Assembly: GCA_947259495.1 (NCBI GenBank)
Contig: CAMYLV010000016.1
Location: 44,505-108,504, forward strand
Length of the DNA stretch: 64,000 nt
Source: an uncultured Desulfobacterales bacterium
GTDB taxonomy: Bacteria; Desulfobacterota; Desulfobacteria; Desulfobacterales; JAHEIW01
Reading direction: 5' to 3'
Shown here: positions 1 to 64,000 of the stretch, one piece after another
How the letters are laid out: the number at the start of each line of letters is the position of its first letter
Numbering within the stretch: the stretch's first letter is position 1
Notes under the pieces: model-generated
Told to the model about the DNA's origin: nothing
Databases searched by the model: none
The model's input: the letters and a program-made list of their open reading frames with translations, nothing else
Program-made: the position numbers and the translations under genes

Positions 1-1073
1 TGACCGGTGATCAAATTGACCTTTTTAAATTTCCAGTTCCTCAGTGGTATCCGCTGGACGGTGGGCGCTATATCGGAACGGCCCATTTCATCATCAGCAA
101 AGATCCGGAGACCGGGTGGATCAATCTGGGCACCTACCGCAGCCAGTTGCTTGGAAAAGACAAGATGGGTACCCAGTTTATTAAAGGCAAACACGCTGAC
201 ATCATGCTCAAAAAATACCAGGCCATGGGCAAACCCATGCCCGTAGCTTCGGTTATCGGATGTGACCCCCTGCTCTTTGTCCTGGGAGCGGCCCGGGTCT
301 CAGCCTTTGTATCGGAATATGATGTCGCTGGGGCCCTGCGGGGCGGAGCTGTGGAAGTGGTTAAGGGCGAAACCGTCGATCTTCCGGTGCCGGCTCATGC
401 TGAAATCGTCATCGAGGGCGAAGTGGATGCGGATCAATTTATGGAAGAAGGGCCTTTTGGCGAGTATACCGGTTATTATTCCGGTGTCGGCACCGACCCG
501 CGTAATTTCATCGATGTCAAATGCGTCAGCCACCGAAACAACCCCATTTTGTGGGGAACCACCGTGGGTCGGGCGGTCACCGACACGCATATGACCATGG
601 CCCTCTCATACGGCGCAACCCTCTGGCAGCAGCTGCTGGCCATGAAAATACCGGGCCTTAAAGCGGTTTACTGCCCGCCGGAAGGCTCGGGACGTTTTCT
701 GGCTATCATTTCCATGAAGCAGATGTATCCCGGACATGCCGATCAGGTTCTGACCGCTGCCATCTCCACCGAGATGGGTGCCTATGGTCTGAAGACGGTC
801 ATCGTGGTTGATGAAGATATCGAACCCTGGGATATCCCCAGGGTCATGTATGCCCTTAGTTTCCGATTCCAACCCAATCGATCCCAGGTCATCAAGCGTG
901 GAAGATCAACGCCTCTGGATCCTTCTTTGCCGATCGAAGCCAGGGAAATTACGGGCAGACTCCTGCTGGATGCAACCATTCCGTATGATTGGAAGCATAA
1001 ACCCATTCCGATCGAACTGGATCCGGAAATGGTTGAGAGGATTAAGGGTCGGTGGTCTGAACTGGGCCTTTAG
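1..1073 (+). CDS. UbiD-family (de)carboxylase, 5'-truncated by window edge
   Basis: Frame 3 is open from base 3 (TGDQIDLFKFPVPQWYPLDGGRYIGTAHFIISKDPETGWINLGTYR...). It runs continuously into ORF 147..1073. This DGG-RYIGT / GxYR region is typical of UbiD. The N-terminus lies left of the window. Confidence 0.85.
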   Translation, partial: TGDQIDLFKFPVPQWYPLDGGRYIGTAHFIISKDPETGWINLGTYRSQLLGKDKMGTQFIKGKHADIMLKKYQAMGKPMPVASVIGCDPLLFVLGAARVSAFVSEYDVAGALRGGAVEVVKGETVDLPVPAHAEIVIEGEVDADQFMEEGPFGEYTGYYSGVGTDPRNFIDVKCVSHRNNPILWGTTVGRAVTDTHMTMALSYGATLWQQLLAMKIPGLKAVYCPPEGSGRFLAIISMKQMYPGHADQVLTAAISTEMGAYGLKTVIVVDEDIEPWDIPRVMYALSFRFQPNRSQVIKRGRSTPLDPSLPIEAREITGRLLLDATIPYDWKHKPIPIELDPEMVERIKGRWSELGL

Positions 1074-1254
1074 AACGTAACTCAAGAATGCAACCACGAA
1101 GTGGCTTAGGTTTAAGGCGTCGCTCGCGCAGCGCAGGCGCTTGCGCCGTATCACGCTCCATCCTTTATTATAAAATTATAATAATTCCAGTGTTTTAAAA
1201 CATTTAGTTCACTTTTCACTTTAGCACATATCTTTTGAAAAAGGAACTGCGAAA

Positions 1255-1785
1255 ATGGCAGATAAAAAATTGTTGGACGGCAAACGGGTTCTGGCAGTCG
1301 ACGACGAACAGGATGTTCTGGATACTTTGGTCGATTTACTGCCGATGTGTGAATTGGTAACCGCCTCTTCATTTGAGGAGGCCCGGGAACTGCTGGAATC
1401 CCGGCAGTTCGATCTGGTCATTCTCGATATCATGGGGGTTGACGGTTACGGCCTGCTGGATATGGCGACCCGTAAAAACATCCCGGCGGTCATGCTGACC
1501 GCCCACGCCTGGAGCCCGGATAACCTGGTGCGATCGATCAAAGAGGGTGCGGTCTCCTATCTGCCCAAAGAAGAACTGACAAACATCACAGGCTATTTAA
1601 ATGATGTTTTAACCGCTCAAAAGGAAGGTCGCGATCCATGGGCGTCCTGGCATGATCGCTTGCCGACCTCGTATTTCGAGCGGCGCTGGGGTGCTGCCTG
1701 GCAAGACAACGACCGGAAATTCTGGGAAACTTTTAAAGCCGGTTTAAAGGCCAAGCGCTCCGCATCAAAAAAAGAAGAGGACTAG
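1255..1785 (+). CDS. Stand-alone response regulator (REC domain) with Trp-rich C-terminal tail
   Basis: Has the CheY-like pattern VLAVDDE...DLVILDIMG...MLTA...K. There is no DNA-binding output domain. It is a paralog of 50184..50672. Confidence 0.85.
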   Translation: MADKKLLDGKRVLAVDDEQDVLDTLVDLLPMCELVTASSFEEARELLESRQFDLVILDIMGVDGYGLLDMATRKNIPAVMLTAHAWSPDNLVRSIKEGAVSYLPKEELTNITGYLNDVLTAQKEGRDPWASWHDRLPTSYFERRWGAAWQDNDRKFWETFKAGLKAKRSASKKEED

Positions 1786-1952
1786 AAACTGTCTCTAAAT
1801 CGCACGATATAGAACGAATTAAATCATTACCCATAAATACACAGCAGCGATTTGCAAGCTTAACCGTTTATGATAGCTTTATGTCAACAATTCACCACTG
1901 GCTTAGGTAATTTATTGTGGCGCTGTGTATAGCACTTAAAGGGAGGAAAATT

Positions 1953-3608
1953 GTGAAACCGATCCGTTATCAAAAAGAGATGGTCGCTGAATTCTTGAAC
2001 GAAGGCTACTGGACTCAGGAATTGTTTTACGATTTCTGGGATCGCAATGCCCGCGAGTATGGCGACCGGGAAGCATTGGTGGATTCCAAATATCGCGTTA
2101 CATGGGCGGAAGCCAAACGCCTGGTGGACGGGATTGCCGCTACCTGGGTTCAAATGGGCATCCCCCAATATTCGCGCATCATTATTCAATCGCCGAACAG
2201 TGTTTACGGCTTTCTGGCCAGAATCGCCAGTGAAAGAGCCGGTCTCATATCTCTGACGGTCTATCCGTATCTTCGTCAACGGGAATTGGAATACATGGTG
2301 GAACGAACCGAAGCCGCAGCAGTGGTCATTCCCCATGAATACCGCAAGTTTGATTATCTGGAAATGTATAAAGAACTGCAACAGCGGTTTCCGCACCTCG
2401 AAAATATCTTTCTTTTTGACGACACGGTGCCGGATTCGGCCCCGCAGAACACCTATTCGCTAACCCAGTTGGCCCGGGAGGCCGCTGAAAAACCCATCGA
2501 TGAAAATGTCCTTAAGGAAAGACGATTGGATCCGCTCTGGAATATTGCGCTGCTGACCACCACTTCAGGCACTACCGGACTGCCCAAACTGGTGGAATGG
2601 CCCACTGCCCCCCGGGTTTGCACGTCCAAAGGGCGCGTGAGCATCTGGGGCCTTAACAAGGATGACATTACCATGGCGATTGCCCCGCATGCCGGCGGCG
2701 CAGCCGGAACCCTGACTTATTTTGCCGCACCGTTGGCCGGTGCCAAAACGGTCATGCTAGAAGAGTTCATCCCGGAGGATGCCCTGGCCCTGATTGAAAA
2801 GGAAAAAGCCACGGCTATCGGCGTGGTCCCCACGCATCTGGTGCGCATGCTGGAATGCGACACCTCCAAATATGATCTTAGCTCCCTGCGGTTCATCCGC
2901 TCCGCCGGCGGCTACCTTTCGCCTCAGATTGCCGAAGAAGCCGAGAAAGCCTTCGGTGCTGTCATCACCAGCGATCTGGGCACCCAGGACATGGGCTCGG
3001 TGTCCGGATGTCGGGTCGAAGATAGCAAAGATTTGCGCCGCCGAACCGTCGGGCGCATGCTGCCCGGCAACAAGGTGGTCCTTAAGGATGAAGACGGCAA
3101 TAAGGTGCCGGACGGCGAGCCCGGCATCCTGTATTTCAGAGGTCCCCACGCTCCTGCCGGCTATTATCGCGATGCAGAGCTGACCTCCACTGTGTTCGAT
3201 CCCGATGGGTGGACCACTACCGGCGACATTGTCAAATTCGACCAAGAGTGTCTCTGGATATTGGGCCGCGCCAAAGATATGATCATACGCGGGGGTCAGA
3301 ATATTTATCCAGCTGAAATCGAGGGCTTGCTGAATGATCACCCCAAGGTGGCCTCGGTCGCCGTTGTCGGCTATCCGGACAGGGAAATGGGTGAACGGGC
3401 CTGCGCTTATGTGATACCCAGAGCAGGTCAGGATTTTACCTTCGATGAAATGGTGGAATTCCTGAAAGGCAAACAACTGGCCATGTTCAAACTGCCGGAG
3501 CGCCTGGAGGTTGTTTCGGAATTTCCGGCTGTCGGTGACTCGGGCAAGATCAACAAAGAAACTCTTAAAAAGGAAATTGCGGAGAAGTTAAAGCAGGAAA
3601 GTGCCTAG
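1953..3608 (+). CDS. AMP-dependent aryl/acyl-CoA ligase
   Basis: Contains the AMP-binding motif TTTSGTTGLPK and a C-terminal GKI/K motif. A GTG start at 1953 sits 6 nt after GGGAGG (1941-1946). The listed 1917 start is probably too long. Confidence 0.85.
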   Translation: MKPIRYQKEMVAEFLNEGYWTQELFYDFWDRNAREYGDREALVDSKYRVTWAEAKRLVDGIAATWVQMGIPQYSRIIIQSPNSVYGFLARIASERAGLISLTVYPYLRQRELEYMVERTEAAAVVIPHEYRKFDYLEMYKELQQRFPHLENIFLFDDTVPDSAPQNTYSLTQLAREAAEKPIDENVLKERRLDPLWNIALLTTTSGTTGLPKLVEWPTAPRVCTSKGRVSIWGLNKDDITMAIAPHAGGAAGTLTYFAAPLAGAKTVMLEEFIPEDALALIEKEKATAIGVVPTHLVRMLECDTSKYDLSSLRFIRSAGGYLSPQIAEEAEKAFGAVITSDLGTQDMGSVSGCRVEDSKDLRRRTVGRMLPGNKVVLKDEDGNKVPDGEPGILYFRGPHAPAGYYRDAELTSTVFDPDGWTTTGDIVKFDQECLWILGRAKDMIIRGGQNIYPAEIEGLLNDHPKVASVAVVGYPDREMGERACAYVIPRAGQDFTFDEMVEFLKGKQLAMFKLPERLEVVSEFPAVGDSGKINKETLKKEIAEKLKQESA

Positions 3609-3745
3609 AAGCCATTTCAAAACCTCTTTAGAGCTAATTTTGCGGACTTTTGTTAAAAAGCGCTTAGCGCAGTGGAGCGTAAAATCTTGAATTGTTTGAG
3701 GCAAAAGCCGCAAATCGGCTGGAACGGGGTTTTGAAATGGCTTCT
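3607..3745. repeat. Extended imperfect palindrome directly after the CoA-ligase stop codon
   Basis: Perfect 18-bp arms: AGAAGCCATTTCAAAACC (3607-3624) and GGTTTTGAAATGGCTTCT (3728-3745). Inner arms: TTTGCGGACTTTTG and CAAAAGCCGCAAA. Confidence 0.7.
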
Positions 3746-3758
3746 AACCTTAATTAGC

Positions 3759-3831
3759 CTCATGCAAAGGCGCGAAGTCGCAAAGAAGATTTCTAGCGCT
3801 ATACATTATATGCTAAGCGGCTTTGCGTGAG
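3759..3831. repeat. Second imperfect palindrome built from GCAAAG-type words
   Basis: CTCATGCAAAGGCGC (3759-3773) is complementary to GCGGCTTTGCGTGAG (3817-3831) at 13 of 15 positions. Confidence 0.55.
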
Positions 3832-3853
3832 CAATACCTACCATAGATAACCG

Positions 3854-5065
3854 ATGCAAAAGACCGTACTGATCATTTCAACCCTGGACACCAAGGGACT
3901 GGAAACCGATTATCTGATGGAAAAATTGAAGGGACTGGGTCTCAACACGCTCCTGATGGATATCTCCATGCGCGGCGATGCGCCATCCAGCGCAGACATC
4001 CCACCCGATCGAGTTGCCGCAGCCGGCGGCAGCAATTTTGAAGAAATCCGCAACTCACGCAACCGCTCACAGATCACCAATATTACAATGGCAGGCGCCT
4101 CTCGTATTGCAGCTGATCTGCTTTCTGAAAACAAACTCGACGGATTGATCGCAATGGGCGGCTCGACCGGCACGCTAATGGCCACCGAAGTGATGCGGTC
4201 CCTGCCCTTTGGCATACCCAAAGTAATGATTTCTTCTACGGCAGCACTGCCGGGACTTGCCACCCGCTACATCGGTACCGGCGATATCGCCCTTTTCCAT
4301 TCAGTAATTGAAATTTCGGGGATCACCGATTTGCTCAAAAATGTCATGGATCGTGCAGCTGAAGCCCTGGCCGGGATGGTGCTGGGTACGATCACCTCGC
4401 CCAAAGCCCAAAAAGGTAAAGCAATTGCATTGACCATGCTGGGCCCCTGTGAAAAATGTGCCAGCGCCGTTCGTTCCGGTCTTGAAAACAAGGGCTTTCA
4501 GGTCATTGGTTTTTCGGCTGCCGGTATCGGTGACCGGGCCATGGAAGATATGGTTGCTGATGGTTTCTTTCAGGGCGTCGTTGATCTAGCCCCGGGTGGC
4601 GTCGGCGAACATCTGTACGGATTTATGCGGGATGCCGGACCCCATCGTCTGGAAACAGCCGGCAAGGCCGGTATCCCCCAGATCATTTCAACCTGCAGTG
4701 TCAATCACATGACGCCGGCCAAGTCTAAATACAAGCCGGACTATCATAAGCGCCGCAAGTATGATCTGGATAAATTCAGAACCTGGATTCGTTTATCCAG
4801 CGATGAACTCAAGGAGGTCGCCGGGGCTTTCGCCGCTAAACTCAATAATGCGTCCGGTCCGGTCAGTGTCATCATACCGCAAAAGGGATGGTCCTCTGTG
4901 GACAGCCCGGAAAATCCAACTTACGACCCTGAAGAAGATCAGGTATTTGTCGAAACGCTTCGCGAACAGCTGAATTCCGATGTCAGAATAATTGAAATCC
5001 CGGCCAATATGGAAGATGAAACCTTTGCGCAGGCGGTTGTCATGGCTGCATTGGAGATCTTTTAA
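3854..5065 (+). CDS. UPF0261 / Tm-1-like ATP-binding protein
   Basis: The N-terminus MQKTVLIISTLDTKGLETDYL and the roughly 400-aa length match the UPF0261 family pattern as I remember it. Confidence 0.7.
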   Translation: MQKTVLIISTLDTKGLETDYLMEKLKGLGLNTLLMDISMRGDAPSSADIPPDRVAAAGGSNFEEIRNSRNRSQITNITMAGASRIAADLLSENKLDGLIAMGGSTGTLMATEVMRSLPFGIPKVMISSTAALPGLATRYIGTGDIALFHSVIEISGITDLLKNVMDRAAEALAGMVLGTITSPKAQKGKAIALTMLGPCEKCASAVRSGLENKGFQVIGFSAAGIGDRAMEDMVADGFFQGVVDLAPGGVGEHLYGFMRDAGPHRLETAGKAGIPQIISTCSVNHMTPAKSKYKPDYHKRRKYDLDKFRTWIRLSSDELKEVAGAFAAKLNNASGPVSVIIPQKGWSSVDSPENPTYDPEEDQVFVETLREQLNSDVRIIEIPANMEDETFAQAVVMAALEIF

Positions 5066-5455
5066 ATGGCAACTCTGGATTTTACCGTACAAACCGAAGA
5101 AGATGCTTATAATCTTTCCGCCAATGTCAGACTGATTGGCGCCGACGTGCTGGTGGCCATTTGGGGCGGAGAAAGACCTCATATTGGAGCCGTGGCGGTT
5201 GCCCAGCCCCGCCCCAGCCTCAAAGATCCTGCAGTGACCAGTGCCAGCGCATCCGTTATATGCCTTGTGGGGCACAAGGAAGACGAACTGGCCAAGGCGA
5301 CGGCCGAGATTCTGGCAGCGGCATTGAAAACGCAGGTTGTTGTCACAGCCGGGATCCATTGGGACAACCTGGCGCCGGAAGCCATCCAGCGTATCGTCCG
5401 GCACAGTGAAATTCTGGTAGAGATAATTTTGACCCGGCTTGCCGCCGAAACCTGA
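5066..5455 (+). CDS. Small protein translationally coupled to the UPF0261 gene; possibly an LpdD-like prenyl-FMN chaperone (tentative)
   Basis: TAAATG stop/start junction at 5063-5068. The protein is 129 aa with GGERPHIGAVAV. It lies between UbiD/UbiX-context genes. The family assignment is from memory only. Confidence 0.5.
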   Translation: MATLDFTVQTEEDAYNLSANVRLIGADVLVAIWGGERPHIGAVAVAQPRPSLKDPAVTSASASVICLVGHKEDELAKATAEILAAALKTQVVVTAGIHWDNLAPEAIQRIVRHSEILVEIILTRLAAET

Positions 5456-5462
5456 TCTCGTT

Positions 5463-5568
5463 ATACCGCTTTTCATAATAATGTTCTAAGTCAGGGAATT
5501 GGGGTATAAGTGGTTGTAGAAAAAATCGCTTGAATAACGGAACGTTTTTTTGACAACCACTGTAAAAG
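5463..5568 (+). repeat. Copy 1 of a roughly 105-nt intergenic element with interleaved hairpins and a T-run
   Basis: About 80% identical by eye to 48144-48248. Arms: AATGTTC (5480-5486) with GAACGTT (5540-5546) followed by T7, and AGTGGTTGT (5509-5517) with ACAACCACT (5553-5561). Contains TTGACA. Confidence 0.7.
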
Positions 5569-5656
5569 AACTCTGGGATAGACGTAAAAGTATATTCTTT
5601 TAATCCAAAATCATGTATATTAAAAAATAAGATTATATAACCAAAAGGAATAATTG

Positions 5657-6277
5657 ATGGCTAAACGAATTGTAATCGGTATATCCGGTGCCAGTGGGGT
5701 CACCTATGGGGTCCGTATGCTGGAGTTACTCGGAGAAATGGATTTCGAAACCCATTTGATTATCTCCAAGGCCGGCCGGTTAAATATCGAGATCGAAACA
5801 GACTACCAACCCGATGCCGTTGAAGCCATGGCGGATTTTACCTACGACCATAAGGATATGGCTGCATCTTTAGCAAGCGGGTCTTTTTTAACCGAAGGCA
5901 TGGTGGTCGTACCCTGCACCATTAAATCGCTTTCCGGCATCGCCAATTCCTATAATGAAAACCTGCTGGTGCGGGCAGCGGATGTCACCTTAAAAGAAAA
6001 GCGGAAACTGGTGCTGGTTATCAGGGAAACACCGCTGCATGTTGGGCACCTGCGCCTGATGACCCTGGCTGCTGAAATGGGCGCCCATCTGCTGCCCCCG
6101 GTCCCTTCATTTTACCATCAGCCCAAAACCATCGAAGATATCATTGACCAAACCATCGGCAAAGTTTTCGACTATATGGGCATTGAACACGATCTGTTCA
6201 AGCGCTGGGGAGAAAACAAACAGATAGAAAAACCCCGCAAAAAGAATACCCGAATTTTACTGGCACAAAAAAAATGA
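5657..6277 (+). CDS. ubiX: Flavin prenyltransferase UbiX
   Basis: MAKRIVIGISGASGVTYG...VVPCTIKSLSGIA is a classic UbiX/Pad1 sequence. The ATG at 5657 follows AAAGGA. Confidence 0.9.
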   Translation: MAKRIVIGISGASGVTYGVRMLELLGEMDFETHLIISKAGRLNIEIETDYQPDAVEAMADFTYDHKDMAASLASGSFLTEGMVVVPCTIKSLSGIANSYNENLLVRAADVTLKEKRKLVLVIRETPLHVGHLRLMTLAAEMGAHLLPPVPSFYHQPKTIEDIIDQTIGKVFDYMGIEHDLFKRWGENKQIEKPRKKNTRILLAQKK

Positions 6278-6376
6278 TCAGATTGCCGGTCGTTTCATTC
6301 TGATTGATAGCGGCTGAAAAGATTTTCAATTGAAATATTCGACAGCGGCGGGCACTTGGTTTGGAATTCTATTTCC

Positions 6377-7117
6377 TTATTTCTTTCTTTTGTCTTTTAA
6401 ATAAATTGCCTTTGAGGGTCCAACGCCAATAGCTCTCTCTTCGATTTGGAATAGCTTTGTTGCTGATGCAAGTTCCCCCAACTTTTTGTAACCATAGTTT
6501 CGTGGATCAAACTCTGGTGCCTGCTTGGCAATGTTGCTACCCACGGATGCAAGATGAGCCCAACCAGAATCGTCCGAAGATGCCTCAACAGCGTTTCTTA
6601 ATAAATTAACGAGCTTCGTGTCTTTCTTAAGCCCGCTGGTTGTCTTGCGCCTTATTTTCTCACTATAATCACCTTCGGAACGCAGCACTTCAGTGAAAAC
6701 AAACTTATCACACGCAGAAACGAATGCTTCAGGGGTTTTTCCCTCCCCAAATCCATATACAAAAAGGCCCGCTTCCCTTATCCTTGATGCTAACTTGGTA
6801 AAATCACTATCGCTGGATACGATACAAAAACCGTCAAATTTGCCCGTGTAAAGCAAATCCATTGCGTCAATTATCAATGCACTGTCGGTTGCATTTTTCC
6901 CTGAAGTATACCCAAATTGCTGTATGGGCTGTATTGAATACTGTAAAAGAACTTCCTTCCACCCTTTAAGGCCTGCTCGCGTCCAGTCACCGTAAATCCT
7001 TTTTACATTAGCGGTTCCATATTTTGCGATTTCCGATAGTAGTCCGTCAACAATAGAAGGTTGGGCGTTGTCTGCATCTATTAATACGGCCAATTTTTCA
7101 ATTTTTTCGTCTGACAT
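6377..7117 (-). CDS. NYN-domain (LabA-like) protein with C-terminal OST-HTH/LOTUS-like region
   Basis: LAVLIDADNA...KNATDSALIIDAMD...IVSSDSDF matches the NYN pattern. The C-terminal roughly 70 aa resemble OST-HTH. Confidence 0.8.
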   Translation of the reverse strand: MSDEKIEKLAVLIDADNAQPSIVDGLLSEIAKYGTANVKRIYGDWTRAGLKGWKEVLLQYSIQPIQQFGYTSGKNATDSALIIDAMDLLYTGKFDGFCIVSSDSDFTKLASRIREAGLFVYGFGEGKTPEAFVSACDKFVFTEVLRSEGDYSEKIRRKTTSGLKKDTKLVNLLRNAVEASSDDSGWAHLASVGSNIAKQAPEFDPRNYGYKKLGELASATKLFQIEERAIGVGPSKAIYLKDKRKK

Positions 7118-7360
7118 ATTTTCCTTTTATGATTCTAACATTTATATGGGGCGGTGAATCCGCCGGCTTCTGATTGTTCTGCGAATGGATTTAGGCGCCT
7201 CATCGAATGGTTCGCGCAACAGCAGCCGCGATAGAACGATTCGAGCTTACTACTGTCGTCCCGACGCGGTCTGCTGCATGCGCTTTTTAGCTGCCTTTAG
7301 TCTCTATAGTAATAATTTCGACGTGCTCCATCGAAACGCTTCGTTTTTATGCAACACTTC

Positions 7361-7498
7361 TTAAAACAAGCGCCCTGATCCACAGGGACATGGATCGTTT
7401 CTGCCAAGTTTCTCGATCAGTTCCTTGTCCCCATGCACGATGCGAATCCCTCGCTTCACATTTGCTTCGGAAGGGAAACCTCTTCTGCGCTTGCTCAT
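7361..7498 (-). pseudogene. SEC-C motif protein remnant (frameshifted)
   Basis: A 45-codon minus-strand ORF ends ...[14 protein letters not shown]. The expected KKCC continues in another frame. Upstream minus-strand frames carry stop-broken protein-like sequence up to about 8000. Confidence 0.45.
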
Positions 7499-7972
7499 CG
7501 GCTCAAAATAACACCTTCCCTCTGCGTTGTTTCTTCCGTTTCATGGTACACCTCACTTTCTATGGCGGCCTCACCACGGGACAGCTAACTTTAATACCAA
7601 ATGGCAGTCGTCGATTTTGATCTTTTAATATGTCCAATTCCTCGCCGCCCTTTTGACGATATGAATCCCGTTCAATTTCCTTCGAGCTCCCCGCCGCATT
7701 CAATAGGCGTATTAACCATGAACATACCAGCTTCCGCCGCCTCAGACATTTCAAGCTGGCTTCGCAGCTGTGCAGTTTTTTCATCGTCTTTATTCATGCC
7801 GGCAACAAGAAAAGCAAAGCCACGCGGTGTCAGCCTCTCATCCGCTTTTTTTGCCAGACATTTGCAAATGGGGAGCCCCAGATCGGTAGATGAGCTACAG
7901 GCCTTAACAAATGCGTTAATGTCATCGGATGTGATTCCGGAAATGGGGGACCGTTACGGGTCACTTGCAATA

Positions 7973-8040
7973 GGAAATTCAGAAGCAACTAATATGGGCT
8001 TATACCCAAATCGATGGGGTTTAGTCAATCATAATCGAGA
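7973..8040 (+). repeat. Island-boundary direct repeat, copy a
   Basis: The core TTATACCCAAATCGATGGGGTTTAGTCAAT (8000-8029) is identical 30/30 to 25788-25817. It also resembles 22998-23040. Confidence 0.75.
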
Positions 8041-8101
8041 ATAACGATGGGTGGTGATTTACTGAAAGACTGTCGAAAAAGTTCAAACATTTAGTTAACA
8101 T

Positions 8102-8497
8102 CTATTTTAATATTGCGTTCTGAATATACCCTTGCGTTTTACGGGGGTAAGGTTTTCGATGATTTAGACTAAATCTGCGTTCTGACCGTATTTTTCTTGC
8201 TACTTGGCTTCTTCGGTCAAACCCTTTTCTACGGTCCCTGCCCAATCTTTTTTCTGGGAAATAAGTTATACAAAAAAATTTCCGCCTATCCTTTCCTGAA
8301 CGGGTTCCACCATTATCTGTCAGCTTTAATTTCCTGGTCGCCAATATCTGGTCTTTTTTAAGTACACTAATGATATATTTCAATTTTTTCCGAATTGTTT
8401 TGGCATGCATTTTTTTATGTTTGGATAAAACGTAACCACAATATTGACATTTATGCATCCCTTCTTGCGGTAGCTTACATCTTGGACAGTTTTTCAT
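8102..8497 (-). CDS. Zinc-ribbon protein with basic [DE]RR-repeat tail
   Basis: N-terminal CPRC...CQYC. Repeated GKDRRK, GRDRRKGFDRR and SERR motifs. The motif is shared with 24140..24355. Confidence 0.5.
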   Translation of the reverse strand: MKNCPRCKLPQEGMHKCQYCGYVLSKHKKMHAKTIRKKLKYIISVLKKDQILATRKLKLTDNGGTRSGKDRRKFFCITYFPEKRLGRDRRKGFDRRSQVARKIRSERRFSLNHRKPYPRKTQGYIQNAILK

Positions 8498-9110
8498 TTT
8501 TGCTAATGCTTTTTTTAAAAAGAGAGGGTATGATTTTCCACTAATTGAGGCTAACTCTACTACCTGATTACCTTTCTAATAATGGCAGAGATGACGATCA
8601 AAACCAATCCAAGCAATATCATCGACATAGTTTCTGGCTCCAAAATAGGTGGTGTTTGGATAAACTGTCAGTGTTACTTCTGAATTTGAAAAGGGAATTG
8701 GATTTGTGACTTATGAGGAGAAAGTTAAAATTTAATTCAATTTCATTAAATGCCTGAAAATCTATTCAGCCACACGATGAACCACAAAAATTCGAAACTC
8801 AAATTCAATTAAGCAACGGTAGGATTAATTAAATAAAAATGGTAAAGGATGTCAAGTAAAAAGCTGAGAGCTAATAAAAATTTAACAATATTAACAAATA
8901 GTTATGTAGTAATCTAAATATATAGTTATATTGTTTTCTTTGGATAAAGAAATTTTCTATATTGCATTAAATGAAAATTCAAATTTATACAGGGCTTTTA
9001 GATGCCTTGATTAGCTCCTCTTAGCGGACTATCATCTTCCTCTTTTTGAGCAACAGGCTGTATAATCAAACCACAGATACATTGAGAAGCTACCAGTTAT
9101 CACAATAAAG

Positions 9111-9181
9111 GAAATTATTGCAGATACCAAATGGATATCACAGGAATTTTAGCGCTCTGATAGTTGTACTTTGTTGGAAGT
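9111..9181 (+). repeat. Island intergenic repeat family, copy C1
   Basis: Matches 19584-19654 at 66 of 71 positions (GAAATTATTGCAGATAYCAAATG.ATATCACA.GAATTTTAGCGC.CTGATAGTTGTACTTTGTTGGA.GT). Confidence 0.75.
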
Positions 9182-9366
9182 ATAAAAGGTTTTGGAATTG
9201 CAAAGAAACCCGCGATACACAGAAAAAGCGCAAGGTTTAGCAGTGATAAAACAGACTTAACTTGACAATTGCAAATAATAGGTAATGCGTTCTCTTCTGG
9301 GGTCATTCAACAATTTTAAGAAGGTATCATTTACCTGCTTTTCCAGATGCTCCGTTCAGATTATCA

Positions 9367-9876
9367 CTACTTCTCGATAACCATTGTGCCAGCCATTTTA
9401 TCGCCTAGTCTTACCCCTTTCTCATCAGAGAAGATCTTAATAATTTCGATGATAACTAGGATAAAAACAGCAATTCCAATCAGAATATCAATGATCCAGC
9501 CAAGAATTGGTATGAATAAGAAGAACATCATCATGGGACCAAGAGCGAACATCCAGTTTCTTTTCGCAGATGCAGCATAATCGATCTTAGATGTTGGGTC
9601 TTCAATATTTACTACAGATAGTTGCAGCAATTTCTTCCCAATACTTTTATACTCAAGAGCTTCGATAGGTAGAGCATCTCGAAAGAGCATATAAAAAGCC
9701 CCAATAATTCCACCAACAAAAGGTATAAACCCTACAATTATAGAAGCCACAGCATCGATGACAAATGCTATTATCCGCTTAACTGGGTCAGCTTTTGTTA
9801 GTGTGGCATTATTGATCTTTGCTTCATTGGTTTCAGGTTTCTCCTCTTTTGCCTGGACTTCTTTTTCCTCGTTCAT
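9367..9876 (-). CDS. RDD-family membrane protein
   Basis: KRIIAFVIDAV...LFRD...LGDKMAGTMV with 3 hydrophobic segments. The ATG at 9876 follows GGGAGGA. Confidence 0.65.
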   Translation of the reverse strand: MNEEKEVQAKEEKPETNEAKINNATLTKADPVKRIIAFVIDAVASIIVGFIPFVGGIIGAFYMLFRDALPIEALEYKSIGKKLLQLSVVNIEDPTSKIDYAASAKRNWMFALGPMMMFFLFIPILGWIIDILIGIAVFILVIIEIIKIFSDEKGVRLGDKMAGTMVIEK

Positions 9877-10029
9877 AAGACATCCTCCCTGCTGAATACT
9901 TTTTTGTGGACGATTTAAAGGCAATCTCAAAAATGCATCTAACGCCCAATGGCCCACGGATTGTTCCCCAGAATTGAAATGCTCATTTCTCGTGGCAAGA
10001 TGTGGCTCAATTGTCTTTGACCCAATTTC

Positions 10030-11565
10030 CTAGCTTTTTTTATTTAAGCGTTTTATTTCATTCTGCCAGTACTTCATAATATTAGACCCCATAGAGCCAG
10101 CAGCAGTATTAATTTCTGATTTGATATTCTCCTCCATGTTGAGAGGGGTAAATTTAACAGTACCTGTTGCCGGCGAAGCGACAGTTTGTCCTGAGGCCAT
10201 GTCAAATGCCCTGACGGAATAGGCCACCGTTGTGAGCTCCTGGATCCGCCCATAGTATTTTAGCTTCATAGCTCCAGCACGACGTATTTTCGCCAAGAGC
10301 AATATATTCGCCTTATGTTTCGGAACAAATTGTTTGATAGTATACCAAGTCATTGGCAAATCGCCATATTGCGCTTTTTCCATAAGTACGGGTATTTCAG
10401 CAATAGAAATTACTCTCAAACCGCTATCAATCAAACATGTTTCAAGGTGGGCATGAAAAATCGGAATCACGTTTTCATCCCCCGAGACCACCACCAGTGC
10501 GGTAGGAACTTTTGGTAATACCGGGACTACCTGTTTTTTCGTTTGATCGGTATGCGCTTTCAATTGCTCAAGCTCCCCACGTTCATGCTCAATTCTGTCC
10601 GCCTCAGCAAATAAGTGTTTTTTCTCCGCTTCCGGTTCAGGCTCTGCTGTAATGTATTGACTGAATTGGACCGGACGCTTTAATACAAATACAAAATCCC
10701 CCTTGTCCAACTTTGGGTTGTTAATTTTTCCAAATTGGGGATGCTGGGCTTTGTGGGAATAATTGATTACTTTTTCCTGAAGGTATGAACCAAGTTCCTC
10801 TCCGGTGACATAGCCGTCCCGATTGAAATCGGCATAGCCATCCTTGATACCCTGGATAAAACAGATCTTAAACACCGATCGATCGGGCACTTGCTCGTTC
10901 TCTCTGCCTGCGGTAATAAACTCCCTGACCGGTGCGGCGATTTTTTCCTCGATATATTCTGTAGGCGCAGCCCGCACCATGGTAAAGATTGCACCAGAAA
11001 AACATGAATCAAAAACCATCAACACATGCTTGGCCCGGATACGTTTGGCTACGGTTTCAATTTGACGCATATCGATGGCGCGCCGCATAAAGTTTGTTTC
11101 ATCTTGAGTCGGGCGAGGGGCGTCCACCGGAACGATGTAGCCTAATTTTGTACCGTCGGCTTCTTCGAGTGTATGACCATGACCCGAGAACCAAAAAAGA
11201 ACACCCTTGTCTTTTACCTTGCCGGGGCCCGTTATCAGCTTATTCAATGCGTTATCCAAACGGTCCCAATCAGGGTCTTCAAGCAAGTCAACCTGCCAAC
11301 CCATCTCTTTGAGTGTGATGGCAATCTCGCGGGCATCATTTACTGGATTGGGTAGTCTGGGCCAACCGGCTCTGTAATCTGAGCAACCCACTATCAGTGC
11401 ATAATAACCAGAGTAAAGTGATATCTGCTGGGGAGAACCTGAATGGGTCTTGGCCTTAACGAAGATGCCTCTGGAAGTAGCATATATAGGAAGTGTAACG
11501 AACACAAAACTGATGACAATTAAAAATAGACAAGCACCCAGAACTCTTGTTTGACTGAAGATCAT
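10030..11565 (-). CDS. Caspase-like (peptidase C14) protein with N-terminal signal/anchor and uncharacterised C-terminal domain
   Basis: A catalytic His/Cys dyad context is present (FWFSGHGH and MVFDSCFSG). The N-terminus is hydrophobic. Confidence 0.8.
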   Translation of the reverse strand: MIFSQTRVLGACLFLIVISFVFVTLPIYATSRGIFVKAKTHSGSPQQISLYSGYYALIVGCSDYRAGWPRLPNPVNDAREIAITLKEMGWQVDLLEDPDWDRLDNALNKLITGPGKVKDKGVLFWFSGHGHTLEEADGTKLGYIVPVDAPRPTQDETNFMRRAIDMRQIETVAKRIRAKHVLMVFDSCFSGAIFTMVRAAPTEYIEEKIAAPVREFITAGRENEQVPDRSVFKICFIQGIKDGYADFNRDGYVTGEELGSYLQEKVINYSHKAQHPQFGKINNPKLDKGDFVFVLKRPVQFSQYITAEPEPEAEKKHLFAEADRIEHERGELEQLKAHTDQTKKQVVPVLPKVPTALVVVSGDENVIPIFHAHLETCLIDSGLRVISIAEIPVLMEKAQYGDLPMTWYTIKQFVPKHKANILLLAKIRRAGAMKLKYYGRIQELTTVAYSVRAFDMASGQTVASPATGTVKFTPLNMEENIKSEINTAAGSMGSNIMKYWQNEIKRLNKKS

Positions 11566-11864
11566 TTGTCCCCCTCTTTTATGTTATTATAGAAGAGTTT
11601 TGCCGAACTAAAAAATCTTAAAAGGACAAATTTGTCTTGATAACAATCTTATAGTCTATTAAACTGACAAGGTCAATTGAATCGTAAAAATAAACCTCAA
11701 AAGCTCGATTACCACACCTTGTGGCACAACTCGATATCATACTCGAATGTTGGCAAGCTATCTGCAACTACAACAAGTCCCTAATACCTGAATCTGAGCC
11801 GCTTATTTATTTGTCGATCAACTTCAATCGAGCTGACTATCATTTAAAATGAAAGGGGGAGATT

Positions 11865-12881
11865 ATGAAAAGGCGTAAATGTTGGGCTGCAATTGGATGT
11901 ATCGTAATGTTTTTTGTAGCGGGCCTGCTTTTTCATGGATGCAAAACGATTCAGCCTAAGCCCGAAGCGAAAGTCACTGAAGCGGGGGGACCTTCTATTG
12001 AAGAAGCCCAGAGTGCAGCCTACGGCGGCCCTATGGCAAGAATTGCCGTATCGCGATTCACTGACAAGACCGGAAAAGGTTGGTGGAGCCGTGATGTCGG
12101 CGATGGTATGGCTGACATGTTGGCCACGGCGCTTTTCCACACCAACCGCTACATTGTGCTGGAGCGGCAGCAACTGCGAGATGTTCTCCGGGAGCAGGAT
12201 CTGGGGGCATCCGGAAGAGTCAAACAGCAAACGGCCGCACCTATCGGCGAAATTGAGGGAGCAGAGCTTTTGATCACTGGCGCTGTGACCGAGTTTGAAG
12301 GTGCCGCTTCCGGTACCAAGGGCGGTTTAGGCGGCTGGGGAAGCGGAGTGGTTGGAGCTGTTTTAGGGGCTTATAAAAAATCGCACATGGCGATTGACGT
12401 GCGTGTCATCGATACAAAGACCTCCCGAATTGTAGCTGTTACCTCTGTAGAAGGATCTGCAACGGACATCGGTGGCTTGGGGGCTTTAGGAGGCGCTGTC
12501 GGTGGTGGAGCCTTAGGGGGTGCTTTGGGTGGTTGGTCAAAGACCCCAACCGAGAAAGCGTTGCGAATCTGTATAAAAAATTCGGTTGATTTTATTGTCA
12601 GTAAAACACCTGCCCAATACTACCATTTTGGCTCTGGTGGAACGGCAGTTCAACCTACATCAGCAACGCCGGCATCGACTGCTCCTCAGTCACAGGAGCC
12701 GTCTGTTCAGGTGACAGGTTCTTCGGTAAACATTCGTTCCGGACCGGGAACAAGTCACGATATAATCGGCAGTGTGAGGCGCGGAGATCGCCTGGTTCTC
12801 CTGGGCGAAAGCGGAAATTGGTTTCAGGTGCGCCTGCCCAATGGAAAAGTAGGATATATTATCAATAAGCTTTGTAAATAA
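11865..12881 (+). CDS. CsgG-like lipoprotein with C-terminal bacterial SH3 domain
   Basis: Lipobox LLFHGC. CsgG-like IAVSRFTDKTG...LERQQLRDVLREQDL...LLITGAVTEFE. Gly-rich loop. SH3b-like VNIRSGPGTSHDIIGSV...GNWFQV. Confidence 0.7.
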   Translation: MKRRKCWAAIGCIVMFFVAGLLFHGCKTIQPKPEAKVTEAGGPSIEEAQSAAYGGPMARIAVSRFTDKTGKGWWSRDVGDGMADMLATALFHTNRYIVLERQQLRDVLREQDLGASGRVKQQTAAPIGEIEGAELLITGAVTEFEGAASGTKGGLGGWGSGVVGAVLGAYKKSHMAIDVRVIDTKTSRIVAVTSVEGSATDIGGLGALGGAVGGGALGGALGGWSKTPTEKALRICIKNSVDFIVSKTPAQYYHFGSGGTAVQPTSATPASTAPQSQEPSVQVTGSSVNIRSGPGTSHDIIGSVRRGDRLVLLGESGNWFQVRLPNGKVGYIINKLCK

Positions 12882-12976
12882 GCCCTCGAGCTAGCTTTGT
12901 TGTTTTGCCTATCGCGTTTTTCCATCTTGTGTCAAACAGGGAGCCCGAACAATGCGGCTAAGTTGTGATTTAATTT

Positions 12977-13024
12977 AAATATCACAGATATTTTCAGAAT
13001 TGATATTTACGACATTGTTGGAGT
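12977..13024 (+). repeat. Island repeat family, partial copy C7
   Basis: AAATATCACAGATATTTTCAGAATTGATATTTACGACATTGTTGGAGTT aligns to the right half of C1, including the GTTGGAG box. Confidence 0.45.
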
Positions 13025-13043
13025 TATCTGTAGACCAGCGGTG

Positions 13044-13075
13044 AATAAAAAGGCAGAGCCAATATTGACTCTGCC
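13044..13075 (-). terminator. Rho-independent terminator candidate downstream of 13116..13595
   Basis: On the minus strand: GGCAGAG-N10-CTCTGCC followed by TTTTTATT. Confidence 0.55.
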
Positions 13076-13115
13076 CCAAAAATCTATAATGACCGACCTC
13101 CTATATATTTTTAAT

Positions 13116-13595
13116 TTATTCAGATTTAGGCAATTCAAATGTCCCTTTTATTATAATGCAATTTTGAAAAGTTCCCGGAGCGATAGATTTGCCACGCTGG
13201 AGCATACTCCATGTACCACCGCCTTTAATGTTCTCCCATTTGCCGGTACCCAATAAAAATTTCCATTCACCACCATTACCATTACCATCCCATCTTACAA
13301 CATTTATATCCCCATTAAGATACATGTATTTACAATACCCGCTCTGCTTTATTTCATCACCTGTTCTTTCGAATATACCCGCACCTATTTCGGAGACATT
13401 GTGAAGCATTTCCGAATTCGTATTGCTTCGAAGCATTCCTTTTAGTTCAAGACCTATAATCATCAATTCTTTGCTATTGTGAACCATAGTGGCTGTCCCT
13501 GATCTACAGGCCATTGATTCGAAAGGGTCTGAAGCCTGAACGGCTGGGATGAAAACGAAAATAGCGAGAAGTGTAATTAAAAATGATCGAATCAT
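13116..13595 (-). CDS. Secreted hypothetical protein
   Basis: Signal peptide MIRSFLITLLAIFVFIPAVQA. AAAGGAGG lies upstream of the ATG. Confidence 0.6.
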   Translation of the reverse strand: MIRSFLITLLAIFVFIPAVQASDPFESMACRSGTATMVHNSKELMIIGLELKGMLRSNTNSEMLHNVSEIGAGIFERTGDEIKQSGYCKYMYLNGDINVVRWDGNGNGGEWKFLLGTGKWENIKGGGTWSMLQRGKSIAPGTFQNCIIIKGTFELPKSE

Positions 13596-13698
13596 AGAGC
13601 GCCTCCTTTCATTTGATTATCAAAAATGTTTTTCTTCAAAAGGCTATTCAGAATCCCAACAGGATTGACAACCTCTTGTTGGGAGAAGGGTTGGCAAA

Positions 13699-13779
13699 AT
13701 TTGAGTGGTTTCTCCATTGAATCTTTACCTGATTGTTAGGTTAAAGTTTAAGGGAAACCAGTTTCTATTTCAGCAGGAA
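13699..13779 (-). promoter_or_regulatory. Conserved leader motif, copy U1 (candidate cis-regulatory RNA or operator region)
   Basis: About 88% identical by eye to 17547-17626. It lies 104-184 nt upstream of the 13595 start. Nested stems: GGTTTC/GAAACC and CTTTAACCT/AGGTAAAG. Confidence 0.5.
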
Positions 13780-13963
13780 AAGTATTTAGAAGTTGAGAAT
13801 CGATTCGACGATGAGTAGGAGTAGCCGATAAGAATTTATTAGAACTAACAACACGTGTGAGATTGAGCTTCAGATGAGTTCAATATTAAAGTTCAAATAT
13901 TATGGACACCATGTAATGTCAATAAAATTCAAGTAAATATATTGAGAATACATGGGTTTTGCC

Positions 13964-14031
13964 GAAATTTCAGATACCATTTGAGTATCACAGGTTTTTT
14001 TGGATTTCAAATGTTTGAATACGTTGGAGAT
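13964..14031 (+). repeat. Island repeat family, copy C3
   Basis: CAGATACCATTTGAGTATCACAGG...CGTTGGAGAT has the same box order as C1/C2. It lies directly 3' of the S41 gene. Confidence 0.55.
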
Positions 14032-14041
14032 ATTCCAAATT

Positions 14042-15037
14042 TTAATCTGAATCATTCCGATTTATAATATCCTCTTGAATCAAGTTCTTGATTCTTTCCA
14101 TTTCAACATCTTTACCAAGTCGATAATCATCTATTGTTCGAGATACCAGAATATCCGGTATTACTCCTCGATCTGGATTTTCACCTGGCAGTGTGTAAAT
14201 AGCTAAAGGAATAGAACCTTTTAATCTACTGTTTGAGAGCTTTGCCGTTACTGGGTCGCTATTAAAGCTTATTCTACCGGCAGTTTCTCTCCCAATTACT
14301 AACCCAAATTCATTGGCCTTGAAAACTGCTGCGAAAACCACCCCAGCAGAAAATGTTTTTTCAGAAATTAGAAGAAATACTTTCCCTTTAAATTTATTCG
14401 ACGCCTCATAAGGCACTCTCATTCTATGATTAACAGCTTCTATGTAGTCACCATTCTTTGCATTAGCTAAATGATTGCCAGCTTTTCCAGCATAGATACT
14501 GTTACGCATTATTTCACTAACTTTAAACTCGAATAGTTTTGCAATTTGGTATTCTGAAGGTGTTAAATTATCAAGAAGATAGAATCCCCAATAACCACTC
14601 CCGCCGCGATTTTCCCTAATGTCAATAACCAAATAAGAAGACTCAGCATATTTATTGAAAAATGAGTCTATAAATTGTTTATAGCTCTCAGCTTTTCCAT
14701 AACTGAAACCTGGCATTTTTAGGACTGGAATTTCTTCATCTTGGATAAAAAACGAATATTTACTGTATTTGTTGTCATGCTGAGTTACAGTTTTGTTAAA
14801 CTCTTTTAAAGTAACAGATTTGAGTTCTGTGATCCTAACTTTTGAGTCGAGTTTATATTTAACCTTCCAAGGCGGTGTGACTTTCAAATACTTAAGAAGC
14901 AGTATATGAAAATAGTCCTCAAAAAAAGACCATTTAACATGATCTAAAGAGGTATGAAATAATTGAGAGCACTCTTTAAACAGTGAAGTGAACCCATCCG
15001 ATTGCACAAAAATTAGTTGAGTGTTAAGAGGGGTCAC
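14042..15037 (-). CDS. S41-family (tail-specific-like) serine peptidase
   Basis: LVIDIRENRGGSG and ISEKTFSAGVVFA (Ser nucleophile context), plus GRETAG. The start is uncertain (GTG) and no signal peptide is evident. Confidence 0.75.
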   Translation of the reverse strand: MTPLNTQLIFVQSDGFTSLFKECSQLFHTSLDHVKWSFFEDYFHILLLKYLKVTPPWKVKYKLDSKVRITELKSVTLKEFNKTVTQHDNKYSKYSFFIQDEEIPVLKMPGFSYGKAESYKQFIDSFFNKYAESSYLVIDIRENRGGSGYWGFYLLDNLTPSEYQIAKLFEFKVSEIMRNSIYAGKAGNHLANAKNGDYIEAVNHRMRVPYEASNKFKGKVFLLISEKTFSAGVVFAAVFKANEFGLVIGRETAGRISFNSDPVTAKLSNSRLKGSIPLAIYTLPGENPDRGVIPDILVSRTIDDYRLGKDVEMERIKNLIQEDIINRNDSD

Positions 15038-15132
15038 ACTTTTTTAAAAAAAATCGAACAGATGCTGTGAATGACGCTTGAGGTTGAGAATTGCAAATTA
15101 TTTGACTGAAATCCAAATACGACAAAGGTACC

Positions 15133-15208
15133 GATACATTGAGAATACATGCATTTTGGCATTTTTACAGATACGAAATGGATGTCTGGATTTGTAAGCT
15201 CACTGGTA
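15133..15208 (+). repeat. Island repeat family, degenerate copy C6
   Basis: GATACATTGAGAATACATG...CAGATACGAAATGGATGTCTGG shares its left boxes with 13940-13990 and 9078-9145. Confidence 0.35.
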
Positions 15209-15569
15209 TCTGAATTGTTTGTAAAATCCAACAGAAAATATCGCATTAAATTTCAGCCATTACATAGGAGAATAGTACGATAATCAGTGCGCTTTTTCAA
15301 AATTTATTTTTAATATTAATAATTCTTTATATGAGCATCTCGGCCTGCGACAATTTTAAAAATGGGTGTCAATTCGCTTCTCCTGTCAGAATTTTTTTGG
15401 AGCTGTTGTGGATATTTCAATGGCAAGGAGTTTGAGCGTAAGAACAGGAAGGCGGGTCACTTTGATAACAAGATTTTCAATGCTTGCCATAGAAGCCATA
15501 CAATGAGGATTATAATCCAACAGATAATTGTTACGTGGAGTATTTTTAACATTCTGACTACTGAATTTC

Positions 15570-15803
15570 CTAACTGAATATAAGTTTATCTAATTGATGT
15601 TCTGAAATATGGGCAAGACGGCCAATCTCTTGTGCTTGCATAATAAGTTCAAAGGGAGGCTCCTTGCCCTTGTAGCGAAGTTTTGAAATTTTTAAGACTA
15701 AATTCAAATAATCACGTTTGAGTTTCATAAAATTTTTGTCGTCTGTTTCCATTTTGATTTTCTGCAAATTTAGGTGTTTTGGGTGACCCCCAAGCGAGGC
15801 CAC
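15570..15803 (-). CDS. Small helical hypothetical protein (start uncertain, possibly Met at 15752)
   Basis: Supported by the ORF only. No family was recognised. Confidence 0.3.
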   Translation of the reverse strand: MASLGGHPKHLNLQKIKMETDDKNFMKLKRDYLNLVLKISKLRYKGKEPPFELIMQAQEIGRLAHISEHQLDKLIFS

Positions 15804-15955
15804 TCACGGACAAAAGCCATGGGCATGGCGCTTATTGATCATGGTATGTCCATATAAAATATCGGGAATTTTTGGTTAGAACTTGAATTAGATTTGCCAA
15901 CGATCTGATCAACCGGGGCATTTAAAGGTATTGGGTATTGGGGGGATGTTATTGG

Positions 15956-16507
15956 GGGGTCGGGCCGCGCTAACAATTCGACATTATACGACATACATCA
16001 TAAAATCAAGCCGTTTAGGCCTTAGAAGCCCCATTTTAGGGGCAAAATCACCCTTCTAAGAAATAGTTTAATTGACTTCAAAAGTCATATGCGGTGGCTG
16101 CCGGCTTAGTCCAAAGATGAATTGAAGATAGCGCATCATTAATGGATTGAGGAGGAATTGAAAAAATCACAGCTGGTTCGCCAGAGCAAGGGGACGCAAA
16201 GCATTGCTGTTGGAGAAAAATCGTTTGTTGAACAAATCAAAAACCGTCTTGGTATTCGTTCTAAAGGTTGGAAGATTCTCGAAGATGAAGGTGACTACCA
16301 GTTATGTGACCGTCAGACCGGTTATTGCGACAGCGCCCAATTTATTAATTCAAATTCTTTTTATTGGGATTTAGACAATAAACCCGCAGACTTCCCTATT
16401 CCTTAAAGAGCCCATTTTACCCATAGAATGGCATTGCTAAGCCCAAAAATCGGTCCTTTTTTTAACTCTTTTTATTAATTATCAGACACTTACTGCGGCC
16501 CGACCCC
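15956..16507. mobile_element. Decayed small element bounded by perfect 13-bp inverted repeats around a COG1943 transposase remnant
   Basis: GGGGTCGGGCCGC (15956-15968) and GCGGCCCGACCCC (16495-16507). The outer flanks are word repeats (GGTATTGGGTATTGGGG and CATTTTG x4). Confidence 0.45.
16158..16406 (+). pseudogene. C-terminal remnant of an IS200-like/COG1943 (Y1, RAYT-type) transposase
   Basis: QSIAVGEKSFVEQIKNRLGIRSKGWKI...YQL...NSFYWD matches the conserved C-terminal tail of this family as I remember it. The catalytic N-terminal part is absent. Confidence 0.55.
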
Positions 16508-16552
16508 ATTTTGCACCATTTTGCATTTTGCATTTTGCTATAGTTGAAATGA

Positions 16553-16849
16553 TTACCAGAGGCCTACAGCATAAATATTGAACTCTGTTTTGGTTCGAAG
16601 ATGCTTCTTGATATTTTCATAAAGTTCGATACGACGTGGGTCCCCAGTCCAGTGCTGCCAGCGCTCTAAAGATGTCCACCTGCTTATTACCAAACATTCC
16701 TCCGGGCGATCTAAGTGAAAAAATGTTTCGCCTGAAATATAACCTGGTTGTCTGACTGCAAGAGCTCTTAATTCTATGATGTGAGGCAAGAGTATCTTCG
16801 CATTGACCCCGTTCTTTGTTACATGCTTTATTAAAACTCCAATCGCCAT
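16553..16849 (-). CDS. Antibiotic-biosynthesis-monooxygenase (ABM) fold protein
   Basis: The protein is 98 aa. PGYISGETF...VISRWTSLERWQHW is typical of the ABM domain. GGAGG lies before the ATG. Confidence 0.65.
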   Translation of the reverse strand: MAIGVLIKHVTKNGVNAKILLPHIIELRALAVRQPGYISGETFFHLDRPEECLVISRWTSLERWQHWTGDPRRIELYENIKKHLRTKTEFNIYAVGLW

Positions 16850-16954
16850 GTCCCCCTCCCCTCTTTAGTTTATATTTGATACTAAAGGAAATTTAATTTT
16901 TGAGGTATGGATGAAATTCATTGAGTCAGATGTGAAACTGATACACACAACTTA

Positions 16955-17401
16955 TCACATATTGAAGATAGATGATAAACAGCAGACCCTACAAACATGT
17001 GTCTTCGCGAAGGAAAAGGGCAAACTCTGACTTTTGATGTATTCAACTGCCCCACTCAACTCCTCCAACCACCGACTGAGACTATAACCAATACCATGCA
17101 GGTAAGCACTAATGCCAGCAGACTGGAGAGCTGCATAAGAAGCTTCCTGGATTTGGTCATCGTCTATTCCACTGAGCCGTTACTGCTCAGTATGGAAGGG
17201 CGTTCAGTACTGACAACGGCCAGCAGCTGCAGCTCCAAAAGCGACTAATGCTTTATCACGTGCAGGCAGCTTGCTGTCGCTAAGGAACCATGCAGTAAGT
17301 CGCCACTGGTGTTCGAGCTGCGAATCCGGCAGTCCATCAAGCCAGCCCGGCACTCCGCCTAGTGTCTGAGAAATTTGAGCAAGGATTTCTTGTCTCGTCA
17401 T
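16955..17401 (-). pseudogene. AhpD/carboxymuconolactone-decarboxylase-family gene with in-frame TGA at the CxxC position (candidate Sec) and an in-frame TAA 8 codons later
   Basis: MTRQEILAQ... (ATG 17401 after AAGGAG). ...AAAAGRCQY-TGA(17204-17206)-TPFHTEQ-TAA(17180-17182)-RLSGIDDDQIQEASYAALQSAGISAYLHG. The family pattern C-x-Y-C-x3-H...G.t.eEi.EA continues in frame through both stops. Confidence 0.5.
17171..17191 (-). promoter_or_regulatory. SECIS-like hairpin 12 nt downstream of the in-frame UGA
   Basis: RNA ACUGAGC-AGUAACG-GCUCAGU: 7-bp stem, 7-nt loop with G at loop position 2. The loop G is about 24 nt from the UGA. Confidence 0.35.
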
Positions 17402-17546
17402 TGGATTTTTCTCCTTTTGTGGATAGGGTGCGATTCGCATCAATGGTTTACAATAAATAGCACCAAAACAGGTCAGGTTTGCTGACTTAAACGAGTGGAT
17501 TACACTCCTAACAGAAAAAAATTTTTTTAGGAGCCGGGTAGGCACA

Positions 17547-17626
17547 TTTTGAGAGGTTTCTCCATTGAAGCTTTACCTTATTGGTAGGTTAAAGTTTACA
17601 GGAAACCAGAATCTATTGCAGTGGAA
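17547..17626 (-). promoter_or_regulatory. Conserved leader motif, copy U2
   Basis: Lies 146-225 nt upstream of the AhpD-like ATG. See 13699-13779. Confidence 0.5.
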
Positions 17627-17888
17627 TGTGTCGCTTAGAGTGAGAGGATAAATTCATGATGAAAGCTAATTTCAGGGCAAAATGAAAAAGCGCTGTTTTC
17701 CTGTTGCCACATTGTGGTATTTTTGTCAAGCTAATTTTGGATCATTGTAGGTCAGGTCTTAAATCGAGAGGATTATGAATTATCATTGAACTGGCATTGA
17801 AAATGATGTTGATGAGAAGGGTGAAGAGGAATTTTATTTTCTTTGAATAAGTTCGTTTTTATTTTTCCAGTTATTTTAACTTGAATTG

Positions 17889-19538
17889 TTAATTCTGCAT
17901 TTTAATGATCACCGAGGTTATGTCATCTTCTATTCTTGACTCACTTATAAATTTATCCAAGATGTCAAAAATTGCATCCAATATTTGTGTTGCGTCTGAA
18001 GATGAGTTTTGTCGAATTGCAGATAGGATTGGCTCTTTGCCTAACATCTCTCCATTTTTATTGCGCGCCTCCCAGATTCCATCTGTACTGAGAAAAACGA
18101 TTTGACCATTTGAAAAATCGGTTTCTTTATTATCCTCGTAGACCCATTCGGCATCCAAACCAAGAGCTATTCCCGATCCTCCAAGTTCACTGAATGAATC
18201 TGAGCCAGGATCATAAACAATGGCGGGATCATGTCCCGCCCGCACCCAATCAAGGCGTTTGGATTCTGTATCAAGAGTTAAAAAAAACATTGTCATAAAT
18301 TGCCCGGAATCTTCAACATCTTTAACCAACTGACGGTTCACATCAGAAATGATATTGGCCGTGCTGCCCGGTAAAAATACCCGCTGCCGCAATGAAGAAC
18401 GAACAGTGGCCATAAGTAATGCAGAAGAAATACCATGCCCTGAGACATCGCCAATCGCAACCCCAATTTTCTGCTCATCATTATCTTCAATAGATATAAA
18501 ATCATAATAATCACCACCGGTTTCATCGCAGTAAACGCTTTTTCCGGCTATATCGATCCCGTTAACCTTTATATTACTTTTTGGAAGAAGATTTTGTTGA
18601 ACCTCCTTTGCTAAATTAAGAGACTGCTGCATTCTTTCACGTTCCTTCAGACCCGCGGTCATTTCATTGATCACATCACCCGTATACCCAATTTCATCAT
18701 TAGAGGTAACTTGCACTTTTTTGTCAAAGCGGCCGTTTCTTACCCCCCGCAGGGTAATGATGATCTCCTTGAAGGGTATCGTCAGATTTCTGCCTACCAG
18801 CATCGTCAAACATATGCCAAAACCGATAAATATGAATGTATTAGTGAATATAACAGGCCTTAGCTGCTGTATTGCCAATGCCGGGTCCGAGTATTTTAGG
18901 GAGATTCTATGAAAAAGATGCAAAATTGTTAAGAGGGGAATCAGATTGCAAGCAAAAAGCATTGCAACCAGCCGGGTGCGGATCCGGATGCGCAGGGTCT
19001 TCGGGATGGCAGTAAGTCCACCTTCCGGGAAAAAATGCGGTGCCAGTCGCTTTTGTGAAATATGCTCCAACAAAAAAAAAGCAACAATCACGGTGATAGA
19101 GCCAGTGCTCAGGCTTAATAACAACGCGCGTTGCATCAAATCCGATCCTAAACCAAGGCTCCAGTAAATAGCCGTCCAAATTATAGCCGCCAACATCCAC
19201 ATACTCAAATCCAGGGCCATGAGAAAAAAGGGTTCGTTGAGCACTTTTTGGCGGGCCCTGTTCTCCAGTTCCGCCGACACTTCTGAGCGTTTGAATTTGG
19301 CATTTAGATATAACCGAATGGGTCTTTCATATAGCAGAGTCATCACCACGACAAATAAAAAGGCCAATGGCGTAAAAATTGTATCCATCACATCGACAGC
19401 AGTAAATTTCCATATATCTGCAGGCAACGGTTCCGCCCTGAACATCAGCTTATGAACAAATACAACGGAAAATAAATTGGCAAATGCATTCGCAAAAATC
19501 ATTTCGTTTTTTAGGTGGAAAAGTTTAAATTTTGTCAT
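17889..19538 (-). CDS. Membrane-bound PP2C/SpoIIE-family phosphatase with HAMP linker
   Basis: Multiple N-terminal TM segments. HAMP-like IPFKEIIITLRGVRNGRFDKKV. PP2C motifs GGDYYDF, GDVSGHG and DGIWEA. Confidence 0.85.
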   Translation of the reverse strand: MTKFKLFHLKNEMIFANAFANLFSVVFVHKLMFRAEPLPADIWKFTAVDVMDTIFTPLAFLFVVVMTLLYERPIRLYLNAKFKRSEVSAELENRARQKVLNEPFFLMALDLSMWMLAAIIWTAIYWSLGLGSDLMQRALLLSLSTGSITVIVAFFLLEHISQKRLAPHFFPEGGLTAIPKTLRIRIRTRLVAMLFACNLIPLLTILHLFHRISLKYSDPALAIQQLRPVIFTNTFIFIGFGICLTMLVGRNLTIPFKEIIITLRGVRNGRFDKKVQVTSNDEIGYTGDVINEMTAGLKERERMQQSLNLAKEVQQNLLPKSNIKVNGIDIAGKSVYCDETGGDYYDFISIEDNDEQKIGVAIGDVSGHGISSALLMATVRSSLRQRVFLPGSTANIISDVNRQLVKDVEDSGQFMTMFFLTLDTESKRLDWVRAGHDPAIVYDPGSDSFSELGGSGIALGLDAEWVYEDNKETDFSNGQIVFLSTDGIWEARNKNGEMLGKEPILSAIRQNSSSDATQILDAIFDILDKFISESRIEDDITSVIIKMQN

Positions 19539-19583
19539 GATACTGCTCTCCTACAAGCTGATAATTGAATACCAGCATGGAAC

Positions 19584-19654
19584 GAAATTATTGCAGATAT
19601 CAAATGTATATCACAAGAATTTTAGCGCCCTGATAGTTGTACTTTGTTGGAGGT
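19584..19654 (+). repeat. Island repeat family, copy C2
   Basis: Matches C1 (9111-9181) at 66 of 71 positions. It fills most of the 144-bp spacer between two minus-strand genes. Confidence 0.75.
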
Positions 19655-19682
19655 GTCTGCATTTCAATTATATGATGACTGG

Positions 19683-21143
19683 CTATTGGGGAAGTTGGTT
19701 CCCATACCATTTCCAATGTCCGTTATCTTTAATTAGCTTACTGCCGGTCATAAAGAGGGCTTCAAAATATTTATCTTTAAGCCAAACATCAATTTTAGCC
19801 TCATCGCCTTCAGGCTCAAACTTGGTGATGATAATTTTAGCCTCAGAAGTATAAGATAAAGTTCCTTCTAAAAATTTTAAAGCCATTTGTTTGGTAACGC
19901 CATAATGAAGAAATCGATCCGAAATTAAATCGGCCATTGTCACCACATCTTTATTAAATCTAGCTTGATTATAATCTGTTATGAATGCTTTTACATCAGT
20001 GGGCAATTCCACGGCTTTTAGTGGTTTTTTCGGTGGTCTTTTCCTTTGAACAGAGACTGCAACTAAATCAAATAAAGGACTATAATGAATTGAAGTTGGG
20101 GGATGAGGCTGGGCTGTTTTCGATGTTACAGCAATAACAAGGTCAAGTTCCGGAACGACCACTATAAATTGCCCCCGCCTTCCCCAAGCCCTGAAACTGC
20201 TGCAGCCATCGACTTTCTTCACCCACCATTGATACCCGTATCCAAACGAACCATATATTGGCGAGCTGAAAGTCTTTATCTGTTGATCGGTGGATTCTTT
20301 CACCCAATATTCAGAGACAATAGATTGACCGTTCCAATATCCATTATTCAAGTACAGGAAACCGATTTTTGCTAAATCTCGTGCTGAGAGGCCCAAACCG
20401 AAACCGCCAATGTAGTATCCTTGTGGGTCTTGATGCCAATAGGCTGATTGTATCCCTAACGGTTCAAAAAGGTTTCTCTTTGCAAAATCCAAGGTGCTGG
20501 ATTTAGTCGACTTGGACAGAATTATGGACAGAAGATGTGATGTTGATGAATTGTAATTAAATACATCCCCCGGATTTTTTTCCTGCGGAAGTTGAATCGT
20601 GAATTTTGCCCAGTTCGAGGAAGTATACCAGAACCGCATTACAGGTCCCCGATCGTTCCACCTAAAACCTGCACTCATTGTCAAAAGGTGTCTAAGACTG
20701 ATCTTCTTTTTCCTCGGATCAAGGTCCTCTGTGATATATTCAGGAAAAAATTCGGTTAGTTTTTGATCCACGCTTTTAAGATAACCTTTGTCCAGTGCTA
20801 TACCAATTAGGGCTGAGGTAACACTTTTGGTAACTGAATGAACGACAGCGTATTTTTCAGGGCTTCCCCAAGAGTAGTATTTCTCAAAAACTAAATAGCC
20901 GTTCTTAACAACCAACAAACTGAAAGCATCGGGAAGTCTATTTTGGACAAATTCGTCCGCTATCCTTAGCTTAGCAGAATCCATACCCTGAATCTCCGGG
21001 GTAGAAGTCCTCCAACCGCTGGTAGGCCAGTATTCGCGCTTTTTTGGTTGTTCGCAAAATGCATATTCAGTCAAGAAGGCAAAAAGGGAGAAAGTAAGAA
21101 TACAAAATGTTTTTTTACTATAACTCAAATTAAATATTTTCAT
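19683..21143 (-). CDS. Beta-lactamase-fold serine hydrolase with C-terminal extra domain
   Basis: SxxK motif HSVTKSV. N-terminal signal-like segment. The ATG at 21143 follows AAAGGAGA. Confidence 0.8.
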   Translation of the reverse strand: MKIFNLSYSKKTFCILTFSLFAFLTEYAFCEQPKKREYWPTSGWRTSTPEIQGMDSAKLRIADEFVQNRLPDAFSLLVVKNGYLVFEKYYSWGSPEKYAVVHSVTKSVTSALIGIALDKGYLKSVDQKLTEFFPEYITEDLDPRKKKISLRHLLTMSAGFRWNDRGPVMRFWYTSSNWAKFTIQLPQEKNPGDVFNYNSSTSHLLSIILSKSTKSSTLDFAKRNLFEPLGIQSAYWHQDPQGYYIGGFGLGLSARDLAKIGFLYLNNGYWNGQSIVSEYWVKESTDQQIKTFSSPIYGSFGYGYQWWVKKVDGCSSFRAWGRRGQFIVVVPELDLVIAVTSKTAQPHPPTSIHYSPLFDLVAVSVQRKRPPKKPLKAVELPTDVKAFITDYNQARFNKDVVTMADLISDRFLHYGVTKQMALKFLEGTLSYTSEAKIIITKFEPEGDEAKIDVWLKDKYFEALFMTGSKLIKDNGHWKWYGNQLPQ

Positions 21144-21302
21144 TTTTTTCTCCTTTCTGCTGAAAATATGACTCACAAAACATGTTATTTTGTCTTAAAC
21201 ATCATAGTGATGCTAATTTGCGATGAGAATAACAAAGTTTTGCCAATTTTGCCGATATGATTTGGATATATGATACTTACCACGCAATCAACTGTCTTTT
21301 CT

Positions 21303-21377
21303 AATTTCTGTCATCTGCGATTAAAATAGAATATCACAAAAAATTTCAGAACTGTTATCTGCCGTTTAGTTGGAGGT
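21303..21377 (+). repeat. Island repeat family, diverged copy C4
   Basis: ...AATATCACAAAAAATTTCAGAACTGTTATCTGCCGTTTAGTTGGAGGT shares the ATATCACA box and the GTTGGAGGT box. Confidence 0.45.
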
Positions 21378-21637
21378 ATTACGAATTTCCAAATCGAAAA
21401 GGTTTGATACAAATAGTTTGGCCTTATCACAAAAATGACCCAAAAAGGCCAACCACAACATATGGCAGGATTCTCCGCAGATTAACGGCGGCGGGCGTTG
21501 AGTACGCCTCGCCACAAACTTTTGTGGGGCCTTGCGCAGCAGAAAAAAGTCTCATTTCTGAATCGGACACTCATTAGTGCCAAGATCCTTTCGGGGATGA
21601 GCACTAATTAAAACCTTCATTTAGAAACATAACCAGT

Positions 21638-22660
21638 TTAGGCTGTCATATTGACTATTGTCCGACCCTTGTGTTTGCCTTGTAACATACGGTCGATGGC
21701 CTGATCCAGATCGACCAGGGTAATTTCTTCCACGACCGTTTCCATCATTGGGATTTTCCATTCATCGGCGAGTTTCTCCCAAGTCTTGAGCCGGTTCGGC
21801 ATCGGGCAATTCTGGGAATCGATACCCACGAGGCTGACCCCACGCAGGATGAAGGGATATACATTGATCGGCAACTCAGGTGATGCCACATTACCGCGGT
21901 GGCCAGGATATCTCCTCCTACCGTGTCGATGCTGCCTGCCCAGCGAGACTTGTGAAGCGGACGACCACTTTGATCTGTGGCCTCTTCGATGCTGATAATA
22001 CGCTGTGCGCCGATTTCTTTTAGATATTCCGACTCATCTACCAAACCATTGACGGCAACGACCGTGTAACCCAATTTTGACAAAATTGCCACGGCAATGC
22101 TGCCAACGCCGCCGCTGGCGCCTGATACCAGCACCTCACCATGTTCCGGCAAAATGCTCCCATGAACGGTCAGTTGAAAGACTGACAGGGCCGCCGTAAA
22201 CCCGGCCGTTCCATAGCACATGGCCTCTCTTGACGTCAGTCCCTTGGGCAGGGGAACCACCCATTGGCCGGGTACCCGAATATATTGGCCAAACCCCCCT
22301 GCCGTGTTCATGCCTAAATCATAACTGGTGAACCCGAATATATTGGCCAAACCCCCCTGCCGTGTTCATGCCTAAATCATAACTGGTGACGATAACATCA
22401 TCTCTGGGTTTAAGGGCGATATCAGTGCTTTCCACCACCACACCTGCTGCGTCGATGCCGGGTGTATGGGGATAGCTGCGTGTTACGCCTTTATTGCCGC
22501 TGGCTGATAACGCATCTTTGTAATTCAAAGATGAATAGTGCACCTCGACCACAACGTCTCCCGGGGGAAGGTCGTCTATGGTTTTGTTGAGGATCTGACG
22601 CGTGTATTTTTTGTCGTTAGTTTCTTCTACTACCAAGGCCTTAAATAATTCATCTGTCAT
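21638..22660 (-). pseudogene. YhdH/AcuI-type NADPH:quinone (acrylyl-CoA) oxidoreductase, disrupted twice
   Basis: Three collinear ORF pieces (22319..22672, 21745..22350, 21638..21889). SYDLGMNTAGGFGQYIRV is encoded twice. The first break is a 58-bp duplication. The second break, near 21890, removes part of the conserved region before PFILRGV. Confidence 0.8.
22274..22389. repeat. Perfect 58-bp tandem duplication inside the oxidoreductase pseudogene
   Basis: 22274-22331 and 22332-22389 are identical when read base by base. 58 is not a multiple of 3, so the duplication shifts the frame. Confidence 0.9.
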
Positions 22661-22778
22661 TTTAACCTCCACAAGTGTCTGGGTTATAGATATACTTTTT
22701 GCCGAACGAGCTCAATTGCTGATCTGGGTTAAATATTTCACAAGTGTACTAAGAGTCATGTTTAAATTTTGCACGGAT

Positions 22779-22841
22779 TTATCCGATGACATCTGCGCTG
22801 AGAATCGCTGCGAGCTTACGCTTAAAACCTTCATCTGCCAT
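22779..22841 (-). pseudogene. 20-codon N-terminal remnant of a class III adenylate/guanylate cyclase-type protein
   Basis: GGAGG-N7-ATG, then MADEGFKRKLAAILSADVIG*. KLAAILSADVVGYS is the usual start of the cyclase homology domain in such proteins. Confidence 0.4.
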
Positions 22842-22945
22842 GTGCCACCTCCGTTTATAAGGTTTTAAACTTTGGAATTCAGTATGTTGATTATTCACAG
22901 AAACGCAGTATCAGACGAGCAACAAGATTCGATTCAAGGATTTGC

Positions 22946-23040
22946 GAACCATTTCAGGTCAGGTGGAATAGAAGCTTCAGAAATTGTTAAATAGACTTTA
23001 TAGACAAATGTATGGGATTTAGTCAATCATTATTGAGAGT
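22946..23040 (+). repeat. Island direct repeat, internal copy b
   Basis: Its right part matches copy a at about 36 of 43 positions. Its left part (GAACCATTTCAGGTCAGGTGGAATAGAAGCTTCAGAAATTGTT) parallels 25736-25778. Confidence 0.65.
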
Positions 23041-23141
23041 TCGGAAAGGTGCTGATAATTTACAAAAAACCAAATATCAGTCAGTTGCAGATTTATTGAG
23101 ATTACATTCAAAATCACAAAGTTCCAGATATCAAACGCAAT

Positions 23142-23190
23142 GAAATTATTGCAGATACATAACAGATACCATAATGTATACCTTAATTCG
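23142..23190 (+). repeat. Island repeat family, rearranged copy C5
   Basis: GAAATTATTGCAGATAC, then a reiterated CAGATACC box. It is immediately upstream of the recombinase remnant. Confidence 0.4.
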
Positions 23191-23222
23191 AAAAAAATAC
23201 GCACCGATGCTATTCGGTGGTA

Positions 23223-23387
23223 ATGGAGAAATTCTGTGAGGTGTTTGGAGATCATCAACTTGGTGGGCCTACTGTTGATGATGTTATGGGCTTCCTAACT
23301 CAGGTAACGGATGGATGCAAGACTCAAACAAAACGCATCGGCTCTGCCCACCTTTCTGCATTTTTCAATTTCACTGAAATTATTTAA
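23223..23387 (+). pseudogene. N-terminal (SAM-like domain) remnant of a tyrosine recombinase/integrase
   Basis: A 54-codon ORF MEKFCEVFGDHQLGGPTVDDVMGFLTQVTDGCKTQTKRIGSAHLSAFFNF has the pattern of integrase N-terminal domains. The catalytic domain is missing. Confidence 0.45.
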
Positions 23388-24139
23388 ATCTTAACCGGGC
23401 ACTATTGAGGGGCGGTAAGTGTTAACCTCTATTATTTAATTATTTTATTCGTTTTGTAAAATCTATGGTTCAGGTAATGATCAATCTTGTAAGGTTTTGT
23501 GCCAACCTTATTTTTAATCATTTCATCAACCAGCATATTTTGATTATTCGTTAAAAAGATAACTTTTTGCCTGGAAAGGGCTCCGCAACTTCTCAGGTTT
23601 GTAGATCTCGAGGCTTGCAGGCCTGCTTTTGACTGGTTTTTAGAAATACATTTCGATATATAATTCTTATAGCATTTATCTAACAATCCAATATTAAAGC
23701 GTGGCACCAGGTTTTGATATATCTGAGTGTAGTGAAAATATTGCCAACACCCTTGAACTTGTGAAACATTGCATTATCATTATTGGCGACTTCTGGGATG
23801 TTTGTGCATTTTTTCTGCTGAGAAATTAACAACGGCATCTTGGAAGCTACATCCATTAGGGGTGGTTCAAATTGAACTGCCCCTTTTTTTGTCCATATTG
23901 ACATTCTATCGTCCCCAAGAGAATACAATCAAAAAGGCCGGGCCGACCAGGCCTGGTAGGTAAACCCTGTTGCCATCTGCCGTGCAAATGCTGTAACCTC
24001 ATCGTAATATTCTGTCTCTCTACAATTGACTGGGCAATATGTTGCCTATTTCATCTTTCTCCTCCTCCTTAACGCGGTGGCCCATATGATTGATGGGCCG
24101 CCCGATAGAAATTGTATCAAACTGCACAGGAGGTCAAAA

Positions 24140-24355
24140 ATGCCACAGGTTCTTCGTATAATTCCAGAAAGACGCACCGGCAAAGACAGACGCAGAATCT
24201 TTAGTCTGCACCGTTTTTTCCACAAAGGTCCTGAAAGAAGAAAGGCGTTGCACGACCGAAGGTTGCAGAAAGAAAGGCGAGATGGTTGGGTTAGAATCAG
24301 CAGATGGTCAAGTACCAAATTGCATGATTTAAAAATCTCAAGATACTTGCATTAG
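24140..24355 (+). CDS. Small basic [DE]RR-repeat protein
   Basis: AGGAGG-N6-ATG at 24140. ERRTGKDRRR, PERRKALHDRR and KERRDGW repeats. Shares the motif with 8102..8497. Confidence 0.45.
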   Translation: MPQVLRIIPERRTGKDRRRIFSLHRFFHKGPERRKALHDRRLQKERRDGWVRISRWSSTKLHDLKISRYLH

Positions 24356-24527
24356 AAATAATCCAAAGCCCACCATCATTTTTAAGGTCTTTACCCACCA
24401 TGATTTCCCCTAAAATGAGATTCCACAGTGACACTGCTTCTAAAAGACTTTCACATGTAGGCGTTCTGTTGTCACAAACCGAGCTACCTACCGTAAAGTT
24501 GTCATGCTCATTAATTTTGCAGGTGAG

Positions 24528-24941
24528 CTACATTTGCAGCTTTTGGTCCTGAACATCATGGGTGTCATTGTCACCAGCGGCAGAACGCAACAGAGCGTTG
24601 CGCTGGTCAGGATCAAGGTACTCTGAAGACCAATCAAGAGGTGTTATACCTTGGGTTGATGGTTGGGTGAGACTGGCGCCATTTTCAATGAGCAACTGGG
24701 CGACCTCTACACGACCGTTTCGCACGGCAAAATGAAGCGGTGTCAAACCAAACCGTGAGTCCAGGGCGTTCACAAGGTGTCCCTCTTTAAGTAGCTTGCG
24801 AACCTTATTGATTTTGTCGGTCTTGGCTGCTTCATGAAGTTGGCAATTCTTCAGATATTTGTAAATCGAGAAACCCTCCCTAAGGAGAAAAACAGCAAGG
24901 ACTACAACGATAATAGGCAAAATTTTTATAAAGTTCTCCAT
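24528..24941 (-). CDS. Membrane-anchored ankyrin-repeat protein
   Basis: N-terminal TM segment. LTPLHFAVRNGRVEVAQLLIENGASL is an ankyrin consensus. Confidence 0.8.
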   Translation of the reverse strand: MENFIKILPIIVVVLAVFLLREGFSIYKYLKNCQLHEAAKTDKINKVRKLLKEGHLVNALDSRFGLTPLHFAVRNGRVEVAQLLIENGASLTQPSTQGITPLDWSSEYLDPDQRNALLRSAAGDNDTHDVQDQKLQM

Positions 24942-25064
24942 TGATCAACTCCCAAAACAACCCTTACAATCTGACATGTCGGCAAATGAATTCAGGGGTG
25001 AGAAGATTTCTAATCGAATTTAGTTTTGGGCTCTTGCCGATATCTGATTTTCGAGTAGATCGAA

Positions 25065-25619
25065 TTACCATTTATAGCGCACCCTGTTATAGCGCATCTT
25101 GCTGTAGCGCATACTGGACCAATCGTCGAAACTTACACCGATTCCATGGGTGCTGCTCCAAATAATTTTTCCACCCAGTTGAATATTTTTGTAGGAAAAT
25201 GGACTAAAGAAAGCGAGAGTTATTTTCTGACCGATGGGAAGCGGATCTTCAATATCGATATAAACGCCGGTCGAATTTACATCAAGAATTAAACCGTTGT
25301 AGCTTTGTTTTTCAAGCTTACACTTGACCGGTATCAAACAGAGTTTTCTGGGTAATGTGCGTTCGTCAATGATAGATTTAGCGTATTCTAATAATAATAA
25401 CTGTTCTCTCTCTGACATATTCAAAATAAGCTCTAACAAACGTGAAAAGGTCGTGTTGTACCGCATGAATTTTGGTTTGCCAGTAAGCTCCTCTGAACTA
25501 TTCATAATTGACACTTTCTTGTAAGGATTATTTGTAAGTTTTCTTTTCTTAGTTTCTGAGAAATCCTTCTGGTCAAAAACATTACCAGATCGTCTGAGCG
25601 CTCTATATTTTTTGCTCAT
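25065..25619 (-). CDS. PilZ-domain protein
   Basis: RTLPRK (RxxxR) is followed by LILDVNSTGVYI. The C-terminal half looks like a beta-barrel. Confidence 0.6.
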   Translation of the reverse strand: MSKKYRALRRSGNVFDQKDFSETKKRKLTNNPYKKVSIMNSSEELTGKPKFMRYNTTFSRLLELILNMSEREQLLLLEYAKSIIDERTLPRKLCLIPVKCKLEKQSYNGLILDVNSTGVYIDIEDPLPIGQKITLAFFSPFSYKNIQLGGKIIWSSTHGIGVSFDDWSSMRYSKMRYNRVRYKW

Positions 25620-25735
25620 AATGATTTTTCATCATATCGTGTCTCATATGTTAAAGTAACAGATCAACTCATTGTGCAGATTATCCGAAGGAGCGCAAGA
25701 ACCAGATGAAAACCGCAGTCGATTCTATAGTTGGA

Positions 25736-25817
25736 GAACCATTTCAGATCAGTTGGAGTGGGAGAATCAGAAATTGTTTAGATGCGTTTATACCCAAATC
25801 GATGGGGTTTAGTCAAT
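25736..25817 (+). repeat. Island-boundary direct repeat, copy c
   Basis: The 30-bp core 25788-25817 is identical to 8000-8029. It is preceded by two GTTGGAG boxes (25730-25736, 25752-25758). Confidence 0.75.
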
Positions 25818-25885
25818 ACCCCAGTTGCTGCCAGCCAATATTTTCCGATCGTCATTTTTCGGATCAAAAGCGACGGTTGCCTCTA

Positions 25886-27193
25886 TTATCCGATGACCGA
25901 AAAACTGGAATCCGTATTGATTTCGCGATTTCGGCAGAAAGATCCCACGTTGAGATGGCGTCGCGTATATTTTAGATAAAACTGCAAGGGATCTGCATCG
26001 TGGTCGCGCCCTTTCTCACAGGTGTCGATCAGTTCAGCCATCATGGCTCCCGCAACCGGAGCATTCTTGTATTGATTGCCACTGGTGCCGATTGCCATAT
26101 AAAATCCGGGAAGGTCGGATTTGTCGTAAATGGGAATCCAGTCATCGCTGCAATCATAGAGAGCAACCACGCCCTGATACTGGTTGGGGACGGCCAGATC
26201 TCTGATCCGCATGCCTTCGCGCATGATCATGCATTTGAACTGGTCGGTAAAATTCGTGTCGTACTCGTCCGGATTTTCCACCCACAGCCGCGGATCACAT
26301 TCCGGATCTTCACTGCCGATCAGAAAATGGTTACCCACCTCAGGACGCGAGTAGCAACCGATATCTCCATCAGACGTAATGACACCATCCCGCTCCCAAT
26401 TTACGCCTTTGGGTGCAGGTACATGGGCAACTTCCTGCTTCATCGGCCGTGTTTTGATCTTCATCGATTCTTCTACGCCGGCCATTTGATTGATCAAATA
26501 TGAGTGGGGGCCGGCCACATTCACCACAACCGGCGCTTCGATTTCAGTGCCGTCGTTGAGCTTGACACCGGCCGTACGCCCTTGTTTCTGCAATATCTCG
26601 GTAACTTCCACCCTGTAAAGAAAGTCCGCCTGTTTAGCCTGGGCCGCCACCATGACATTGTGGGTGGAAAGTTTAGGATCTGAGATATAGCCGGATTCGG
26701 GGATCCAGAGGGCGCCGGGGATGGTCTCTGCGGTGGTTTGACCGAATTCCGGATCATCAACCCATTTTTGCGGAAAATAGCTGGCCAGACTAACATTCGG
26801 CAGGTAGCGGTCGATCTCCTCGGGTTGCAGGTCCAAATAACCCACACCGAATTCGTCCAGGGCAGCTTTCACCCGGCTGAGATTCTTATTGATGGGGGTC
26901 TTGAAAACCAGAGCCCCGGTATTGCGATAGGCGGCCATGCCGTCGGGATCTCTTACCTCGAGGTATGAGGGCCAATCCAGCCAGTAGAAATAACCTTCTC
27001 TTGCCAGCGCGACGCCCTCGGTTGTGGAGTAATGGAAACGGATAATAGCGCAGGATCCACCCGTGGACCCCATACCGGCGTCAGCGAGTTTGTCCACATT
27101 CAGGGTCCGGTAACCCAGTTTGGCCAATTCGAAGGCGATGCAACATCCGATAACTCCTGAACCAATAATGACCGCATCGTATTTATTTTTCAT
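25886..27193 (-). CDS. FAD-dependent oxidoreductase (DAO / sarcosine-oxidase-beta-like)
   Basis: The dinucleotide-binding site is YDAVIIGSGVIGCCIAFELAK. The ATG at 27193 is 6 nt after AAGGAGG. Confidence 0.8.
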   Translation of the reverse strand: MKNKYDAVIIGSGVIGCCIAFELAKLGYRTLNVDKLADAGMGSTGGSCAIIRFHYSTTEGVALAREGYFYWLDWPSYLEVRDPDGMAAYRNTGALVFKTPINKNLSRVKAALDEFGVGYLDLQPEEIDRYLPNVSLASYFPQKWVDDPEFGQTTAETIPGALWIPESGYISDPKLSTHNVMVAAQAKQADFLYRVEVTEILQKQGRTAGVKLNDGTEIEAPVVVNVAGPHSYLINQMAGVEESMKIKTRPMKQEVAHVPAPKGVNWERDGVITSDGDIGCYSRPEVGNHFLIGSEDPECDPRLWVENPDEYDTNFTDQFKCMIMREGMRIRDLAVPNQYQGVVALYDCSDDWIPIYDKSDLPGFYMAIGTSGNQYKNAPVAGAMMAELIDTCEKGRDHDADPLQFYLKYTRRHLNVGSFCRNREINTDSSFSVIG

Positions 27194-27303
27194 CAAACGC
27201 CTCCTTTTATATGATCATTAATTTTCATGCAAAATGCAGGTTATGAATATCAAAGAAGAGCACAGCTTTCAAGAGACCGCTTATCTATTGACCTGAACGG
27301 TGG

Positions 27304-28728
27304 TCAGATGGGATGCGGTGCATCCCACCAACCAATAACAGTGCCGTATCGCTGCCACCGGAGCCCTTCCCGGCGTTCAATTTCTCTGATCCAATCTCCC
27401 AGAGCGGAAGCGTGATGGATCACAAGAGGCGTGCTGTGGGGGGGTAGGACATCGTTTTGCAGGCCATACAGGTAAATGGTTTTTTGAATTTCGGCTGCGG
27501 TCTCTTCGGTATCCCATGCGGTGGGATGGATAAATCCGTGGTTGGCCCCTTCCCTGCTTGAATATCCGAATGCATCTCCAAATTCTTCTTTGAGCTGCCG
27601 CATCAGTCGTATGGCCTGCAGATTTTTTGCAACACTCAATCCCTTGTTCAGATTTCGCAGGATGCGGTCATCAAATGACTCAAATCCGATTGAACTCAAT
27701 AACACAAAAAGGCCACGCCGGGCGGCAACCGCCAACACCGCTCTTAAATGCTGAATCCCGGAAATGAGCCCATCTGCCCTTAAGGTCAGATTGATCTGTG
27801 ATATTCCGATGTGCCGCGAATGGACCGCACTCAGTAAGTCGGAAAGAACCGGCAGCGGATATTCATTAATGAGTTCAAAGGGTATCTTTCTACCATCCGG
27901 TGCCTCAGGCAGACAGCGGATTTGCTGGATCACCGTTTCTGTGTCCAGCGTGCCTTGAAAGCCTTTGTCTACGGCCACGTCGCAAAAGCTGCAGCCACGC
28001 ATGCGAAGCCTGGTTGCTTTGTCCTGGCCTCTGCTGACGGAAGCCGGATAATCGATGCGGGGTTCGGTGGTGCGGGCTGCATGGGGGCAGCCGATGTGTT
28101 GTAAAATCTGTCCCGTCCTGACATTTAAGGGTGCCAGTCCATCTTTTGCGAGTATGTAGATATTCTCCCAGCGCACCCTCCCCAGGTAATTGGGATCCCA
28201 AACTTTCGGGGCATTTTGTCTGACGATGCCATCCGCGTCCACAACCAAAAGCCCGGGGATGGACAATACGTCATTCGTATCCAGACGATTTAGCAACGGG
28301 AGCACCTGCTCTGCCGGCCCCTGCAAACCGTAGCTGAAGGATTCCCACAAACCCTTAAACCGATGGGGATGATCCCGCCAGTCCCTTTCTCCTGAAAAAT
28401 CAACGTTTGCCTGCGGACCCGCCAGAATGGTGACGGCCCCCTCGGCCTTCAGCTCAGCGGCCAGGGAGAAAAGATCTTCGCGGCCACTCAAAGCGGAAAA
28501 GCCGATGATGGGTCTGTGGACGCCAAAATAATCTGCCAGTACCTTTTTCAGCGCAATCCGGTCATCTTCCCGACTGACGGCGATCACGATGCACTCACAG
28601 GCGCTGTGGTCTTCGATGATGGTGGCCGCCATCTGGGGACCCAGAAGACCGTAAGTCTCACCTTTGAAAAAGCTGGTAATGACGGCCATTTTTTTTGCGG
28701 GACGGTATGTTGTGCGGAGGGCTGTCAT
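27304..28728 (-). CDS. B12-binding-domain-like / radical-SAM-like protein with non-canonical Cys spacing
   Basis: N-terminal Rossmann-like segment. HIGCPH...(31 aa)...GCSFCDV replaces a compact CxxxCxxC. A TIM-barrel-like region follows. Confidence 0.5.
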   Translation of the reverse strand: MTALRTTYRPAKKMAVITSFFKGETYGLLGPQMAATIIEDHSACECIVIAVSREDDRIALKKVLADYFGVHRPIIGFSALSGREDLFSLAAELKAEGAVTILAGPQANVDFSGERDWRDHPHRFKGLWESFSYGLQGPAEQVLPLLNRLDTNDVLSIPGLLVVDADGIVRQNAPKVWDPNYLGRVRWENIYILAKDGLAPLNVRTGQILQHIGCPHAARTTEPRIDYPASVSRGQDKATRLRMRGCSFCDVAVDKGFQGTLDTETVIQQIRCLPEAPDGRKIPFELINEYPLPVLSDLLSAVHSRHIGISQINLTLRADGLISGIQHLRAVLAVAARRGLFVLLSSIGFESFDDRILRNLNKGLSVAKNLQAIRLMRQLKEEFGDAFGYSSREGANHGFIHPTAWDTEETAAEIQKTIYLYGLQNDVLPPHSTPLVIHHASALGDWIREIERREGLRWQRYGTVIGWWDAPHPI

Positions 28729-28740
28729 TTATTCATCTAT

Positions 28741-28778
28741 AGAAAAAATAGAGGTCCCCAGATGAACCGGGGACCCCC
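28741..28778 (-). terminator. Rho-independent terminator candidate after the AOR ferredoxin subunit
   Basis: On the minus strand: GGTCCCC-N9-GGGGACC followed by TCTATTTTTTCT. Confidence 0.6.
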
Positions 28779-28899
28779 ATCATTAATCCAAGATAAAATC
28801 ATAGTGGGATTTATTCGGAATTTGATGCTTGAAAATTGGGATTTAAACGAATTTATTTAAATCTATAAGTTTTTAAACCAATCCGTAAAATGGTGTCAG

Positions 28900-29397
28900 T
28901 TAAAATTGATTCTCCAACGCAGCGGCATCCTTGCTCGCGGAAGATACCCGTTCCGCTGCCTTGCGCCGCTTGGAGATGCTCACTTTATCGGCTTCAACAA
29001 AGTCCACGGCTTTTTCCTCACAGAATCGGACACACTGCGGATCGCCGTCACAGAGGTCGCACTTGAAGACCTTTCTGTCGGTAGGATTAAATATCATGGC
29101 ACCGAAAGGACATGCGCTCACACAGGAACGGCATCCAATGCAGACATCATAATCCACCACGACCCTTTCCAATTCCGCATTGCGTGAGATCGCCTTAACC
29201 GGGCAAACATTCAAACAGGGTGCATCCTGACACTGCTGGCAGGACATCGGGATATACAGACCTTCGGCCTCCCATTTAACCACCCGGATCCGGCTTCTGG
29301 CAGGATTCGATATTCCATCATGCGAAACAGCGCACACAAGCTCACACAGCTGACAGCCCGTGCACTTCTGGTGATCTATATATAGCACTTTAGCCAT
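28900..29397 (-). CDS. Poly-[4Fe-4S] ferredoxin-like AOR electron-transfer subunit
   Basis: Four Cys clusters (CTGCQLCELVC, CQQCQDAPC, CIGCRSCVSACP, CDLCDGDPQC). It is adjacent to the AOR gene. TAGGAGG RBS. Confidence 0.85.
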   Translation of the reverse strand: MAKVLYIDHQKCTGCQLCELVCAVSHDGISNPARSRIRVVKWEAEGLYIPMSCQQCQDAPCLNVCPVKAISRNAELERVVVDYDVCIGCRSCVSACPFGAMIFNPTDRKVFKCDLCDGDPQCVRFCEEKAVDFVEADKVSISKRRKAAERVSSASKDAAALENQF

Positions 29398-29455
29398 TTA
29401 TATCCTCCTATCTAATTGAGCGAAAACCGCTCAATTAGGTTTAACTCAATTGGGA

Positions 29456-31396
29456 TTACAGCATATGGGACGGCTCATTTTCCAGGCCGAGGTTTTTCAA
29501 GGTCTCTTTTTTAGGAACACCCTCTCGATCGAGTCCCTGGTGCTTGTATAATTCATCGACCATCTTGACGAATTTTTTCTTGTCGATCGTCAGACCGATC
29601 ACATCGATGGCGCCGCGTTTGCAGGGCTCATCGAAATAACGGTGGTTCAACATATCGCCTTTCTCAAGATCGTTGCGGGTTAACCCTTCCCTTAAGTTGA
29701 AGAGTCTTTCGATCATGTTGCATCGTCGGGCGGCCTCCCAGATCTCTTCGGGTGTCATTTCGAGTCCGGTATTATAATAAAGCACTTTTGACCAATCCTC
29801 GAAATTGGGCAGTGTCGGTCCCAGGAAGGTTGTATGATATTTGCAGATTCCGAGACAGTCGACGCCCATGAAACAGTTTTCCTGCCAGAAAACCTGCCAG
29901 GGTTTGCCGACATATTCGGTATGCTCGGAGCTCAGCGGCCCGTCATAGGGTACGGGGCTGCCGTAAATCTTCCTTAAAACCTTTTCCGGCAGATGGTATA
30001 AATCGATGGCCGGCCTGCTCCTCAAATGGTCCGAACCCCTTGACGCGGTGGCAACATTGAGCGCCAGTGCCGGTGTGGGCCGTTCATCCGAATGCAAATT
30101 GCTCATGCCTTTGACCTGAACAAGATAATCAAAAGATTTCTTCCCGATCTTTTTCGAGGCTGGAATTCCGCCGTCGGCAAGTGCATCTGCCAGCCAGCCT
30201 TTGCGGTAGCAGATCCGTTCAACCATTTCCAGGACCACCTTGTCATTACCCCAGCTCAGATCGAGCCCATCGGTTTCTTTGTCGGTAATGATACCCAGCT
30301 CGTAGAGCTCCATAGCCCAGGAAATAAGGCTGCCGGTTTCAAGATTATCCATCCCGAACTGATTGACCAGATAATTGCCGGTCAGAACCGTCTCAGCCCG
30401 GGGTGTGTCGGTCTCGGCCCCAAATGCCCCCAGAGAGGTGTATTCGGGACCTTCATCGTATTTTCCGGCCAGGGGGCCTCCCGGAATTTTATACTGGGCG
30501 CGGCAATGGACCTGGCAGCCGAAGCAACCCGTCATATGATGGGGTCCCATTGACTCTTCAGCAATTTCATCAATACGCTCGGGTTCGATGTCATCGGCAT
30601 ATTCACACTGATTGTATTGAAAATTTCGGGTCCGGACACCGCCCCAGCAATTCGTCGCACCCCAGATGAAAGGGGTCCCTAACACACCCTGGGTTTGGTT
30701 CACCTTGGCGCTCACGATTTGATCGATGAAGCGTTTATTGTATTCCAGAGCTTCAACCGGATGGGCAATCTGGATGTCCATGGTCCCGCGGGCAGCAACA
30801 GCCTTCAGATTCTTGGAACCCATGACACATCCCATACCCGTGCGACCGCCGGAATTTTTGATTCCCGTCATCACGTTGGCAAACCGAACCAGATTTTCTC
30901 CGGCCGGCCCGATAACGCAACTTTTGACTTCCTCGTCTCCCAGATCTTCCCGGATGGCCCACTGGGTGTCGGTTACGGATTTACCCCAGATATCGCGCGC
31001 GTCGCGAATTCCGATTTCGCCGTTGTTAATCGAGATATAAACGGGATGTTCGGCCTTGCCTTTGATGACCAGATGGTGAAAGCCTGCCCAGGCCAGCTCG
31101 GGTGCAAAAAACCCGCCCATGTTCGTGCTGCCCAGCAATCCGGTCAGCGGCGATTTGGCCATAATATGCGTTCTGGCAGTTGCGGAAGCGCAGGTGGCGG
31201 TCAGAATACCGCCGCTGATCAACAGGGTGTTTGCAGGCCCCAGCGGATTACATCCCTTTTTTGTATGGTTATACAGCAGATAAGCATCCAGTCCGCGGCC
31301 GCCCAAAAATTTCTTGCGGATATCGAGCGGAATCGGTTTGGTTTCGACATCACCGGTGGTGAGATCGATGTATGCGATCTTTCGGTTTAACGCCAT
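29456..31396 (-). CDS. aor: Tungsten-type aldehyde:ferredoxin oxidoreductase
   Basis: 646 aa with AOR N-terminal and pterin-binding domain patterns (GGRGL...LISGG..., GLDxxS, CxxC region). Confidence 0.9.
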   Translation of the reverse strand: MALNRKIAYIDLTTGDVETKPIPLDIRKKFLGGRGLDAYLLYNHTKKGCNPLGPANTLLISGGILTATCASATARTHIMAKSPLTGLLGSTNMGGFFAPELAWAGFHHLVIKGKAEHPVYISINNGEIGIRDARDIWGKSVTDTQWAIREDLGDEEVKSCVIGPAGENLVRFANVMTGIKNSGGRTGMGCVMGSKNLKAVAARGTMDIQIAHPVEALEYNKRFIDQIVSAKVNQTQGVLGTPFIWGATNCWGGVRTRNFQYNQCEYADDIEPERIDEIAEESMGPHHMTGCFGCQVHCRAQYKIPGGPLAGKYDEGPEYTSLGAFGAETDTPRAETVLTGNYLVNQFGMDNLETGSLISWAMELYELGIITDKETDGLDLSWGNDKVVLEMVERICYRKGWLADALADGGIPASKKIGKKSFDYLVQVKGMSNLHSDERPTPALALNVATASRGSDHLRSRPAIDLYHLPEKVLRKIYGSPVPYDGPLSSEHTEYVGKPWQVFWQENCFMGVDCLGICKYHTTFLGPTLPNFEDWSKVLYYNTGLEMTPEEIWEAARRCNMIERLFNLREGLTRNDLEKGDMLNHRYFDEPCKRGAIDVIGLTIDKKKFVKMVDELYKHQGLDREGVPKKETLKNLGLENEPSHML

Positions 31397-31397
31397 C

Positions 31398-31658
31398 TTA
31401 GGATACCCCCTTTTCCTTTAATTTTTCTTCCGCCAATTTCTTGTTGACCGCCCAGACCGGACCCCGAATACGGGGAAAATTGGGATTGACCCAATGGATC
31501 CGGTATTCCATTCCGCAGGTCGGGCATTTGGCGGTCTTGCTGCCCTTTTCCGGCTGAATTCTTTCCATGCAGCTCGGATTATGGCATCTGAACTTACCGT
31601 AGGTCCGGGTCTTGCGAAGACTTTCGGCCGTTGAAAGGCCTTGCTTATCGGTCGCCAT
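31398..31658 (-). CDS. Zinc-ribbon small protein coupled to aor
   Basis: AGGAGA RBS. CHNPSC...CPTC. Its stop lies 1 nt before the aor ATG. Confidence 0.55.
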   Translation of the reverse strand: MATDKQGLSTAESLRKTRTYGKFRCHNPSCMERIQPEKGSKTAKCPTCGMEYRIHWVNPNFPRIRGPVWAVNKKLAEEKLKEKGVS

Positions 31659-31796
31659 GCTTCTCTCCTTTGTTTTATTAGAACCCATCCAAAAATGCGT
31701 CCGGAAGCGCAGAGCTTTACTTTTATGATGGCTTCTGTGGAATTTTATCCGCTTAACGCAAACCTGACTTTGCGGAGGGTTGCATACAGTCAAATA

Positions 31797-31814
31797 TGTT
31801 CATCATCATGAACA
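31797..31814. promoter_or_regulatory. Dyad operator candidate Op1 (TGTTCAT-N4-ATGAACA)
   Basis: Perfect 7-bp inverted repeat in the iclR/aor divergent spacer. Confidence 0.55.
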
Positions 31815-31974
31815 AATCGTCTTTCTAAGCTTGATACCACAAAGCGTTTTTTTGATCAAGCGAAAATATCGCTCTCATCTTATTATTTCGACCTGTATTT
31901 GGTACTCAAAGTATCAATTACAGATTAAATCCTGACTATAATGAGATCCTTAATTTGGACTTTACGAAATTGTC

Positions 31975-31990
31975 GTTCATTGAGATGAAC
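31975..31990. promoter_or_regulatory. Dyad operator candidate Op2 (GTTCAT-N4-ATGAAC)
   Basis: Same dyad, about 45 bp upstream of the iclR start. Confidence 0.55.
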
Positions 31991-32034
31991 ATAATTATGT
32001 TGACAAATACCGATATCCGATTGTATCCTCAGTT

Positions 32035-32838
32035 ATGAAAAAATATGGCGCACCCTCTGTAAAAAAGGCATTTGCCATCCTCGGTGCCATTTCCTCGTCC
32101 AGAGTTGGCCTGGGAGTGAGCGAACTGGCCAAAAACCTCAAGATGGCCAAGAGCACGGTTCATGGGATGGCCTCGGCCCTGGAAGAACTGGGCGCCGTCA
32201 TGCGGGATCCGCTGACCAAAAAATATAAACTGGGTTTTACTCTGCTCGAAATTGGCCGTTCGGCCTACACCCAGATTGATCTCAAAACGTCGGCACGACC
32301 GGTCATGGAAGACCTGATGGAAAAAACCCAGACATCGGTTTTTCTGGGTATCCTGAACTGGGACCATGTGACCATACTGGATATTGTCGAATCCAGACAG
32401 GATCTCAAAATCACAGCCCCCGTCGGCACCACCATACCCATGCTGGCCGGAGCCGTGGGCAAGGTCTTTCTGGCATCCATGGATGACGAGCAGGCCCGCA
32501 AAATCGTTAAATCCAAGGGATTGCCCCGCTTTACGGCCAATTCGATCGTCGATACGGCATCGTATTTTCAGGAGCTAAAGCAAGTCAGTGAACAAGGCTT
32601 CGCCGTTGATGATGAGGAATATATTCTCGGTGTCCGGGCGGTGGCATCACCGCTGATCGGTCTGGGACAATTGAGGTCGGCCATCTGGATCGTCGGGTTC
32701 AAGGCCAGTCTTGATGAAAAAAAGATGAAAACACTTACCGGCGAAACCCACAAGGCCGCCGCGACCATTAGCCGGCGGATTCAACAACAGCTCATTGCTC
32801 CCCAAAACGGCCAATTTAGTGAAAGACAAGTGATTTGA
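32035..32838 (+). CDS. IclR-family transcriptional regulator
   Basis: N-terminal wHTH (KAFAILGAISSSRVGLGVSELAKNLKMAKSTVHGM) and a C-terminal IclR effector domain. Confidence 0.85.
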   Translation: MKKYGAPSVKKAFAILGAISSSRVGLGVSELAKNLKMAKSTVHGMASALEELGAVMRDPLTKKYKLGFTLLEIGRSAYTQIDLKTSARPVMEDLMEKTQTSVFLGILNWDHVTILDIVESRQDLKITAPVGTTIPMLAGAVGKVFLASMDDEQARKIVKSKGLPRFTANSIVDTASYFQELKQVSEQGFAVDDEEYILGVRAVASPLIGLGQLRSAIWIVGFKASLDEKKMKTLTGETHKAAATISRRIQQQLIAPQNGQFSERQVI

Positions 32839-34240
32839 CCGTAACCGGAAATACCTGACCGGCCACCAGGGGCTCACCGATATCGACCCAATCACCTTCT
32901 TTGAGCGTTAGCTCATCAAGAGTCAGTAAATTGGTTTTTAAATCCGTTTCACGGCGAATAACGTTTCCGACACCGCACGCAATGTCGGTTCCAAAAATTA
33001 AAATAATCGGGAGGCCGTTCTTTATTGAATCGGCATGGGCCGCTTCAATTGATCTGGCAAACAATTCCAGCCGGGGATAGGACGCCTGAACCGGATTCTT
33101 AAAATATAGCGCCACAACGTCCTCGCCTTCGACCCGGTCAAATCGCCGGAAGGCGGCATTTATCTGCGATACAATATGTTCAAAACTTAAATTTGATGGG
33201 TCTACATCCACCCGAAGGACCGGCACGTTTCTGATCGGAAACACAATCTGATCGTCCATAAAACAAGAGCTGCCCGATATGGATAATGAATAGGCACCGG
33301 CACCAATGACGGTGGCTCTGATTTTATTGGCAGGTTCAACAACCGCGGCAGTCAATCCGGGTGTCAAGGCATTAATTTGTTCGGCCAGAATTTTCCCGAT
33401 ATCGTCATAATGGTTTAACCCGCCGTACATCAGTTCAGCAACCCCACCGGAAAATGAATATTCGTCAATGCGGCCGGGAAGTTGCAGATCATCGGTCTGT
33501 ATAAGCTGCCGGGCTAAGCGGGATTTGGCGGGCCCCGTGATCACCTCGAACAAAATCTTGCCAAACGTTGCGGCGATGCTTTTGATCTCTGCTTTTGAAA
33601 TGCGATCCCCGATTGTATAGTTCAGCCCTAAATGCTGCATCACGGCCTGGGCCGGTTGGTCGATGCGCCAGATTTTTCCTTTGGAGCTGACGCCCAGCAC
33701 TCGCCCACCGACAGAGATGCAACTGGTCGACAGGGTCTGCCCATTTTTGATGACGGCGATGTTTGATGTTCCGCCGCCGATATCGCAGGATAAGATGGTC
33801 TTATTTCGATCTTTAGATCGCGCTACCGCGCCGGAACCCATTGCGGCGATTAAGCTTTCGAAATTGGGTCCTGCTGTGGCCGCTACAAATTTTCCGGCAT
33901 CATTGGATAACGCTTCGGCAATTTGCCGGGCGTTTTTCTTGCGAGCAGACTCGCCGGTGACAATGACCGCGCCGGTTTGGATATCTTTCGGATGAATTCC
34001 CGCACGTTCATATTCTGCTTTAAAAAATTCAGTTAATTTACCGATATCAATTGTTTTATCGTCTGATAAAGGCGTATGAATGATATTGCCTTCATAGACG
34101 ATGTGTCTTTGCTGAATTTTAAAGCGACGGGTAACCGAACGCTCATCTTTTTTCAGCAAGAGTTTGGAAAAGACCAGATGACTGGTTGAACTCCCGACAT
34201 CCACCCCAACTGAAAGTATGTCAAATTCGTTTGTTTCCAT
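32816..34240 (-). CDS. EutA-like ASKHA-fold ATPase (reactivase/activase-like)
   Basis: LSVGVDVGSSTSHLVFS...VIVTGESA...DIGGGTSNIAV matches the EutA family pattern. Its 3' end overlaps the iclR 3' end convergently. Confidence 0.7.
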   Translation of the reverse strand: METNEFDILSVGVDVGSSTSHLVFSKLLLKKDERSVTRRFKIQQRHIVYEGNIIHTPLSDDKTIDIGKLTEFFKAEYERAGIHPKDIQTGAVIVTGESARKKNARQIAEALSNDAGKFVAATAGPNFESLIAAMGSGAVARSKDRNKTILSCDIGGGTSNIAVIKNGQTLSTSCISVGGRVLGVSSKGKIWRIDQPAQAVMQHLGLNYTIGDRISKAEIKSIAATFGKILFEVITGPAKSRLARQLIQTDDLQLPGRIDEYSFSGGVAELMYGGLNHYDDIGKILAEQINALTPGLTAAVVEPANKIRATVIGAGAYSLSISGSSCFMDDQIVFPIRNVPVLRVDVDPSNLSFEHIVSQINAAFRRFDRVEGEDVVALYFKNPVQASYPRLELFARSIEAAHADSIKNGLPIILIFGTDIACGVGNVIRRETDLKTNLLTLDELTLKEGDWVDIGEPLVAGQVFPVTVKSLVFH

Positions 34241-34247
34241 AATCAAA

Positions 34248-34404
34248 GGTTCAGAGGTTCTGCGTTCTGCGTTCAGGCTTCAGGGTTTCGCGTTCAGAGG
34301 TTCAGGGTATCGGGCCTTGACTAGACGGAGCTCGTCGCAGACTGTCGGTTGGCGATGGCGACTATCTACCGTTATCTAACCTTTGAACGTTGAACCTTTG
34401 AACC
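34248..34404. repeat. Word-repeat imperfect palindrome (GGTTCAGAGG words)
   Basis: GGTTCAGAGGTTCTGCGTTC (34248-34267) matches the reverse complement of 34385-34404 at 17 of 20 positions. There are additional GTTCAG repeats. Confidence 0.5.
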
Positions 34405-34442
34405 CGTGACTCAAGCCAGAAACCTTTATTCGGGGCAACGGT

Positions 34443-35141
34443 TTAGCTATTTTTATTTGGGTGCGATTTTGAACCATCGCCCAGCCCGGCTCTTACCCGC
34501 TTTCGCACCCCGGACGCACCGCCCGGGCGCCAGTCTTTGGATGAGCGGATTTCTTCATAGCAGTGCAGTTTGTCCATCTTTTTGAGCCGCGCAACAATCT
34601 GGGTCCAGGCGCAAGGCGTGCCCTGGCCAACTTCACAGAACCCCCCTTTGGAACCGCCGCAGGGGCCGTTAAAAAGACTTTTCGCGCAGCGCGCAACCGG
34701 ACATATGCCGCCGGTATGAATCAGAATACAATTGCCGCAACCTTTGCATTTTTCGGTCCATGAACCCGGTTTATCCGATGCGCCCAGAAAGGTCGTATTT
34801 AAGGCCGGAATCACCGGCACCGGTTCAAGTTCATCTGCCAGGGTTTGAACACCGGCGCCGCAGGCCAGCGACAGAACTGCATCGGTCCCGGGGGGAATCT
34901 CCTGATAATCGTGCACCAGATCCCGCTCACACTGCCTGAGGATTGACCCGACCACAAATTTCGGCGGTGGACCCTGATAATGCCGTATCTGAGAGAGCTC
35001 GCGACTGAGCTGTTCAGCCTCCCTTTCGCCGCCCGAAAGACAGACCGTCACGCAACTGCCGCAGCCCAGAACAAGCACCTGTTTGTAGTCTTTGATGGCA
35101 GAAACTATTTCTTCCAGCGGTTTTAAATCTCCAACGATCAT
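34443..35141 (-). CDS. MetV-like protein (methylene-THF reductase C-terminal domain family), Cys-rich
   Basis: VLVLGCGSCVTVCLSGG..., CKGCGNC, ICPVARCAKSLFNGPCGG. No metF is nearby. Confidence 0.6.
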   Translation of the reverse strand: MIVGDLKPLEEIVSAIKDYKQVLVLGCGSCVTVCLSGGEREAEQLSRELSQIRHYQGPPPKFVVGSILRQCERDLVHDYQEIPPGTDAVLSLACGAGVQTLADELEPVPVIPALNTTFLGASDKPGSWTEKCKGCGNCILIHTGGICPVARCAKSLFNGPCGGSKGGFCEVGQGTPCAWTQIVARLKKMDKLHCYEEIRSSKDWRPGGASGVRKRVRAGLGDGSKSHPNKNS

Positions 35142-35153
35142 CTGTACCTCAAT

Positions 35154-35546
35154 TTAAGTTTTATTTTCTTCGCCCGGTTTTGAGGGCAGCATCTTGGCGG
35201 CCGCCGCATATTGCCGGTGCTTTGGACAGAGTGTTTCACTGGCTGAATTCAGTTTGCTTTCCATTTTTTGCTGAAAGGCCGGCGAATAAAGTACTTCGCC
35301 GCATAACCGGCAATGAATCAAATCAAGCGCAATGACGTCATCCCATTCGCCCACTAAAAGATGCTGGAACTCGATGGCACGCTGGGGGCAAACTCGCCAG
35401 CATTGACCGCAGCGCGCACATTTGGTCATATTGTGTTTGAGTGTCCGCCTGCCGCCCTGATCGTCAAACCCCAATGCTGAAGCCGGGCAATTTTCCACGC
35501 AGGCCAGACATCCGTTACAATTATCATTAACTCGAAAATAAGACAT
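35154..35546 (-). CDS. 2x[4Fe-4S] ferredoxin-domain protein with Cys-containing C-terminal extension
   Basis: CNGCLACVENCP and CARCGQCWRVCP. Confidence 0.75.
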   Translation of the reverse strand: MSYFRVNDNCNGCLACVENCPASALGFDDQGGRRTLKHNMTKCARCGQCWRVCPQRAIEFQHLLVGEWDDVIALDLIHCRLCGEVLYSPAFQQKMESKLNSASETLCPKHRQYAAAAKMLPSKPGEENKT

Positions 35547-35723
35547 TAGTTTTCACCGGTATCTATTTAAAATATTAAACTTTTTAATTTATAAATGAAT
35601 CAAGCATAGCGCATAGGGCATAGCGTCCGAATGAAAGAAGAAAAAAATGGTATATTTTAACGCCATGCGCTTTGTCCTTTGCCTTCATTTTTTAAAATTT
35701 GAAACGTTCAATTTAGGAAAAAC

Positions 35724-36011
35724 CTAGCCGCCGCCGACTAAAAGCATTATCTTAACCTTATCACCGTCTTTCAGCGGCCGCTGTGACAATTTATTTCGGG
35801 GTACAAAGCCTTCGTCATTGAGCATCACCTGGATTGTCATATCCAGCTCGCCGCTGTCGTCCAACAATACTTTACGCGCCTTGCTACCGGTTCGGTTTAC
35901 AATATGCGCAATGAGATCCGCCACCGAGCCGTCAGCCATTTCCAGTTCGGTCTTTCTGCCGATTAATTTGGACAGGGACGGCAACCCGAGAGATTCTACC
36001 TGGATTTTCAA
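35724..36011 (-). CDS. MoaD/ThiS-family ubiquitin-like sulfur-carrier protein
   Basis: 95 aa ending ...LLVGGG. AGGAGG-N5-TTG start. Confidence 0.7.
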   Translation of the reverse strand: MKIQVESLGLPSLSKLIGRKTELEMADGSVADLIAHIVNRTGSKARKVLLDDSGELDMTIQVMLNDEGFVPRNKLSQRPLKDGDKVKIMLLVGGG

Positions 36012-36040
36012 TGAAACCTCCTAAAAAATGCTTGATGACG

Positions 36041-36167
36041 GAGCGTCAAGCTTTGGCGTGACTTGAAGACCAGCCCACCGGGCTTTGAAGAGCGCCTCTT
36101 CGGGGCTTTAAGTCAGAGGCAAATTTTATTTTACCTTTAGCGAAGCGCTCTTCAAGTGAAACGCTCC
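36041..36167. repeat. Structured imperfect palindrome (CTTGAAGA words)
   Basis: GGAGCGT...TGACTTGAAGA is complementary to TCTTCAAGTGAAACGCTCC. Inner hairpins: GAAGAG-CGC-CTCTTC and GCCC-ACC-GGGC. Confidence 0.55.
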
Positions 36168-36216
36168 TATAGTACCAGCGCACTGCGCGGGGACGACCCG
36201 ATAATCCTGAGCGGGA

Positions 36217-36705
36217 TTATCGCTTATGATGTCGTGTCGCCCGGGCGTAAGATTTGGCAGCCTGGCGCATGCGACCGGTGCTGACGTTGCTGGTTGCCTG
36301 ATAGTCAACCGCTCTGGTATAGCAAAAGCGCACGCATTGCGGGTCGCCATCACACAGATTGCATTTGAAAACGCGGCCCCGCCCTGTATTCCATCGCATG
36401 GCACCAAAGGGACAGGCTGCAACACACATTTTGCAGCCGATGCAGAGGTCATGGTTGATGGTGACGCTTTCAAGCACCTCATCGCGGTAGATGGCATCTT
36501 GGGGACAGACTTCCAGACAGGGAGCATCTTCACACTGCTGACAGCTCATGGGTATATAAACGCCGATGTGTTCCCATTTAACCACCTGAATCCGGGCCAA
36601 AGAGGGGTTGCTCACCCCATAATGCCTGACCGAACAAACGAGCTCGCAGTTCCGGCAACCGGTGCACTTTTCCGGATCTATCGTCAGTAATTTCTTGGCC
36701 ATCAT
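36217..36705 (-). CDS. Paralog of the AOR poly-ferredoxin subunit
   Basis: Collinear with 28900..29397 (KCTGCRNCELVC, CQQCEDAPC, CIGCKMCVAACPFGAM, FKCNLCDGDPQCVRFC). No AOR catalytic gene follows. Confidence 0.8.
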   Translation of the reverse strand: MMAKKLLTIDPEKCTGCRNCELVCSVRHYGVSNPSLARIQVVKWEHIGVYIPMSCQQCEDAPCLEVCPQDAIYRDEVLESVTINHDLCIGCKMCVAACPFGAMRWNTGRGRVFKCNLCDGDPQCVRFCYTRAVDYQATSNVSTGRMRQAAKSYARATRHHKR

Positions 36706-36765
36706 CAACCCCTTGTGTCGAACAGGATTGTCACAGATAACGACAACCCAATCACTATTAAGATT

Positions 36766-36781
36766 GTTCACTTCAATGAAC
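36766..36781. promoter_or_regulatory. Dyad operator candidate Op3 (GTTCAC-N4-ATGAAC)
   Basis: Lies about 60 bp upstream of the 36705 start. Confidence 0.5.
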
Positions 36782-36894
36782 GATTAAGATGATTTATACT
36801 ATCAGCTAAAACTGTTTTGTCAAGCAGTATGTTGTTAGATATTAAATTACATGGCTAAAGTATGGAGTTGATTCATATCAATTGACGATAAATC

Positions 36895-36910
36895 GTTCAT
36901 CATAATGAAC
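36895..36910. promoter_or_regulatory. Dyad operator candidate Op4 (GTTCAT-N4-ATGAAC)
   Basis: Perfect dyad in the spacer between the ferredoxin operon and the ABC importer. Confidence 0.55.
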
Positions 36911-37346
36911 TTTATTATTCTAACTGTATCGCCGAGCAATATACATGAATCCACCGCTGCGGGGACCATACCAAATAATAAAACATCAAAGACCAATTGC
37001 CAGTTCTCGGAATAATCAATATCGATCCAACCTGAATATGCCATTGTAAATAATGCTCAGGCATAACAAATTTCTTGACAACCCGCCACGGTTCATATAG
37101 CTACCACAGAGTAGCTATTTCATAGCTATATTGCCTGCACTTAGATGATCTATATAAATGGTTGCCAGGCTAAACTTAATCGCTTATTCAATAACGTTGA
37201 GAAAGGCGATTCTCATCCACAAACCGCTCGGAGCCGCTTGCCACCGTTACCCCGCAGCGGTAAAATCCGCAGCACCGTTTCCAAATAAATGCTTTAACCT
37301 GTTTTCTCCCGTATGCTGGGGGGAAGCCCACAAAAGGAGGCGTCTA

Positions 37347-38627
37347 ATGAAACGTAACGTATTCTTACTCTGTCTTGCGATAGTCGCTGTGTTTGTCTGG
37401 ATGATACCCGGGCCGACTGTCTATGCTGCCGAGCCGATTGTTATCGGCGTCCCCACTTCCATGGGTTTTCTGGAAGGCAAAGAATCTCACAAGGCGGTTC
37501 AAATTGCGGTCAGCGAGATTAACGCCCAGGGCGGTGTCAATGTCGGCGGTACCAAACGGCTTTTAAAGGTCGCCGCAACAGACCTGCGGGATGCCGCTCC
37601 CGGCGTCCCCGTACCGGAAGCATTGCTGGGTCTGGAGAAAATCATCCTGGAAAAGAAACCGACTGCCATTGTCGTGGGGCCATTTCGTTCGGAAGCTTTG
37701 ATCGCAGGCATGGATATCATTGCCAAATACAAGGTGCCGATGCTGGGCACCATTGCGATGAGCCCCGGTTCCGAGAAAAAAATCAAAGGAGATCCGGAAA
37801 AATATAAATATATTTTTAGAACCTGCCTCAATGCGGTGCATCTGGTGAAATATTTGGCCGGCAGCATGGCGCTGATCAATAAGGAATTCGGGTTCAACAA
37901 AGTTTTCGTTATGCATCAAGACGTTGCCTGGGCTAGAGCAACAGCAGGATTTGTCAAAAAAGTGTATTTCGACAAGGCCGGCTGGGAGGTTTTAGGTATG
38001 GAGGCTTATCCAACAGGCACCTCTGATTTTTCATCCGCCCTGATGAAAGCGCGGGCCAAGGGTGCTCAAGTCATTATGCCGATATTTGATATGCCCCAGA
38101 GCGGCATTCTGGTGAAACAATGGAAATCAATGAAAGTGCCCGCTTTGATGGCCGGCTTTATCTCACCCCTGGCCGGATCGGAAGCCTGGAAGACTTTTGA
38201 TGGTAAAATCGGCGGCGCCATGAACAGCATCTTTGAGCTGGGCAGTGCCATTTATTCCCCGAAAGTACCCAAGTCGAAGGAATTTTTTAATAAATATAAA
38301 AGAACGTTTGGCAAACCCGTCCAGGGCGGCCACGGCATTGCGCCCTCCTATGAATCGGTCTATATCCTGGCCGAAGCGATTGAGCGGGCCGGCAGCCTGG
38401 ACCCGGACGCCATTGTAGCGGAACTGAAGAAAACAGACCGCAATGGTGTCATGGGACGTGTTCGATATGACGAGGGCAATCAGGCCGTCTTTGGTACCGA
38501 CCCCGGTGAAACAGCCATCGGCCTGGTTTTTCAGTGGACAGATGACGGGCAGCGCAGGATCGTATTCCCGGCGTCTGTTGCCGAGGCCAAAATCCAGCTG
38601 CCGCCCGGATTAAAGTCTCTGAAATAG
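37347..38627 (+). CDS. ABC transporter substrate-binding protein (Liv/branched-chain-amino-acid type)
   Basis: AAGGAGG-N6-ATG at 37347. Signal peptide ...TVYAAEP. Peripla_BP_6-like pattern. The listed 37158 start is an artefactual extension. Confidence 0.85.
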   Translation: MKRNVFLLCLAIVAVFVWMIPGPTVYAAEPIVIGVPTSMGFLEGKESHKAVQIAVSEINAQGGVNVGGTKRLLKVAATDLRDAAPGVPVPEALLGLEKIILEKKPTAIVVGPFRSEALIAGMDIIAKYKVPMLGTIAMSPGSEKKIKGDPEKYKYIFRTCLNAVHLVKYLAGSMALINKEFGFNKVFVMHQDVAWARATAGFVKKVYFDKAGWEVLGMEAYPTGTSDFSSALMKARAKGAQVIMPIFDMPQSGILVKQWKSMKVPALMAGFISPLAGSEAWKTFDGKIGGAMNSIFELGSAIYSPKVPKSKEFFNKYKRTFGKPVQGGHGIAPSYESVYILAEAIERAGSLDPDAIVAELKKTDRNGVMGRVRYDEGNQAVFGTDPGETAIGLVFQWTDDGQRRIVFPASVAEAKIQLPPGLKSLK

Positions 38628-38810
38628 GCGCTCGGGGTCCGCAAAATTAACGTGTCCATGTTCGATTAGCTTAAAGCGGAAGATTGATATATTCATACCG
38701 CTTAGCAGGGTAATGTTGCGGGTCATCGACCACCCGTTCACCTGTACCAAACCGCAGCAGAAATAGAGGTTTAAACAGGTTACCATAATAAAACTGGAGA
38801 AAACGATTTA

Positions 38811-39683
38811 ATGTTCATCGGCACCGTGCTTTACGCTGTGGTAAACAGCGTTATTTTAGCGTTGTTGGCGATCGGTTTCAATTTAACTTTCGGCATCAGC
38901 GGTGTGGCGAATTTTGCCTACGGGGCCCTGTATATCATGTCCGCCTACCTGAGCTGGATGCTCTTGAATCTTTTGGAGCTCCCGTTTCTACTCGCAGCTG
39001 TCATATCCATCCTCATTACCACTCTGTGCGGGGCACTGATGTACCGTTTCGTATTGCTGCGTGTGCGGGGTCAGGCGCTTTCCGAAGTGATCGCAACCTT
39101 TGGCATTGGTCTGGCCATACTGGAGTTGTTCCGATACCTGGGCTTTGTGGGATTTGAGTACACCCTGCCCGTGCTTATCGACCATAGCTTTGTTATTTTC
39201 GGCGCCTATATTGACATGCAACGCATTTTAATCGTTATTGTCGGTGCGGTGCTGGTCATTTTCCTATGGCTTTTTACCCACCATACGTCTATCGGACTCG
39301 CTTTCAGAGGGATTGCCCAGGATGAACGCACGGCCCTTAGCCTGGGCATCAATTCAGATCGAATCGCAACTTTAAGCGTCTCCTTTGGTGCCGGTCTGGC
39401 CGCCATCGCAGCCACCATTATCATCCCGCTTGGAAGCATATCCCCAAGCGAAGGATACGATGTACTGATCAAAGCGCTTGCGGTGTGCATTATCGGCGGC
39501 CTGGGCAGCACCGGCGGTGTTATTGTTGCCAGTTTTGTCATCGGTTTTGCCGAACGCTTTACAGACAGTTATATCAGCTCGCACTGGACGATGATTGTCA
39601 GCCTGGCGGCGATACTGATCGTGCTGACCATTAAACCTTCCGGTCTCTTCGGCAAACAAAAAGAGCTGGAAGAGCGAATTTAA
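38811..39683 (+). CDS. ABC permease, LivH-like
   Basis: Polytopic membrane protein with the LivH pattern (GISGVANFAYGALYIM...). Confidence 0.85.
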   Translation: MFIGTVLYAVVNSVILALLAIGFNLTFGISGVANFAYGALYIMSAYLSWMLLNLLELPFLLAAVISILITTLCGALMYRFVLLRVRGQALSEVIATFGIGLAILELFRYLGFVGFEYTLPVLIDHSFVIFGAYIDMQRILIVIVGAVLVIFLWLFTHHTSIGLAFRGIAQDERTALSLGINSDRIATLSVSFGAGLAAIAATIIIPLGSISPSEGYDVLIKALAVCIIGGLGSTGGVIVASFVIGFAERFTDSYISSHWTMIVSLAAILIVLTIKPSGLFGKQKELEERI

Positions 39684-39687
39684 AAAA

Positions 39688-40737
39688 GTGAAATCGGATT
39701 TCGGAATGCGGAATGCGCAGCTAAACTCAACCGATTCTAAACACCGGCGCAAAGAACGCATCGATCGCGGCATCAAAGCCCGCTCCAGCGATATCTTTGC
39801 CCTGTCGTCCTGGCGTGAGATGCTCTATCTGGCGGCACCCAGATGTATACCCATCGTCGGGTGCCTGATGCTGCCGCTGGTGCTCGGTATTTACTGGCAA
39901 AAGGTCTTGCTCAGTGTGGCGGTTTTTGCGCTGTTGGCCATCAGCTGGGATATCTTGGAGCAAAGCGGCATGATATCGCTGGGACAGGCACTTTTTTTCG
40001 GCATGGGCGCTTACACGGCCGGCGTTTTCAATCACTATTTCGGCTGGCCACCATTTTTAACCATCCCCTTTGCTTCCATTTTAGGTGGGTTGATCTCTAC
40101 CGTCATTCTGCTTCCGGTGCTGCGGCTGAGAGGCATTTACTTTTCCATGGTGACCCTGATCATCCCGCTGATGCTGGTACGGATTGTCGAAGCCACCAGG
40201 ATCTTTGGGGGCACCGAAGGGTTGAGTGGCATTACGCCCCTGCCCTCAAAATGGCTCGAACTCTATCTGATTGTCGGCGCCCTGTTGGGGGCCCTCTTTG
40301 GCTTCCGCCGGATGATGGGATCAGATTACGGTCTGGTCTTAAAGGCCATCAGAGACAATGATCGATCGGTCATGAATGCGGGCATCAATGTATATTGGTT
40401 TAAGGCGCAGGCACTGTTTATTGCCAGTGCAATCGGGGCTTTTGCAGGCGCCTTTATGACCCACGTCTATATGTTCGTCGGTATGCCGGTCTTTGCGCTG
40501 GATTATTCCATCCTGCCCATTGCGGCTGCGGTGGTGGGCGGACCCGGCACACTGGCGGGTGCCACCCTGGGCGCTTTTATTCTGGTTCCGCTGTCAGAAA
40601 TCTTGCGTGGCATCGGTGGGCTGCGCATCGTAATCTACGGACTGTTTCTGGTGGTGTTTATCGTTGCCCTGCCGGAAGGCATCTTCCACTATATTCAGCG
40701 CAAATATCACCAGTTTGAACGCTGGGTGGAGGTGTAG
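39688..40737 (+). CDS. ABC permease, LivM-like (start uncertain)
   Basis: The GTG is 4 nt after the livH stop. LivM-like core (SLGQALFFGMGAYTAG). Confidence 0.8.
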   Translation: MKSDFGMRNAQLNSTDSKHRRKERIDRGIKARSSDIFALSSWREMLYLAAPRCIPIVGCLMLPLVLGIYWQKVLLSVAVFALLAISWDILEQSGMISLGQALFFGMGAYTAGVFNHYFGWPPFLTIPFASILGGLISTVILLPVLRLRGIYFSMVTLIIPLMLVRIVEATRIFGGTEGLSGITPLPSKWLELYLIVGALLGALFGFRRMMGSDYGLVLKAIRDNDRSVMNAGINVYWFKAQALFIASAIGAFAGAFMTHVYMFVGMPVFALDYSILPIAAAVVGGPGTLAGATLGAFILVPLSEILRGIGGLRIVIYGLFLVVFIVALPEGIFHYIQRKYHQFERWVEV

Positions 40738-40739
40738 GC

Positions 40740-41492
40740 ATGCACCCGTCTCCGCTGCTCAAGGTCGCCGGCCTTTATAAAAACTTCGGAGGGGTCCAGG
40801 CCATTCATGACTTGAGCTTTGACCTGGCCCGGGGAGAGCTATTGGGCCTGATCGGCCCCAACGGCTCGGGAAAAACGACGGCCGTGAATCTGATCACCGG
40901 TTTTGTCAAACCCACCGAAGGCAATATTATTTACAACGGACAGAATATCAGTGGGTTGCCGCCCTACAAAATTATCCGAATGGGGATCGCGCGCACCTTC
41001 CAGATGGTCAAGCCTTTCTATCAGTTGCCGGCTTATAAAAACATGATTATTCCGCTGTATTCACCGCGGGTCAAAAAAAGGGTCGGCGGGAAATATGGTG
41101 ACCGCGACGCGGTGGCCCTGGATCTTCTGGAAGAAGTCGGCTTTGAACGCGATGCCTTCGTGGCCTACAAAAGCGCCAGTGTGTTGCCCCAGGGCTACCT
41201 CAAACGCCTGGAACTGGCCAAAGCCATCGCCCTGCAGCCGGATTTGATTATTCTGGATGAACTGTTTTCGGGCTTGAGCCTGGCTGAAGTGGCCAGTATC
41301 GTGCCGATCATTGAAAAATTGCGCCTGGAAGGCAAAACCATTATTATGATCGAGCATCGCTTAAAGGAGCTTTTTAGAATCGCTGACCGCATCATCGTTT
41401 TAAATTACGGTGAAAAAATCGCGGAGGGGTTTTCAAACGAAGTGATGGAGAGCGATGCCGTCAAGAAAGCATATCTAGGAGCAGAAGCTTAA
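40740..41492 (+). CDS. ABC ATPase, LivG-like
   Basis: Walker A GPNGSGKTT, signature LSGL-type region, Walker B ILDE. Confidence 0.85.
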   Translation: MHPSPLLKVAGLYKNFGGVQAIHDLSFDLARGELLGLIGPNGSGKTTAVNLITGFVKPTEGNIIYNGQNISGLPPYKIIRMGIARTFQMVKPFYQLPAYKNMIIPLYSPRVKKRVGGKYGDRDAVALDLLEEVGFERDAFVAYKSASVLPQGYLKRLELAKAIALQPDLIILDELFSGLSLAEVASIVPIIEKLRLEGKTIIMIEHRLKELFRIADRIIVLNYGEKIAEGFSNEVMESDAVKKAYLGAEA

Positions 41493-41512
41493 TTTTCATT
41501 TAAAAATGGCCC

Positions 41513-41611
41513 TTTTTCCGATGAGCTGCGTTCTCCGCGGGTTTCAGCCCTCGACGTACTCTAAGTACGCCTCAAGCTGAAACCCTTGTGCGGCCTTGCT
41601 CATCGAAAAAA
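41513..41611. repeat. Nested palindrome inserted between the two ABC ATPase genes
   Basis: Outer arms TTTTTCCGATGAGC and GCTCATCGAAAAAA (13 of 14). Inner perfect 10-bp arms GGGTTTCAGC and GCTGAAACCC (41539-41548, 41576-41585). Core GTACT-CTA-AGTAC. Confidence 0.6.
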
Positions 41612-41736
41612 TTGCTCATTTCCATATTGAAAATCAACTATTGCTGTGCTTTGGGAAAACCATTCTCGGATGGGCGAAAATAATTAGGCAGCTGAAAATC
41701 GTATTTCTTTTGTTCCAGCGGATTAAGGATTTGAAA

Positions 41737-42483
41737 ATGTTGGAAGTTCAAAATTTGATGGTTTTTTTTGAGAACGCCCTGGCCATCAATGACTTAAACA
41801 TAGAAGTCGATGAAGGTGAAATAGTGGGTGTCATCGGCTCAAACAGTGCCGGAAAAACCACCCTGATGAATGCACTCTCCGGCCTGATCATCGACATGCG
41901 TATCAAAGAAAAGCGCAGAGGCGGCGAACGCATCACCGTTTACGGAAATATCCTCTTTAACGGTCAAGACATCACTGAAACGCGCCCCGATGACCGGGTC
42001 AAAATGGGCATTGTGCTTTGCCGTGAACGACACCCCATTTTCCCTGAAAGCAGCGTGCTGGAAAATTTAAAGATCGCCGGATACTTGAAAAAGCGGCCGG
42101 AGGTACTTGACTCCATTAAATATGTTTTTGACCTTTTTCCGGCTCTGCCCAAATTAAAAACCCGCAAAGCCGGATTTTTAAGCGGCGGGGAGCAGCAAAT
42201 GCTGGCCATCGGTATGGCGTTGATCGTGCGTCCGAAGCTTTTGTTGCTGGATGAGCCGCTCCTCGGGTTGAGCCCCATGATGCAACAGGTGGTCGTGGAC
42301 GCGGTTGCGCATCTTAAAAAAAGGACCGGGATCACGGTGGTCATCAGTGAACAGTTTGCCCGGCCGGTTTTGCCGATGATCGACAAAGGCTATATCGTCG
42401 AAAACGGGATGCTGACCTTATCGGGCACCGGCCAGGAGCTAATGGACAACCCTGAAATTAAATCCGCATATTTTGGAATCTGA
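41737..42483 (+). CDS. ABC ATPase, LivF-like
   Basis: Walker A GSNSAGKTT, LSGGEQQ, LLLDEP. The ATG at 41737 follows AAGGA. Confidence 0.85.
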   Translation: MLEVQNLMVFFENALAINDLNIEVDEGEIVGVIGSNSAGKTTLMNALSGLIIDMRIKEKRRGGERITVYGNILFNGQDITETRPDDRVKMGIVLCRERHPIFPESSVLENLKIAGYLKKRPEVLDSIKYVFDLFPALPKLKTRKAGFLSGGEQQMLAIGMALIVRPKLLLLDEPLLGLSPMMQQVVVDAVAHLKKRTGITVVISEQFARPVLPMIDKGYIVENGMLTLSGTGQELMDNPEIKSAYFGI

Positions 42484-42492
42484 CACTTGCCA

Positions 42493-44139
42493 ATGGACCC
42501 CAAAACAACCCGCAATATTTATGCAACTTTTGCCGAAACCGCCGATCAAAGAAAAAGCCGTACGGCTGTCGTGTACCTGGGCACGCGGTTTTCCTACGAA
42601 CAGGTAAAAGAGATGGCGGAGCGGTTTGCCGGCGCCCTCAGCCATGCCGGTCTACGAGCCGGACAGAAAATTATCATTTACGTTCCCAACAGTATCCAGT
42701 GGGTGGTGGCCTGGCTGGGCATTCAAAAAATGGGGGGCGTCTGCGTGCCCATCACGCCGATCTATACCCCCCATGACCTCAAATACATCGCCAACGACAG
42801 CGGGGCCGAGGCCATTGTCTGCGCCGACACCAATTTTGGCTACGTCACCAGCGTGCTGTCAGAAACGCAGCTTAAAAAAGTAATCGTCACCAAAATGGCC
42901 GATCTGCTGCCCTGGTGGAAACGGGGATTCGGCTGGCTGTTTGATATCATCCCCCGGGGGAAAACTGCGCTGGACCAAAACACCTACTCCTTTCGCAAGT
43001 TACTGGCTCAACACCGCCAGTCAGCACGCGGGCAGCCGGCTGATGGACCGGACGGCAATGACATTGCTGAAATTCTGTACACGGGGGGCACCACCAAATT
43101 CCCCAAAGGGGTCCCCTTCACCCACAACCTGTTCCTGGTATCAGCCCGTGAACAGATCACCATCAGTCAATCCCTGTTTCCGCCTGAAAAAAATGTGATT
43201 CTGGGAAATGCACCCCTGTTTCACATTCTGGGACAGACCTGCGGCCTGGCGACCCTTTTAGTGGGCGGAACTTTGATTTTGCAGCCCAAAATCAACCTGG
43301 ATGCGGCCCTGGATGCTATGCAGCGGTTTAAGGCCAGAACCATGATCGGGGTACCCACCCTGTACCGCATGATTTTAGAGCATGTTCGCCTCGGACAATA
43401 TGACCTGAGCTCGGTCGATTACTGGTTTAGCGCCGGCGACCTGCTGCCGATTGAAATCGGCAAGCGCTGGGAGAAAAAATTCGGTCGCAAAATTCTTCAG
43501 GGGTACGGGGCGACCGAAACCTGCGGCGGGGTTTCCATGTGCCCGGTGGATATCGACATCCCGCCCAAAAGCGTCGGTCGCATTATGGCAACCAAAAAAA
43601 TAAAAATCGTGGACCCGGCAACCCTTGAACCGGTCAACGTCGGAGATCCTGGTGAGTTGCTGGTTTCCTCTGATCATATGGTAACCTATTACTTGAATAA
43701 ACCCGAAGAAACCACTGAATCATTTATAGAAATAGACGATATAAAATGGTATCGCACCGCCGACGTCATGTCCATGGATGCAGACGGCAACCTGTATTTT
43801 GTAGACCGCACGGTCGACACCATCAAACACAAGGGCTATCGGGTATCGGCTTCTGAAATCGAATCCGTCCTTCAGGAACATCCGGCGGTCATCGGCGCCT
43901 GCGTGGTTGGCGTGCCAGATGAAAAAGTCGGCGAGCGCATCAAAGCCTATGTGGTGCTCAAAGAAGATATAAAAGGTATCACCGGCTATGAGTTGATCAA
44001 ATGGTGCCGCGAAAGCCTGGTCGCGTACAAAGTGCCCCAGTATATTGAATTCCGGGACATGCTTCCCAAGTCCAAGGTCGGCAAACTGCTCAGGCGTGAA
44101 ATCCGGGATGAGGAACAGCGCAGGAAAGAAACCCGTTAA
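42493..44139 (+). CDS. AMP-dependent acyl/aryl-CoA ligase
   Basis: YTGGTTKFPKG, GYGATE, and a C-terminal GKLLRRE-type motif. It directly follows the importer genes. Confidence 0.85.
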   Translation: MDPKTTRNIYATFAETADQRKSRTAVVYLGTRFSYEQVKEMAERFAGALSHAGLRAGQKIIIYVPNSIQWVVAWLGIQKMGGVCVPITPIYTPHDLKYIANDSGAEAIVCADTNFGYVTSVLSETQLKKVIVTKMADLLPWWKRGFGWLFDIIPRGKTALDQNTYSFRKLLAQHRQSARGQPADGPDGNDIAEILYTGGTTKFPKGVPFTHNLFLVSAREQITISQSLFPPEKNVILGNAPLFHILGQTCGLATLLVGGTLILQPKINLDAALDAMQRFKARTMIGVPTLYRMILEHVRLGQYDLSSVDYWFSAGDLLPIEIGKRWEKKFGRKILQGYGATETCGGVSMCPVDIDIPPKSVGRIMATKKIKIVDPATLEPVNVGDPGELLVSSDHMVTYYLNKPEETTESFIEIDDIKWYRTADVMSMDADGNLYFVDRTVDTIKHKGYRVSASEIESVLQEHPAVIGACVVGVPDEKVGERIKAYVVLKEDIKGITGYELIKWCRESLVAYKVPQYIEFRDMLPKSKVGKLLRREIRDEEQRRKETR

Positions 44140-44163
44140 GCTTGGCCGGGAATCGGCCAAGCT
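44139..44163 (+). terminator. Terminator-like hairpin overlapping the ligase stop
   Basis: AGCTTGGCC-N7-GGCCAAGCT (9-bp stem). The T-tract after it is weak. Confidence 0.4.
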
Positions 44164-44370
44164 GTTATTGGTTACCGGTTATTCGTTATTGGTTAAATTC
44201 AGCTTTCCCTGAGATAAACTGATTTGCATCGACAAAATCTACAGATGACATGAACGTTTCAAATGAAGTACCGAATCAACAACCGACCGATTAAGATATA
44301 TCCATAATAAAGTCATTATTCCGCTTTTCTGTGTCTCTATTCAAAAATTTGATCTAACAAAGTATTCTTG

Positions 44371-44414
44371 TTGACAGCGACTGCGTCCTTGTTATATTCT
44401 TTTTATGGAATATA
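44371..44414 (+). promoter_or_regulatory. Sigma70-like promoter with overlapping dyad upstream of arsR
   Basis: TTGACA (44371-44376), 16 nt, TATATT (44393-44398). Perfect dyad TATATTC-N8-GAATATA (44393-44414). Confidence 0.5.
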
Positions 44415-44424
44415 TGGAGGCGCT

Positions 44425-44769
44425 ATGAAAAATTTTATTAAGGTGATGAAAGCCCTGTCTGATCCGAATCGGGTTAAGATATTAAAACTGTTGCAGCAGA
44501 AAACCATGTGTGTGTGTGAATTGCAGGGTGCGCTGCAGATATCACAGCCAAGTGTTTCAAAAGCGCTTAAAATGCTGGAAGAAGCAGGCCTGGTAGACTA
44601 CAAAAAAGAAGGACTGTGGGTAAATTATTATCTGGCGGATGGCAAGACCAGCCCTTATGCAGCCAGTCTTTTGGGCAATCTCAAACATTGGCTGGATGAT
44701 GATCCGGAAGTGTCAGGACTCATTAAAAAAGTACCCTTTTTAAACCGCGCCGAACTGTGCAATCTATAG
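44425..44769 (+). CDS. arsR: ArsR/SmtB-family metalloregulator
   Basis: ALSDPNRVKILKLLQQKTMCVCELQGALQISQPSVSKALKMLEEAGLV. Confidence 0.85.
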   Translation: MKNFIKVMKALSDPNRVKILKLLQQKTMCVCELQGALQISQPSVSKALKMLEEAGLVDYKKEGLWVNYYLADGKTSPYAASLLGNLKHWLDDDPEVSGLIKKVPFLNRAELCNL

Positions 44770-44878
44770 TTTTCATAATATGCTTAAATAGGTATATAGC
44801 ATCTTGTTAACTGAACCTTGCATGAAAATCAACGAGAAAAGGTTTTTTATAAATTCAGGCATAAGGAACAGAAACGGA

Positions 44879-46264
44879 ATGCAAAATGCTACTGTTATGG
44901 ATGAAGGCCGAGCGAGTGCTGCGGCAGTTGGAGAACATACCAAGGCGCCACCCCCCAGTCAGGTGGACTGGAGGAGTATCTGGAAGCCGCTGGGTATTAT
45001 CATCGGCGGGTTTCTGTTATTCTTCTGGCTACCGGTCGCCAACAGTCGATTTAGCGGCGCGCTGATTGAATCTTTGGCTCTGGCGAAGTGGTATGCTCAG
45101 GAGCATGTGATACTTTGCCTGGTCCCGGCATTTTTTATTGCAGGCGCAATTGCCTGTTTCGTATCTCAGGCGGCTGTCATTAAATACTTAGGCGTCGGGG
45201 CCAAGAAAACTCTCGCCTACGGGGTGGCCTCGGTGTCCGGCACCATATTAGCGGTCTGCTCCTGCACCGTGCTCCCTCTTTTTGCAGGCATCTGGAAGCG
45301 AGGAGCCGGATTGGGACCTGCGACCGCTTTTCTATACTCCGGTCCTGCGATAAATGTGCTGGCAATTGTGCTTACCGCCCGCGTTCTCGGGGTAACCCTC
45401 GGAATGGCCAGGGCCGTGGGGGCGGTGATCTTCAGCATTGTTATCGGCCTTCTCATGCATCTTTTATTCAGGAAAGAGGAACAAGCAAAGGCCGAGTCCC
45501 CTGTTTATATGCCCGAGCCGGAGGTGCAACGACCCCTGTGGCAGAATGTGATTTATTTTGCGACGATGGTGAGTATCCTTGTTTTTGGGACCTGGGGCAA
45601 GCCGGCGCAACCCTTAGGTCTGTGGCATAGCATTTACAGCATCAAGTGGATGATAACCGGCGGGTTTGCGACGCTACTGGCGATAATGCTCGTCGCCTGG
45701 TTCAAGGTTAAAGCATATAAATTGGTCCCGGCAGTAGCAGCGGTTTTGGTCCCGGCGCTGCTCTTTCCTCATGAACCGCTCATCGCCTATTCCGGTGGAA
45801 TCATCGCGCTGGTGGCGCTGCTTACGACCACCAGAGGCGAAACCGAAAACTGGTTTCTTGCAACCTGGGACTTTACCAAACAGATCATACCGCTGCTGTT
45901 TGCCGGTGTTTTGGTCGCCGGTATGCTGTTGGGACGACCCGGATCAGAGGGTCTCATCTCATCTCATTGGGTGAACAGCTTGGTCGGAGGCAACTCCCTG
46001 TGGGCCAACCTGTTTGCCTCTGTAGCCGGTGCATTTATGTATTTTGCCACGCTTACGGAGATCCCGATTCTGCAGGGTCTTCTTGGCGCCGGTATGGGCA
46101 AGGGTCCGGCTTTGGCCCTTTTACTGGCGGGTCCCGCCCTCAGCCTGCCGAATATGATCGTCATTAGAAGTGTTTTAGGGACGACAAAGACCATCACCTT
46201 TGTCAGCCTGGTGGTCGTAATGGCCACGATCAGCGGCATGATCTTCGGCCGTTTTTTTGTCTGA
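44879..46264 (+). CDS. Polytopic permease (DUF318/ArsP-like family)
   Basis: About 10 TM segments. CSCTVLP motif. The arsR / thioredoxin-like neighbourhood is typical of this family. Confidence 0.65.
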   Translation: MQNATVMDEGRASAAAVGEHTKAPPPSQVDWRSIWKPLGIIIGGFLLFFWLPVANSRFSGALIESLALAKWYAQEHVILCLVPAFFIAGAIACFVSQAAVIKYLGVGAKKTLAYGVASVSGTILAVCSCTVLPLFAGIWKRGAGLGPATAFLYSGPAINVLAIVLTARVLGVTLGMARAVGAVIFSIVIGLLMHLLFRKEEQAKAESPVYMPEPEVQRPLWQNVIYFATMVSILVFGTWGKPAQPLGLWHSIYSIKWMITGGFATLLAIMLVAWFKVKAYKLVPAVAAVLVPALLFPHEPLIAYSGGIIALVALLTTTRGETENWFLATWDFTKQIIPLLFAGVLVAGMLLGRPGSEGLISSHWVNSLVGGNSLWANLFASVAGAFMYFATLTEIPILQGLLGAGMGKGPALALLLAGPALSLPNMIVIRSVLGTTKTITFVSLVVVMATISGMIFGRFFV

Positions 46265-46369
46265 TCGATCGGTCCCGGCACGCGGGAATTACCCCTAAAG
46301 ATCGCTTAACCGGAAATATGAAAAGATGGCCCGGTAACAATCCGTGGCTGAACAGAAAATTAAATAATC

Positions 46370-46876
46370 ATGACAAAAGATGAAATCACCCAGATAAAAG
46401 TCGGAAATCACCGTATGGGCATTATTGGATTGCAGCATGTTCTGGAGGAAGTTGCCCAGGATTTTGCCGGCAGGCCGAATGATGAGGTGACTGCTGAACT
46501 GATTCGGCGGTTGTGCAAATTGAATTACATACCAGAGAACAGCCAAAAAGATTACGGCCATGCTTTTTTACGGGAACTTAAAAAATTTAGCGGGCAACCT
46601 TATGAAAAAAGCAACATGGAAGGCCTGGAAATCAAGGTCCTAGGCAGCGGTTGTCCCTGTTGCGACGACCTGGAACAGGATCTGATGGCGGTGATGACCG
46701 AAATGAATCTTGCAGCCGACATTGAGCATGTGACCGATCCCGCTGAAATCGGTAATTACGAAGTAACGGGCACCCCTGCGCTGGTCATCAACGGCGTGGT
46801 CAAAGCCGTCGGCTCGATGCCCAAAAAAGCTCAGCTCAGGACATTGCTGAGCGCTGCTGCTGCAAATCATCAATAA
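46370..46876 (+). CDS. Thioredoxin-fold 'redox-active disulfide protein 2'-like domain fused to an unknown N-terminal domain
   Basis: The C-terminal half reads KVLGSGCPCCDDL...TGTPALVINGVV. Confidence 0.7.
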   Translation: MTKDEITQIKVGNHRMGIIGLQHVLEEVAQDFAGRPNDEVTAELIRRLCKLNYIPENSQKDYGHAFLRELKKFSGQPYEKSNMEGLEIKVLGSGCPCCDDLEQDLMAVMTEMNLAADIEHVTDPAEIGNYEVTGTPALVINGVVKAVGSMPKKAQLRTLLSAAAANHQ

Positions 46877-46906
46877 TGCGAAAAATATAGTTAACGAGAT
46901 ATTCTC

Positions 46907-47998
46907 ATGACCGAATCGACCGTAAAAAGACTCTCCTTTCTGGATCGCTTTTTGACCCTCTGGATATTTGTGGCCATGTTTATCGGCGTCGGCATCGGCT
47001 ATCTTTATCCCGAGATCCGCAGGATCATCAACACCTTTCAAGTGGGCACAACCAACATCCCGATTGCAATCGGTTTAATTCTAATGATGTACCCGCCCCT
47101 GGCAAAAGTTAAATACGAGCAGCTCGGCCAGGTTTTTCGCAACTTAAAAGTGTTATTGCTGTCTTTGATTCAAAACTGGTTGATCGGCCCGATTTTAATG
47201 TTTTTGCTGGCCATCACCTTTTTGTCCGGCCGACACGAATATATGGTGGGGTTAATCCTGATCGGTCTGGCCCGCTGTATTGCCATGGTGATTGTCTGGA
47301 ATGATCTGGCAGCCGGCGACCGGGAATACTGCGCCGGGCTGGTGGCCTTTAATTCGATTTTCCAGATCTTGTTTTTCTCGGTTTACGCCTATATTTTCAT
47401 CACGGTGGTACCGCAATGGCTCGGGCTTCAAGGCGCTGTGGTCGATATTTCCATCGGCCAGATTGCCGAAAGTGTTTTCATTTATCTGGGCATCCCATTT
47501 ATTGGCGGGATTATCACCCGTATCATTGGCTTGAAAACAAAAGGCATAGAGTGGTATGAGCAAAAATTTATTCCAAAAATCAGCCCGCTTACCCTTTGCG
47601 CTCTGTTGTTTACCATTTTGGTGATGTTCTCTTTGAAAGGTGAGTTTATCGTCCAGCTGCCGTTCGATGTCATTCGCATTGCCATCCCGCTGTGCATCTA
47701 CTTTGTGTTGATGTTTTTTGTCTCATTCCTTTTATCCATGAAAGTCGGCGCCACCTACGAGCAGTCCACGACCCTGAGTTTCACGGCGGCTTCCAATAAT
47801 TTCGAGCTGGCGATTGCAGTGGCAGTGGCGGTATTCGGCATCGATTCCGGGCAGGCATTTGCCGCGGTCATCGGCCCGCTGGTGGAAGTCCCGGTACTCA
47901 TCAGCCTGGTAAACGTGGCGCTGTGGTTCAAACGTAAATACTTTCCATTCGCCATGGAAACACCAACCGGTGTTTGCCATGTTACCTGCGAACCATAA
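46907..47998 (+). CDS. acr3: ACR3-family arsenite efflux permease
   Basis: [23 protein letters not shown]...[11 protein letters not shown] matches the ACR3 pattern. Confidence 0.9.
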
Positions 47999-48143
47999 AA
48001 CCTGAATTATGAAAGTCTCCGGCACGTGCAAATATTCAGGTAAAAGCTCGCTGCCAGTTATTGGCTACTCGCGACTGGTTGCCGATCCCTGGCAGTTCCT
48101 CCAGGAATTTTTCTCTTTTCAAATACTTTTGTTAAATGCTACT

Positions 48144-48248
48144 ATACTGCCTTTCATAATAATGTTCCGATATATGGAAGTGAGGCATAAGTGGTTATAG
48201 AAAAAAACGTTTGAATATCGGAACGTTTTTTTGACAACCACTATAAAG
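48144..48248 (+). repeat. Copy 2 of the roughly 105-nt interleaved-hairpin element
   Basis: Aligns to 5463-5568. AATGTTCCGATAT pairs with ATATCGGAACGTT, followed by T7. AGTGGTTAT pairs with ACAACCACT. It ends 35 nt before the ade start. Confidence 0.7.
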
Positions 48249-48282
48249 CAGCCGCTACGTTATCAAATACATCGGAAGGGAT

Positions 48283-50079
48283 ATGAACACTCTGGTGATC
48301 AGTGAATCTATGATAGTTAAAAGTCCGGCTGAATCCAAAGCGTTGATGAAGGTGGCGCTGGGACAGGAAAGGGCTGATTTAGCCGTGATCAATGCCCGGC
48401 TGGCAAATGTCTATACCGGAGAAATATTGGATGATTGCGCCATCAGCACCAAAGGACGTTGGATCGCATATGTCGGCCAAAATCCAGACGACACCATCGG
48501 GTCCCAAACCGAAGTCATCGACGCCGGCGGTCAAACGGTTATTCCCGGCCTGATCGACGGTCACACACACCTGGCCTGGCTGTGTAAGATCGATGAATTT
48601 TTGAAATATGCAGCCAAGGGCGGCACCACCACCATCGTTAGCGAAACCCTGGAGGTGTTTCCGGTCGGCGGATATGCGGCTCTGATCGATTATCTGGAAT
48701 CGCTTAAGAATCAGCCCATCAAAATATGGGCAACTGCCCCGGTCATGATTTCCATTAGCAAAGCGGCTCATGGCATTTCGCAAAAAAATCTTCAAAAGCT
48801 GCTTGAACGCGATGATATCGTTGGTCTGGGTGAATCCTACTGGCAGGCAGTCCTTCAGGATCCCGACTGGCTTCTGGCCTTATACGGGCAAACCCTGAGA
48901 GCCGGCAAGACCATTGAGGGACATACCGCCGGCGCCAGTGAAAAAAAGCTGGCGGCCTATATTGCCAATGGCATAACATCCTGTCATGAGCCGATCAATG
49001 CCGAACAGGTCCTCGAGCGGCTGCGGCTGGGACTGCATGTCATGATTCGTGAAGGCGCTGTGCGCAAGGACCTTGAGGAAATTGTCAAAATCAAAGACCG
49101 GGGCATCGATTTGCGCCGCCTGATTCTGGTGAGCGACGGTATATCGCCGGCAGACCTGATGGCAAACGGCTATATGGAAGCCATCCTTCAAAAGGCAATC
49201 GATTGCGGATTTGAACCCATCAACGCTATTCAGATGGCCACATTAAACGTTGCCGAGCATTTTTCGTTAGACCACCTGGTCGGCGGTATTGCGCCGGGGA
49301 GATTTGCTGATTTTGCAATCATTCCGGACATCGCCACCATCGCTGCACAGGTGGTTGTCAGCAATGGACGGGTTATCGCCCGCAACGGAAATTTGTTGAC
49401 CGCTCCGCGAGCGCATTCCTATTCCGCCGACAGTCTAAACACCGTAAAACTGCCGCGCGACCTGAAACCTTCAGATTTTAAGATCCGCGCACCTGAAAAT
49501 GCTGAAAACACAAACGTTCGCGTGATGAACATGGTTACGGATCTGGTGACCGCTGAAATCGAGGAGCGACTTGCGGTCCGCGATGGGCAAATTTTTGCTG
49601 ATCTAAATAATGATATTGTTAAGATCGCCGCTATTGATCGCACCCATAACCCCGGACGGTTGTTTGTGGGGCTGATCAAGGGGTTCGGAATCAAATCCGG
49701 CGCCATCGCCTGCAGCGCTGCCTGGGACACCACCGATATCATCGTAGTCGGCAGCGACGACGGCGACATGGCCACAGCGGTCAACCGCATCCGCAGCCTG
49801 CAGGGCGGCGCGGTCGTCTGTCAGGATGGAAATATACTTGCGGAACTCCCGTTGCCGCTTTATGGCATCGTCGCAGACTTGAAAATTGAAGATCTCGTTC
49901 AACGATTAGAAAATGTAACCCGGGCAGCTCAAAATCAAGGAATCCCCTTCCCTGAACCGGTCCTGTCCCTGATAACGTTAACCGGCGCGGCGATCCCCTA
50001 TTTGCGAATCTGTGAGGAGGGGTTGGTAAATTTAAAAGACGGCAAAGCCGTTTCGCTTTTTATGGTCCAAGGACGCTAA
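48283..50079 (+). CDS. ade: Adenine deaminase (amidohydrolase superfamily)
   Basis: VIPGLIDGHTHL, roughly 600 aa, Ade-like two-domain layout. Confidence 0.8.
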   Translation: MNTLVISESMIVKSPAESKALMKVALGQERADLAVINARLANVYTGEILDDCAISTKGRWIAYVGQNPDDTIGSQTEVIDAGGQTVIPGLIDGHTHLAWLCKIDEFLKYAAKGGTTTIVSETLEVFPVGGYAALIDYLESLKNQPIKIWATAPVMISISKAAHGISQKNLQKLLERDDIVGLGESYWQAVLQDPDWLLALYGQTLRAGKTIEGHTAGASEKKLAAYIANGITSCHEPINAEQVLERLRLGLHVMIREGAVRKDLEEIVKIKDRGIDLRRLILVSDGISPADLMANGYMEAILQKAIDCGFEPINAIQMATLNVAEHFSLDHLVGGIAPGRFADFAIIPDIATIAAQVVVSNGRVIARNGNLLTAPRAHSYSADSLNTVKLPRDLKPSDFKIRAPENAENTNVRVMNMVTDLVTAEIEERLAVRDGQIFADLNNDIVKIAAIDRTHNPGRLFVGLIKGFGIKSGAIACSAAWDTTDIIVVGSDDGDMATAVNRIRSLQGGAVVCQDGNILAELPLPLYGIVADLKIEDLVQRLENVTRAAQNQGIPFPEPVLSLITLTGAAIPYLRICEEGLVNLKDGKAVSLFMVQGR

Positions 50080-50183
50080 AAAATAAATTTTCTTGATCTG
50101 ATATTAATCGACCTTACGTTAATTGCTTGAGGGGTTGGGGAGTTTTTTAAAATCGGTCGCTACATGAACGGAGAACCCGTATT

Positions 50184-50672
50184 ATGGCTGACAAAGACAT
50201 GTTGGAAGGTAAACGAATCCTTTTGGTGGATGATGAACCGGATGTACTGGATACTCTGGTAGATCTGCTGCCCATGTGTGAAACCGTTAAAGCGTCCAAT
50301 TTTAAAGCTGCCAAAGATTATTTGGAATCCGAGTATTTTGATCTGGCGATTCTGGATATCATGGGGGTTGAAGGTTATCAACTGCTGGAAGTTGCCAATC
50401 AAAGAGAAGTGACGGCTGTCATGTTGACTGCCCATGCCCTCAGCCCGGAGAACGTTGTCAAATCCTACAAGGAAGGCGCCGCCTCCTATCTGCCCAAAGA
50501 AGAAATGGTCAACATCGCCTCTTTTTTAAACGACGTTCTCGAGGCCAAAGAACAGGGTAAGAGCCCGTGGGACCGCTGGTATGACCGTATGGGTGCTTTT
50601 TTCGAAAAGAAGTTCGGTAGCAAATGGCAGGACGACGAAAAAGACTTCTGGGAAAAATTTCCATTTTATTAA
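50184..50672 (+). CDS. Stand-alone response regulator, paralog of 1255..1785
   Basis: Collinear over the full length, including the C-terminal PW..W.DR...F....G..WQD....FWE.F tail. Confidence 0.85.
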   Translation: MADKDMLEGKRILLVDDEPDVLDTLVDLLPMCETVKASNFKAAKDYLESEYFDLAILDIMGVEGYQLLEVANQREVTAVMLTAHALSPENVVKSYKEGAASYLPKEEMVNIASFLNDVLEAKEQGKSPWDRWYDRMGAFFEKKFGSKWQDDEKDFWEKFPFY

Positions 50673-50837
50673 ACACCGATGTCTGTTTCCCTCAAATAGT
50701 TTCCCCCCTCCTGGTTTCAGAATCATGTCAAATTTGCCGGAATGAATAGATCAGGCTAAAGCGTTTAACTAATATCAGGATTGGCATGTATCTTGCTGCC
50801 TTTGGGATCTTGACTTTAAACCCGAAGGAGCTTGCGA

Positions 50838-52253
50838 ATGCCGGATAACCTGATGAACCGATTCCCCTATGCACTGAACAATCTTGAAGCAATGAAAATA
50901 CCCCTTCGAGCGAGTACAGAAATGCTCGATCACGGAATTCGATCCCTTTCTTTGGGATTCGACCTGAACAAAAATGTCCAAAACCTCGGATTTCAGCTGG
51001 CCCAAAGATGGTACAGCCTGGCGGACGCCAACCTGCCGAAAGTCTTTAGCCGTTTCACGACCCTCCAGTATCAGGCGCTAAAACATTTTTCTGCCGTTTT
51101 TAAAAATCTTCTGCTAACCCATCTTAAACAAGTGCACCAGGAAAAACGGGGTGAGCTGGAATTTATCAGGCTGTTCACCGAACAGCTTCCCGACCAGGAT
51201 TGGTCGGAGGCCTTTGACGACACCCGCATCCTTCTTGACCTGCCGAGCTTAAAGGTTCTTGACATTTCTAGCGAAGTCAAACATACCCACCATAATTACG
51301 CAGTGGTATTTGCGCCTCGTGCCGGACATCATTCCAATATTGCCGACCGGGTAGCGCTGCATCTGAGAGATCAGGGGCTCACCCGAATGGCGATTGTGGA
51401 GCAAAAATGCGCGGCTGATATTCCCCTTTATGTTGACCAAAAGCGGCACAGGGAAAATTTCGATAGCCAGGTTGACCAATACAAAAAAGTATTGGCTCAT
51501 CTGGAATACCTTACCGGATACCCGCCCCATCTGATTGCCGTTTGCCAACCCGGCCCTTTGCTGATGAGCACCCTGATCCTGAATCCCCATCTAGGAAAAA
51601 CCTTCGGTTCGGCAGGATCACCCATGCACACCGAAGGAGAAAAAGGCGTTTTAACCGATTTTGCCCGCTTGATGGGAGAAAATTATATTGACGGGCTAAT
51701 GCGCTTTTGCGGTCACACAATAGCCGCCACTCGCCCGGGCCATGGAAGGCAGTGCTTTGACGGGGCGCTTCAGGTCTTAGGATTTTACTATTTGGGAATG
51801 GATCAGCATGTTAGAAACTTCAAGCGCCTTTTGCTGGATTTAAAGCAGGGCAACACCGAATCAGCCAGACGCCAGATAGTATTTTACCGGTGGTATCACA
51901 CGGTAAATCACTTTCCGGCTGGTTTTATACAAGATACCTATAAAAAAATTTTTGTTAAAAATGAATTGATTCGGGGAAAACTCTCCGTCGGCAACAAAAT
52001 CATTGGCATCAAAGATTACCCTGGCCATGTCCCGATTTGGGCACTCGGAGGTAGCCAGGATAACATCGCGCCGCCCCTTCAGGCCACCGGTCACGTAAAA
52101 TTGATCAACTCTGTTTCAGAGGGCGACAAGCTAAATTTAACCTGCAGCGGCGGCCATATGGGTTTGTTTCGATCAGAAAAAATTCTTAAAAACTATTATT
52201 CCAAAATAGCAAAGTTTATATTGGATCGCAGCGATCGGGTCATGGCGGTTTAG
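50838..52253 (+). CDS. Intracellular PHA depolymerase-like alpha/beta hydrolase (PhaZa-type, Cys nucleophile context)
   Basis: GAAGGAG-N7-ATG at 50838. HLIAVCQPGP resembles the AVCQP active-site region of intracellular PHB depolymerases (from memory). PHA locus context. Confidence 0.6.
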   Translation: MPDNLMNRFPYALNNLEAMKIPLRASTEMLDHGIRSLSLGFDLNKNVQNLGFQLAQRWYSLADANLPKVFSRFTTLQYQALKHFSAVFKNLLLTHLKQVHQEKRGELEFIRLFTEQLPDQDWSEAFDDTRILLDLPSLKVLDISSEVKHTHHNYAVVFAPRAGHHSNIADRVALHLRDQGLTRMAIVEQKCAADIPLYVDQKRHRENFDSQVDQYKKVLAHLEYLTGYPPHLIAVCQPGPLLMSTLILNPHLGKTFGSAGSPMHTEGEKGVLTDFARLMGENYIDGLMRFCGHTIAATRPGHGRQCFDGALQVLGFYYLGMDQHVRNFKRLLLDLKQGNTESARRQIVFYRWYHTVNHFPAGFIQDTYKKIFVKNELIRGKLSVGNKIIGIKDYPGHVPIWALGGSQDNIAPPLQATGHVKLINSVSEGDKLNLTCSGGHMGLFRSEKILKNYYSKIAKFILDRSDRVMAV

Positions 52254-52320
52254 CGCGAATGCTTTGACTCGCAATCAGGACATCAATTAGGCAAAATTTG
52301 CCGGGCGGCAATGCAACCGG

Positions 52321-52791
52321 TTATTCCTGATGTTTCTTTTTTTCGGTTTTTTTTTCTTTGGATAGTTTTTCGAATACGGACTGAAAGGGGTTTGCTTGCA
52401 TCAGGCTTTTCTGAGCCACCTCGGAGAAGCCCATTCCCATGTCCAGCCATTTTTTAAACTGATCGTCCATCGAACTTTTGTAAGCCAGGTAGCTCTTGAT
52501 GGCTTGCTGCAAATAGTTTTCAAAAAAATCCGCCAGCACGTTGTCACCGTACTGAATGATCATGTAAAGGAACGGCACGGGCAACAATACGTTTTTATTT
52601 TTGGCTTCCTCCAATACGATCTGGGTCAGGATAAAGGCGGTAACATCCGCTTTGGTTTTCGCGTCGATTACCTCCACCTGCTGACCGTTGCGTATGCGCT
52701 CGGCAACTTCATCAAGTGTCACGTACTTGCTCTTTTCTGTGTCGTACAGCCGCCGGTTGGCATATTTTTTTAGCAGAATTTTTTCAGCCAT
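52321..52791 (-). CDS. phaR: PHA synthesis repressor PhaR
   Basis: LLKKYANRRLYDTEKSKYVTLDEV is a hallmark PhaR N-terminus. Confidence 0.85.
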   Translation of the reverse strand: MAEKILLKKYANRRLYDTEKSKYVTLDEVAERIRNGQQVEVIDAKTKADVTAFILTQIVLEEAKNKNVLLPVPFLYMIIQYGDNVLADFFENYLQQAIKSYLAYKSSMDDQFKKWLDMGMGFSEVAQKSLMQANPFQSVFEKLSKEKKTEKKKHQE

Positions 52792-52948
52792 TGTTTTTTT
52801 CCTATTTATTGTCATATTGCAACAATATTTCTTGTCTAAATAGACCCCATTTTAAATCAACTACACAATTAAATTTTATTATATAATATTTACAGTATAT
52901 TATATCATATTCTGATATTTCTTAAAATAAAAAAAAGAGCAAAAATAT

Positions 52949-52998
52949 TTGTGCACTGCACAATTATTGTTGACAAATCAAATTTGCGCAATTATATT
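52949..52998 (+). promoter_or_regulatory. Phasin promoter with upstream palindrome (PhaR operator candidate)
   Basis: TTGTGCA-C-TGCACAA (52949-52963). TTGACA (52970-52975), 17 nt, TATATT (52993-52998). Confidence 0.5.
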
Positions 52999-53051
52999 AC
53001 ATCCTAAAAATGATCAAAAAACTTAATTTTAAAATGGGAGGAAACCTTAAC

Positions 53052-53333
53052 ATGGACTCAAGTCGGATTGCAAAACAAATGATTGATTTTCAAAAAACAA
53101 CCTTTGACAATATGTACAATTCCATGGTTATGCTTCAAGATCACACGGAAAAATTAGCAAACACGCTTTTTGAGCAGGCCACCTGGATTCCGGAGGAAAG
53201 CAGCCGGGTTGTCAACCAGTGGACGGAGATCTTTAAAAAAGGTCGCAATGACCTTAAAGTCGCAGTGGATGATAGCTTCAGTAAAATGGAAAAATTGCTT
53301 ACAGCCGAAAAACAAGCCCACTCGCAACAATAA
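53052..53333 (+). CDS. Phasin-like protein 1
   Basis: GGGAGG RBS. Paralog of the next gene (Q.M..F.KT.FDN....M......E........QATWIPEE). Confidence 0.6.
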   Translation: MDSSRIAKQMIDFQKTTFDNMYNSMVMLQDHTEKLANTLFEQATWIPEESSRVVNQWTEIFKKGRNDLKVAVDDSFSKMEKLLTAEKQAHSQQ

Positions 53334-53363
53334 CCACCACCCCATATAAAGGAGGCTACTAAA

Positions 53364-53630
53364 ATGGATCAAAAACAAATCGCACAGCAGATGATGCAGT
53401 TTAACAAAACCGCTTTTGACAACAGTTTTAATGCCATGACCATGGTATACGAGCAGAGTGAGAAAATGGTCGGCAGTTTCCTGCAGCAGGCTACCTGGAT
53501 CCCCGAAGAGGGCAGAAAAGCCATTGATAACTGGATGCAGTCGTACAAAAAAGGCTGTGAAGATTTCAAAAAACTGGCGGACGAAAATTATCAGAAAGTA
53601 GAGGAGTTCTTCGCTGGCTCCGGAGACTAA
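53364..53630 (+). CDS. Phasin-like protein 2
   Basis: AAAGGAGG RBS. It is a paralog of 53052..53333. Confidence 0.6.
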   Translation: MDQKQIAQQMMQFNKTAFDNSFNAMTMVYEQSEKMVGSFLQQATWIPEEGRKAIDNWMQSYKKGCEDFKKLADENYQKVEEFFAGSGD

Positions 53631-53718
53631 GACGTTTAGATGTGAAGACGGATGCATGCAAGGTTCATGGCTTGCCTGGCATGAACCTTGCCGCAAATTT
53701 GTACAGGAGTGACGCTTT

Positions 53719-55320
53719 ATGAACGAACGCAAAGAACCTTCTGACTATTCATCATTTCTGGCCCAAACCCTCGACAAAAACGTTTCTGCCACTTATCAAC
53801 TTATCAACACCACCCAGAACTACCTCACCGGGCTTTCTAAATATGCCGGCGATTTCATGATTCCTTATCTAATTTCTACCAGTTATTTCAAAAAAGTGGA
53901 GAATGAAAAACTATCGCAAACCTCCCCGTTAGATAGTCTTGCAGCCTACCTAAAGCTCCTGGATTTCAATCTTAATATTTTCAACCGGGGCTTTTTGGGC
54001 GGTCTGGAATCCGTCAACGGCTACGCCCAATTTGAAATGGGTAGCTTCATTGCCGCCGTCTATAATACGTTTTTAAATATGGAAGGGGAAGATCTATACA
54101 CCTTCGTCGAGCGCCAGGCGCGGTTAATGGATCTGGTCGTAAACGTTTACCCCAAGGCGATTCAGGCAATTGAACCCGAGTACGGATTTCATTTTGAGCG
54201 GGGAGAGCATAAACTGGTGGCGGAGACGGACCGTTTTTACCTTTACCGGATTTCTCCCACGGATAAAACAAAAAAAATCAAAAGTTCCGGGAAACCGATC
54301 ATCATCATTCCCCCATATGTTCTGGGCGCCAATATCCTGGGCTTTTTACCCGCCGAAAACAGAAGTTATGCTCACTGTTTTGCCAACCAGGGGATTCCCA
54401 CTTATATCCGAATTTTAAAAGATATCGAAACCTCAGAAGCCCTTCAGGTAATGACCGGTGAAAATGATGCCCGCGATACCCGTCTGTTTTGTGAGACCGT
54501 CATGCAGAGCCACGGCAAACCGATTACCTTAAACGGCTATTGCCAGGGCGGGTTTTCCGCTTTGTGCAATCTGCTTTCCGGCGAGCTGGATGGACTGGTG
54601 GACGCATTTATTACGTGTGTTGCTCCCATGGATGGTACGCGCAGCGAGGGTCTGGCGGACTTTCTGAAAACCCTGCCCCGGCGGTTTAACGACCTGACCT
54701 ACGGCACCAAGACGCTGCCCAACGGTAATACGGTGGCAGACGGCAAATTGATGGGCTGGGTCTACAAGCTCAAAAGCATCGAACAGGAATCGCCGATTTC
54801 CACATTTTACCGGGATCTGATGATGTTTGCCCGAAAAGGCAAGAAAAACTTTCAAATCAGCAAAACCGCGGCAGGTCTGAATTTTTGGCTGAACAATGAA
54901 CGTTTCGATCTTCCCCTGGAAATCACAAAGCTGAGTTTTGCCTCCTATAACGTTCCGATTACAAATGATGGGACCCTACCGGTCAAATTGTTCGATAAAA
55001 AACTCAATCTAAAGCGTCTCAAAGAGATGGCAATCCCCTGGTTGATTTGCTACGGCGAAAGCGACGATTTGGTGGAAAAAGCAACTGCGCTGGCACCGCT
55101 GGATTACATCGAGGCAGAAGTCACCCCTTTTCCAAAAGGGCATGTGGCCATCGCAACGTCGTGGTCCGATCCCAATTCGGCCTGTGCGCTGCACACCCGT
55201 TTCGGAGACGGAAACTGGCGCGGACCGGTTCGCTTTCAGCTGGATCTGGATCGCACCTCGTCTGGGGCCCGATCGCGGAAAGGGCGTGCAAAGGCCGACG
55301 GGAAGGACAGCCATGGATAG
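53719..55320 (+). CDS. Second PHA synthase-like alpha/beta hydrolase (GYCQGG box)
   Basis: Cys lipase-box GYCQGG. Candidate Asp in YGESDDLV and His in PKGHVAI. 533 aa. Confidence 0.7.
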   Translation: MNERKEPSDYSSFLAQTLDKNVSATYQLINTTQNYLTGLSKYAGDFMIPYLISTSYFKKVENEKLSQTSPLDSLAAYLKLLDFNLNIFNRGFLGGLESVNGYAQFEMGSFIAAVYNTFLNMEGEDLYTFVERQARLMDLVVNVYPKAIQAIEPEYGFHFERGEHKLVAETDRFYLYRISPTDKTKKIKSSGKPIIIIPPYVLGANILGFLPAENRSYAHCFANQGIPTYIRILKDIETSEALQVMTGENDARDTRLFCETVMQSHGKPITLNGYCQGGFSALCNLLSGELDGLVDAFITCVAPMDGTRSEGLADFLKTLPRRFNDLTYGTKTLPNGNTVADGKLMGWVYKLKSIEQESPISTFYRDLMMFARKGKKNFQISKTAAGLNFWLNNERFDLPLEITKLSFASYNVPITNDGTLPVKLFDKKLNLKRLKEMAIPWLICYGESDDLVEKATALAPLDYIEAEVTPFPKGHVAIATSWSDPNSACALHTRFGDGNWRGPVRFQLDLDRTSSGARSRKGRAKADGKDSHG

Positions 55321-55786
55321 GCAGTTTCTTGAATTTTTGGGAAGTTTTTTTCTCAATGCCGCTAAAGGCCAAAAACAGCTTGAAGATATGACCCAATGGA
55401 TCGGCGGCGGATTCAGCGGTTCCGATGAGTTAACGAGCATGTTTCGCAAATTCTATGGCATGAACGGGCTGCCGCTGGCTTCGCCGGATAATGCCAAGGC
55501 CTGGGAAAAGGCATCGGAAAATTTCAAGAAATCTTATCATGAGTGGTTGAATCTCATGAGCGTCATTCCCAAAAGCGAGTATCAAATCCTGGGAAAAAAA
55601 TGTGAGGCCCTCGAGGAAAAAGTTGCAACGCAGGATGAAACCATCCGGCATCTGCGAAACCTGCTGAGTGAAAAAGGCCTGCCCTATGCCGATGCAGTTC
55701 AAGGCTTTACCAAAATGATGGAAAAGCAGGGGCATCAATTCCAGGAACTCATGGACAGTGTGGGCAAGGCCTTTAAAAAGGAATAA
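55313..55786 (+). CDS. Coiled-coil protein overlapping the end of the second synthase (PhaE/PhaR-subunit-like?)
   Basis: The ATG at 55313 overlaps the synthase stop (ATGGATAG). The C-terminal coiled coil SEYQILGKKCEALEEKVATQDETIRHLRNLL resembles the PhaE C-terminus at 58614-58700. Confidence 0.55.
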   Translation: MDRQFLEFLGSFFLNAAKGQKQLEDMTQWIGGGFSGSDELTSMFRKFYGMNGLPLASPDNAKAWEKASENFKKSYHEWLNLMSVIPKSEYQILGKKCEALEEKVATQDETIRHLRNLLSEKGLPYADAVQGFTKMMEKQGHQFQELMDSVGKAFKKE

Positions 55787-55789
55787 TCC

Positions 55790-56227
55790 TCATTTTTTTT
55801 TACGACCGGGATTTTTTGGCGGGCTGACCACAGCCTCACCGTCCAGAACAATTACGCCGTTTTGGTTTTCACAGACGGTCTTCAACCGGATCCTGTTTTT
55901 GTCGGCCATGATTTCCGCCACCTCTGCGGAGGCGGTTATGGTATCGCCGATGTGCACCGGTGCTGTAAAATTGAGCGTCTGCCCGATATAAATGGTACCG
56001 GGGCCGGGGAGCCGCGTACCCAGGATGGCGGAAATAAATCCAGCCGGAAGCATTCCGTGGGCGATACGAGTTTTAAAAAAAGTTTTTTCAGCATAGGGCT
56101 CATTGATATGGGCAGGATTAAAATCGCCGGTCACGCCGGCATACAGATAGACATCCGATTCGGAAACAGTTTTGGTAAATTCGGCTCTGTCTCCAAGATT
56201 GAGTTCGTTGATGGTTTTTCCGATCAT
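55790..56227 (-). CDS. phaJ: MaoC-like (R)-specific enoyl-CoA hydratase
   Basis: YAGVTGDFNPAHINEPYAEKTFFKTRIAHGM is a hot-dog fold motif. Confidence 0.8.
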   Translation of the reverse strand: MIGKTINELNLGDRAEFTKTVSESDVYLYAGVTGDFNPAHINEPYAEKTFFKTRIAHGMLPAGFISAILGTRLPGPGTIYIGQTLNFTAPVHIGDTITASAEVAEIMADKNRIRLKTVCENQNGVIVLDGEAVVSPPKNPGRKKK

Positions 56228-56302
56228 GGCCGTTCCTTTCAAAAACGCAGGCATGCGTCTTTTGCATCAATTCAATCTTCGCGTCACGCGTTCAACTGAT
56301 AC

Positions 56303-57349
56303 CTAAAACCAGGAGCGGTGGCTCCAGATATCCTGTTCCAGATCTTCCTTGTCTTTTTGAAGTTTGAGATACATGGAGGCGTTCTGGATGGCCAGGGCTC
56401 CCTGATGGGCCAGGGCTTGAAGCATGGTGACGAAATCCTCCGGAAACTCCCGTTTATTATTGGTGTACAGTCGCAACACCCCGATAATCTCATCCCGCGA
56501 CTTAATCGGTGTAACGATCATAGAGACGATGCCTTCCTTTTTCATCTCATTTTTGTATTGAATCCGTTTGTCTTTTGTTGCATCTTTGATTACTAGGGTT
56601 TCGCCTTTGAGTGCCTGGGCGGCGCTTTTGGTTGCAGATACCAGCCCCTTGTTCAAAAATTCATCACTGAGGCCATAGCTGGCCACCAATTTCAATTCGC
56701 CGCTGTCTTTATCCAGCAAACGGATGGCCGCCCCTTTCATACCCAGAGCTTGGCAGATATCGACCGTCAGATTGTTTAAGATCTTCTTTATATCGAGACT
56801 GGAATTGATATGAGAAGCCAGATCGAGAAAAAGCGTGGCGTTTTTCTGTATCCGACCCAGCAGCCGGGCATGCTCAATGGCAATACCGCCCTGCTCGGCA
56901 AGGGCTGACAGAAAATCGATCTCGTCTTTGCTAAAATCCCTTGTCTTAGCGGTGTACAGCGATAAAATTCCCATGGCCTGGTTTTTGACCATCACCGGTA
57001 CGCTCAGAATTGTGGCAATTCCTTCCGCTTTTTTGGCGTCATGATGTTCCAGGAGCGGGTCGGAGGTGGCATCCCGAAAATGCAGATGGCCCGCTTCGAT
57101 GATTTCTGCGACAATCCGCCGGGCTTTCAACGGTTTCTGGAGTAAATACTTATCGGACAACCCCTTCTGGGCCACCGGAACAAAGACATCCTTTTCCGCC
57201 ACGGCCAGAAACAGACAGGCGGCCTTGGCACTCATGGTATCGATGGCGCTCTGAACGATCAGATTCAAAAGTTTTTCACTGGAAAGGGTTGTTCCAAAGG
57301 CTTTACTCACCTTGCAAAATGTTCTGAAATAATCTTTCTCCTTGGTCAT
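56303..57349 (-). CDS. Tandem GAF-domain protein without output domain
   Basis: Two GAF-like repeats (...LSVPVMVKNQAMGILSLY... and ...MIVTPIKSRDEIIGVLRLY...). Confidence 0.8.
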   Translation of the reverse strand: MTKEKDYFRTFCKVSKAFGTTLSSEKLLNLIVQSAIDTMSAKAACLFLAVAEKDVFVPVAQKGLSDKYLLQKPLKARRIVAEIIEAGHLHFRDATSDPLLEHHDAKKAEGIATILSVPVMVKNQAMGILSLYTAKTRDFSKDEIDFLSALAEQGGIAIEHARLLGRIQKNATLFLDLASHINSSLDIKKILNNLTVDICQALGMKGAAIRLLDKDSGELKLVASYGLSDEFLNKGLVSATKSAAQALKGETLVIKDATKDKRIQYKNEMKKEGIVSMIVTPIKSRDEIIGVLRLYTNNKREFPEDFVTMLQALAHQGALAIQNASMYLKLQKDKEDLEQDIWSHRSWF

Positions 57350-57363
57350 AAAATATCTCCTCG

Positions 57364-58557
57364 CTATCCGGATCGTTGGGCATGCTTTTGGGACCGCCGG
57401 GATGATTTAGATTTTACTGCAGCGATGGTGGCTGCTTTTTTTGTGGTGGCTGACTTTTTCTTGCGCGGTTTTCGATCCGGTTCATCTCTTTCCGCGAGCC
57501 AGGCAGCTATCCGGGGAGCAAATTCTCTCTGGCACTTTGAACTCACATAGATACCGATATGCCCGGTTTCCAGGCAAACATCGGTTGAATCCTTACTGCC
57601 GACGCGACCCGTCAAAAGCTCGCAGGCTTCCGGTGGAACCAGATGATCATACTTGCCATAAAAATTGAGTAACGGCATGGTGATATTTTTCAGATCAACC
57701 CGCTTTCCCCCCACTTCGAGCTTGCTTTGAATCAGTAGATTTTTCTGGTAGAAATCCTTAATGAACTGCCGAAATGTTTCTCCCGGCAGATCCGGACTGT
57801 CAAAGATCCATTTTTCCATGCGGACGAAATTTTCCACAAATTGTTTATTGTCTATTTTCTCAAAGAACCCCACGTATTTGTCAATCATCAAACGGGCCGG
57901 ATTCAGCAGCAGAAAGCCGAAATTCATGGCATCGCCGGAAATATTGCCATAAGTATCCGTGAGGCGATCCGGGTCGACTGCTTTCATCCACAAATGCAAA
58001 AGACCTTTGTCTGTGTCGAAATTTGTCGGGGTTACCGTGGTAATTAGGTTCTTAATTTTGGCGGGATTCAAAGACGAATAGATCACACAGAAGGTACCGC
58101 CCATGCAAATCCCCATGAGGTTTATCTTTTCCAGATTGTGTTTCTGCCGAATGAAATCCACCATCGTATCCATGTAGCCGTTTACATGGTCGTCAATGGT
58201 AAGGAATTTATCTTTGCGGGACGGATATCCCCAATCGATCATGTAAAGATCGATCCCGTGTGCCAGCAGGGTTTCAACAACACTTCTTCCCGGTTGAAGA
58301 TCCAGCATGGTTTCCCGGTTGATGAGGGCATAAACCACCAGTAGCGGCGTTTTTAATTTAATATCGGTTACCGGTATATAGTGCTTCAGTTTTACCCGGT
58401 CTTCTTGACACACGACTTCGTAAGGCGTTGCGGCAATTTTCGAATCCAGCGGTCCGAGCAGGACATCTGAAGCCTTATGTGCCCGCGCGCGAGCCTTATC
58501 GGCCTCTTCGACGAGCTTTGACAAGATAAGATCTACTGGAATTTTAGGCTTACCCAT
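57364..58557 (-). CDS. phaC: Class III PHA synthase catalytic subunit with basic C-terminal tail
   Basis: GICMGG box, GKYDHLVP, ETGHIGIYVS. It follows phaE. Confidence 0.85.
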   Translation of the reverse strand: MGKPKIPVDLILSKLVEEADKARARAHKASDVLLGPLDSKIAATPYEVVCQEDRVKLKHYIPVTDIKLKTPLLVVYALINRETMLDLQPGRSVVETLLAHGIDLYMIDWGYPSRKDKFLTIDDHVNGYMDTMVDFIRQKHNLEKINLMGICMGGTFCVIYSSLNPAKIKNLITTVTPTNFDTDKGLLHLWMKAVDPDRLTDTYGNISGDAMNFGFLLLNPARLMIDKYVGFFEKIDNKQFVENFVRMEKWIFDSPDLPGETFRQFIKDFYQKNLLIQSKLEVGGKRVDLKNITMPLLNFYGKYDHLVPPEACELLTGRVGSKDSTDVCLETGHIGIYVSSKCQREFAPRIAAWLAERDEPDRKPRKKKSATTKKAATIAAVKSKSSRRSQKHAQRSG

Positions 58558-58613
58558 GACATCACCCCGTAATTTTCTTTTGGATTATGAAAAGGGTCTA
58601 AACGATGTTCGTA

Positions 58614-59507
58614 TTAATGATCCAAATTCTTTTCCAATGCTTTTATCCGCTTTTTCAAAAGGTAAATTTCCTTGTAGAGATCATCCATATCCTTTTGGGT
58701 CGAGATGGGCAATGTGTTCAGCATATCTTCCATAAGGTCATTTTTTGCAGCAGCAAATTCAGACATAGTATCCAGTGTTTTTCCCATCGTTTGGACGTAT
58801 TCCGAGGATTGAAAAAGGGTCATGTAATGCCCTTCCAATATTTTTATCCACATTTGATAATATTGTTTTGAATCTTCCGGGAGCTCGCCTGCTTCAGAGA
58901 GCTCTCCGAGCTTTTCCTGCATAACACTAAATGACTTTGTTACCGGCAGATAAAGCAGCCGCAGGAATTCGCTTATGGCCGCCTGAAACAAATTAAATTT
59001 GTCTAAAGTCTGGTTGGCTTTTTCCTGGTAAAAGCGCGTCAGTCCCAGTTGGGGTATATTGAAAAATTGTCTGAATTCTTTCTCGTAAATCTCAGTCCAG
59101 GCTTTAAAAGCATTTTCGTCAAGATCCTCAAACGTATAAGCTTCGGTAGATTTCCCAATCCGTCCTGCCCTTTCAAACCACTTATGCTGAAACTCAAGAA
59201 AACCGCTAAGACTCGTTTGAGCCACCTTCATCAGGATTTCAGGCATGGTACCCGATCCTTTAAGCATGGAATCCAAGATTTCAGGTTGGGCCATTGTCGA
59301 CGATAAAACTTGCCAGGTTTTCATAGCGGCATCCATAGACGTTTGCGCATGACCGGATGCGCCGCTTGGAGATGCATCCGAAGGCCGGATTGTAGCGGCC
59401 GCATCGGACCAAACCCGGAACATATTTCCCCATACATCGCCGGCCGTCTTCATCCATGCTGAAAATATGTCTTGCCTGCTTTCATTTTTATCATGCTTTG
59501 CATTCAT
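58614..59507 (-). CDS. phaE: Class III PHA synthase subunit PhaE
   Basis: Lies immediately upstream of phaC. Roughly 300 aa with a C-terminal coiled coil. GAGGGA RBS before the ATG at 59507. Confidence 0.7.
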   Translation of the reverse strand: MNAKHDKNESRQDIFSAWMKTAGDVWGNMFRVWSDAAATIRPSDASPSGASGHAQTSMDAAMKTWQVLSSTMAQPEILDSMLKGSGTMPEILMKVAQTSLSGFLEFQHKWFERAGRIGKSTEAYTFEDLDENAFKAWTEIYEKEFRQFFNIPQLGLTRFYQEKANQTLDKFNLFQAAISEFLRLLYLPVTKSFSVMQEKLGELSEAGELPEDSKQYYQMWIKILEGHYMTLFQSSEYVQTMGKTLDTMSEFAAAKNDLMEDMLNTLPISTQKDMDDLYKEIYLLKKRIKALEKNLDH

Positions 59508-59882
59508 CGATCGTCCCTCGCATGGCTCCACCAGAAACCCTTCTGTCACCGATCACAAGTGTCATCCGAATATCGAAGATGAGGCCATTTGTCAACTTGG
59601 GTGTTATTATCGAAAAGGTAAGGCTGCAGGCTTAACAGAGGCCGTCACCAACAGCCAGCGCATCAGGTGTGCATTTGAGCGGAATGAGTGGTCAGATACC
59701 TTCTGGAATAATTTTAAAACTAAGCCAGCGAAAACGGTAATCATGACCACTCACCTTCGGACGGAATACCATCATTAGCCGAGCAAGTGCCACTTTGGAA
59801 CTTCAGGCCATACCCAACTGAGGGGCTACATCCCTTTGCCTAAATATCATTAACCCATAGAGGACTTTCCCGTTAACGAAAA

Positions 59883-60218
59883 CTACACCGCAAAATCCTG
59901 AATTCTGGCTTTGGGCGCATTTTTCTTAACAGAGGCAATGCCTTTTTGCATAGACGCTTTGCTCGAATAGGATTCACTTTTTCCGATAACCTGTTTATTG
60001 GCAGCCAGAAGAACAAAGTAAGGTTGCCCCTTCTTTGTTAGCTTCTGTTCAAAACGGGTCGCCTTGCGGCAGTTGTTACAGACTGCTTTGATTCCGTTTT
60101 TTGCGGCCGCTTTGGTTTTGTACGTTTGGCTTGTCAGAACCACTTTACCGTTGGCCGCTTTAAGGTTAAACGAGAACTTACCGCTTTTGCCCTTTTTCAA
60201 CTCGAATTTACCAATCAT
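59883..60218 (-). CDS. YegP/UPF0339 (DUF1508) tandem-repeat protein
   Basis: Two repeats: FSFNLKAANGKVVLTSQTYKTKAAAKNGIKAV and YFVLLAANKQVIGKSESYSSKASMQKGIASV. Confidence 0.8.
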   Translation of the reverse strand: MIGKFELKKGKSGKFSFNLKAANGKVVLTSQTYKTKAAAKNGIKAVCNNCRKATRFEQKLTKKGQPYFVLLAANKQVIGKSESYSSKASMQKGIASVKKNAPKARIQDFAV

Positions 60219-60411
60219 AAGACCCCCTTTGGTTTGCGGTGGACGAATCATTACTACGCGCATTCGATATTTATTGCCCAGCGGTTGTTGGGCGATTCTA
60301 ATGTCCACAATTTCTCACAAGATATTATTTGCGTATCACAACTTTGTCACAGGCTCAATAGGTATCATGCACGGCAGCAGGATAATCATATTTATACAGA
60401 GAAGATTACGG

Positions 60412-60591
60412 TCAGTTTAAATCAACTAAATCCGATACATTAATTTCGAGCATTTTGACACTGGCCAGTATGCGGACGGTGTTGCGGGCAATGGCCGGAA
60501 AATCTTCTCCGATGCGATTGAGATCCGCGGCTGTTTTCTTCAGCAGCTGAATTTTGGCGTCGATTTCATTTAAATCTGTTTGCGGTACCAT
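60412..60591 (-). CDS. Unlisted 59-aa ORF (just below the ORF-track cutoff)
   Basis: GAGGAG-N5-ATG. MVPQTDLNEIDAKIQLLKKTAADLNRIGEDFPAIARNTVRILASVKMLEINVSDLVDLN. Helical, on the same strand as its neighbours. Confidence 0.5.
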   Translation of the reverse strand: MVPQTDLNEIDAKIQLLKKTAADLNRIGEDFPAIARNTVRILASVKMLEINVSDLVDLN

Positions 60592-60652
60592 CGATTCTCC
60601 TCATTTTTATATTAATACGGTTATGCAGAAATCCCCAAATTAGTCTCTTTCA

Positions 60653-60732
60653 ACCACGAAGAGCACGTAGGACCCGAAGAGGGGGTTTTAATTTATTCAT
60701 CCTGCCTTTGTGATCTTCGTGATCTTCGTGGT
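60653..60732. repeat. CACGAAG-word imperfect palindrome
   Basis: ACCACGAAGAGCACG (60653-60667) is complementary to CGTGATCTTCGTGGT (60718-60732) at 14 of 15 positions. TGATCTTCG occurs twice in tandem. Confidence 0.6.
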
Positions 60733-60779
60733 GAGATCACTTTCGGACGTAAACGACTGGAACTTTCCAGACAACCGCG

Positions 60780-62117
60780 TTATTTTTTTTTGCGTAAATC
60801 TTTGAAACGCTTAGCCTTAACTTCATACCTGGGCAGAGTTTCGCAGCCGCAAATTTCAATATCATAGCGCAGGTTGGTCTTCAGTCTTAGCTGGTCCACC
60901 AGCTCGTTTTCAATAAGCGTGCATTGGTCCTCGGCCTGCGGCAACACCTCCACCCTGAGCTTAATCCTATCGGCATCCCCCGCTTTTTCCACGATGACCT
61001 CATATTCATCGCCTAAACCTCTGATGCTGCGTACAACCTCTTCTATAGCCGAAGGTGCCAGCAGTACCCCTTTGACCTTGGTAATATCATCAGCCCGGCC
61101 GACCACACCGCCTTTGATCAAACGCGAGGTTCGCCCGCAGGAACAGGGCTCAGCAGCCCATTCGATCACATCTTTGGAATCAAAACGCACGCAGGGCTGG
61201 GCCATGCGGTCCAGGGCGGTGATCACCATCTTGCCTCGGTGTCCGGGTTCTTCGATGATCTTGCCGGTTTCGACATCTTCGATTTCCACCAGAAACAATC
61301 CTTCGTTGACATGCATGCCGCCGGGCTGATCGGCGCACTCAAATGACCAGGCCCCAATTTCAGTTGCGCCCGCGTGATCGTATACTTCAGCCCCCCAGGC
61401 TTCCTGCAGGCGCTTTTTGGTGCTGGCGATGCTGGCACCGCATTCACCGGCACACGTAATTTTTTTGATTGGCAGTTTTGCAGGGTCGATACCCATTTTC
61501 AGGCGGGCGGTTTCGGCCATACCCAGAATATAGGTGGGGGTGCCCATCATCGCGGTCGCCTGCAATTCCTGGATCTTTAAAATCCGCGCCTTGGTATCCA
61601 GCACGCCTCCCGGAATCACCTCGCAGCCGATTTTTTCAGCAGCATAATGGCCGGCCCAGAAGGCCACGAATATATTATAGCCGAAAGGGATAAAAACCCG
61701 ATCTTGCGGTCGGTATCCCTGGGCCCAGAGGATATACGACCAGCACTCCATCCACCATTCCCAATCCTGCCAGGTGTCGGGTTGATAGACGGGTTGGCCG
61801 GTGGTGCCGCTGGTCTGGCGAAAGATGGTGACCTCATCTAAAGGCACGCAGAGAGCTTCGCCGTAGGGAAAGGGTTCCTTGCGCTGGATGTCCCGCATCA
61901 TTGATTTTTCCACTTTAGGAACCCGTTGAATATCCTCAAACGATTGAATGTCTCCCGGTTTTATGCCGGCATCATCATACAGGCGCCGGTGGAAGACGGA
62001 GTGTTCGCAGATCCATCGAAAGATCTTTTTGAATTTGCTGAATTGCAGCTGTTTGATTTTTTGGGGCGGGAGCGTTTCCAGAACCGGATTCCAGTAAATT
62101 TGTTTAGAATTCATCAC
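60780..62117 (-). CDS. Phenylacetate-CoA-ligase-like (PaaK / F390-synthetase family) adenylating enzyme
   Basis: RQTSGTTGQPVY, the roughly 440-aa size and the C-terminal KAKRFKD are typical of PaaK-like ligases. Confidence 0.8.
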   Translation of the reverse strand: MMNSKQIYWNPVLETLPPQKIKQLQFSKFKKIFRWICEHSVFHRRLYDDAGIKPGDIQSFEDIQRVPKVEKSMMRDIQRKEPFPYGEALCVPLDEVTIFRQTSGTTGQPVYQPDTWQDWEWWMECWSYILWAQGYRPQDRVFIPFGYNIFVAFWAGHYAAEKIGCEVIPGGVLDTKARILKIQELQATAMMGTPTYILGMAETARLKMGIDPAKLPIKKITCAGECGASIASTKKRLQEAWGAEVYDHAGATEIGAWSFECADQPGGMHVNEGLFLVEIEDVETGKIIEEPGHRGKMVITALDRMAQPCVRFDSKDVIEWAAEPCSCGRTSRLIKGGVVGRADDITKVKGVLLAPSAIEEVVRSIRGLGDEYEVIVEKAGDADRIKLRVEVLPQAEDQCTLIENELVDQLRLKTNLRYDIEICGCETLPRYEVKAKRFKDLRKKK

Positions 62118-62150
62118 AACTCCTTGGTTACTGTAATACTTATGCTGCCT

Positions 62151-63587
62151 TTAACTGAATCTGGCCCATTGCGGTGCCGGCTTCGATGTGGGTTTGCGCC
62201 CGTAAAAGATATCATCCATAAAGTAAAAGAGTCGGCGCGATAAGCGATTGCGACTGATCAGGGTCCGGATGATCTTGTGAGGAAAGGTGTTGGCATGGCT
62301 CCAGGGGCACACCCGCATACAGACATTGCAGTCGGTACCGACTTTACCCCAGTAGTCAAAACAGGTTTCGGCATTCAGCTTCCAGCGCAGGGTCCCGTTG
62401 ACTTCCGTTGGATCAGCCAGCGGGATGGAGTTTGAAGGGCAGCAATTGGCACACTTTTTACACCTCTTGCAAAAGTCTTCAACACCGATATCAACAGGGC
62501 TGTCCACAACCAGCTCAAGATCGGTGGTAACAGCGGCCAACCTGACCCGTGGGCCAAAATCTTTGGTCATTAAGTAGCCCAGCCGGCCGGTTTCGCCCAG
62601 ACCAGCATCAACGGCCAGCGGGACAAGAGCGGCATCATAGTGCCGCAGGTGGTTGGCGGTGGCCGAATAGCCCAAATTGGCTACATAGGCCGCCAACTGG
62701 GTGGCGATGAAGGCGCCCTGGGCATAATTACTCATACTGGCGATCACCGTCGGCGTGTGGGGTGCGGTGCCCACCAGTTCAAAAGCCATCTCTGTGGTGA
62801 AGACCACCGCATATGTATGGGTGGCTTCGATTTCTTTGCCCCAGTCCTCCCAGTTTTCACGAAAGATCTCTCCGCGTTTGGAATACAGCCACAGCGGATT
62901 GATCTTGGTAATTCCGACCTGCTTGGCGCCCAGATTCAGGGTATAGCCCTTGATACGTCTGCTGGCCTCCTGCGGGCTGATCTCAACCCGCTGTTCCTTA
63001 AATTCCGGGTGGGCAGCCGGTTGATATGTTTCCGATGCCGACAGATTCAGGGCGATACCCTGAGAGGACAGGGTCGCCGCAATATTGGGCCTGTCTTTGG
63101 GTTTATCGATGGCACCGGGTTGCCCTAAAGGTCCGCCCTTTTTTCTGCGGGCGGCATCCATCTTTTCATATTCAGGCCGCATGGCGTAATAGGCCCTGTA
63201 TTGTTCTGACCCCGGCCGAATCGTACGATTTCTGGCAAATACGACATCCCTTTCATCAACCCTTTTTACATCACCGACAATGGCTCCGCGGGTCCCCTCA
63301 AGCGCCCTGGCATTTTGTCCAGTTTTGCGCATGAGCAATACACAAAGAACAACACCTGAAATCAATCCTAAAATCAGCAACAACCTGCCGGCCTCAGTGC
63401 TGAAAAAGCCAATGCGTTCAAGATATATTAGCGCCAACACCAGTCCCAGCATCAGGATGAACTGGAGGGTGCTAAAAAAGGCGGCCCGGCTTTCTTTTTC
63501 CCACACACAAGAAACACAATAAGCCAAACCGATAAAAGCCTGCACGCTGGCGCTCAGAAGCGCAACAAAAAATAGAAAATTCTCCAT
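62151..63587 (-). CDS. Reductive-dehalogenase-superfamily-like Fe-S protein with N-terminal membrane anchor
   Basis: Three N-terminal TM segments and no RR (TAT) motif. The C-terminal FCKRCKKCANCCP...CFDYWGKVGTDCNVCMRVCPW matches the RdhA/QueG-type double-cluster pattern. Confidence 0.55.
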   Translation of the reverse strand: MENFLFFVALLSASVQAFIGLAYCVSCVWEKESRAAFFSTLQFILMLGLVLALIYLERIGFFSTEAGRLLLILGLISGVVLCVLLMRKTGQNARALEGTRGAIVGDVKRVDERDVVFARNRTIRPGSEQYRAYYAMRPEYEKMDAARRKKGGPLGQPGAIDKPKDRPNIAATLSSQGIALNLSASETYQPAAHPEFKEQRVEISPQEASRRIKGYTLNLGAKQVGITKINPLWLYSKRGEIFRENWEDWGKEIEATHTYAVVFTTEMAFELVGTAPHTPTVIASMSNYAQGAFIATQLAAYVANLGYSATANHLRHYDAALVPLAVDAGLGETGRLGYLMTKDFGPRVRLAAVTTDLELVVDSPVDIGVEDFCKRCKKCANCCPSNSIPLADPTEVNGTLRWKLNAETCFDYWGKVGTDCNVCMRVCPWSHANTFPHKIIRTLISRNRLSRRLFYFMDDIFYGRKPTSKPAPQWARFS

Positions 63588-63645
63588 AAGGCAAGCCCTA
63601 AATTACCAGAAGGATTTCAAATTGTCTGCACAGGTTTTTGACTCA

Positions 63646-64000
63646 CTAAAAGGCCGGCAAATTGCTCTGAAGAAACCACTTTCCCCGTTCTTCGTCATAT
63701 TCCCATTTTTGGCGGTCAATTAGCGTTTTCACGGTCACATCTTTCATTCGGTAATACTGGAAATCGACAATTTGGATGATCTTCGATTTGTCCTCTGAAA
63801 TAATCGTTTGTTTGACTTTGTAATTCGTAACTCTGACAGTGCGGTAGTCTTCAAAATCCGGCAACGGTTCGTCCCTTGCCGTTAGCTTTTTAAAGGCAAA
63901 TGCGGCTTCGAATTCCCCCCATCGAATAGCCCGTATGTAAGCTCTGGAGGTTTCGTCAAATTGACTCATTTTTTCACCGGTCTGCATTGACGCGCATCCC
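63646..64000 (-). CDS. Hypothetical (lipo)protein, 5' end beyond right window edge
   Basis: The frame is open to base 64000 (..GCASMQTGEKMSQFDE..), suggesting a lipobox Cys just inside the window. Confidence 0.45.
   Translation of the reverse strand, partial: GCASMQTGEKMSQFDETSRAYIRAIRWGEFEAAFAFKKLTARDEPLPDFEDYRTVRVTNYKVKQTIISEDKSKIIQIVDFQYYRMKDVTVKTLIDRQKWEYDEERGKWFLQSNLPAF

Follow-up and report, generated by a model that had tools for sequence, protein, structure and literature searches.

A phe-type gene cluster with a ligase-linked, MarK-related UPF0261 protein in an uncultured Desulfobacterales bacterium

The first 6277 nucleotides of the DNA stretch analysed here (64,000 nucleotides in full, hereafter the window) carry ubiD-like and ubiX genes together with genes for an AMP-forming ligase and a UPF0261 protein. 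This combination raises the question of which aromatic compound the cluster serves, and of what an ATP-binding UPF0261 protein contributes in a prenylated-FMN (prFMN) context. The original prediction regarded the latter as unexplained. This holds for the clade to which the protein belongs, here called S-type, since no paper in the literature that we searched assigns a role to it, but not for the family, whose activity has been known since 2025 through MarK (PMC12624787).

Layout and conservation of the locus

Six genes lie on the + strand between positions 1 and 6277: a UbiD-like gene cut by the window edge (3..1073), a receiver-only response regulator of 176 aa (1255..1785; PF00072, 4e-12), an AMP-forming aryl-acid ligase (1917..3608), a UPF0261/Tm-1-like gene (3854..5065), a gene for a 129-aa protein (5066..5455), and ubiX (5654..6277). 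A convergent NYN/LOTUS gene (6377-7117, - strand) marks the end of the cluster. ORF positions and domain matches bear out these genes and their order as they had been placed before. The small ORF does follow closely behind the UPF0261 gene, although the two abut rather than overlap, with the stop codon directly before the start (...TTT TAA ATG GCA...), and so tight a junction is not universal among relatives. The predicted coupling of the two is present in the window as a local feature; the small gene, which belongs to the LpdD family, is optional and occurs in 23 of 72 related loci. The gap between it and ubiX is 198 nt.

The same gene order was found in 31 loci from genomes and 80 from metagenomes, an arrangement that is far beyond chance. 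In the synteny set of 89 S-type genes, which fall into 85 clusters at 95% identity and 11 at 70%, the ligase was located directly upstream of UPF0261 in 58 of 61 loci and UbiD upstream in 52 of 53, while UbiX lay no more than 2.5 kb downstream in 47 of 60 loci and anywhere in the locus in 38 of 40. The ligase is the conserved partner of the S-type clade, with a median spacer of 15 nt at orthologous loci and 9 overlapping pairs, and this co-occurrence check also confirmed the expected adjacency of UPF0261 to ubiD and ubiX.

The response regulator was found in a subset of the related loci. In the closest relatives (L003, L017 and L114), genes for a PpsA-like protein (618 aa, PEP-utilizers) and a PpsB-like protein (355 aa, PPDK_N) lie directly upstream, accompanied by a divergent LysR gene, and by analogy a PpsA/PpsB-like dikinase is probably encoded just upstream of the window edge. 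PpsAB was present in 18 of 22 widely covered loci; the remaining 4 had no PpsAB within 10 kb, yet contained UbiD-ligase-UPF0261-UbiX and genes for a 4-hydroxybenzoyl-CoA-reductase-like (Hcr) Mo enzyme. Such Hcr genes follow the cluster in many relatives, and phosphate-handling accessory genes (PpsC-like CBS protein, LMW aryl-phosphatase, HD hydrolase) occur nearby in relatives.

Carboxylase, cofactor proteins and ligase

The UbiD fragment comprises 356 of about 468 aa, its N-terminal ~112 aa lying beyond the window edge, and contains the core and C-terminal domains (PF01977, 3.5e-66; PF20696 (UbiD_C), 1.7e-29). At this partial length it scored 400 bits against TIGR02724, the equivalog model of phenylphosphate carboxylase beta (cut-off 468.95 bits). 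Full-length orthologues, which have 468 aa and are 94-96% identical to the window protein (L003, 96% in the shared part), passed the cut-off with 506 (L003) and 523 bits (L016). Judged by its sequence, the window UbiD most probably represents the PpcB type (phenylphosphate carboxylase beta), and the scores of its orthologues suggest that the enzyme runs in the carboxylating direction and that the ligase acts afterwards. The window and the main-clade loci have one UbiD gene each, without the alpha, gamma and delta subunits that accompany it in Thauera, and no HAD-phosphatase (PpcD) or 10-kDa subunit (PpcC) was recognised among the annotated neighbours of the loci. It has been reported that PpcC and PpcD are missing from these clusters, that Desulfatiglans anilini is also without a gamma subunit, and that phenylphosphate carboxylase activity could not be shown in its extracts (PMC6114531).

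UbiX, the predicted flavin prenyltransferase (prFMNH2 synthase), matched PF02441 and exceeded the cut-offs of NF004685 (260.6 bits against 188) and TIGR00421 (243.6 against 108.9). The 129-aa protein contains the GGERPHIGAVAV motif and had been suspected of being LpdD-like, which a profile search upheld (PF21758, 124.7 bits, 1.9e-36; cut-off 27), as did a direct phmmer match of its residues 7-110 to Lactiplantibacillus plantarum LpdD (PDB 8PZH, E 3.8e-06). LpdD itself matches PF21758 with residues 5-103 (87.7 bits, 5.5e-25), and the two proteins share only about 30% of their residues when aligned by HMMER. H39, H70 and E72 align with His35, His61 and Asp63, the metal-binding residues of LpdD (PMC10865409), so that the metal-ligand equivalents are kept with Asp changed to Glu. 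The LpdD-like gene adjoins the UbiX homologue, as lpdD adjoins lpdB in the LpdB/LpdC/LpdD system of L. plantarum (PMC10865409), and the same neighbourhood was seen in 23 of 26 informative loci. In contrast to the gallate decarboxylase of L. plantarum, the host here is an obligate anaerobe, the client would be a carboxylating PpcB-type enzyme, and the LpdD-like gene abuts a UPF0261 gene. We regard the 129-aa protein, on these sequence matches, as a genuine LpdD-family (PF21758) homologue of the prFMNH2 chaperone, and as a putative prFMNH2-binding chaperone itself. In the newer Pfam release, PF21758 is named LpdD_chaperone.

The ligase has the AMP-binding and C-terminal (AMP-binding_C) domains (PF00501, 5e-57; PF13193, 1.8e-12), and comparison with a 551-aa orthologue puts its start probably at 1953. 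Among solved structures, it matches DhbE and salicylate-AMP ligases best (248 bits). No NCBIfam equivalog cut-off was reached by the ligase, so its substrate can be named only provisionally, and the protein is a candidate hydroxybenzoate-CoA ligase.

Phenol clusters of Desulfatiglans and Thauera

The 'phe' (pps-ppc) phenol cluster of D. anilini, H567DRAFT_02049-02059, has already been published (PMC6114531, PMC7500099), and by sequence comparison the UbiD-ligase-UPF0261-UbiX core of the window is its H567DRAFT_02059-02056 core. At that locus (L115) the order UbiD-ligase-UPF0261-UbiX-Hcr(3)-PpsA-PpsB-RR-ligase2 corresponds to tags 02059 down to 02049, so the four core genes, including a PpcB-type UbiD and a DhbE-like ligase, are in identical order. 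Its UPF0261 protein (02057, 403 aa) is 71% identical to that of the window and has the same clade-specific residues. PpsA/PpsB, a 175-aa receiver-only regulator and a divergent LysR gene are also part of the D. anilini cluster. The Hcr genes and ppsAB come after UbiX there, whereas ppsAB precede UbiD in the window's lineage, and the window differs further in having the regulator between UbiD and the ligase and an LpdD-like gene before UbiX, the D. anilini cluster being without LpdD. The authors of that work did not discuss UPF0261 and termed the function of the ligase unknown.

According to the published proteome areas of D. anilini, given here in the order 4-aminobenzoate/aniline/benzoate/phenol, UPF0261 02057 (0 / 5.0e7 / 5.3e7 / 2.5e9) was about 50-fold up on phenol, where it was detected with 17 peptides and 91 PSMs. 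Ligase 02058 (8.5e8 / 8.0e8 / 6.6e8 / 1.26e10) was about 15-fold up and regulator H567DRAFT_02050 about 6-fold; PpcB 02059 showed areas of 1.5e9 / 8.8e8 / 8.8e8 / 1.8e10, and UbiX 02056 was seen only in phenol-grown cells. Aniline and 4-aminobenzoate induce a second UPF0261 protein (03869), whose gene neighbours that of the ligase in the aniline cluster. The ubiX-like gene of D. anilini has been placed in the phe cluster, with none listed among the ani genes (PMC7500099).

In Thauera aromatica, PpsABC and PpcABCD carry out the same two steps that we propose here, ATP-dependent phenol phosphorylation and then UbiD-type carboxylation, and the cluster also has a ubiX-like gene; going by the equivalog scores of its full-length orthologues, the window UbiD would be the counterpart of PpcB. 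Compared with Thauera, the locus has a single UbiD gene and neither PpcC nor PpcD, PpsC-like CBS genes are confined to some relatives, and the extra components are UPF0261, a DhbE-like ligase and, in some cases, LpdD. The roles of the Thauera subunits were reportedly described by Schuhle and Fuchs in 2004. They are also given in PMC6114531.

We consider it very probable that the six genes make up the downstream portion of a phe-type operon for the anaerobic catabolism of phenol or a close phenolic compound. The steps that we infer are as follows. A PpsA/PpsB-like dikinase would make the aryl phosphate, which the PpcB-type UbiD with prenylated FMN would carboxylate para to the oxygen, yielding 4-hydroxybenzoate. 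UbiX would produce prFMNH2, and the LpdD-like protein would hold it and deliver it to the apo-carboxylase. The DhbE-like ligase would then convert the acid into its CoA thioester, pulling carboxylation forward, and an Hcr-like Mo enzyme would take the next step in many relatives. For the explanation as a whole, such an operon in a sulfate-reducing Desulfobacterales bacterium, this pathway and the UPF0261 proposal below taken jointly, we estimate a probability of about 0.55.

The UPF0261 protein and its possible role

The UPF0261 protein matched both Pfam halves of the family (PF06792, 6.9e-51; PF23189, 1.8e-67) and the structure of MarK (PDB 9MPY) over residues 4-402 (E 9.6e-57). MarK (Saro_1862 of Novosphingobium aromaticivorans), whose activity was the first to become known for any UPF0261 protein, phosphorylates phenolic OH groups and converts ATP to ADP (PMC12624787). 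The two share the full-length two-domain fold and the N-terminal ATP-site residues, D14-T15-K16 of MarK being kept as D12-T13-K14 in the window and the main clade, with EEK replacing DTK in one sub-clade; the GGSTG residues are kept as well, and MarK G195 is conserved. Both proteins belong to aromatic catabolic clusters in which a phenolic phosphate ester is, or here would be, formed before carboxylation. MarK, however, works with the biotin carboxylase AcvCDE and the phosphatase AcvF, whereas the partners here are an AMP-ligase and a UbiD carboxylase in a strict anaerobe, and kinase activity of the window protein is putative.

The substrate pocket has been remodelled. In MarK, T196, H219, F283, I285, H304 and H348 hold acetovanillone, and His219 contacts the phenolic oxygen (PMC12624787). 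All six differ in the window protein, where T196/T197/H219/F283/I285/H304/H348 are replaced by P/C/S/H/T/L/V (P198, S221), and these replacements suggest that substrate or chemistry may differ. H219 is present in 116 and H304 in 94 of 134 family representatives, against Ser and Leu in the window, and the family-conserved D152, T197, D282 and N386 have become E, C, N and E. A CxxC motif has been gained, and R138, K302 and Y293 are gains specific to the S-type clade. Over an identity range of 43-91%, this clade conserves the residues of the remodelled pocket to 91-100%. The UPF0261 proteins of the window and L114 share 70% amino-acid identity, compared with 94% each for UbiD and the ligase. We assign the protein, from its alignment to MarK, to a divergent, ligase-linked 'S-type' clade of the MarK aromatic-kinase family.

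Canonical bacterial UPF0261 proteins are paired with PF09370 (TBST, a PEP-hydrolase-like TIM barrel), the two being fused in plant Tm-1, and 97.4% of the TBST-carrying bacterial genomes in RefSeq also carry UPF0261 (PMC5028733). The window protein has the same UPF0261 domain pair. In contrast to the canonical pair, no PF09370 gene was found by tblastn in the 64-kb window or the 116 related loci (probe, residues 1-283 of fusion protein P0222; PF09370, 7e-82), in line with the predicted absence of this partner.

Our proposal, a tentative one drawn from the homology to MarK, is that UPF0261 may transfer phosphoryl groups in an adenine-nucleotide-dependent reaction at the carboxylase/ligase step, its target being the phenolic oxygen of one of the pathway intermediates. 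It could phosphorylate phenol cheaply, with ADP as product, alongside or instead of PpsAB, or it could be a phosphoryl-removing partner in place of the absent PpcD and PpcC. MarK chemistry, the kept DTK/GGSTG residues, the loci without PpsAB, the phosphate-handling neighbours and the missing PpcC/PpcD speak for a phosphotransferase. Against it stand the replaced pocket residues, MarK-like paralogues with an intact pocket, which also occur in several related loci, the tightest linkage of UPF0261 being to the ligase rather than the carboxylase, and the EEK sub-clade; a second phenol kinase also looks redundant, since PpsAB is present in most of the widely covered loci. If true, the first version would halve the activation cost, and in the second the protein would take over from PpcC/PpcD by removing the phosphoryl group of the aryl phosphate at the carboxylase, with ADP as a possible acceptor. 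The proposal would then answer how sulfate reducers meet a pathway cost of roughly 4 ATP equivalents, and account for the failure so far to reconstitute phenylphosphate carboxylase activity from these bacteria. The type of phenol cluster was already known; the phenol-induced, ligase-linked gene for this divergent MarK relative is a constant member of it. It is possible, if rather doubtful, that anaerobic phenol (and aniline) carboxylation in energy-limited anaerobes has in this clade a nucleotide-coupled component that had so far gone unnoticed.

The main rival to the phosphotransferase, though an unlikely one, is that UPF0261 serves the cofactor: together with LpdD and UbiX it would use ATP to help supply prFMN, mature it without O2 or insert it. 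This reading is consistent with the position of UPF0261 upstream of UbiX or LpdD-UbiX, often with junctions of 0 to -4 nt, and with L063, L065, L071 and L097, where a different UPF0261 paralogue directly precedes LpdD-UbiX while the S-type gene lies beside the ligase. NUDIX and HD hydrolases (possible DMAPP-to-DMAP enzymes) and a PNPOx-like protein are encoded nearby, a PF01613 flavin reductase gene adjoins UbiX in L114, and prFMNH2 oxidation in strict anaerobes is still a question (PMC10865409, PMC13040415). However, the S-type gene was never seen with UbiD/UbiX alone and stays by the ligase even in L063-L065, where UbiX is 8 genes away; the aniline cluster of D. anilini has UPF0261 by its ligase and no ubiX-like gene listed among ani (PMC7500099); and flavin binding is known for no UPF0261 member.

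The 95% ligase adjacency, with short or overlapping spacers, would fit with UPF0261 pairing with the ligase and acting on the carboxylated product, which we nevertheless hold to be quite improbable. Such an action might be (de)phosphorylation of the 4-OH/4-NH2 group of the aryl acid or aryl-CoA, aiding reductive dehydroxylation or deamination, or an ADP-forming activation of the carboxylate. Ligase and UPF0261 are swapped together in L090, L099 and L100, where UbiD and PpsA stay 76-81% identical, but UPF0261 alone diverges in L081 and L084, with the ligase still 82-85% identical, and the identity correlations are not ligase-specific (rho 0.75 for ligase-UPF0261, 0.61 for UbiD-UPF0261, 0.85 for UbiD-ligase). 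Hcr-like genes directly follow the S-type gene in L053, L063-L065 and L082, the gained R138, K302 and Y293 would accommodate an anionic substrate well, and the aniline-cluster paralogue was most abundant in 4-aminobenzoate-grown cells; the chemistry, however, is without precedent, and to our knowledge 4-hydroxybenzoyl-CoA reductase has no need of ATP in characterised systems.

A non-catalytic role, in which UPF0261 would be an ATP-sensing or scaffolding subunit that regulates or assembles a carboxylase-ligase complex, is very unlikely. The lost pocket His residues, the EEK variant and the faster evolution of UPF0261 than of its neighbours would suit it, and plant Tm-1 binds ATP and a partner protein and acts by binding rather than catalysis, according to the summary of Tm-1 in PMC12624787. 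Against this, the conservation of the pocket argues for selection on a specific site, and the D. anilini orthologue is abundant once induced.

Hardly tenable at all is the main model of the original prediction, in which the ligase makes an aryl-dicarboxyl-CoA, e.g. phthaloyl-CoA, for decarboxylation by UbiD/UbiX: a UbiD-family enzyme, UbiX and an acid-activating enzyme do co-occur as in the phthaloyl-CoA decarboxylase (Pcd) systems of anaerobes, sulfate reducers included (PDB 8OZ5), but the window UbiD is only remote kin of Pcd, its full-length orthologues pass the PpcB equivalog model, and PpsAB and Hcr-like genes within the operon of relatives and the phenol induction of the orthologous cluster point to phenol carboxylation. 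A close relationship of UbiD to Pcd was not borne out: its match to Pcd (50 bits, E 1.6e-12) ranked lowest among 40 UbiD structures, the best of which gave 297 bits.

An imperfect hairpin of 141 nt (3606..3746, no strand assigned) is inserted in the ligase-UPF0261 spacer of the window. It matched no credible Rfam family and probably lies outside the conserved system; its arms are 35 nt long and 83% complementary, and it occurs once in the window.

Composition of the cluster and its counterpart in Desulfatiglans anilini

The plus strand of window 1-6277 holds exactly the genes listed in the original prediction, namely a UbiD-like ORF open at the window start (356 aa translated; Pfam UbiD and UbiD_C), a receiver-only response regulator (1255-1785), an AMP-binding ligase (1917-3608), the UPF0261 protein (3854-5065), a 129-aa ORF directly 3′ of it whose ATG abuts the UPF0261 TAA, and, after a 198-nt AT-rich spacer, UbiX (5654-6277), with a convergent NYN/LOTUS gene closing the cluster. 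Since the ligase orthologue in L114, one of the two nearest related loci, has 551 aa, a ligase start at 1953 is suggested. The ligase-UPF0261 spacer is 245 nt long in the window, compared to about 15 nt in orthologous loci, and is filled by a 141-nt imperfect hairpin (3606-3746; 35-nt arms, 83% complementary) that begins within the ligase stop codon. No second copy of the hairpin occurs in the window, and an Rfam search returned no real family, the sole match being a spurious, sub-threshold miRNA precursor. The ligase-UPF0261 pair may here be split by a small inserted element or by one resembling a terminator or attenuator.

The best-fitting model for the UbiD fragment was that of phenylphosphate carboxylase beta (400 bits). 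Its full-length orthologues, 94-96% identical, scored 506 and 523 bits, above the 469 bits that the equivalog model requires. Of 40 solved UbiD relatives, phthaloyl-CoA decarboxylase was the remotest (50 bits), and the aryl-dicarboxyl-CoA decarboxylation first proposed for the cluster is rejected on this ground. The arrangement is common to 31 genome loci from Desulfobacterales and Desulfatiglandales MAGs and to 80 metagenome loci. In the nearest relatives, L003 and L114, an HD or NUDIX hydrolase and a LysR regulator on the minus strand are followed on the plus strand by genes for PpsA-like (618 aa, PEP-utilizers) and PpsB-like (355 aa, PPDK_N) proteins, UbiD, regulator, ligase, UPF0261, LpdD and UbiX. 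The exact UPF0261 protein of the window is otherwise deposited on a single 1.4-kb contig, and the genes upstream of the window are deduced from these 94-96% identical relatives. A second architecture (e.g. L016) consists of a divergent LysR gene, UbiD-ligase-UPF0261-UbiX and three genes like those of 4-hydroxybenzoyl-CoA reductase (Hcr; FAD, 2Fe-2S and Mo subunits), with no phenylphosphate synthase genes (PpsAB) within 10 kb.

A homologue search identified a D. anilini protein 71% identical to the window UPF0261. The D. anilini locus, orthologous to the window cluster, encodes in order UPF0261 (404 aa), LysR (minus strand), UbiD (468), ligase (552), UPF0261 (403), UbiX (193), three Hcr-like proteins, PpsA (615), PpsB (358), a regulator (175) and a second ligase (443). 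These are locus tags H567DRAFT_02061 to 02049, i.e. the ‘phe’ cluster of PMC6114531 and PMC7500099; the cluster type is already published and is therefore not a new system. The authors of those papers discussed no UPF0261 gene and stated the function of ligase 02058 to be unknown, and our full-text literature search on UPF0261 found nothing on anaerobic phenol metabolism. The benzene ‘Magic cluster’ (PMC13101534, 2026) was considered and found to be unrelated.

Proteome values from the supplement of PMC7500099, in the order 4-aminobenzoate, aniline, benzoate and phenol, showed that the orthologues are induced on phenol: 0, 5.0e7, 5.3e7 and 2.5e9 for UPF0261 (02057); 8.5e8, 8.0e8, 6.6e8 and 1.26e10 for the ligase (02058); 1.5e9, 8.8e8, 8.8e8 and 1.8e10 for PpcB, the UbiD-type beta subunit (02059); and 1.06e9, 8.8e8, 6.9e8 and 6.0e9 for the regulator (02050), with UbiX (02056) detected on phenol only. 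A third UPF0261 gene, 02061 (L115:3708-4922 in our D. anilini locus), lies upstream of LysR in the phe cluster and has a pocket that keeps the canonical His (His-type); its product is of low abundance and not phenol-specific (PMC7500099). Another paralogue, 03869, sits between PpsB-like and ligase genes in the aniline cluster and was seen only with aniline or 4-aminobenzoate (PMC7500099).

From these assignments we infer a route from phenol to benzoyl-CoA. Phenol would be converted to phenylphosphate by PpsAB, presumably encoded upstream, and then to 4-hydroxybenzoate by the PpcB-type UbiD, with prFMN supplied by UbiX and delivered by LpdD. A ligase that is DhbE-like by its nearest structures would form 4-hydroxybenzoyl-CoA, and Hcr-like enzymes such as those encoded in related loci would reduce it to benzoyl-CoA.

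A remodelled UPF0261 clade in the carboxylase-ligase-UbiX core

MarK (Saro_1862) of Novosphingobium aromaticivorans, described in 2025, was the first UPF0261 protein with a reported activity: it is an ATP-dependent, ADP-releasing kinase for the phenolic OH of acetovanillone and related aromatics (PMC12624787). ATP is placed at D14-T15-K16 of the N-domain, and the C-domain substrate contacts named are G195, H219 (H-bond to the phenolic oxygen), H304 (stacking), T196, F283, I285 and H348; the passages covered here report no mutagenesis of His219 (PMC12624787). The window UPF0261 aligned with MarK over its full length (E 1e-56) and kept D12-T13-K14 and GGSTG, whereas its pocket positions are occupied by P, C, S, H, T, L and V. 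Compared to the literature searched, it is new that the UPF0261 protein of the phe core belongs to a family now known to contain aromatic kinases.

H219 occurs in 116 of 134 family representatives (50% clustering) and H304 in 94, and the proteins nearest to the window UPF0261 are among the few without His219. We classed the UPF0261 genes in every locus by the residue they have opposite MarK His219, genes with Ser or Thr being termed S-type. This gave 89 S-type genes, which collapse to 85 clusters at 95% identity, to 50 at 80% and to 11 at 70%, and whose products are 43 to 91% identical to the window UPF0261. Twelve positions are specific to the S-type (R138, E153, P198, C199, G219, S221, A223, G248, N284, Y293, K302 and E387) and 91-100% conserved within it; the S-type-specific residues replace the family-wide D152, T197, H219, D282 and N386 and create a C199-x-x-C202 motif. 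Judged by this conservation, the pocket looks like a remodelled site under selection rather than a decayed one. Seven members of the ‘P-C’ clade keep His219, and one sub-clade has EEK in place of DTK at the ATP site; a homologue search with this sub-clade returned uncultured organisms only and gave no connection to 03869.

Neighbour counts were made by tblastn around S-type genes, and because the loci were chosen by UPF0261 similarity they are conditional frequencies rather than genome-wide co-occurrence: a same-strand ligase preceded 58 of 61 genes at no more than 2.6 kb, UbiD lay within 5.2 kb upstream of 52 of 53, UbiX within 2.5 kb downstream of 47 of 60 (38 of 40 when counted anywhere in the locus) and LpdD within 1.5 kb downstream of 23 of 72, while 18 of the 22 loci covered for 8 kb each way had PpsA or PpsB and 11 of the 22 had Hcr-like Mo subunits. 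The adjacency of UPF0261 to ubiD and ubiX is thus conserved in other genomes among loci selected in this way. The ligase-UPF0261 spacer had a median of 15 nt (20 nt or less in 32 of 57 pairs, with overlap in 9). The canonical family co-occurs with a PF09370 TIM-barrel partner (PMC5028733), and the absence of this partner noted in the original prediction extends from the window to all of the 116 related loci. Of 150 family representatives, some are fused to PF09370, GNAT, TIR or duplicated domains, and none to ligase, UbiD, UbiX or LpdD. Ligase-UPF0261 co-variation was not discriminating as proof of a pair (rho 0.75, compared to 0.61 for UbiD-UPF0261 and 0.85 for UbiD-ligase), and examples of swaps exist in both directions.

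The UPF0261 gene evolves faster than its neighbours: amino acid identity between the window and L114 is 94% for UbiD, 94% for the ligase and 89% for UbiX, but 70% for UPF0261. The UPF0261-LpdD segment (3744-5461) is 74% identical to L114 at the nucleotide level, and the flanking UbiD, ligase and UbiX genes are 84-86% identical (89-94% in amino acids); since the flanks are far less diverged, faster evolution or allelic replacement of this segment alone is suggested.

Across roughly 90 diverse loci, these data show a remodelled MarK/UPF0261 clade to be a constant part of the carboxylase-ligase-UbiX core, and one that phenol induces in D. anilini. This fixed, clade-specific membership across many lineages is new relative to the literature searched, which held no discussion of the S-type clade as a core member.

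Possible roles of the S-type protein

Anaerobic degradation of phenol and aniline by sulfate reducers appears to carry too high an energy bill, and the sulfate-reducer carboxylase lacks subunits needed by the Thauera enzyme and was not active in extracts (PMC6114531). The S-type UPF0261 is a concrete candidate for the missing carboxylation component, with the residues to mutate defined. Our preferred reading, to which we give a probability of roughly 35%, is a nucleotide-dependent phosphotransferase that adds a phosphoryl group to the phenolic oxygen of some intermediate of the route or takes one off it. The protein might act as an ADP-forming phenol kinase, or as a phosphoryl-removing partner in place of PpcC and PpcD. 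Phosphotransfer was chosen for several reasons: no other chemistry is known in the family, the protein keeps its ATP site, the gene is part of the fixed core whereas PpsAB varies, there are no δ- and γ-type subunits, and aryl-phosphatases are encoded nearby. Fukami and Lipmann (1983) reportedly found the phosphotyrosine-type aryl phosphate bond to be about as energy-rich as ATP, so either direction of transfer is thermodynamically conceivable. The proposal is sharply testable and addresses a recognised problem of sulfate reducers (PMC6114531), namely the energy that phenylphosphate carboxylation costs them and the subunits they lack for it.

The main alternative, a prFMN-related role, draws on the adjacency of UPF0261 to UbiX and LpdD; we consider it unlikely, as the linkage to the ligase is invariable and the aniline cluster, where a UPF0261 paralogue also occurs, was reported to have no ubiX-like gene (PMC7500099). 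Less probable still is a ligase-coupled role in which UPF0261 would act on the carboxylated product, and that the protein serves merely as a non-catalytic ATP-binding scaffold seems very improbable.

The neighbours that recur around the S-type gene either handle phosphate or are flavin-related. Directly downstream of it are PpsC-like CBS proteins in 7 loci; HD hydrolases lie beside it in 14, and a low-molecular-weight phosphotyrosine/aryl-phosphatase-family protein (PF01451) between the ligase and the EEK-type UPF0261 in 6 (L092:987-1577, L102:9508-9984, and also L091, L093, L101 and L107); NUDIX hydrolases and a PNPOx-like protein also recur.

The LpdD-family protein and the surrounding region

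The 129-aa protein matched Pfam PF21758 (1.9e-36), named LpdD_chaperone in a newer Pfam release, and the solved LpdD chains of Lactiplantibacillus plantarum (E 4e-6, residues 7-110), whose LpdD itself matches PF21758. Its H39, H70 and E72 align with the LpdD metal ligands His35, His61 and Asp63 (PMC10865409). From these matches and aligned ligands, the hesitant initial suggestion of an LpdD-like protein was right. LpdD binds prFMNH2 and aids the activation of apo-UbiD (PMC10865409). LpdD-like genes adjoin UbiX in 23 of 26 cases and some UPF0261 gene in 18 of 28. That roughly one in three of these strictly anaerobic clusters encodes an LpdD-type chaperone is new relative to the literature searched; it extends this prFMN-chaperone family to strictly anaerobic, carboxylating UbiD enzymes, and bears on prFMN handling without oxygen and on the use of such carboxylases to fix CO2 onto phenols.

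MarK-like paralogues with intact pockets occur upstream of LysR in several loci. In L063 (18899-20122), L065, L071 and L097 (1111-2301), a His-type paralogue lies immediately upstream of LpdD-UbiX (junctions of -26 to +22 nt), while, within each locus, the Ser-type copy stays beside the ligase. The UPF0261-LpdD-UbiX triad is thus recurrent and independent of UPF0261 subtype. In L114, a PF01613 flavin-reductase gene, missing from the window, directly follows UbiX; this family also includes the prFMN maturase PhdC. In L113 (7309-13634), from a Desulfobacteraceae genome of 4.98 Mb, the place expected for the ligase is taken by an IS21-type transposase pair, immediately followed by two UPF0261 genes in tandem and UbiX, and the cluster thus seems to be broken up there.

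Compared with the syntenic contig L114 (527 kb), the window carries an insertion of about 19.6 kb (6300-25900; GC down to 29-46%), with the NYN-LOTUS gene and other unrelated ORFs, between UbiX and a minus-strand block at 25886-32838. This block encodes a DAO-family oxidoreductase (435 aa), an uncharacterised 473-aa protein, a 4Fe-4S protein (165 aa), a tungsten-type aldehyde:ferredoxin-oxidoreductase-family protein (646 aa) and an 86-93-aa ORF, together with an IclR regulator. It accompanies the phenol cluster in L114, L013, L017 and L040, is 77-92% identical to its L114 counterparts, and may serve a BamB-like or an aldehyde step. The stretch 37158-44139 holds genes for a periplasmic binding protein and an ABC transporter and, after them, a second AMP-ligase (550 aa, 24% identical to the cluster ligase); a second receiver-only regulator, at 50157-50660, is 60% identical to that of the cluster.

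Follow-up and report, generated by a model that had tools for sequence, protein, structure and literature searches.

The A+T-rich stretch between ubiX and an FAD oxidoreductase gene in the window (the whole stretch of DNA analysed, 64,000 nucleotides from an uncultured Desulfobacterales bacterium) is indeed an accessory insert, in which single genes and pseudogenes form a mosaic. The best reading of it, and one that we regard as probably correct, is a mosaic plasticity island that carries paralogous promoter-leader modules and was colonised by a small recombinase element. The three direct repeats in the island would be three paralogous 5' regulatory modules on the minus strand, each made of a sigma-70-like box pair and a leader. 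In Desulfobacterales, this module normally precedes cyclase-TPR genes, and it also occurs joined to unrelated genes at their start codon or close to it. As we infer the assembly of the island, the small element, here called element E, colonised it and possibly helped to build part of it, leaving behind one decayed copy upstream of the middle module and, in further intergenic gaps, five or six solo sites that lack an integrase and all point the same way.

Extent and composition of the insert

The insert measures 19.6 kb (6280..25873, no strand assigned) and lies between the convergent 3' ends of ubiX (stop at 6277) and the FAD oxidoreductase gene (stop at 25886). Its edges were taken as the blastn synteny breakpoints against two other loci, L022 and L111, and are supported by the short spacers of the relatives and by composition. 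The stop codons of the two convergent genes are 75 nt apart in one lineage of relatives (L111-L114), and a single flavin-reductase gene lies between ubiX and the FAD oxidoreductase gene in L022. The GC content is 0.412 within 6280-25873 versus 0.512 in the left flank and 0.493 in the right flank, and the tetranucleotide L1 distance between the island and the rest of the window is 0.302 versus at most 0.069 for right-flank chunks of the same size. Both measures bear out the A+T-rich zone described in an earlier note on this sequence. Its remark that the low-GC zone starts to the left of the first repeat copy was also correct, the synteny edge at 6280 being 1.65 kb to the left of that copy. The same note had proposed a search for relatives with an empty site carrying one repeat copy. 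Relatives with 75 nt or one gene at the site do exist, but a repeat copy was absent from both the 75-nt spacer and the one-gene spacer.

Three copies of one module

A repeat search of the window placed three direct copies in register over 99 nt at 7931-8029 (copy a), 22929-23027 (copy b), and 25719-25817 (copy c), with start-to-start spacings of 14,998 nt (a to b) and 2,790 nt (b to c). The three same-orientation copies reported earlier were therefore confirmed, as was the exact 30/30 core of the outer two. This 30-mer, TTATACCCAAATCGATGGGGTTTAGTCAAT, occurs exactly at two places in the window (8000-8029 and 25788-25817) and had no match in 100 dinucleotide-preserving shuffles when up to three mismatches were allowed. 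The middle copy is diverged, as had been noted, with 66% identity to copy a and 76% to copy c. Copies b and c have an additional left-hand stretch in common, again as described, and copies a and b remain alike for about 30 nt rightward of the core. On the minus strand, the repeat shows TTGACT-N18-TATAAA and, behind it, a leader of about 150 nt. Each copy faces left and leads into a minus-strand unit of its own, and it is the shared orientation of these units that makes the copies direct repeats.

Copy a (7924..8058, minus strand) was assigned to subfamily I by blastn to L020, L008, and other modules and by alignment. Its core (8029..8000) reads TTGACT-N18-TATAAG and is accompanied by about 30 nt of the upstream region and a diverged leader. 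It is followed by a decayed and frameshifted SEC-C ORF (7373..7935, minus strand), recognised by six-frame translation, and then by a NYN gene. The SEC-C motif NDPCPCGSG (7399..7373) forms the end of the decayed ORF, and no Pfam match was obtained for its N-terminal fragment. Copy b (22816..23104, minus strand) belongs to subfamily II, with 72% identity over 289 nt of alignment to the module in L019, and consists of the upstream region, the core (23027..22998), and a full leader. Translation of the sequence behind it gave a cyclase gene stump of 20 codons, MADEGFKRKLAAILSADVIG and then a stop (22779..22841, minus strand), the full-length homologues of which contain PF00211 (Guanylate_cyc) and TPR; a quinone-oxidoreductase pseudogene follows. 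Copy c (25658..25818, minus strand), placed in subfamily I by blastn to the modules of L008 and L020 and by alignment, retains the core (25817..25788) and about 130 nt of leader and lacks the conserved region upstream of the -35-like box. A PilZ-domain gene (25065..25619, minus strand; Pfam PF07238) is fused behind this leader, the alignment of which stops about 25 nt before the PilZ start codon, and an ankyrin-repeat gene (24528-24941; Pfam Ank families) comes next. Copy c would drive the PilZ gene.

The module family in other genomes

A pattern scan found the module at 21 loci in 18 other genomes of Desulfobacterales or Desulfatiglandales; conservation of the core is partly circular at these loci because they were gathered with a pattern derived from it. 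The module lies about 175 to 190 nt before a start codon, with the -35-like box about 173 to 188 nt from the ATG at the loci with a cyclase, and it always has the orientation of the gene. In the alignments, conservation sets in about 110 nt upstream of the -35-like box, continues through the leader, and reaches a ribosome-binding site and ATG. The usual downstream gene encodes a class III adenylate/guanylate cyclase-TPR protein with the N-terminus MA(D/E)EGFKRKLTAILSADV, and the sequence M(A/T/P/V)(D/E/Q)xGFKRKLT continues the module at 13 of the 21 external loci and at copy b of the window. PF00211 and TPR were found in the L019 protein, and Guanylate_cyc and TPR in the product of the neighbouring gene in L027. 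Genes of other families stand behind the same leader as well, encoding an HD domain (L009), AsmA (L021), a zinc ribbon (L016), PilZ (copy c of the window), and a 147-aa protein without a Pfam match (L002). The 30-mer common to copies a and c was found unchanged in L020, a different species, and on this account the 30/30 identity of the two copies most likely reflects conservation of functional sequence, not fresh duplication.

Highly similar upstream regions before non-homologous genes, both within a genome and across species, have been described as reused or "putative mobile" promoters (PMC3575422). The present module is like them in that it precedes cyclases, PilZ, an HD protein, AsmA, and a zinc-ribbon protein. 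It is unlike them in that the unit is about 300 nt long, including the 150-nt leader, and has one clearly preferred partner gene, the first codons of which pair with the leader.

Element E and its solo sites

The truncated tyrosine-recombinase gene reported near the middle copy was confirmed by tblastn with the L006 integrase as the query, positions 23190-23372 corresponding to residues 19-79 of a 278-aa tyrosine recombinase (51% identity, E 3e-14). From tblastn, the family alignment, and sequence comparison, the fragment was delimited as 23185..23387 (plus strand), or residues ~17-79 of 278; the 5' UTR, the start codon, the first 16 codons, and everything beyond residue 79 are missing. More than 4,300 homologues of the recombinase were found, mostly on contigs of 1 to 2 kb. 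The ends of element E were set from four insertions with unrelated outer flanks (L006, L025, L042, and L059), which share about 165 nt before the gene and about 110 nt after it and are diverged beyond that. Element E is multicopy, about 1.1 kb long, and consists of one gene for a 278-aa tyrosine recombinase between two related sites. The conserved ends and unrelated outer flanks of its several copies are as they should be for an autonomous site-specific mobile element; among the loci compared, none was found in both a filled and an empty form. The left end of the decayed copy in the window (23095..23185, plus strand) was recognised from matches upstream of the integrases in L025, L042, and L059. 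The left-end box CAGATTTATTGAGATTAC lies within it, as does the upstream site AAATTATTGCAGATAC..GATACC, a motif found also in L006. The arrangement at copy b, in which integrase and cyclase module are divergently oriented, was also seen in L006, L027, L040, and L063, and only about 5% of the recombinase loci adjoin a module.

An nhmmer site profile, for which only external sequences lying downstream of integrase genes were used, gave five matches of about 70 bp in the window, all on the plus strand and all inside the island, with none outside it. The same profile gave no matches at E <= 10 in 203 kb of control sequence. The matches are S1 (9123..9192, E 5.8e-5), S2 (12968..13038, E 1.8e-6), S3 (13973..14041, E 3.2e-5), S5 (19596..19665, E 5e-6), and S6 (21319..21380, E 2.5e-4). 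A further, degenerate site, S4 (15134..15180, plus strand), consists of the left-end box and TTACAGATACGAAATGGATG; it falls below the profile threshold and was found from repeat family D5 and a motif scan. Together with the left-end box, S1 covers about 9066-9192. According to the ORF table, the end of S3 is 1 nt short of the stop codon of an S41 peptidase gene (14042), and that of S5 is 18 nt from the stop of a beta-lactamase-like gene (19683). S1 and S5 are solos, 92% identical over 74 nt; S5 was also recovered as a member of repeat family D4, and S1 was placed in a three-way comparison with the integrase-flanking sites. The solos have the left half of the upstream site joined to the right half of the downstream site, and they resemble what recombination between the two gene-flanking sites would produce.

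IS elements and their MITEs, that is, small mobile elements with enzyme-less miniature derivatives, offer a comparison. Element E is like them in being multicopy, intergenic, and about 1.1 kb long, with conserved ends, unrelated outer flanks, and short enzyme-less derivatives. It is unlike them in that its enzyme is a Xer-like tyrosine recombinase of the "simple" type and not a DDE, HUH, or serine transposase, and in that its solos resemble recombination products of the two sites that flank the gene.

The same sites could be taken for a decayed cassette array of a non-IntI tyrosine recombinase, in which co-oriented sites of about 70 bp separate the cargo, the recombinase gene is itself one site-flanked unit, and the repeat copies are the 5' ends of cyclase-type cargo. 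This integron-like arrangement is considered unlikely, although it accounts for a number of the observations. The five profile sites, the left-type site by the integrase remnant, and the degenerate site are all intergenic and on the plus strand; two of them abut stop codons; and 12 of the 13 island genes are on the minus strand, opposite to the sites, as in a co-oriented array. At external loci, extra sites are co-oriented in 9 of 12 cases, and the ORFs between co-oriented sites are all on the strand opposite the integrase. Two sites enclose a cyclase gene with its module in L063 and a beta-lactamase-like gene, with the same polarity, in L109. Integrons (IntI, attI, attC cassettes, and the Pc promoter) likewise combine a tyrosine recombinase with short sites that all point one way and separate genes of uniform polarity; some of the sites abut stop codons, and a strong outward promoter (here a predicted one) lies near the recombinase.

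Against this, the integrase loci are mostly solitary, with a second site in about one-quarter of those with long flanks. The right end of element E usually lies just past the stop of a convergent gene, and the polarity of the sites would therefore be explained by such a target preference together with uniform gene orientation. No attC-like fold was found for S1 to S6, with z values of +1.1 to -1.4 relative to shuffled sequence. Scores with the integron-integrase models were 50.4 bits for TIGR02249 (cut-off, 265) and 31 for PRK15417 (cut-off, 435), the best model match of the recombinase being to the XerA-like NF040815 (122 bits; cut-off, 220). The beta-lactamase-like gene also occurs without sites in L110, where homology stops at the gene borders, and the units between sites reach six genes. 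Unlike in integrons, moreover, the recombinase-adjacent site is upstream of the promoter and not downstream.

The box pair and the leader

The box pair agrees with the sigma-70-like consensus at five of six positions in TTGACT and five of six in TATAAA, with a spacer of 18 nt, and is a predicted promoter. A simple sigma-70 scan does not call the pair because its rule demands a T at position 6 of the second hexamer, which TATAAA does not have. The 3' part of the leader, GUUUGAAACCUU, and codons 4-8 of the cyclase gene, AAGGUUUUAAAC, are complementary, and the resulting helix would enclose the ribosome-binding site and the AUG. This suggests translational or stability control by the leader and would explain why the leader and the N-terminus are conserved together. 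Of 13 sequences, 8 have the helix in their predicted minimum-energy fold, and 95.5% of its cells are paired versus 25 to 57% when one side is slid by one to three columns. No pair in the helix has changed on both sides, pairing being maintained through conservation alone, and RNAalifold on the leader returned an empty consensus structure. The argument for a role as RNA is therefore the conserved complementarity itself.

Whether the copies are instead structured RNAs, that is, a riboswitch or small RNA genes, paralogous as genes or as cis-regulators and with a common ligand or partner, was also considered, and this was judged quite improbable. The leader of about 150 nt is conserved across species before different genes, several of these genes are second-messenger related (cyclases, PilZ, and an HD phosphodiesterase-like protein), and the conserved helix encloses the ribosome-binding site, all of which would fit such an RNA. 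On the other side, no Rfam match at E <= 1 was obtained in window positions 5000-28000 or across the modules of eight other loci. The alignment gave neither a consensus structure nor compensatory changes, and the sole supported helix depends on cyclase coding sequence, of which copies a and c have none and copy b has 20 codons.

The repeats as proposed attachment sites

The earlier note had read the copies as attL, a hybrid site, and attR of two serial integrations (about 14.9 and 2.7 kb) at one target, carried out by the enzyme whose remnant lies near copy b. We hold this to be very unlikely, despite the direct orientation of the copies, the perfect 30-mer of the outer two, the recombinase fragment 160 to 190 nt from copy b, the position of copy c 56 nt from the right island edge (25873), and the likeness of a to b rightward and of b to c leftward in the manner of B-O-P'/P-O-P'/P-O-B'. 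As in an att-flanked island, direct repeats do lie in a compositionally deviant accessory insert with an integrase fragment nearby. Unlike in such an island, the empty sites of relatives have no copy, which already contradicts the model, and the repeats miss the left border by 1.65 kb. The similarity among the copies extends over 100 to 290 nt and is not confined to a crossover core with unrelated arms; it tracks the family-wide module, including that at loci in genomes without any integrase, and runs through the 150-nt leader into the first cyclase codons. The repeat is a dispersed, conserved gene-start module that occurs at other loci as a single copy within 8 kb and not in pairs, with the core identical in another species (L020). 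The recombinase remnant, proposed as the partner of the copies, is part of a small element that is distinct from the module and has different flanking sites of its own, and few of the recombinase loci are next to a module.

Of the origin by integration that had been proposed, the accessory insert with a recombinase remnant stands, and the copies as att sites of serial integrations do not. The more general idea that site-specific recombination shaped the island may survive in a weaker form, for the family of E sites alone. Among the promoter-leader modules, copy c, L009, and L021 all lose their similarity precisely where the -35-like box is reached on its upstream side, and this common breakpoint could be a recombination site.

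The repeats are gene-start modules

The three direct repeats in the A+T-rich island between ubiX and the FAD oxidoreductase gene (copies a, b and c) are paralogous modules, each a putative promoter plus leader, that belong to a widespread family of cyclase genes. Copy a is at 7931-8029, copy b at 22929-23027 and copy c at 25719-25817; all three share one orientation and align in register across 99 nt, with copies a and c being 66% and 76% identical to copy b, respectively. The exact 30-mer common to copies a and c is beyond chance, as no shuffle of the window yielded a match, even with 3 mismatches. Since L020, a locus from a different species, carries the same 30-mer, the perfect match gives no date for a duplication.

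The minus-strand core is ATTGACTAAACCCCATCGATTTGGGTATAA, comprising TTGACT, 18 nt and TATAAA. A scan for CAAATNNATGGGRTTTAGTCAAT covering one genome per species found 21 loci in 18 Desulfobacterales or Desulfatiglandales MAGs. The block aligned between these external loci and the window copies runs from ~110 nt before the -35-like box through both boxes and a leader of ~150 nt to a GGAGG-type ribosome-binding site and ATG. The ORF starts with M(A/T/P/V)(D/E/Q)xGFKRKLT(A/S)ILSAD at 13 loci and likewise at window copy b. The product at L019 has a Guanylate_cyc domain and TPR repeats, as does the cyclase beside the L027 integrase. The leader also precedes other genes, to which it is fused at or close to the start codon; these encode an HD-domain protein (L009), AsmA (L021), a zinc-ribbon protein (L016) and a small secreted protein (L002). 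Two module subfamilies were distinguished, copies a and c being of the GGGTATAAA type and copy b of the GT(T/C)TATAAA type. Each external locus has a single module copy within 8 kb, and no pairs were observed.

The direct-repeat arrangement of the window copies follows from the common orientation of their transcription units. Behind copy b, on the minus strand, come MADEGFKRKLAAILSADVIG (ATG at 22841) and a stop codon, and then a quinone-oxidoreductase pseudogene. The copy c unit, also on the minus strand, has a PilZ gene behind the leader together with an ankyrin gene, and that of copy a has an ORF with a frameshift and a terminal SEC-C motif (7399-7373), and then the NYN gene. The ~110 nt of conserved upstream sequence is kept in most module copies; in three independent copies, namely copy c (25817/25818), L009 and L021, all upstream similarity is lost at one identical point, directly 5' of ATTGACT. 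A supposed fourth copy at 16367-16379, with 1 mismatch to a 13-mer, aligned poorly and was taken as chance.

Probable promoter and leader

The module probably includes a promoter, as judged from its position, its orientation and its 5/6 + 5/6 match to the consensus hexamers. A simple scanner made no promoter call, as its rule requires a T at position 6 of the second hexamer, where TATAAA has an A. For the leader, there was no Rfam match and the RNAalifold consensus for the whole leader was empty. The 3' part of the leader (GUUUGAAACCUU) is complementary to codons 4-8 (EGFKR; AAGGUUUUAAAC), and in 8 of 13 minimum-energy folds the two pair as a 12-bp helix that encloses the ribosome-binding site and AUG. 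Pairing was found in 95.5% of cells, compared with 25-57% when one side was slid. The conserved complementarity suggests a leader-coding helix, of which one strand is constrained by the protein and no pair has changes on both sides. Such a helix would account for the joint conservation of the leader and the N terminus, and copies fused to non-cyclase genes would have lost helix control. The helix was preferred to a local anti-SD hairpin (CCUCUG..CGGAGG), which is good in subfamily I only. Coding of the repeat on the plus strand (…GLYPNRWGLVN) was rejected, as the peptide similarity sits in different frames at other loci.

This putative promoter-leader unit of ~300 nt is common to many Desulfobacterales species and is reused before second-messenger genes (cyclases, PilZ and the HD protein); its leader is predicted to pair with the opening codons of the gene that it usually precedes. 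Second-messenger genes abound around the module. The protein at L009 is HD/PDEase-like, copy c has its PilZ gene, and L008, in another genome, has a c-di-GMP-I-GGC riboswitch match at 5723-5838, ~750 nt upstream of its cyclase module (53.3 bits against a gathering score of 59; E 1e-9).

The island and its empty sites

The island is a real, mosaic accessory insert. GC is 0.33-0.47 from about 6.3 to 26 kb, with 12-13 kb excepted, and is 0.412 over 6280-25873, the flanks having 0.512 and 0.493. In tetranucleotide composition, the island has a distance of 0.302 from the rest of the window, while flank chunks of the same size gave 0.069 or less. These profiles bear out the low-GC island of the earlier note and its extension to the left of copy a, the left border lying 1.65 kb past copy a and the right border 56 nt past copy c. 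No tRNA or tmRNA gene that might have served as a target was found anywhere in the window.

The FAD oxidoreductase is 85-86% identical to its closest homologues. The gene order at L022 is the oxidoreductase, a single flavin-reductase gene and then ubiX-LpdD-UPF0261. In the lineage of protein P0022 (24 contigs, of which four, L111-L114, were inspected), 75 nt separate the stop codons of the oxidoreductase and ubiX. The DNA similarity of the window to its relatives ends at 25886/25874 and picks up again at 6279, from which it was deduced that 19.6 kb in the window stands for 75-770 bp in relatives. Neither empty spacer (L022; L111-L114) has the module repeat or anything resembling it. No target for the entry of the 19.6 kb is recognizable in the spacer. 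The accessory insert between ubiX and the oxidoreductase gene therefore stands, but not as one flanked by att repeats. The three same-orientation copies, which had been read as relics of serial integrations, are conserved gene-start modules that precede genes at 21 loci and have no counterpart at the empty site. Perfect direct repeats around a low-GC island, together with an integrase stump, can thus mimic att sites, which is a warning for annotation; here, the gene-start nature of the repeats was revealed only by the empty site in relatives.

Pseudogenes in the island comprise a cyclase stump, the quinone oxidoreductase, a CMD remnant, a SEC-C remnant and a transposase-like tail. A perfect 58-bp tandem duplication at 22274-22389 shifts the frame of the quinone-oxidoreductase (ADH_N/ADH_zinc_N) gene and splits it into three ORFs (21638-22672), indicating a recent pseudogene. 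The short ORF at 16158-16406 (+) (…SIAVGEKSFVEQIKNRLGIRSKGWKILEDEGDYQL…NSFYWD) has no Pfam match; it is probably another gene remnant and resembles the C-terminal tail of COG1943/RayT-like transposases. At 10030-12881, a caspase-domain (Peptidase_C14) gene is divergent from an adjoining CsgG-plus-SH3 lipoprotein gene. The lipoprotein gene falls in the one kilobase of the island where GC is normal (0.517 at 12-13 kb), and the pair may differ in origin from the remaining island.

A second two-copy direct repeat of 98 nt (13676-13773 and 17524-17621; 84% identical) lies just upstream of or across the starts of two minus-strand genes, a 159-aa ORF and the CMD remnant. It holds a long imperfect hairpin (z -2.5 in the first copy), was absent from all other loci compared and has no Rfam match. 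Small arginine-rich ORFs with repeated G-x-DRR / ERR motifs were observed at 8102-8497 (-), with an N-terminal zinc ribbon, and at 24026-24355 (+), one in each of the two sub-islands that the earlier note had drawn; their repeat part belongs to no Pfam family. Between the radical-SAM-like gene and the FAD oxidoreductase gene, the spacer (27196-27304) varies among relatives too, having an AMP-binding gene in L022 (7557-9990), a cytochrome c3 gene in L115 (9524-9985) and L116, and nothing in the window or L111. Both sides of the oxidoreductase gene are therefore variable spots.

Element E and its sites

A recombinase fragment is indeed present by copy b, but it is part of another element, termed E, that has sites of its own. 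The sequence at 23190-23372 matches residues 19-79 of a 278-aa tyrosine recombinase encoded beside the module in L006, and lacks ~100 nt (the 5' UTR and 16 codons) and everything past residue 79. An SSV-type split integrase was dismissed, as the C-terminal part is nowhere in the window. The recombinase is Xer-like by NCBIfam, scoring 122 bits with the XerA model (cut-off 220) and 50 bits with the integron-integrase model (cut-off 265). Its family has >4,300 members at E <= 1e-20, mainly on 1-2 kb contigs. Among the 83 recombinase loci collected, the cyclase or module lies divergently upstream of the integrase only in L027, L040 and L063, in addition to L006 and the window.

The extent of E was deduced to be ~1.1 kb from four closely related copies (L006, L025, L042 and L059), whose similarity extends ~165 nt upstream of the gene and 110 nt downstream, beyond which they diverge. 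It comprises a left-end box, CAGATACGTAGATGATCTAC; an upstream site, AAATTATTGCAGATAC-AAAATG-GATAC; the 5' UTR, gene and terminator hairpin; a downstream site, GATAT-AATTTGA-GTATCTCACGATTTTYAGCC..TGATATGTTGG; and a right end, ..ATAGCAG. The same plan was found in other subfamilies. A sigma-54 reading of the TTGCAGATATC motif was rejected on inspection of the sequences, the GG..GC spacing being wrong. In L007, about 194-262 nt upstream of its module, there is by appearance an integrase-less miniature of E, where pieces of the integrase 5' UTR (GTCAAACC…) run straight into right-end sequence (GAGTATCACACGGTTTTAGCCGGATTGATATGTTG…CATAGCAG).

A profile built solely from 46 external sequences downstream of integrase stop codons gave five window matches (E from 2e-6 to 2.5e-4), at 9123-9192, 12968-13038, 13973-14041, 19596-19665 and 21319-21380, all on the plus strand and inside the island. 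The same profile gave zero matches at E <= 10 on 203 kb of controls. Two of the sites are integrase-less solos, S1 (9066-9192) and S5 (about 19566-19665, of which 19596-19665 was profile detected), which are 92% identical over 74 nt and each join an upstream-site left half to a downstream-site right half. Another, degenerate site occupies 15134-15180. Folding was not observed for the sites, and an attC-like structure is not supported. Two of the sites stop 1 and 18 nt short of the stop codons of minus-strand genes. The idea of integration thus fails for the three module copies and survives only in weakened form, for this different repeat family. E is a very abundant single-gene tyrosine-recombinase element whose integrase-less solo sites are concentrated in the island.

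Colonization or cassette array

Colonization of the island by E and its solos is more likely than an array account, by which the island would be a decayed, undescribed integron-like gene-capture system of Desulfobacterales. The Xer-like (non-IntI) recombinase would form, with its own gene, a site-flanked unit; co-oriented, double-strand-type sites of ~70 bp would part cargo genes, all on the opposite strand; and the commonest cargo would be cyclase genes with a self-contained promoter-leader. Such a system, which we consider unlikely, would also account for the cross-species conservation of the module and its three occurrences here, and the polarity and tight packing of the island are cassette-array-like. 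Of 12 additional sites in external loci, 9 have the orientation of the integrase-linked site, and all ORFs between co-oriented sites are on the opposite strand. However, most recombinase loci are solitary, and E commonly has its right end immediately beyond the stop codon of a convergent gene. A target preference, combined with a uniform gene orientation in the island, would give the same picture as a cassette array. Moreover, the beta-lactamase-like gene between sites S5 and S6 has different neighbours elsewhere, with similarity ending at the gene borders. Its 91% identical homologues have sites at a distance (L109) or none (L110). A 99.6% identical contig has the same arrangement as the window. 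It is from the solitary loci, the target preference and these gene contexts that colonization by E was rated the more likely. Almost no island genes are shared with other E-bearing loci, and searches of the available literature turned up no specific description of such a recombinase element or array. If E can move neighbouring genes, it would represent a new gene-shuffling route in sulfate reducers.

L109 provides a further mobile-element context for the beta-lactamase-like cargo. At 2676-4722 of this locus, an IS91-type Y2 transposase gene overlaps the gene for a 296-aa Phage_int_SAM_4 integrase, and the pair adjoins a 160-aa Guanylate_cyc fragment and the beta-lactamase-like homologue.

Follow-up and report, generated by a model that had tools for sequence, protein, structure and literature searches.

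Repeats between the genes of a Desulfobacterales island are modular joints of a cassette array and candidate sites of recombinase-mediated gene exchange

The analysed window, a 64-kb stretch of DNA from an uncultured Desulfobacterales bacterium, contains an island of low-GC, functionally unrelated cassette genes. On the minus strand, these genes code for an RDD-family protein (9367-9957), a caspase-like C14 peptidase (10030-11565), a 159-aa hypothetical protein (13116-13595), an S41 peptidase (14042-15037), an ABM-like protein (16553-16849), a CMD-like fragment (17204-17545), a SpoIIE phosphatase (17889-19538), a beta-lactamase fold protein (19683-21176), and a Zn-dependent ADH (21638-22672), which is disrupted by a 58-bp tandem duplication. 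The sole long plus-strand gene of the island codes for a CsgG-like/SH3 protein (11865-12881). At higher coordinates than the ADH gene lies a minus-strand promoter/leader module (boundary repeat b, 22842-23056), which consists of TTGACT-N18-TATAA and a leader of about 170 nt; sister copies are located at 7927-8058 and 25658-25817. A truncated plus-strand gene of an Xer-like tyrosine recombinase comes next (23190-23387). It comprises a 54-aa ORF (23223-23387), and its homology to intact recombinases begins at 23190. The left-hand end of the array is tentatively placed at approximately 7205.

Copies of one repeat element lie between the island genes. Five of them are full copies and at least two are partial, and all are on the plus strand, which agrees with the single orientation reported in a preliminary description of this DNA. 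The full copies (9114-9187, 12958-13031, 13964-14037, 19587-19660, and 21310-21383) can be aligned without gaps over 74 nt. An nhmmer profile deduced from these five recovered them with E-values of 1e-13 to 1e-17; in the rest of the 64 kb, nothing better than E = 0.14 was found on either strand. The pattern GAT-N10-TATCACA-N5-WTT-N22-GTTGGAR matches five times in the window and is absent from each of 100 dinucleotide-preserving shuffles. The agreement of the first and fifth copies at 66 of 71 positions, noted previously, is correct and corresponds to 68 of 74 positions in our family D5, with five of the six mismatches falling within the 71-nt span.

Anatomically, the repeats are joints between the cassettes of an array that appears chromosomal, and each joint is a modular element composed of 21-bp sites of the form xxGATAT-N7-ATATCxx. 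Two outer sites in direct orientation, BL (xxGATAT-ATTGAGA-ATACxx) and BR (xGATxx-GTTGGAG-ATATCx), bound each joint. Two inner sites, S1 (CAGATAT-N7-ATATCTG) and S2 (GTGATAT-N7-ATATCAC), enclose an interval that occurs in three variants. It contains the gene of a 278-aa XerA/XerD-like tyrosine recombinase, which is on the strand of the element and opposite to the cassette genes; or it contains, in the "long" copies, the x module, a remnant of 115-130 nt that matches both flanks of the recombinase gene; or it is empty. The last variant is the short form found in the window, where S1 and S2 are fused to one hybrid site. Read in the direction of the cassette genes, the x module contains a terminator-like hairpin; in the related contig L109, this hairpin ranks first among the terminator-like calls for the gene strand. 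A promoter-like TTGACA-N18-TAGGTT facing the next gene was read by eye in the x module; the promoter scan gave no call. In the palindrome arms the sequence itself is conserved, compensatory changes do not occur, and the arms of BR are only 45-73% palindromic. The ends of the element have only GATAT/ATATC in common. Rfam yielded no match at gathering score for the whole window.

Copy 1 of the window (9074-9185) is of the short form, with the BL site CAGATAC-ATTGAGA-AGCTACC at 9074-9094, the hybrid site CAGATAC-CAAATGG-ATATCAC at 9121-9141, and the BR core GTTGGAA at 9173-9179. Copy 2 (12907-13028) begins with a remnant of the x module (12907-12962), followed by the S2 palindrome GTGATTT-AATTTAA-ATATCAC (12965-12985) and the BR core GTTGGAG (13017-13023). 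Copies 3 (13934-14034) and 5 (19558-19657) are again short: the former has the BL core ATTGAGA at 13941-13947, a hybrid site at 13971-13991 and the BR core GTTGGAG at 14023-14029, the latter a BL-like GATA-ATTGAAT-ACC at 19560-19573, a hybrid site at 19594-19614 and the BR core GTTGGAG at 19646-19652. Copy 6 (21221-21380) consists of a degenerate BL/S1 part (21221-21284), the S2 site GCGATTA-AAATAGA-ATATCAC (21317-21337), and the BR core GTTGGAG (21369-21375). The two remaining copies, described earlier at 15133-15208 and 23142-23190, are real but partial: both (15133-15208 and 23091-23190) have kept the left box and the first palindrome and have lost GTTGGAG. Copy 4 (15131-15190) has the BL core at 15138-15144 and the S1-like site CAGATAC-GAAATGG-ATGTCTG at 15169-15189, and lacks S2 and BR. 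Copy 7 (23088-23172) is the left half of a recombinase-bearing junction. Its BL core occupies 23095-23101 and its S1-like site, CAGATAC-ATAACAG-ATACCAT, occupies 23152-23172, whereas the right half with S2 and BR is lost. A weak nhmmer match at 16926-17024 on the plus strand, aligned to the S1/x part of the long-form model (positions 51-149), is a possible degenerate fragment. No BL or BR site was found at the right-hand end of the array in the window.

The conserved boxes match the earlier description, and its left box is ATTGAGA, which occurs at 9081, 13941, 15138, and 23095. The statement that the element starts right after the stop codons is correct for copy 3, which is 12 nt away from the S41 stop codon (14042), and for copy 5, which is about 28 nt away from that of the beta-lactamase fold gene (19683). 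It is not general, because the median distance in the family is about 105 nt. Two further GTTGGAG strings at 25730 and 25752 had been associated with the family. However, they belong to a different repeat, the promoter/leader family, and are coincidental, because they are not conserved among its other members.

Over 63 aa, the recombinase stump of the window has 71% identity to the N-terminal SAM-like domain of an intact protein of 278 aa from contig L121; for the versions from L065 and L026, the identity is about 73%. The intact protein matches the Pfam family Phage_integrase (PF00589) with E = 1.9e-18 and, weakly, the N-terminal SAM-like family PF13495. XerA is its best NCBIfam model. The scores are below the cut-offs of all three Xer models, namely 105 vs 220 bits for XerA, 49 vs 330 bits for XerD, and 45 vs 335 bits for XerC. 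Among solved structures, Pyrococcus XerA (4a8e, E = 1.5e-15) ranks first, and the protein was aligned to it along its length; at E ≤ 1, the only tyrosine recombinases in this structure search were Xer proteins. In the alignment to 4a8e and 1a0p we read the Arg, Lys, His-x-x-Arg, His, and Tyr motifs. Judged from its sequence, the protein is an Xer-type (simple) tyrosine recombinase with a catalytic domain, the catalytic motifs, and an N-terminal SAM-like domain. Its position links it to the sites. In L121, L065, L058, and L148, the gene sits between positions ~107 and ~135 of the long-element model, and the hairpin, S2, and BR begin about 46 nt past its stop codon. The recombinases of L162 and L163 have 67% and 76% identity, respectively, to that of L121; in both contigs, hairpin, S2, and BR are directly 3' of the stop codon, and six to eight opposite-strand genes are arrayed upstream. 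The sole recombinase of the window is the 54-aa stump; any rearrangement of its array would therefore depend on recombinase copies in other parts of the genome.

Relatives' loci were fetched by means of a pattern from this element, and the following counts hold within those loci and the window. In total, 214 copies were found in 136 sequences from Desulfobacterales MAGs and sediment metagenomes. Adjacent copies have the same orientation in a ratio of 77:1, with a median spacing of 1.7 kb. GTTGGAG is faced by the stop codon of an opposite-strand ORF in 139 of the 152 copies having a neighbouring ORF, and 73% of the coding sequence is on the strand opposite to the element. Among 25 genome hits, 19 are true family members, and all 19 are from MAGs of Desulfobacterales or a "delta proteobacterium". 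The system is common in the genomes of marine sulfate reducers of the Desulfobacterales.

Comparison of related contigs indicates that homology breaks at BR and BL. For example, the window and contig L146 are 97-99.6% identical up to position 13028, just past the GTTGGAG+TATC of copy 2. Beyond this point the genes are unrelated: where the window has the 159-aa hypothetical protein and the S41 peptidase, L146 codes for a PAS protein and a beta-lactamase/Ig protein. Over the stretch spanned by BL and BR, copy 3 has 92% identity to its counterpart in L146, and the genes differ on both flanks. Of 58 internal homology ends, 8 are located between -7 and +19 nt relative to GTTGGAG, compared to a chance expectation that we estimate at about 0.4; of 89 internal ends, 4 are located between -5 and +10 nt relative to ATTGAGA. 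Right of GTTGGAG, L103 and L109 are 99.7% identical; left of it, they contain different element subtypes. This pattern therefore implies an exchange within about 12 shared bases, which are too few for homologous recombination. L086 and L109 have in common a gene module of 1038 nt with BR at one end and BL at the other. L095 and L015 differ by one indel with untidy ends, which is not site-specific.

It is probable (roughly 0.6), judging from anatomy and breakpoints, that the elements serve as junction sites where the recombinase exchanges gene modules. Recombinase dimers would bind the GATAT arms, a BR site would pair with another BR or a BL site with another BL, and strand exchange would take place within the conserved 7-bp centre. 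As an outcome, gene modules would be excised, inserted, or swapped. Recombination of S1 with S2 would delete the recombinase or the x segment and leave a hybrid site. The suggestion of a recombinase-driven cassette array other than an integron is supported by the 77:1 co-orientation, by the intact homologues of the stump inside the same element, and by the change of genes at GTTGGAG in L146.

The preliminary description had named a decayed integron-like array among its readings; as a true integron remnant, it would be a CALIN (an attC cluster without integrase) having attC sites of unusual sequence. The co-oriented array of genes with unrelated functions fits such a remnant, the conserved box GTTGGAG agrees with GTTRRRY in six of seven positions, and integrons have been reported in Desulfobacterota (PMC9668308). 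Moreover, the stump at 23223, a truncated tyrosine recombinase, points away from the array, as stated earlier. However, the recombinase belongs with the Xer proteins and is devoid of the extra domain near patch III by which integron integrases are defined (PMC9668308): in the alignment to XerA 4a8e, the stretch from the Arg motif to His-x-x-Arg of the intact protein contains no large insertion, and this protein reaches 42.7 bits with the IntI model TIGR02249 (cut-off 265), covering only model positions 17-181 of 315. Likewise, the structure search gave no integron integrase at E ≤ 1. Nor did a Pfam scan of the island ORFs and of ten more ORFs (250-436 aa, located from 25.9 to 59.5 kb) find an integrase domain; no integrase is listed in the left flank of the window as annotated in L146. 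The sites are equally at odds with attC. Folded as single-stranded DNA, the five full copies are on both strands no more stable than shuffled sequences (z = -2.2 to +1.2), a complementary RYYYAAC-type partner 40-150 nt upstream of GTTGGAG exists in three of 170 family copies as well as in three of the shuffled control, and BL and BR are direct and not inverted repeats. Fold, partner box, and IntI model all being against it, an integron remnant is very improbable.

A less distant competitor, although we regard it as unlikely, is a selfish IS-like element BL-S1-recombinase-S2-BR of about 1.2 kb with MITE-like offspring, by which the genes would not be moved. Its non-autonomous derivatives would be the long form of 270 nt and the short form of 110 nt, inserted site-specifically behind genes in one orientation and accumulating in a variable island. 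The recombinase family is indeed large (3559 clusters at E ≤ 1e-20) and is mostly found on contigs of 1-2 kb, as are assembly-breaking multi-copy repeats; many element matches are at contig ends, and some MAGs have single copies on large contigs. Most copies of the recombinase gene are frameshifted by an A7-A9 run, which recalls the expression control of IS transposases, the x module combines the two flanks of this gene as a deletion derivative would, and the similarity of copy 3 to its L146 counterpart ends at BL and BR. On the other hand, 24 copies with clear ends showed no direct repeat of at least 4 nt above expectation and hence no target-site duplication. The orientation ratio and the one-gene spacing of the copies argue against it, gene modules themselves recur in other contexts between BR and BL, and the near-identical window and L146 vary in gene content and not in the presence or absence of elements. 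A plain MITE family, the other alternative of the preliminary description, is weakened by the lack of target-site duplications and the almost uniform orientation; what stands of it is a multi-copy repeat with a gene-less derivative of a protein-coding parent. Because the recombinase unit has both properties, a selfish component is still likely, and this reading overlaps with the exchange of modules and does not exclude it. Finally, the elements might be regulatory or transcript-end modules without a role in recombination. The palindromes would then be operators of a transcription factor, or 3'-UTR elements with terminators, and the orientation would be kept by their action on neighbouring transcripts. 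The constant polarity relative to the genes, the terminator-like hairpin on the gene strand and the promoter-like sequence of the long form, arms conserved as for protein-binding sites, and the promoters of other leader repeats of the island are in line with this. Yet it leaves unexplained the homology breaks at the 7-bp centres, the tyrosine recombinase gene within the element, and the sharing of the element by functionally unrelated, low-GC genes; furthermore, folds do not exceed shuffles and Rfam gave no match at E ≤ 1 between 7000 and 26000. We consider this explanation improbable.

The array resembles several known systems without being identical to any of them. As in sedentary chromosomal integrons and in CALINs, the genes are mostly single, co-oriented and functionally unrelated, one conserved repeat family separates them, the repeats are homogeneous per lineage as are the VCRs of Vibrio, a tyrosine recombinase is transcribed away from the cassettes, and the cassettes between the putative recombination sites vary among close relatives. 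In contrast to the folded single-stranded hairpins of attC, the sites are short double-stranded palindromic cores with a conserved 7-bp centre. Moreover, and unlike in integrons, the crossover would take place close behind the gene, so that what is left of the element would come before the gene that follows; the recombinase gene is inside the joint and multi-copy, with cassettes possible on both sides; and many modules have their own promoter or leader. In the pdif (dif) modules of Acinetobacter, which are moved by XerC/XerD, Xer-type core sites bound discrete gene modules, mosaic breakpoints are at the sites, and any segment between two sites acts as a module (PMC6449649, PMC13141974). Correspondingly, core sites with two arms and a central region bound the modules here, as in the one common to L086 and L109, and breakpoints occur at BR (8/58) and BL (4/89). 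However, pdif sites have 28 bp (11-6-11), alternate in orientation, are used by host XerC/XerD, and are mainly plasmid-borne, whereas the sites described here have about 21 bp (7-7-7), are co-oriented, are linked by position to a dedicated recombinase encoded in the element, and belong to arrays that appear chromosomal. With MITE/autonomous pairs and REP-type repeats (Correia elements, REP/BIME with RAYT) the element shares a short, multi-copy, intergenic and assembly-breaking nature, a gene-less derivative of a protein-coding parent, and a terminator-like, possibly promoter-like content; it differs in its enzyme, a tyrosine recombinase instead of DDE or HUH, in the missing target-site duplications, the near-absolute orientation, and the one-gene spacing. 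The recombinase itself has the size, the arrangement of domains, and the catalytic motifs of the Xer proteins acting at dif (XerA of archaea, XerC/D, XerH, XerS). XerA and XerD are the models and structures that match it best, and its sites likewise have two inverted arms around a short centre. Whereas those proteins are encoded by one housekeeping gene and served by one dif site, this recombinase occurs in many copies inside a repeat element, and it is far below the family cut-offs.

We found no published description of such a system. Tentatively, and with less confidence than in the exchange of modules as such, it can be regarded as an undescribed gene-capture platform, an independent analogue of the integron or a pre-integron state, which would be widespread and active in marine Desulfobacterales. 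A small, joint-borne Xer-like recombinase would shuffle promoter-bearing modules by double-strand recombination at 21-bp GATAT-N7-ATATC sites. If this is true, an integron-like function would have been reached with a different, Xer-like recombinase and ordinary double-stranded palindromic sites.

The repeat family that the preliminary description placed between the island genes is real. Five full copies could be aligned without gaps over 74 nt, all of them on the plus strand (9114-9187, 12958-13031, 13964-14037, 19587-19660 and 21310-21383). A profile built from these copies recovered the same five with E = 1e-13 to 1e-17, with no other stretch of the 64 kb scoring better than E = 0.14. The pattern GAT-N10-TATCACA-N5-WTT-N22-GTTGGAR matched five times in the window and not once in any of 100 shuffles. 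Two partial copies (15133-15208 and 23091-23190; the fourth and seventh from the left) contain the left box and the first palindrome without GTTGGAG. Every copy lies in a low-GC stretch from about 7.2 to 25.8 kb (36-44% versus about 50% in the flanks). The genes of this island are mostly on the minus strand and unrelated in function; they include genes for RDD, ankyrin, PilZ, SpoIIE, CsgG/SH3 and beta-lactamase fold proteins, for a Zn-ADH and for two peptidases (caspase-like and S41). Exact-protein look-ups for two window proteins gave no match. A strong terminator-like hairpin (13050-13077, minus strand; 12 pairs followed by a T run) is located between the stop codon of a 159-aa ORF and GTTGGAG of copy 2, which gives the order gene, own terminator, joint, the joint being the repeat itself. 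The Zn-dependent alcohol dehydrogenase gene (21638-22672, minus strand) is frameshifted by an exact 58-bp tandem duplication at 22274-22389; the 96-98% identical related locus L100 has the unit only once, and its ORF of 338 aa is intact.

Related loci (designated L plus number) were fetched with a DNA pattern derived from the window element. In species-representative genomes the pattern gave 25 loci. An HMM confirmed 19 of these, all from Desulfobacterales or 'delta proteobacterium' MAGs, and several MAGs have matches on three or four contigs. The six matches in other genomes (Bacteroidota, Saccharimonadales, others) are regarded as chance because the HMM misses them. Four matches on viral contigs represent one coding sequence with an HMM E of about 0.5 and are likewise attributed to chance. 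A metagenome scan yielded at least 120 stretches, many at contig ends. With an iterated profile, 214 copies were found in 136 sequences comprising the fetched loci and the window. Neighbouring copies have the same orientation in 77 of 78 pairs at a median spacing of 1.7 kb, and of the 152 copies with a neighbouring ORF next to GTTGGAG, 139 have the stop codon of an opposite-strand ORF facing them. The layout gene-element-gene-element recurs, for example, in L085, L109, L103, L083 and L049. Given this layout and orientation across loci, the arrangement in the window is the rule for the element family.

The more diverse copies reveal a modular element. Its long form of about 270 nt consists, on the element strand, of site BL (GTGATAT-ATTGAGA-ATACATG), a spacer of about 20 nt, site S1 (CAGATAT-GAAACGG-ATATCTG), a module x of 115-130 nt, site S2 (GTGATAT-AAAACGA-ATATCAC), about 25 variable nt and site BR (TGATAT-GTTGGAG-ATATCA). 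All four sites have a common build of inverted GATAT arms flanking 7 bp. The best-kept columns are GAT (96-98%), TATCACA (89-99%), TTTT and GTTGGAG (91-97%). The three inner pairs of the S2 palindrome are invariant and the three outer ones change on the left arm only; no compensating change was found on the right arm, and no covariation in the palindromes. Invariant inner pairs combined with uncompensated changes of one arm are, as judged from conservation, the pattern of a protein-binding sequence and not of a selected hairpin. The short window copies 1, 3 and 5 contain a single hybrid site with an S1 left arm and an S2 right arm, which would be the expected leftover of a deletion between S1 and S2. 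The reciprocal S2/S1 hybrid was discarded as proof of such a recombination, because with palindromic arms it is indistinguishable from the reverse complement of the hybrid. Read along the cassette genes, x contains a 14-pair hairpin followed by a T run, which is the top terminator-like call in L109. Behind the hairpin follows TTGACA-N18-TAGGTT (TAAATT in the recombinase-bearing version), which is promoter-like by eye and was not called by the promoter scan. Scans of the window copies for sigma-70 promoters and terminators performed no better than on shuffles, the long-form hairpin being the only clear terminator-like call. An RNA element was ruled out by the lack of covariation and of any match to an Rfam family (even at E <= 1), a tRNA or tmRNA.

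A tyrosine recombinase has left a genuine stump in the window, the 54-aa ORF at 23223. Its intact homologues, about 278 aa long and 71-73% identical across the stump, are encoded in L121, L065, L026 and L058. The 278-aa protein matches Pfam Phage_integrase with E = 1.9e-18, its best NCBIfam model is XerA (105 bits), and both Pyrococcus XerA (4a8e) and E. coli XerD can be aligned to it over its length. Read by eye, this alignment shows Arg, Lys, His-x-x-Arg, His and Tyr motifs in the protein. By these sequence criteria the recombinase is Xer-like. In L121, L065, L058 and L148 its gene lies inside the element and on the element's strand, between model positions of about 107 and 135, and hairpin, S2 and BR start about 46 nt past its stop codon. 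Module x corresponds to both flanks of the recombinase gene minus the ORF. The recombinases of L162 and L163 (67% and 76% identity to the L121 protein) are again followed by hairpin, S2 and BR after the stop codon, and 6-8 opposite-strand genes are located upstream. The family comprises 3559 clusters at E <= 1e-20, mostly on contigs of 1-2 kb, as expected for a multi-copy repeat. After about codon 19 the recombinase genes contain an A7-A9 run (L121 at about 3450, L148 at about 5970, L065, L058, L026 and L059; window 23192-23198). For the A9 alleles of five loci, the full protein requires a +1 shift or transcriptional slippage; the A8 allele of L121 is in frame. This frameshift is probably the reason why many database entries have 249 aa instead of 278 aa, and the run may serve as an expression control of the IS-element type.

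The preliminary description had raised the question of whether relatives carry different ORFs between conserved copies, and L146 does so beyond copy 2. Between window positions 1037 and 13028 this locus shows 97-99.6% identity, which ends just past GTTGGAG+TATC of copy 2. Beyond 13028 come the 159-aa ORF and the S41 peptidase in the window, but genes for a PAS protein and a beta-lactamase/Ig protein of 735 aa in L146. When all loci were compared with one another, 8 of the 58 internal ends of homology lay between -7 and +19 nt relative to the G of GTTGGAG, compared to a chance expectation of about 0.4 by our own estimate. Near ATTGAGA (-5 to +10 nt) the count was 4 of 89. L103 and L109 contain different element subtypes to the left of GTTGGAG and share 99.7% identity on its right; this points to exchange inside a stretch of about 12 common bases, which is too short for homologous recombination. 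A 1038-nt gene module common to L086 and L109 starts at BR and ends at BL, and the interiors of the joints differ on either side. A cassette-sized indel between L095 and L015 was uninformative because its ends are not at equivalent sites.

Several further differences between relatives were observed. At the conserved chromosome/island junction (window 7205-7215), L146 (8790-9903) and L147 have an extra 1.1 kb with a long-form element, a 114-aa ORF and the hairpin-bearing sequence described below, between 11-nt direct repeats GAATGGTTCGC; this may represent gain or loss of a cassette at the array end. At window 6374-6377 both contain an RRM_1 gene on a 697-nt segment absent from the window, and a 137-nt stretch of the window (3607-3744) is missing from both. 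No junction element was found at either of these two indels. A repeat with the terminal hairpin GTGCGCCACGAGCGCAC adjoins GTTGGAG(G/A)TA in L118 (about 2948), L142, L140 (about 2736) and L146 (about 9710-9900), and looks like a separate insertion element targeting the BR site.

The three boundary copies of the preliminary description (7927-8058, 22842-23056 and 25658-25817) turned out to be a promoter/leader family of minus-strand genes and not att sites of the island. On the minus strand they consist of TTGACT-N18-TATAAA and a conserved leader of about 170 nt. The family extends to more than ten further loci, where it often lies upstream of genes starting MAEEGFKRKLTAILSADV, and has no Rfam match. 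Its interpretation as the 3' end of ORF 7601-8044 was rejected, as this ORF has no Pfam hit and its sequence was judged unlike that of a real protein. Directly downstream of the second leader copy, a 20-codon remnant (MADEGFKRKLAAILSADVIG, followed by a stop codon) of a cyclase-type gene start is found at 22779-22841 (minus strand); the gene body is absent in the window. L100 contains a 270-nt insert (3002-3291, corresponding to window 22788-22807) that is missing from the window and recurs at 78-90% identity in L109, L017, L084, L118 and L013. The minus-strand ORFs 13116-13595 and 17204-17545 are preceded by another leader-like repeat (13676-13773 and 17524-17621; 84% identity across 98 nt). 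It has homologues in L064, L124, L062, L045, L085 and L125, and no Rfam match.

With respect to their array organisation, the elements resemble integrons, and a decayed integron had been suggested initially. This reading is ruled out by folds, partner boxes and recombinase models. Five copies folded as single-stranded DNA were on either strand no more stable than shuffles (z -2.2 to +1.2) and had no common structure. At 40-150 nt from GTTGGAG, 3 of 170 family copies had a complementary box of the RYYYAAC type, and the shuffled control also gave 3. The integron-integrase model scored 42.7 bits with the recombinase versus a cut-off of 265 and matched with its first half only. The alignment with XerA 4a8e and XerD contained no IntI-type insertion, and no integrase domain was detected among the window ORFs scanned. 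The element family thus has the array organisation of integrons but neither of their defining features, IntI and attC. The MITE family offered as an alternative is weakened as well, since target-site duplications, the MITE signature, were not found flanking the element.

Beyond the observed anatomy, array organisation, breakpoints, and position and family of the recombinase, we consider it probable (about 0.6) that the joints are crossover sites at which recombinase-mediated exchange moves gene modules. The recombinase would bind the GATAT arms, and strand exchange between like sites (BR with BR, BL with BL), within their 7-bp centres, would move the modules. Recombination of S1 with S2 would delete the recombinase or the x segment and leave the hybrid. 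With its recombinase reduced to a stump, the window would depend for any activity on copies located elsewhere in the genome. According to the main rival explanation, which we regard as unlikely, the joint itself is a selfish IS-like element with gene-less derivatives; it overlaps with module exchange, and the two are not mutually exclusive.

Integrons are the textbook system for storing and shuffling single genes, and the dif modules of Acinetobacter are the other well-described case, among those compared here, of site-bounded gene modules. Like the latter, the element family has gene modules between Xer-type core sites, but it differs in site build, orientation, location and the possession of its own recombinase. 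The IntDes group from Desulfovibrio (PMC8138268) represents another recombinase family. No description of this cassette system was found in a full-text literature search, although one may exist. If module exchange at the joints holds true, a third system with another recombinase lineage and ordinary double-stranded sites would demonstrate more than one origin of cassette arrays, and would provide an example in nature of the double-stranded, Xer-like state that is regarded as ancestral to integron integrases (PMC4792948). With a small recombinase and short, well-defined sites, the system is directly testable and a potential new recombination tool. Mobile accessory genes of marine-sediment sulfate reducers would then form a large, unannotated pool that is invisible to tools of the IntegronFinder type.
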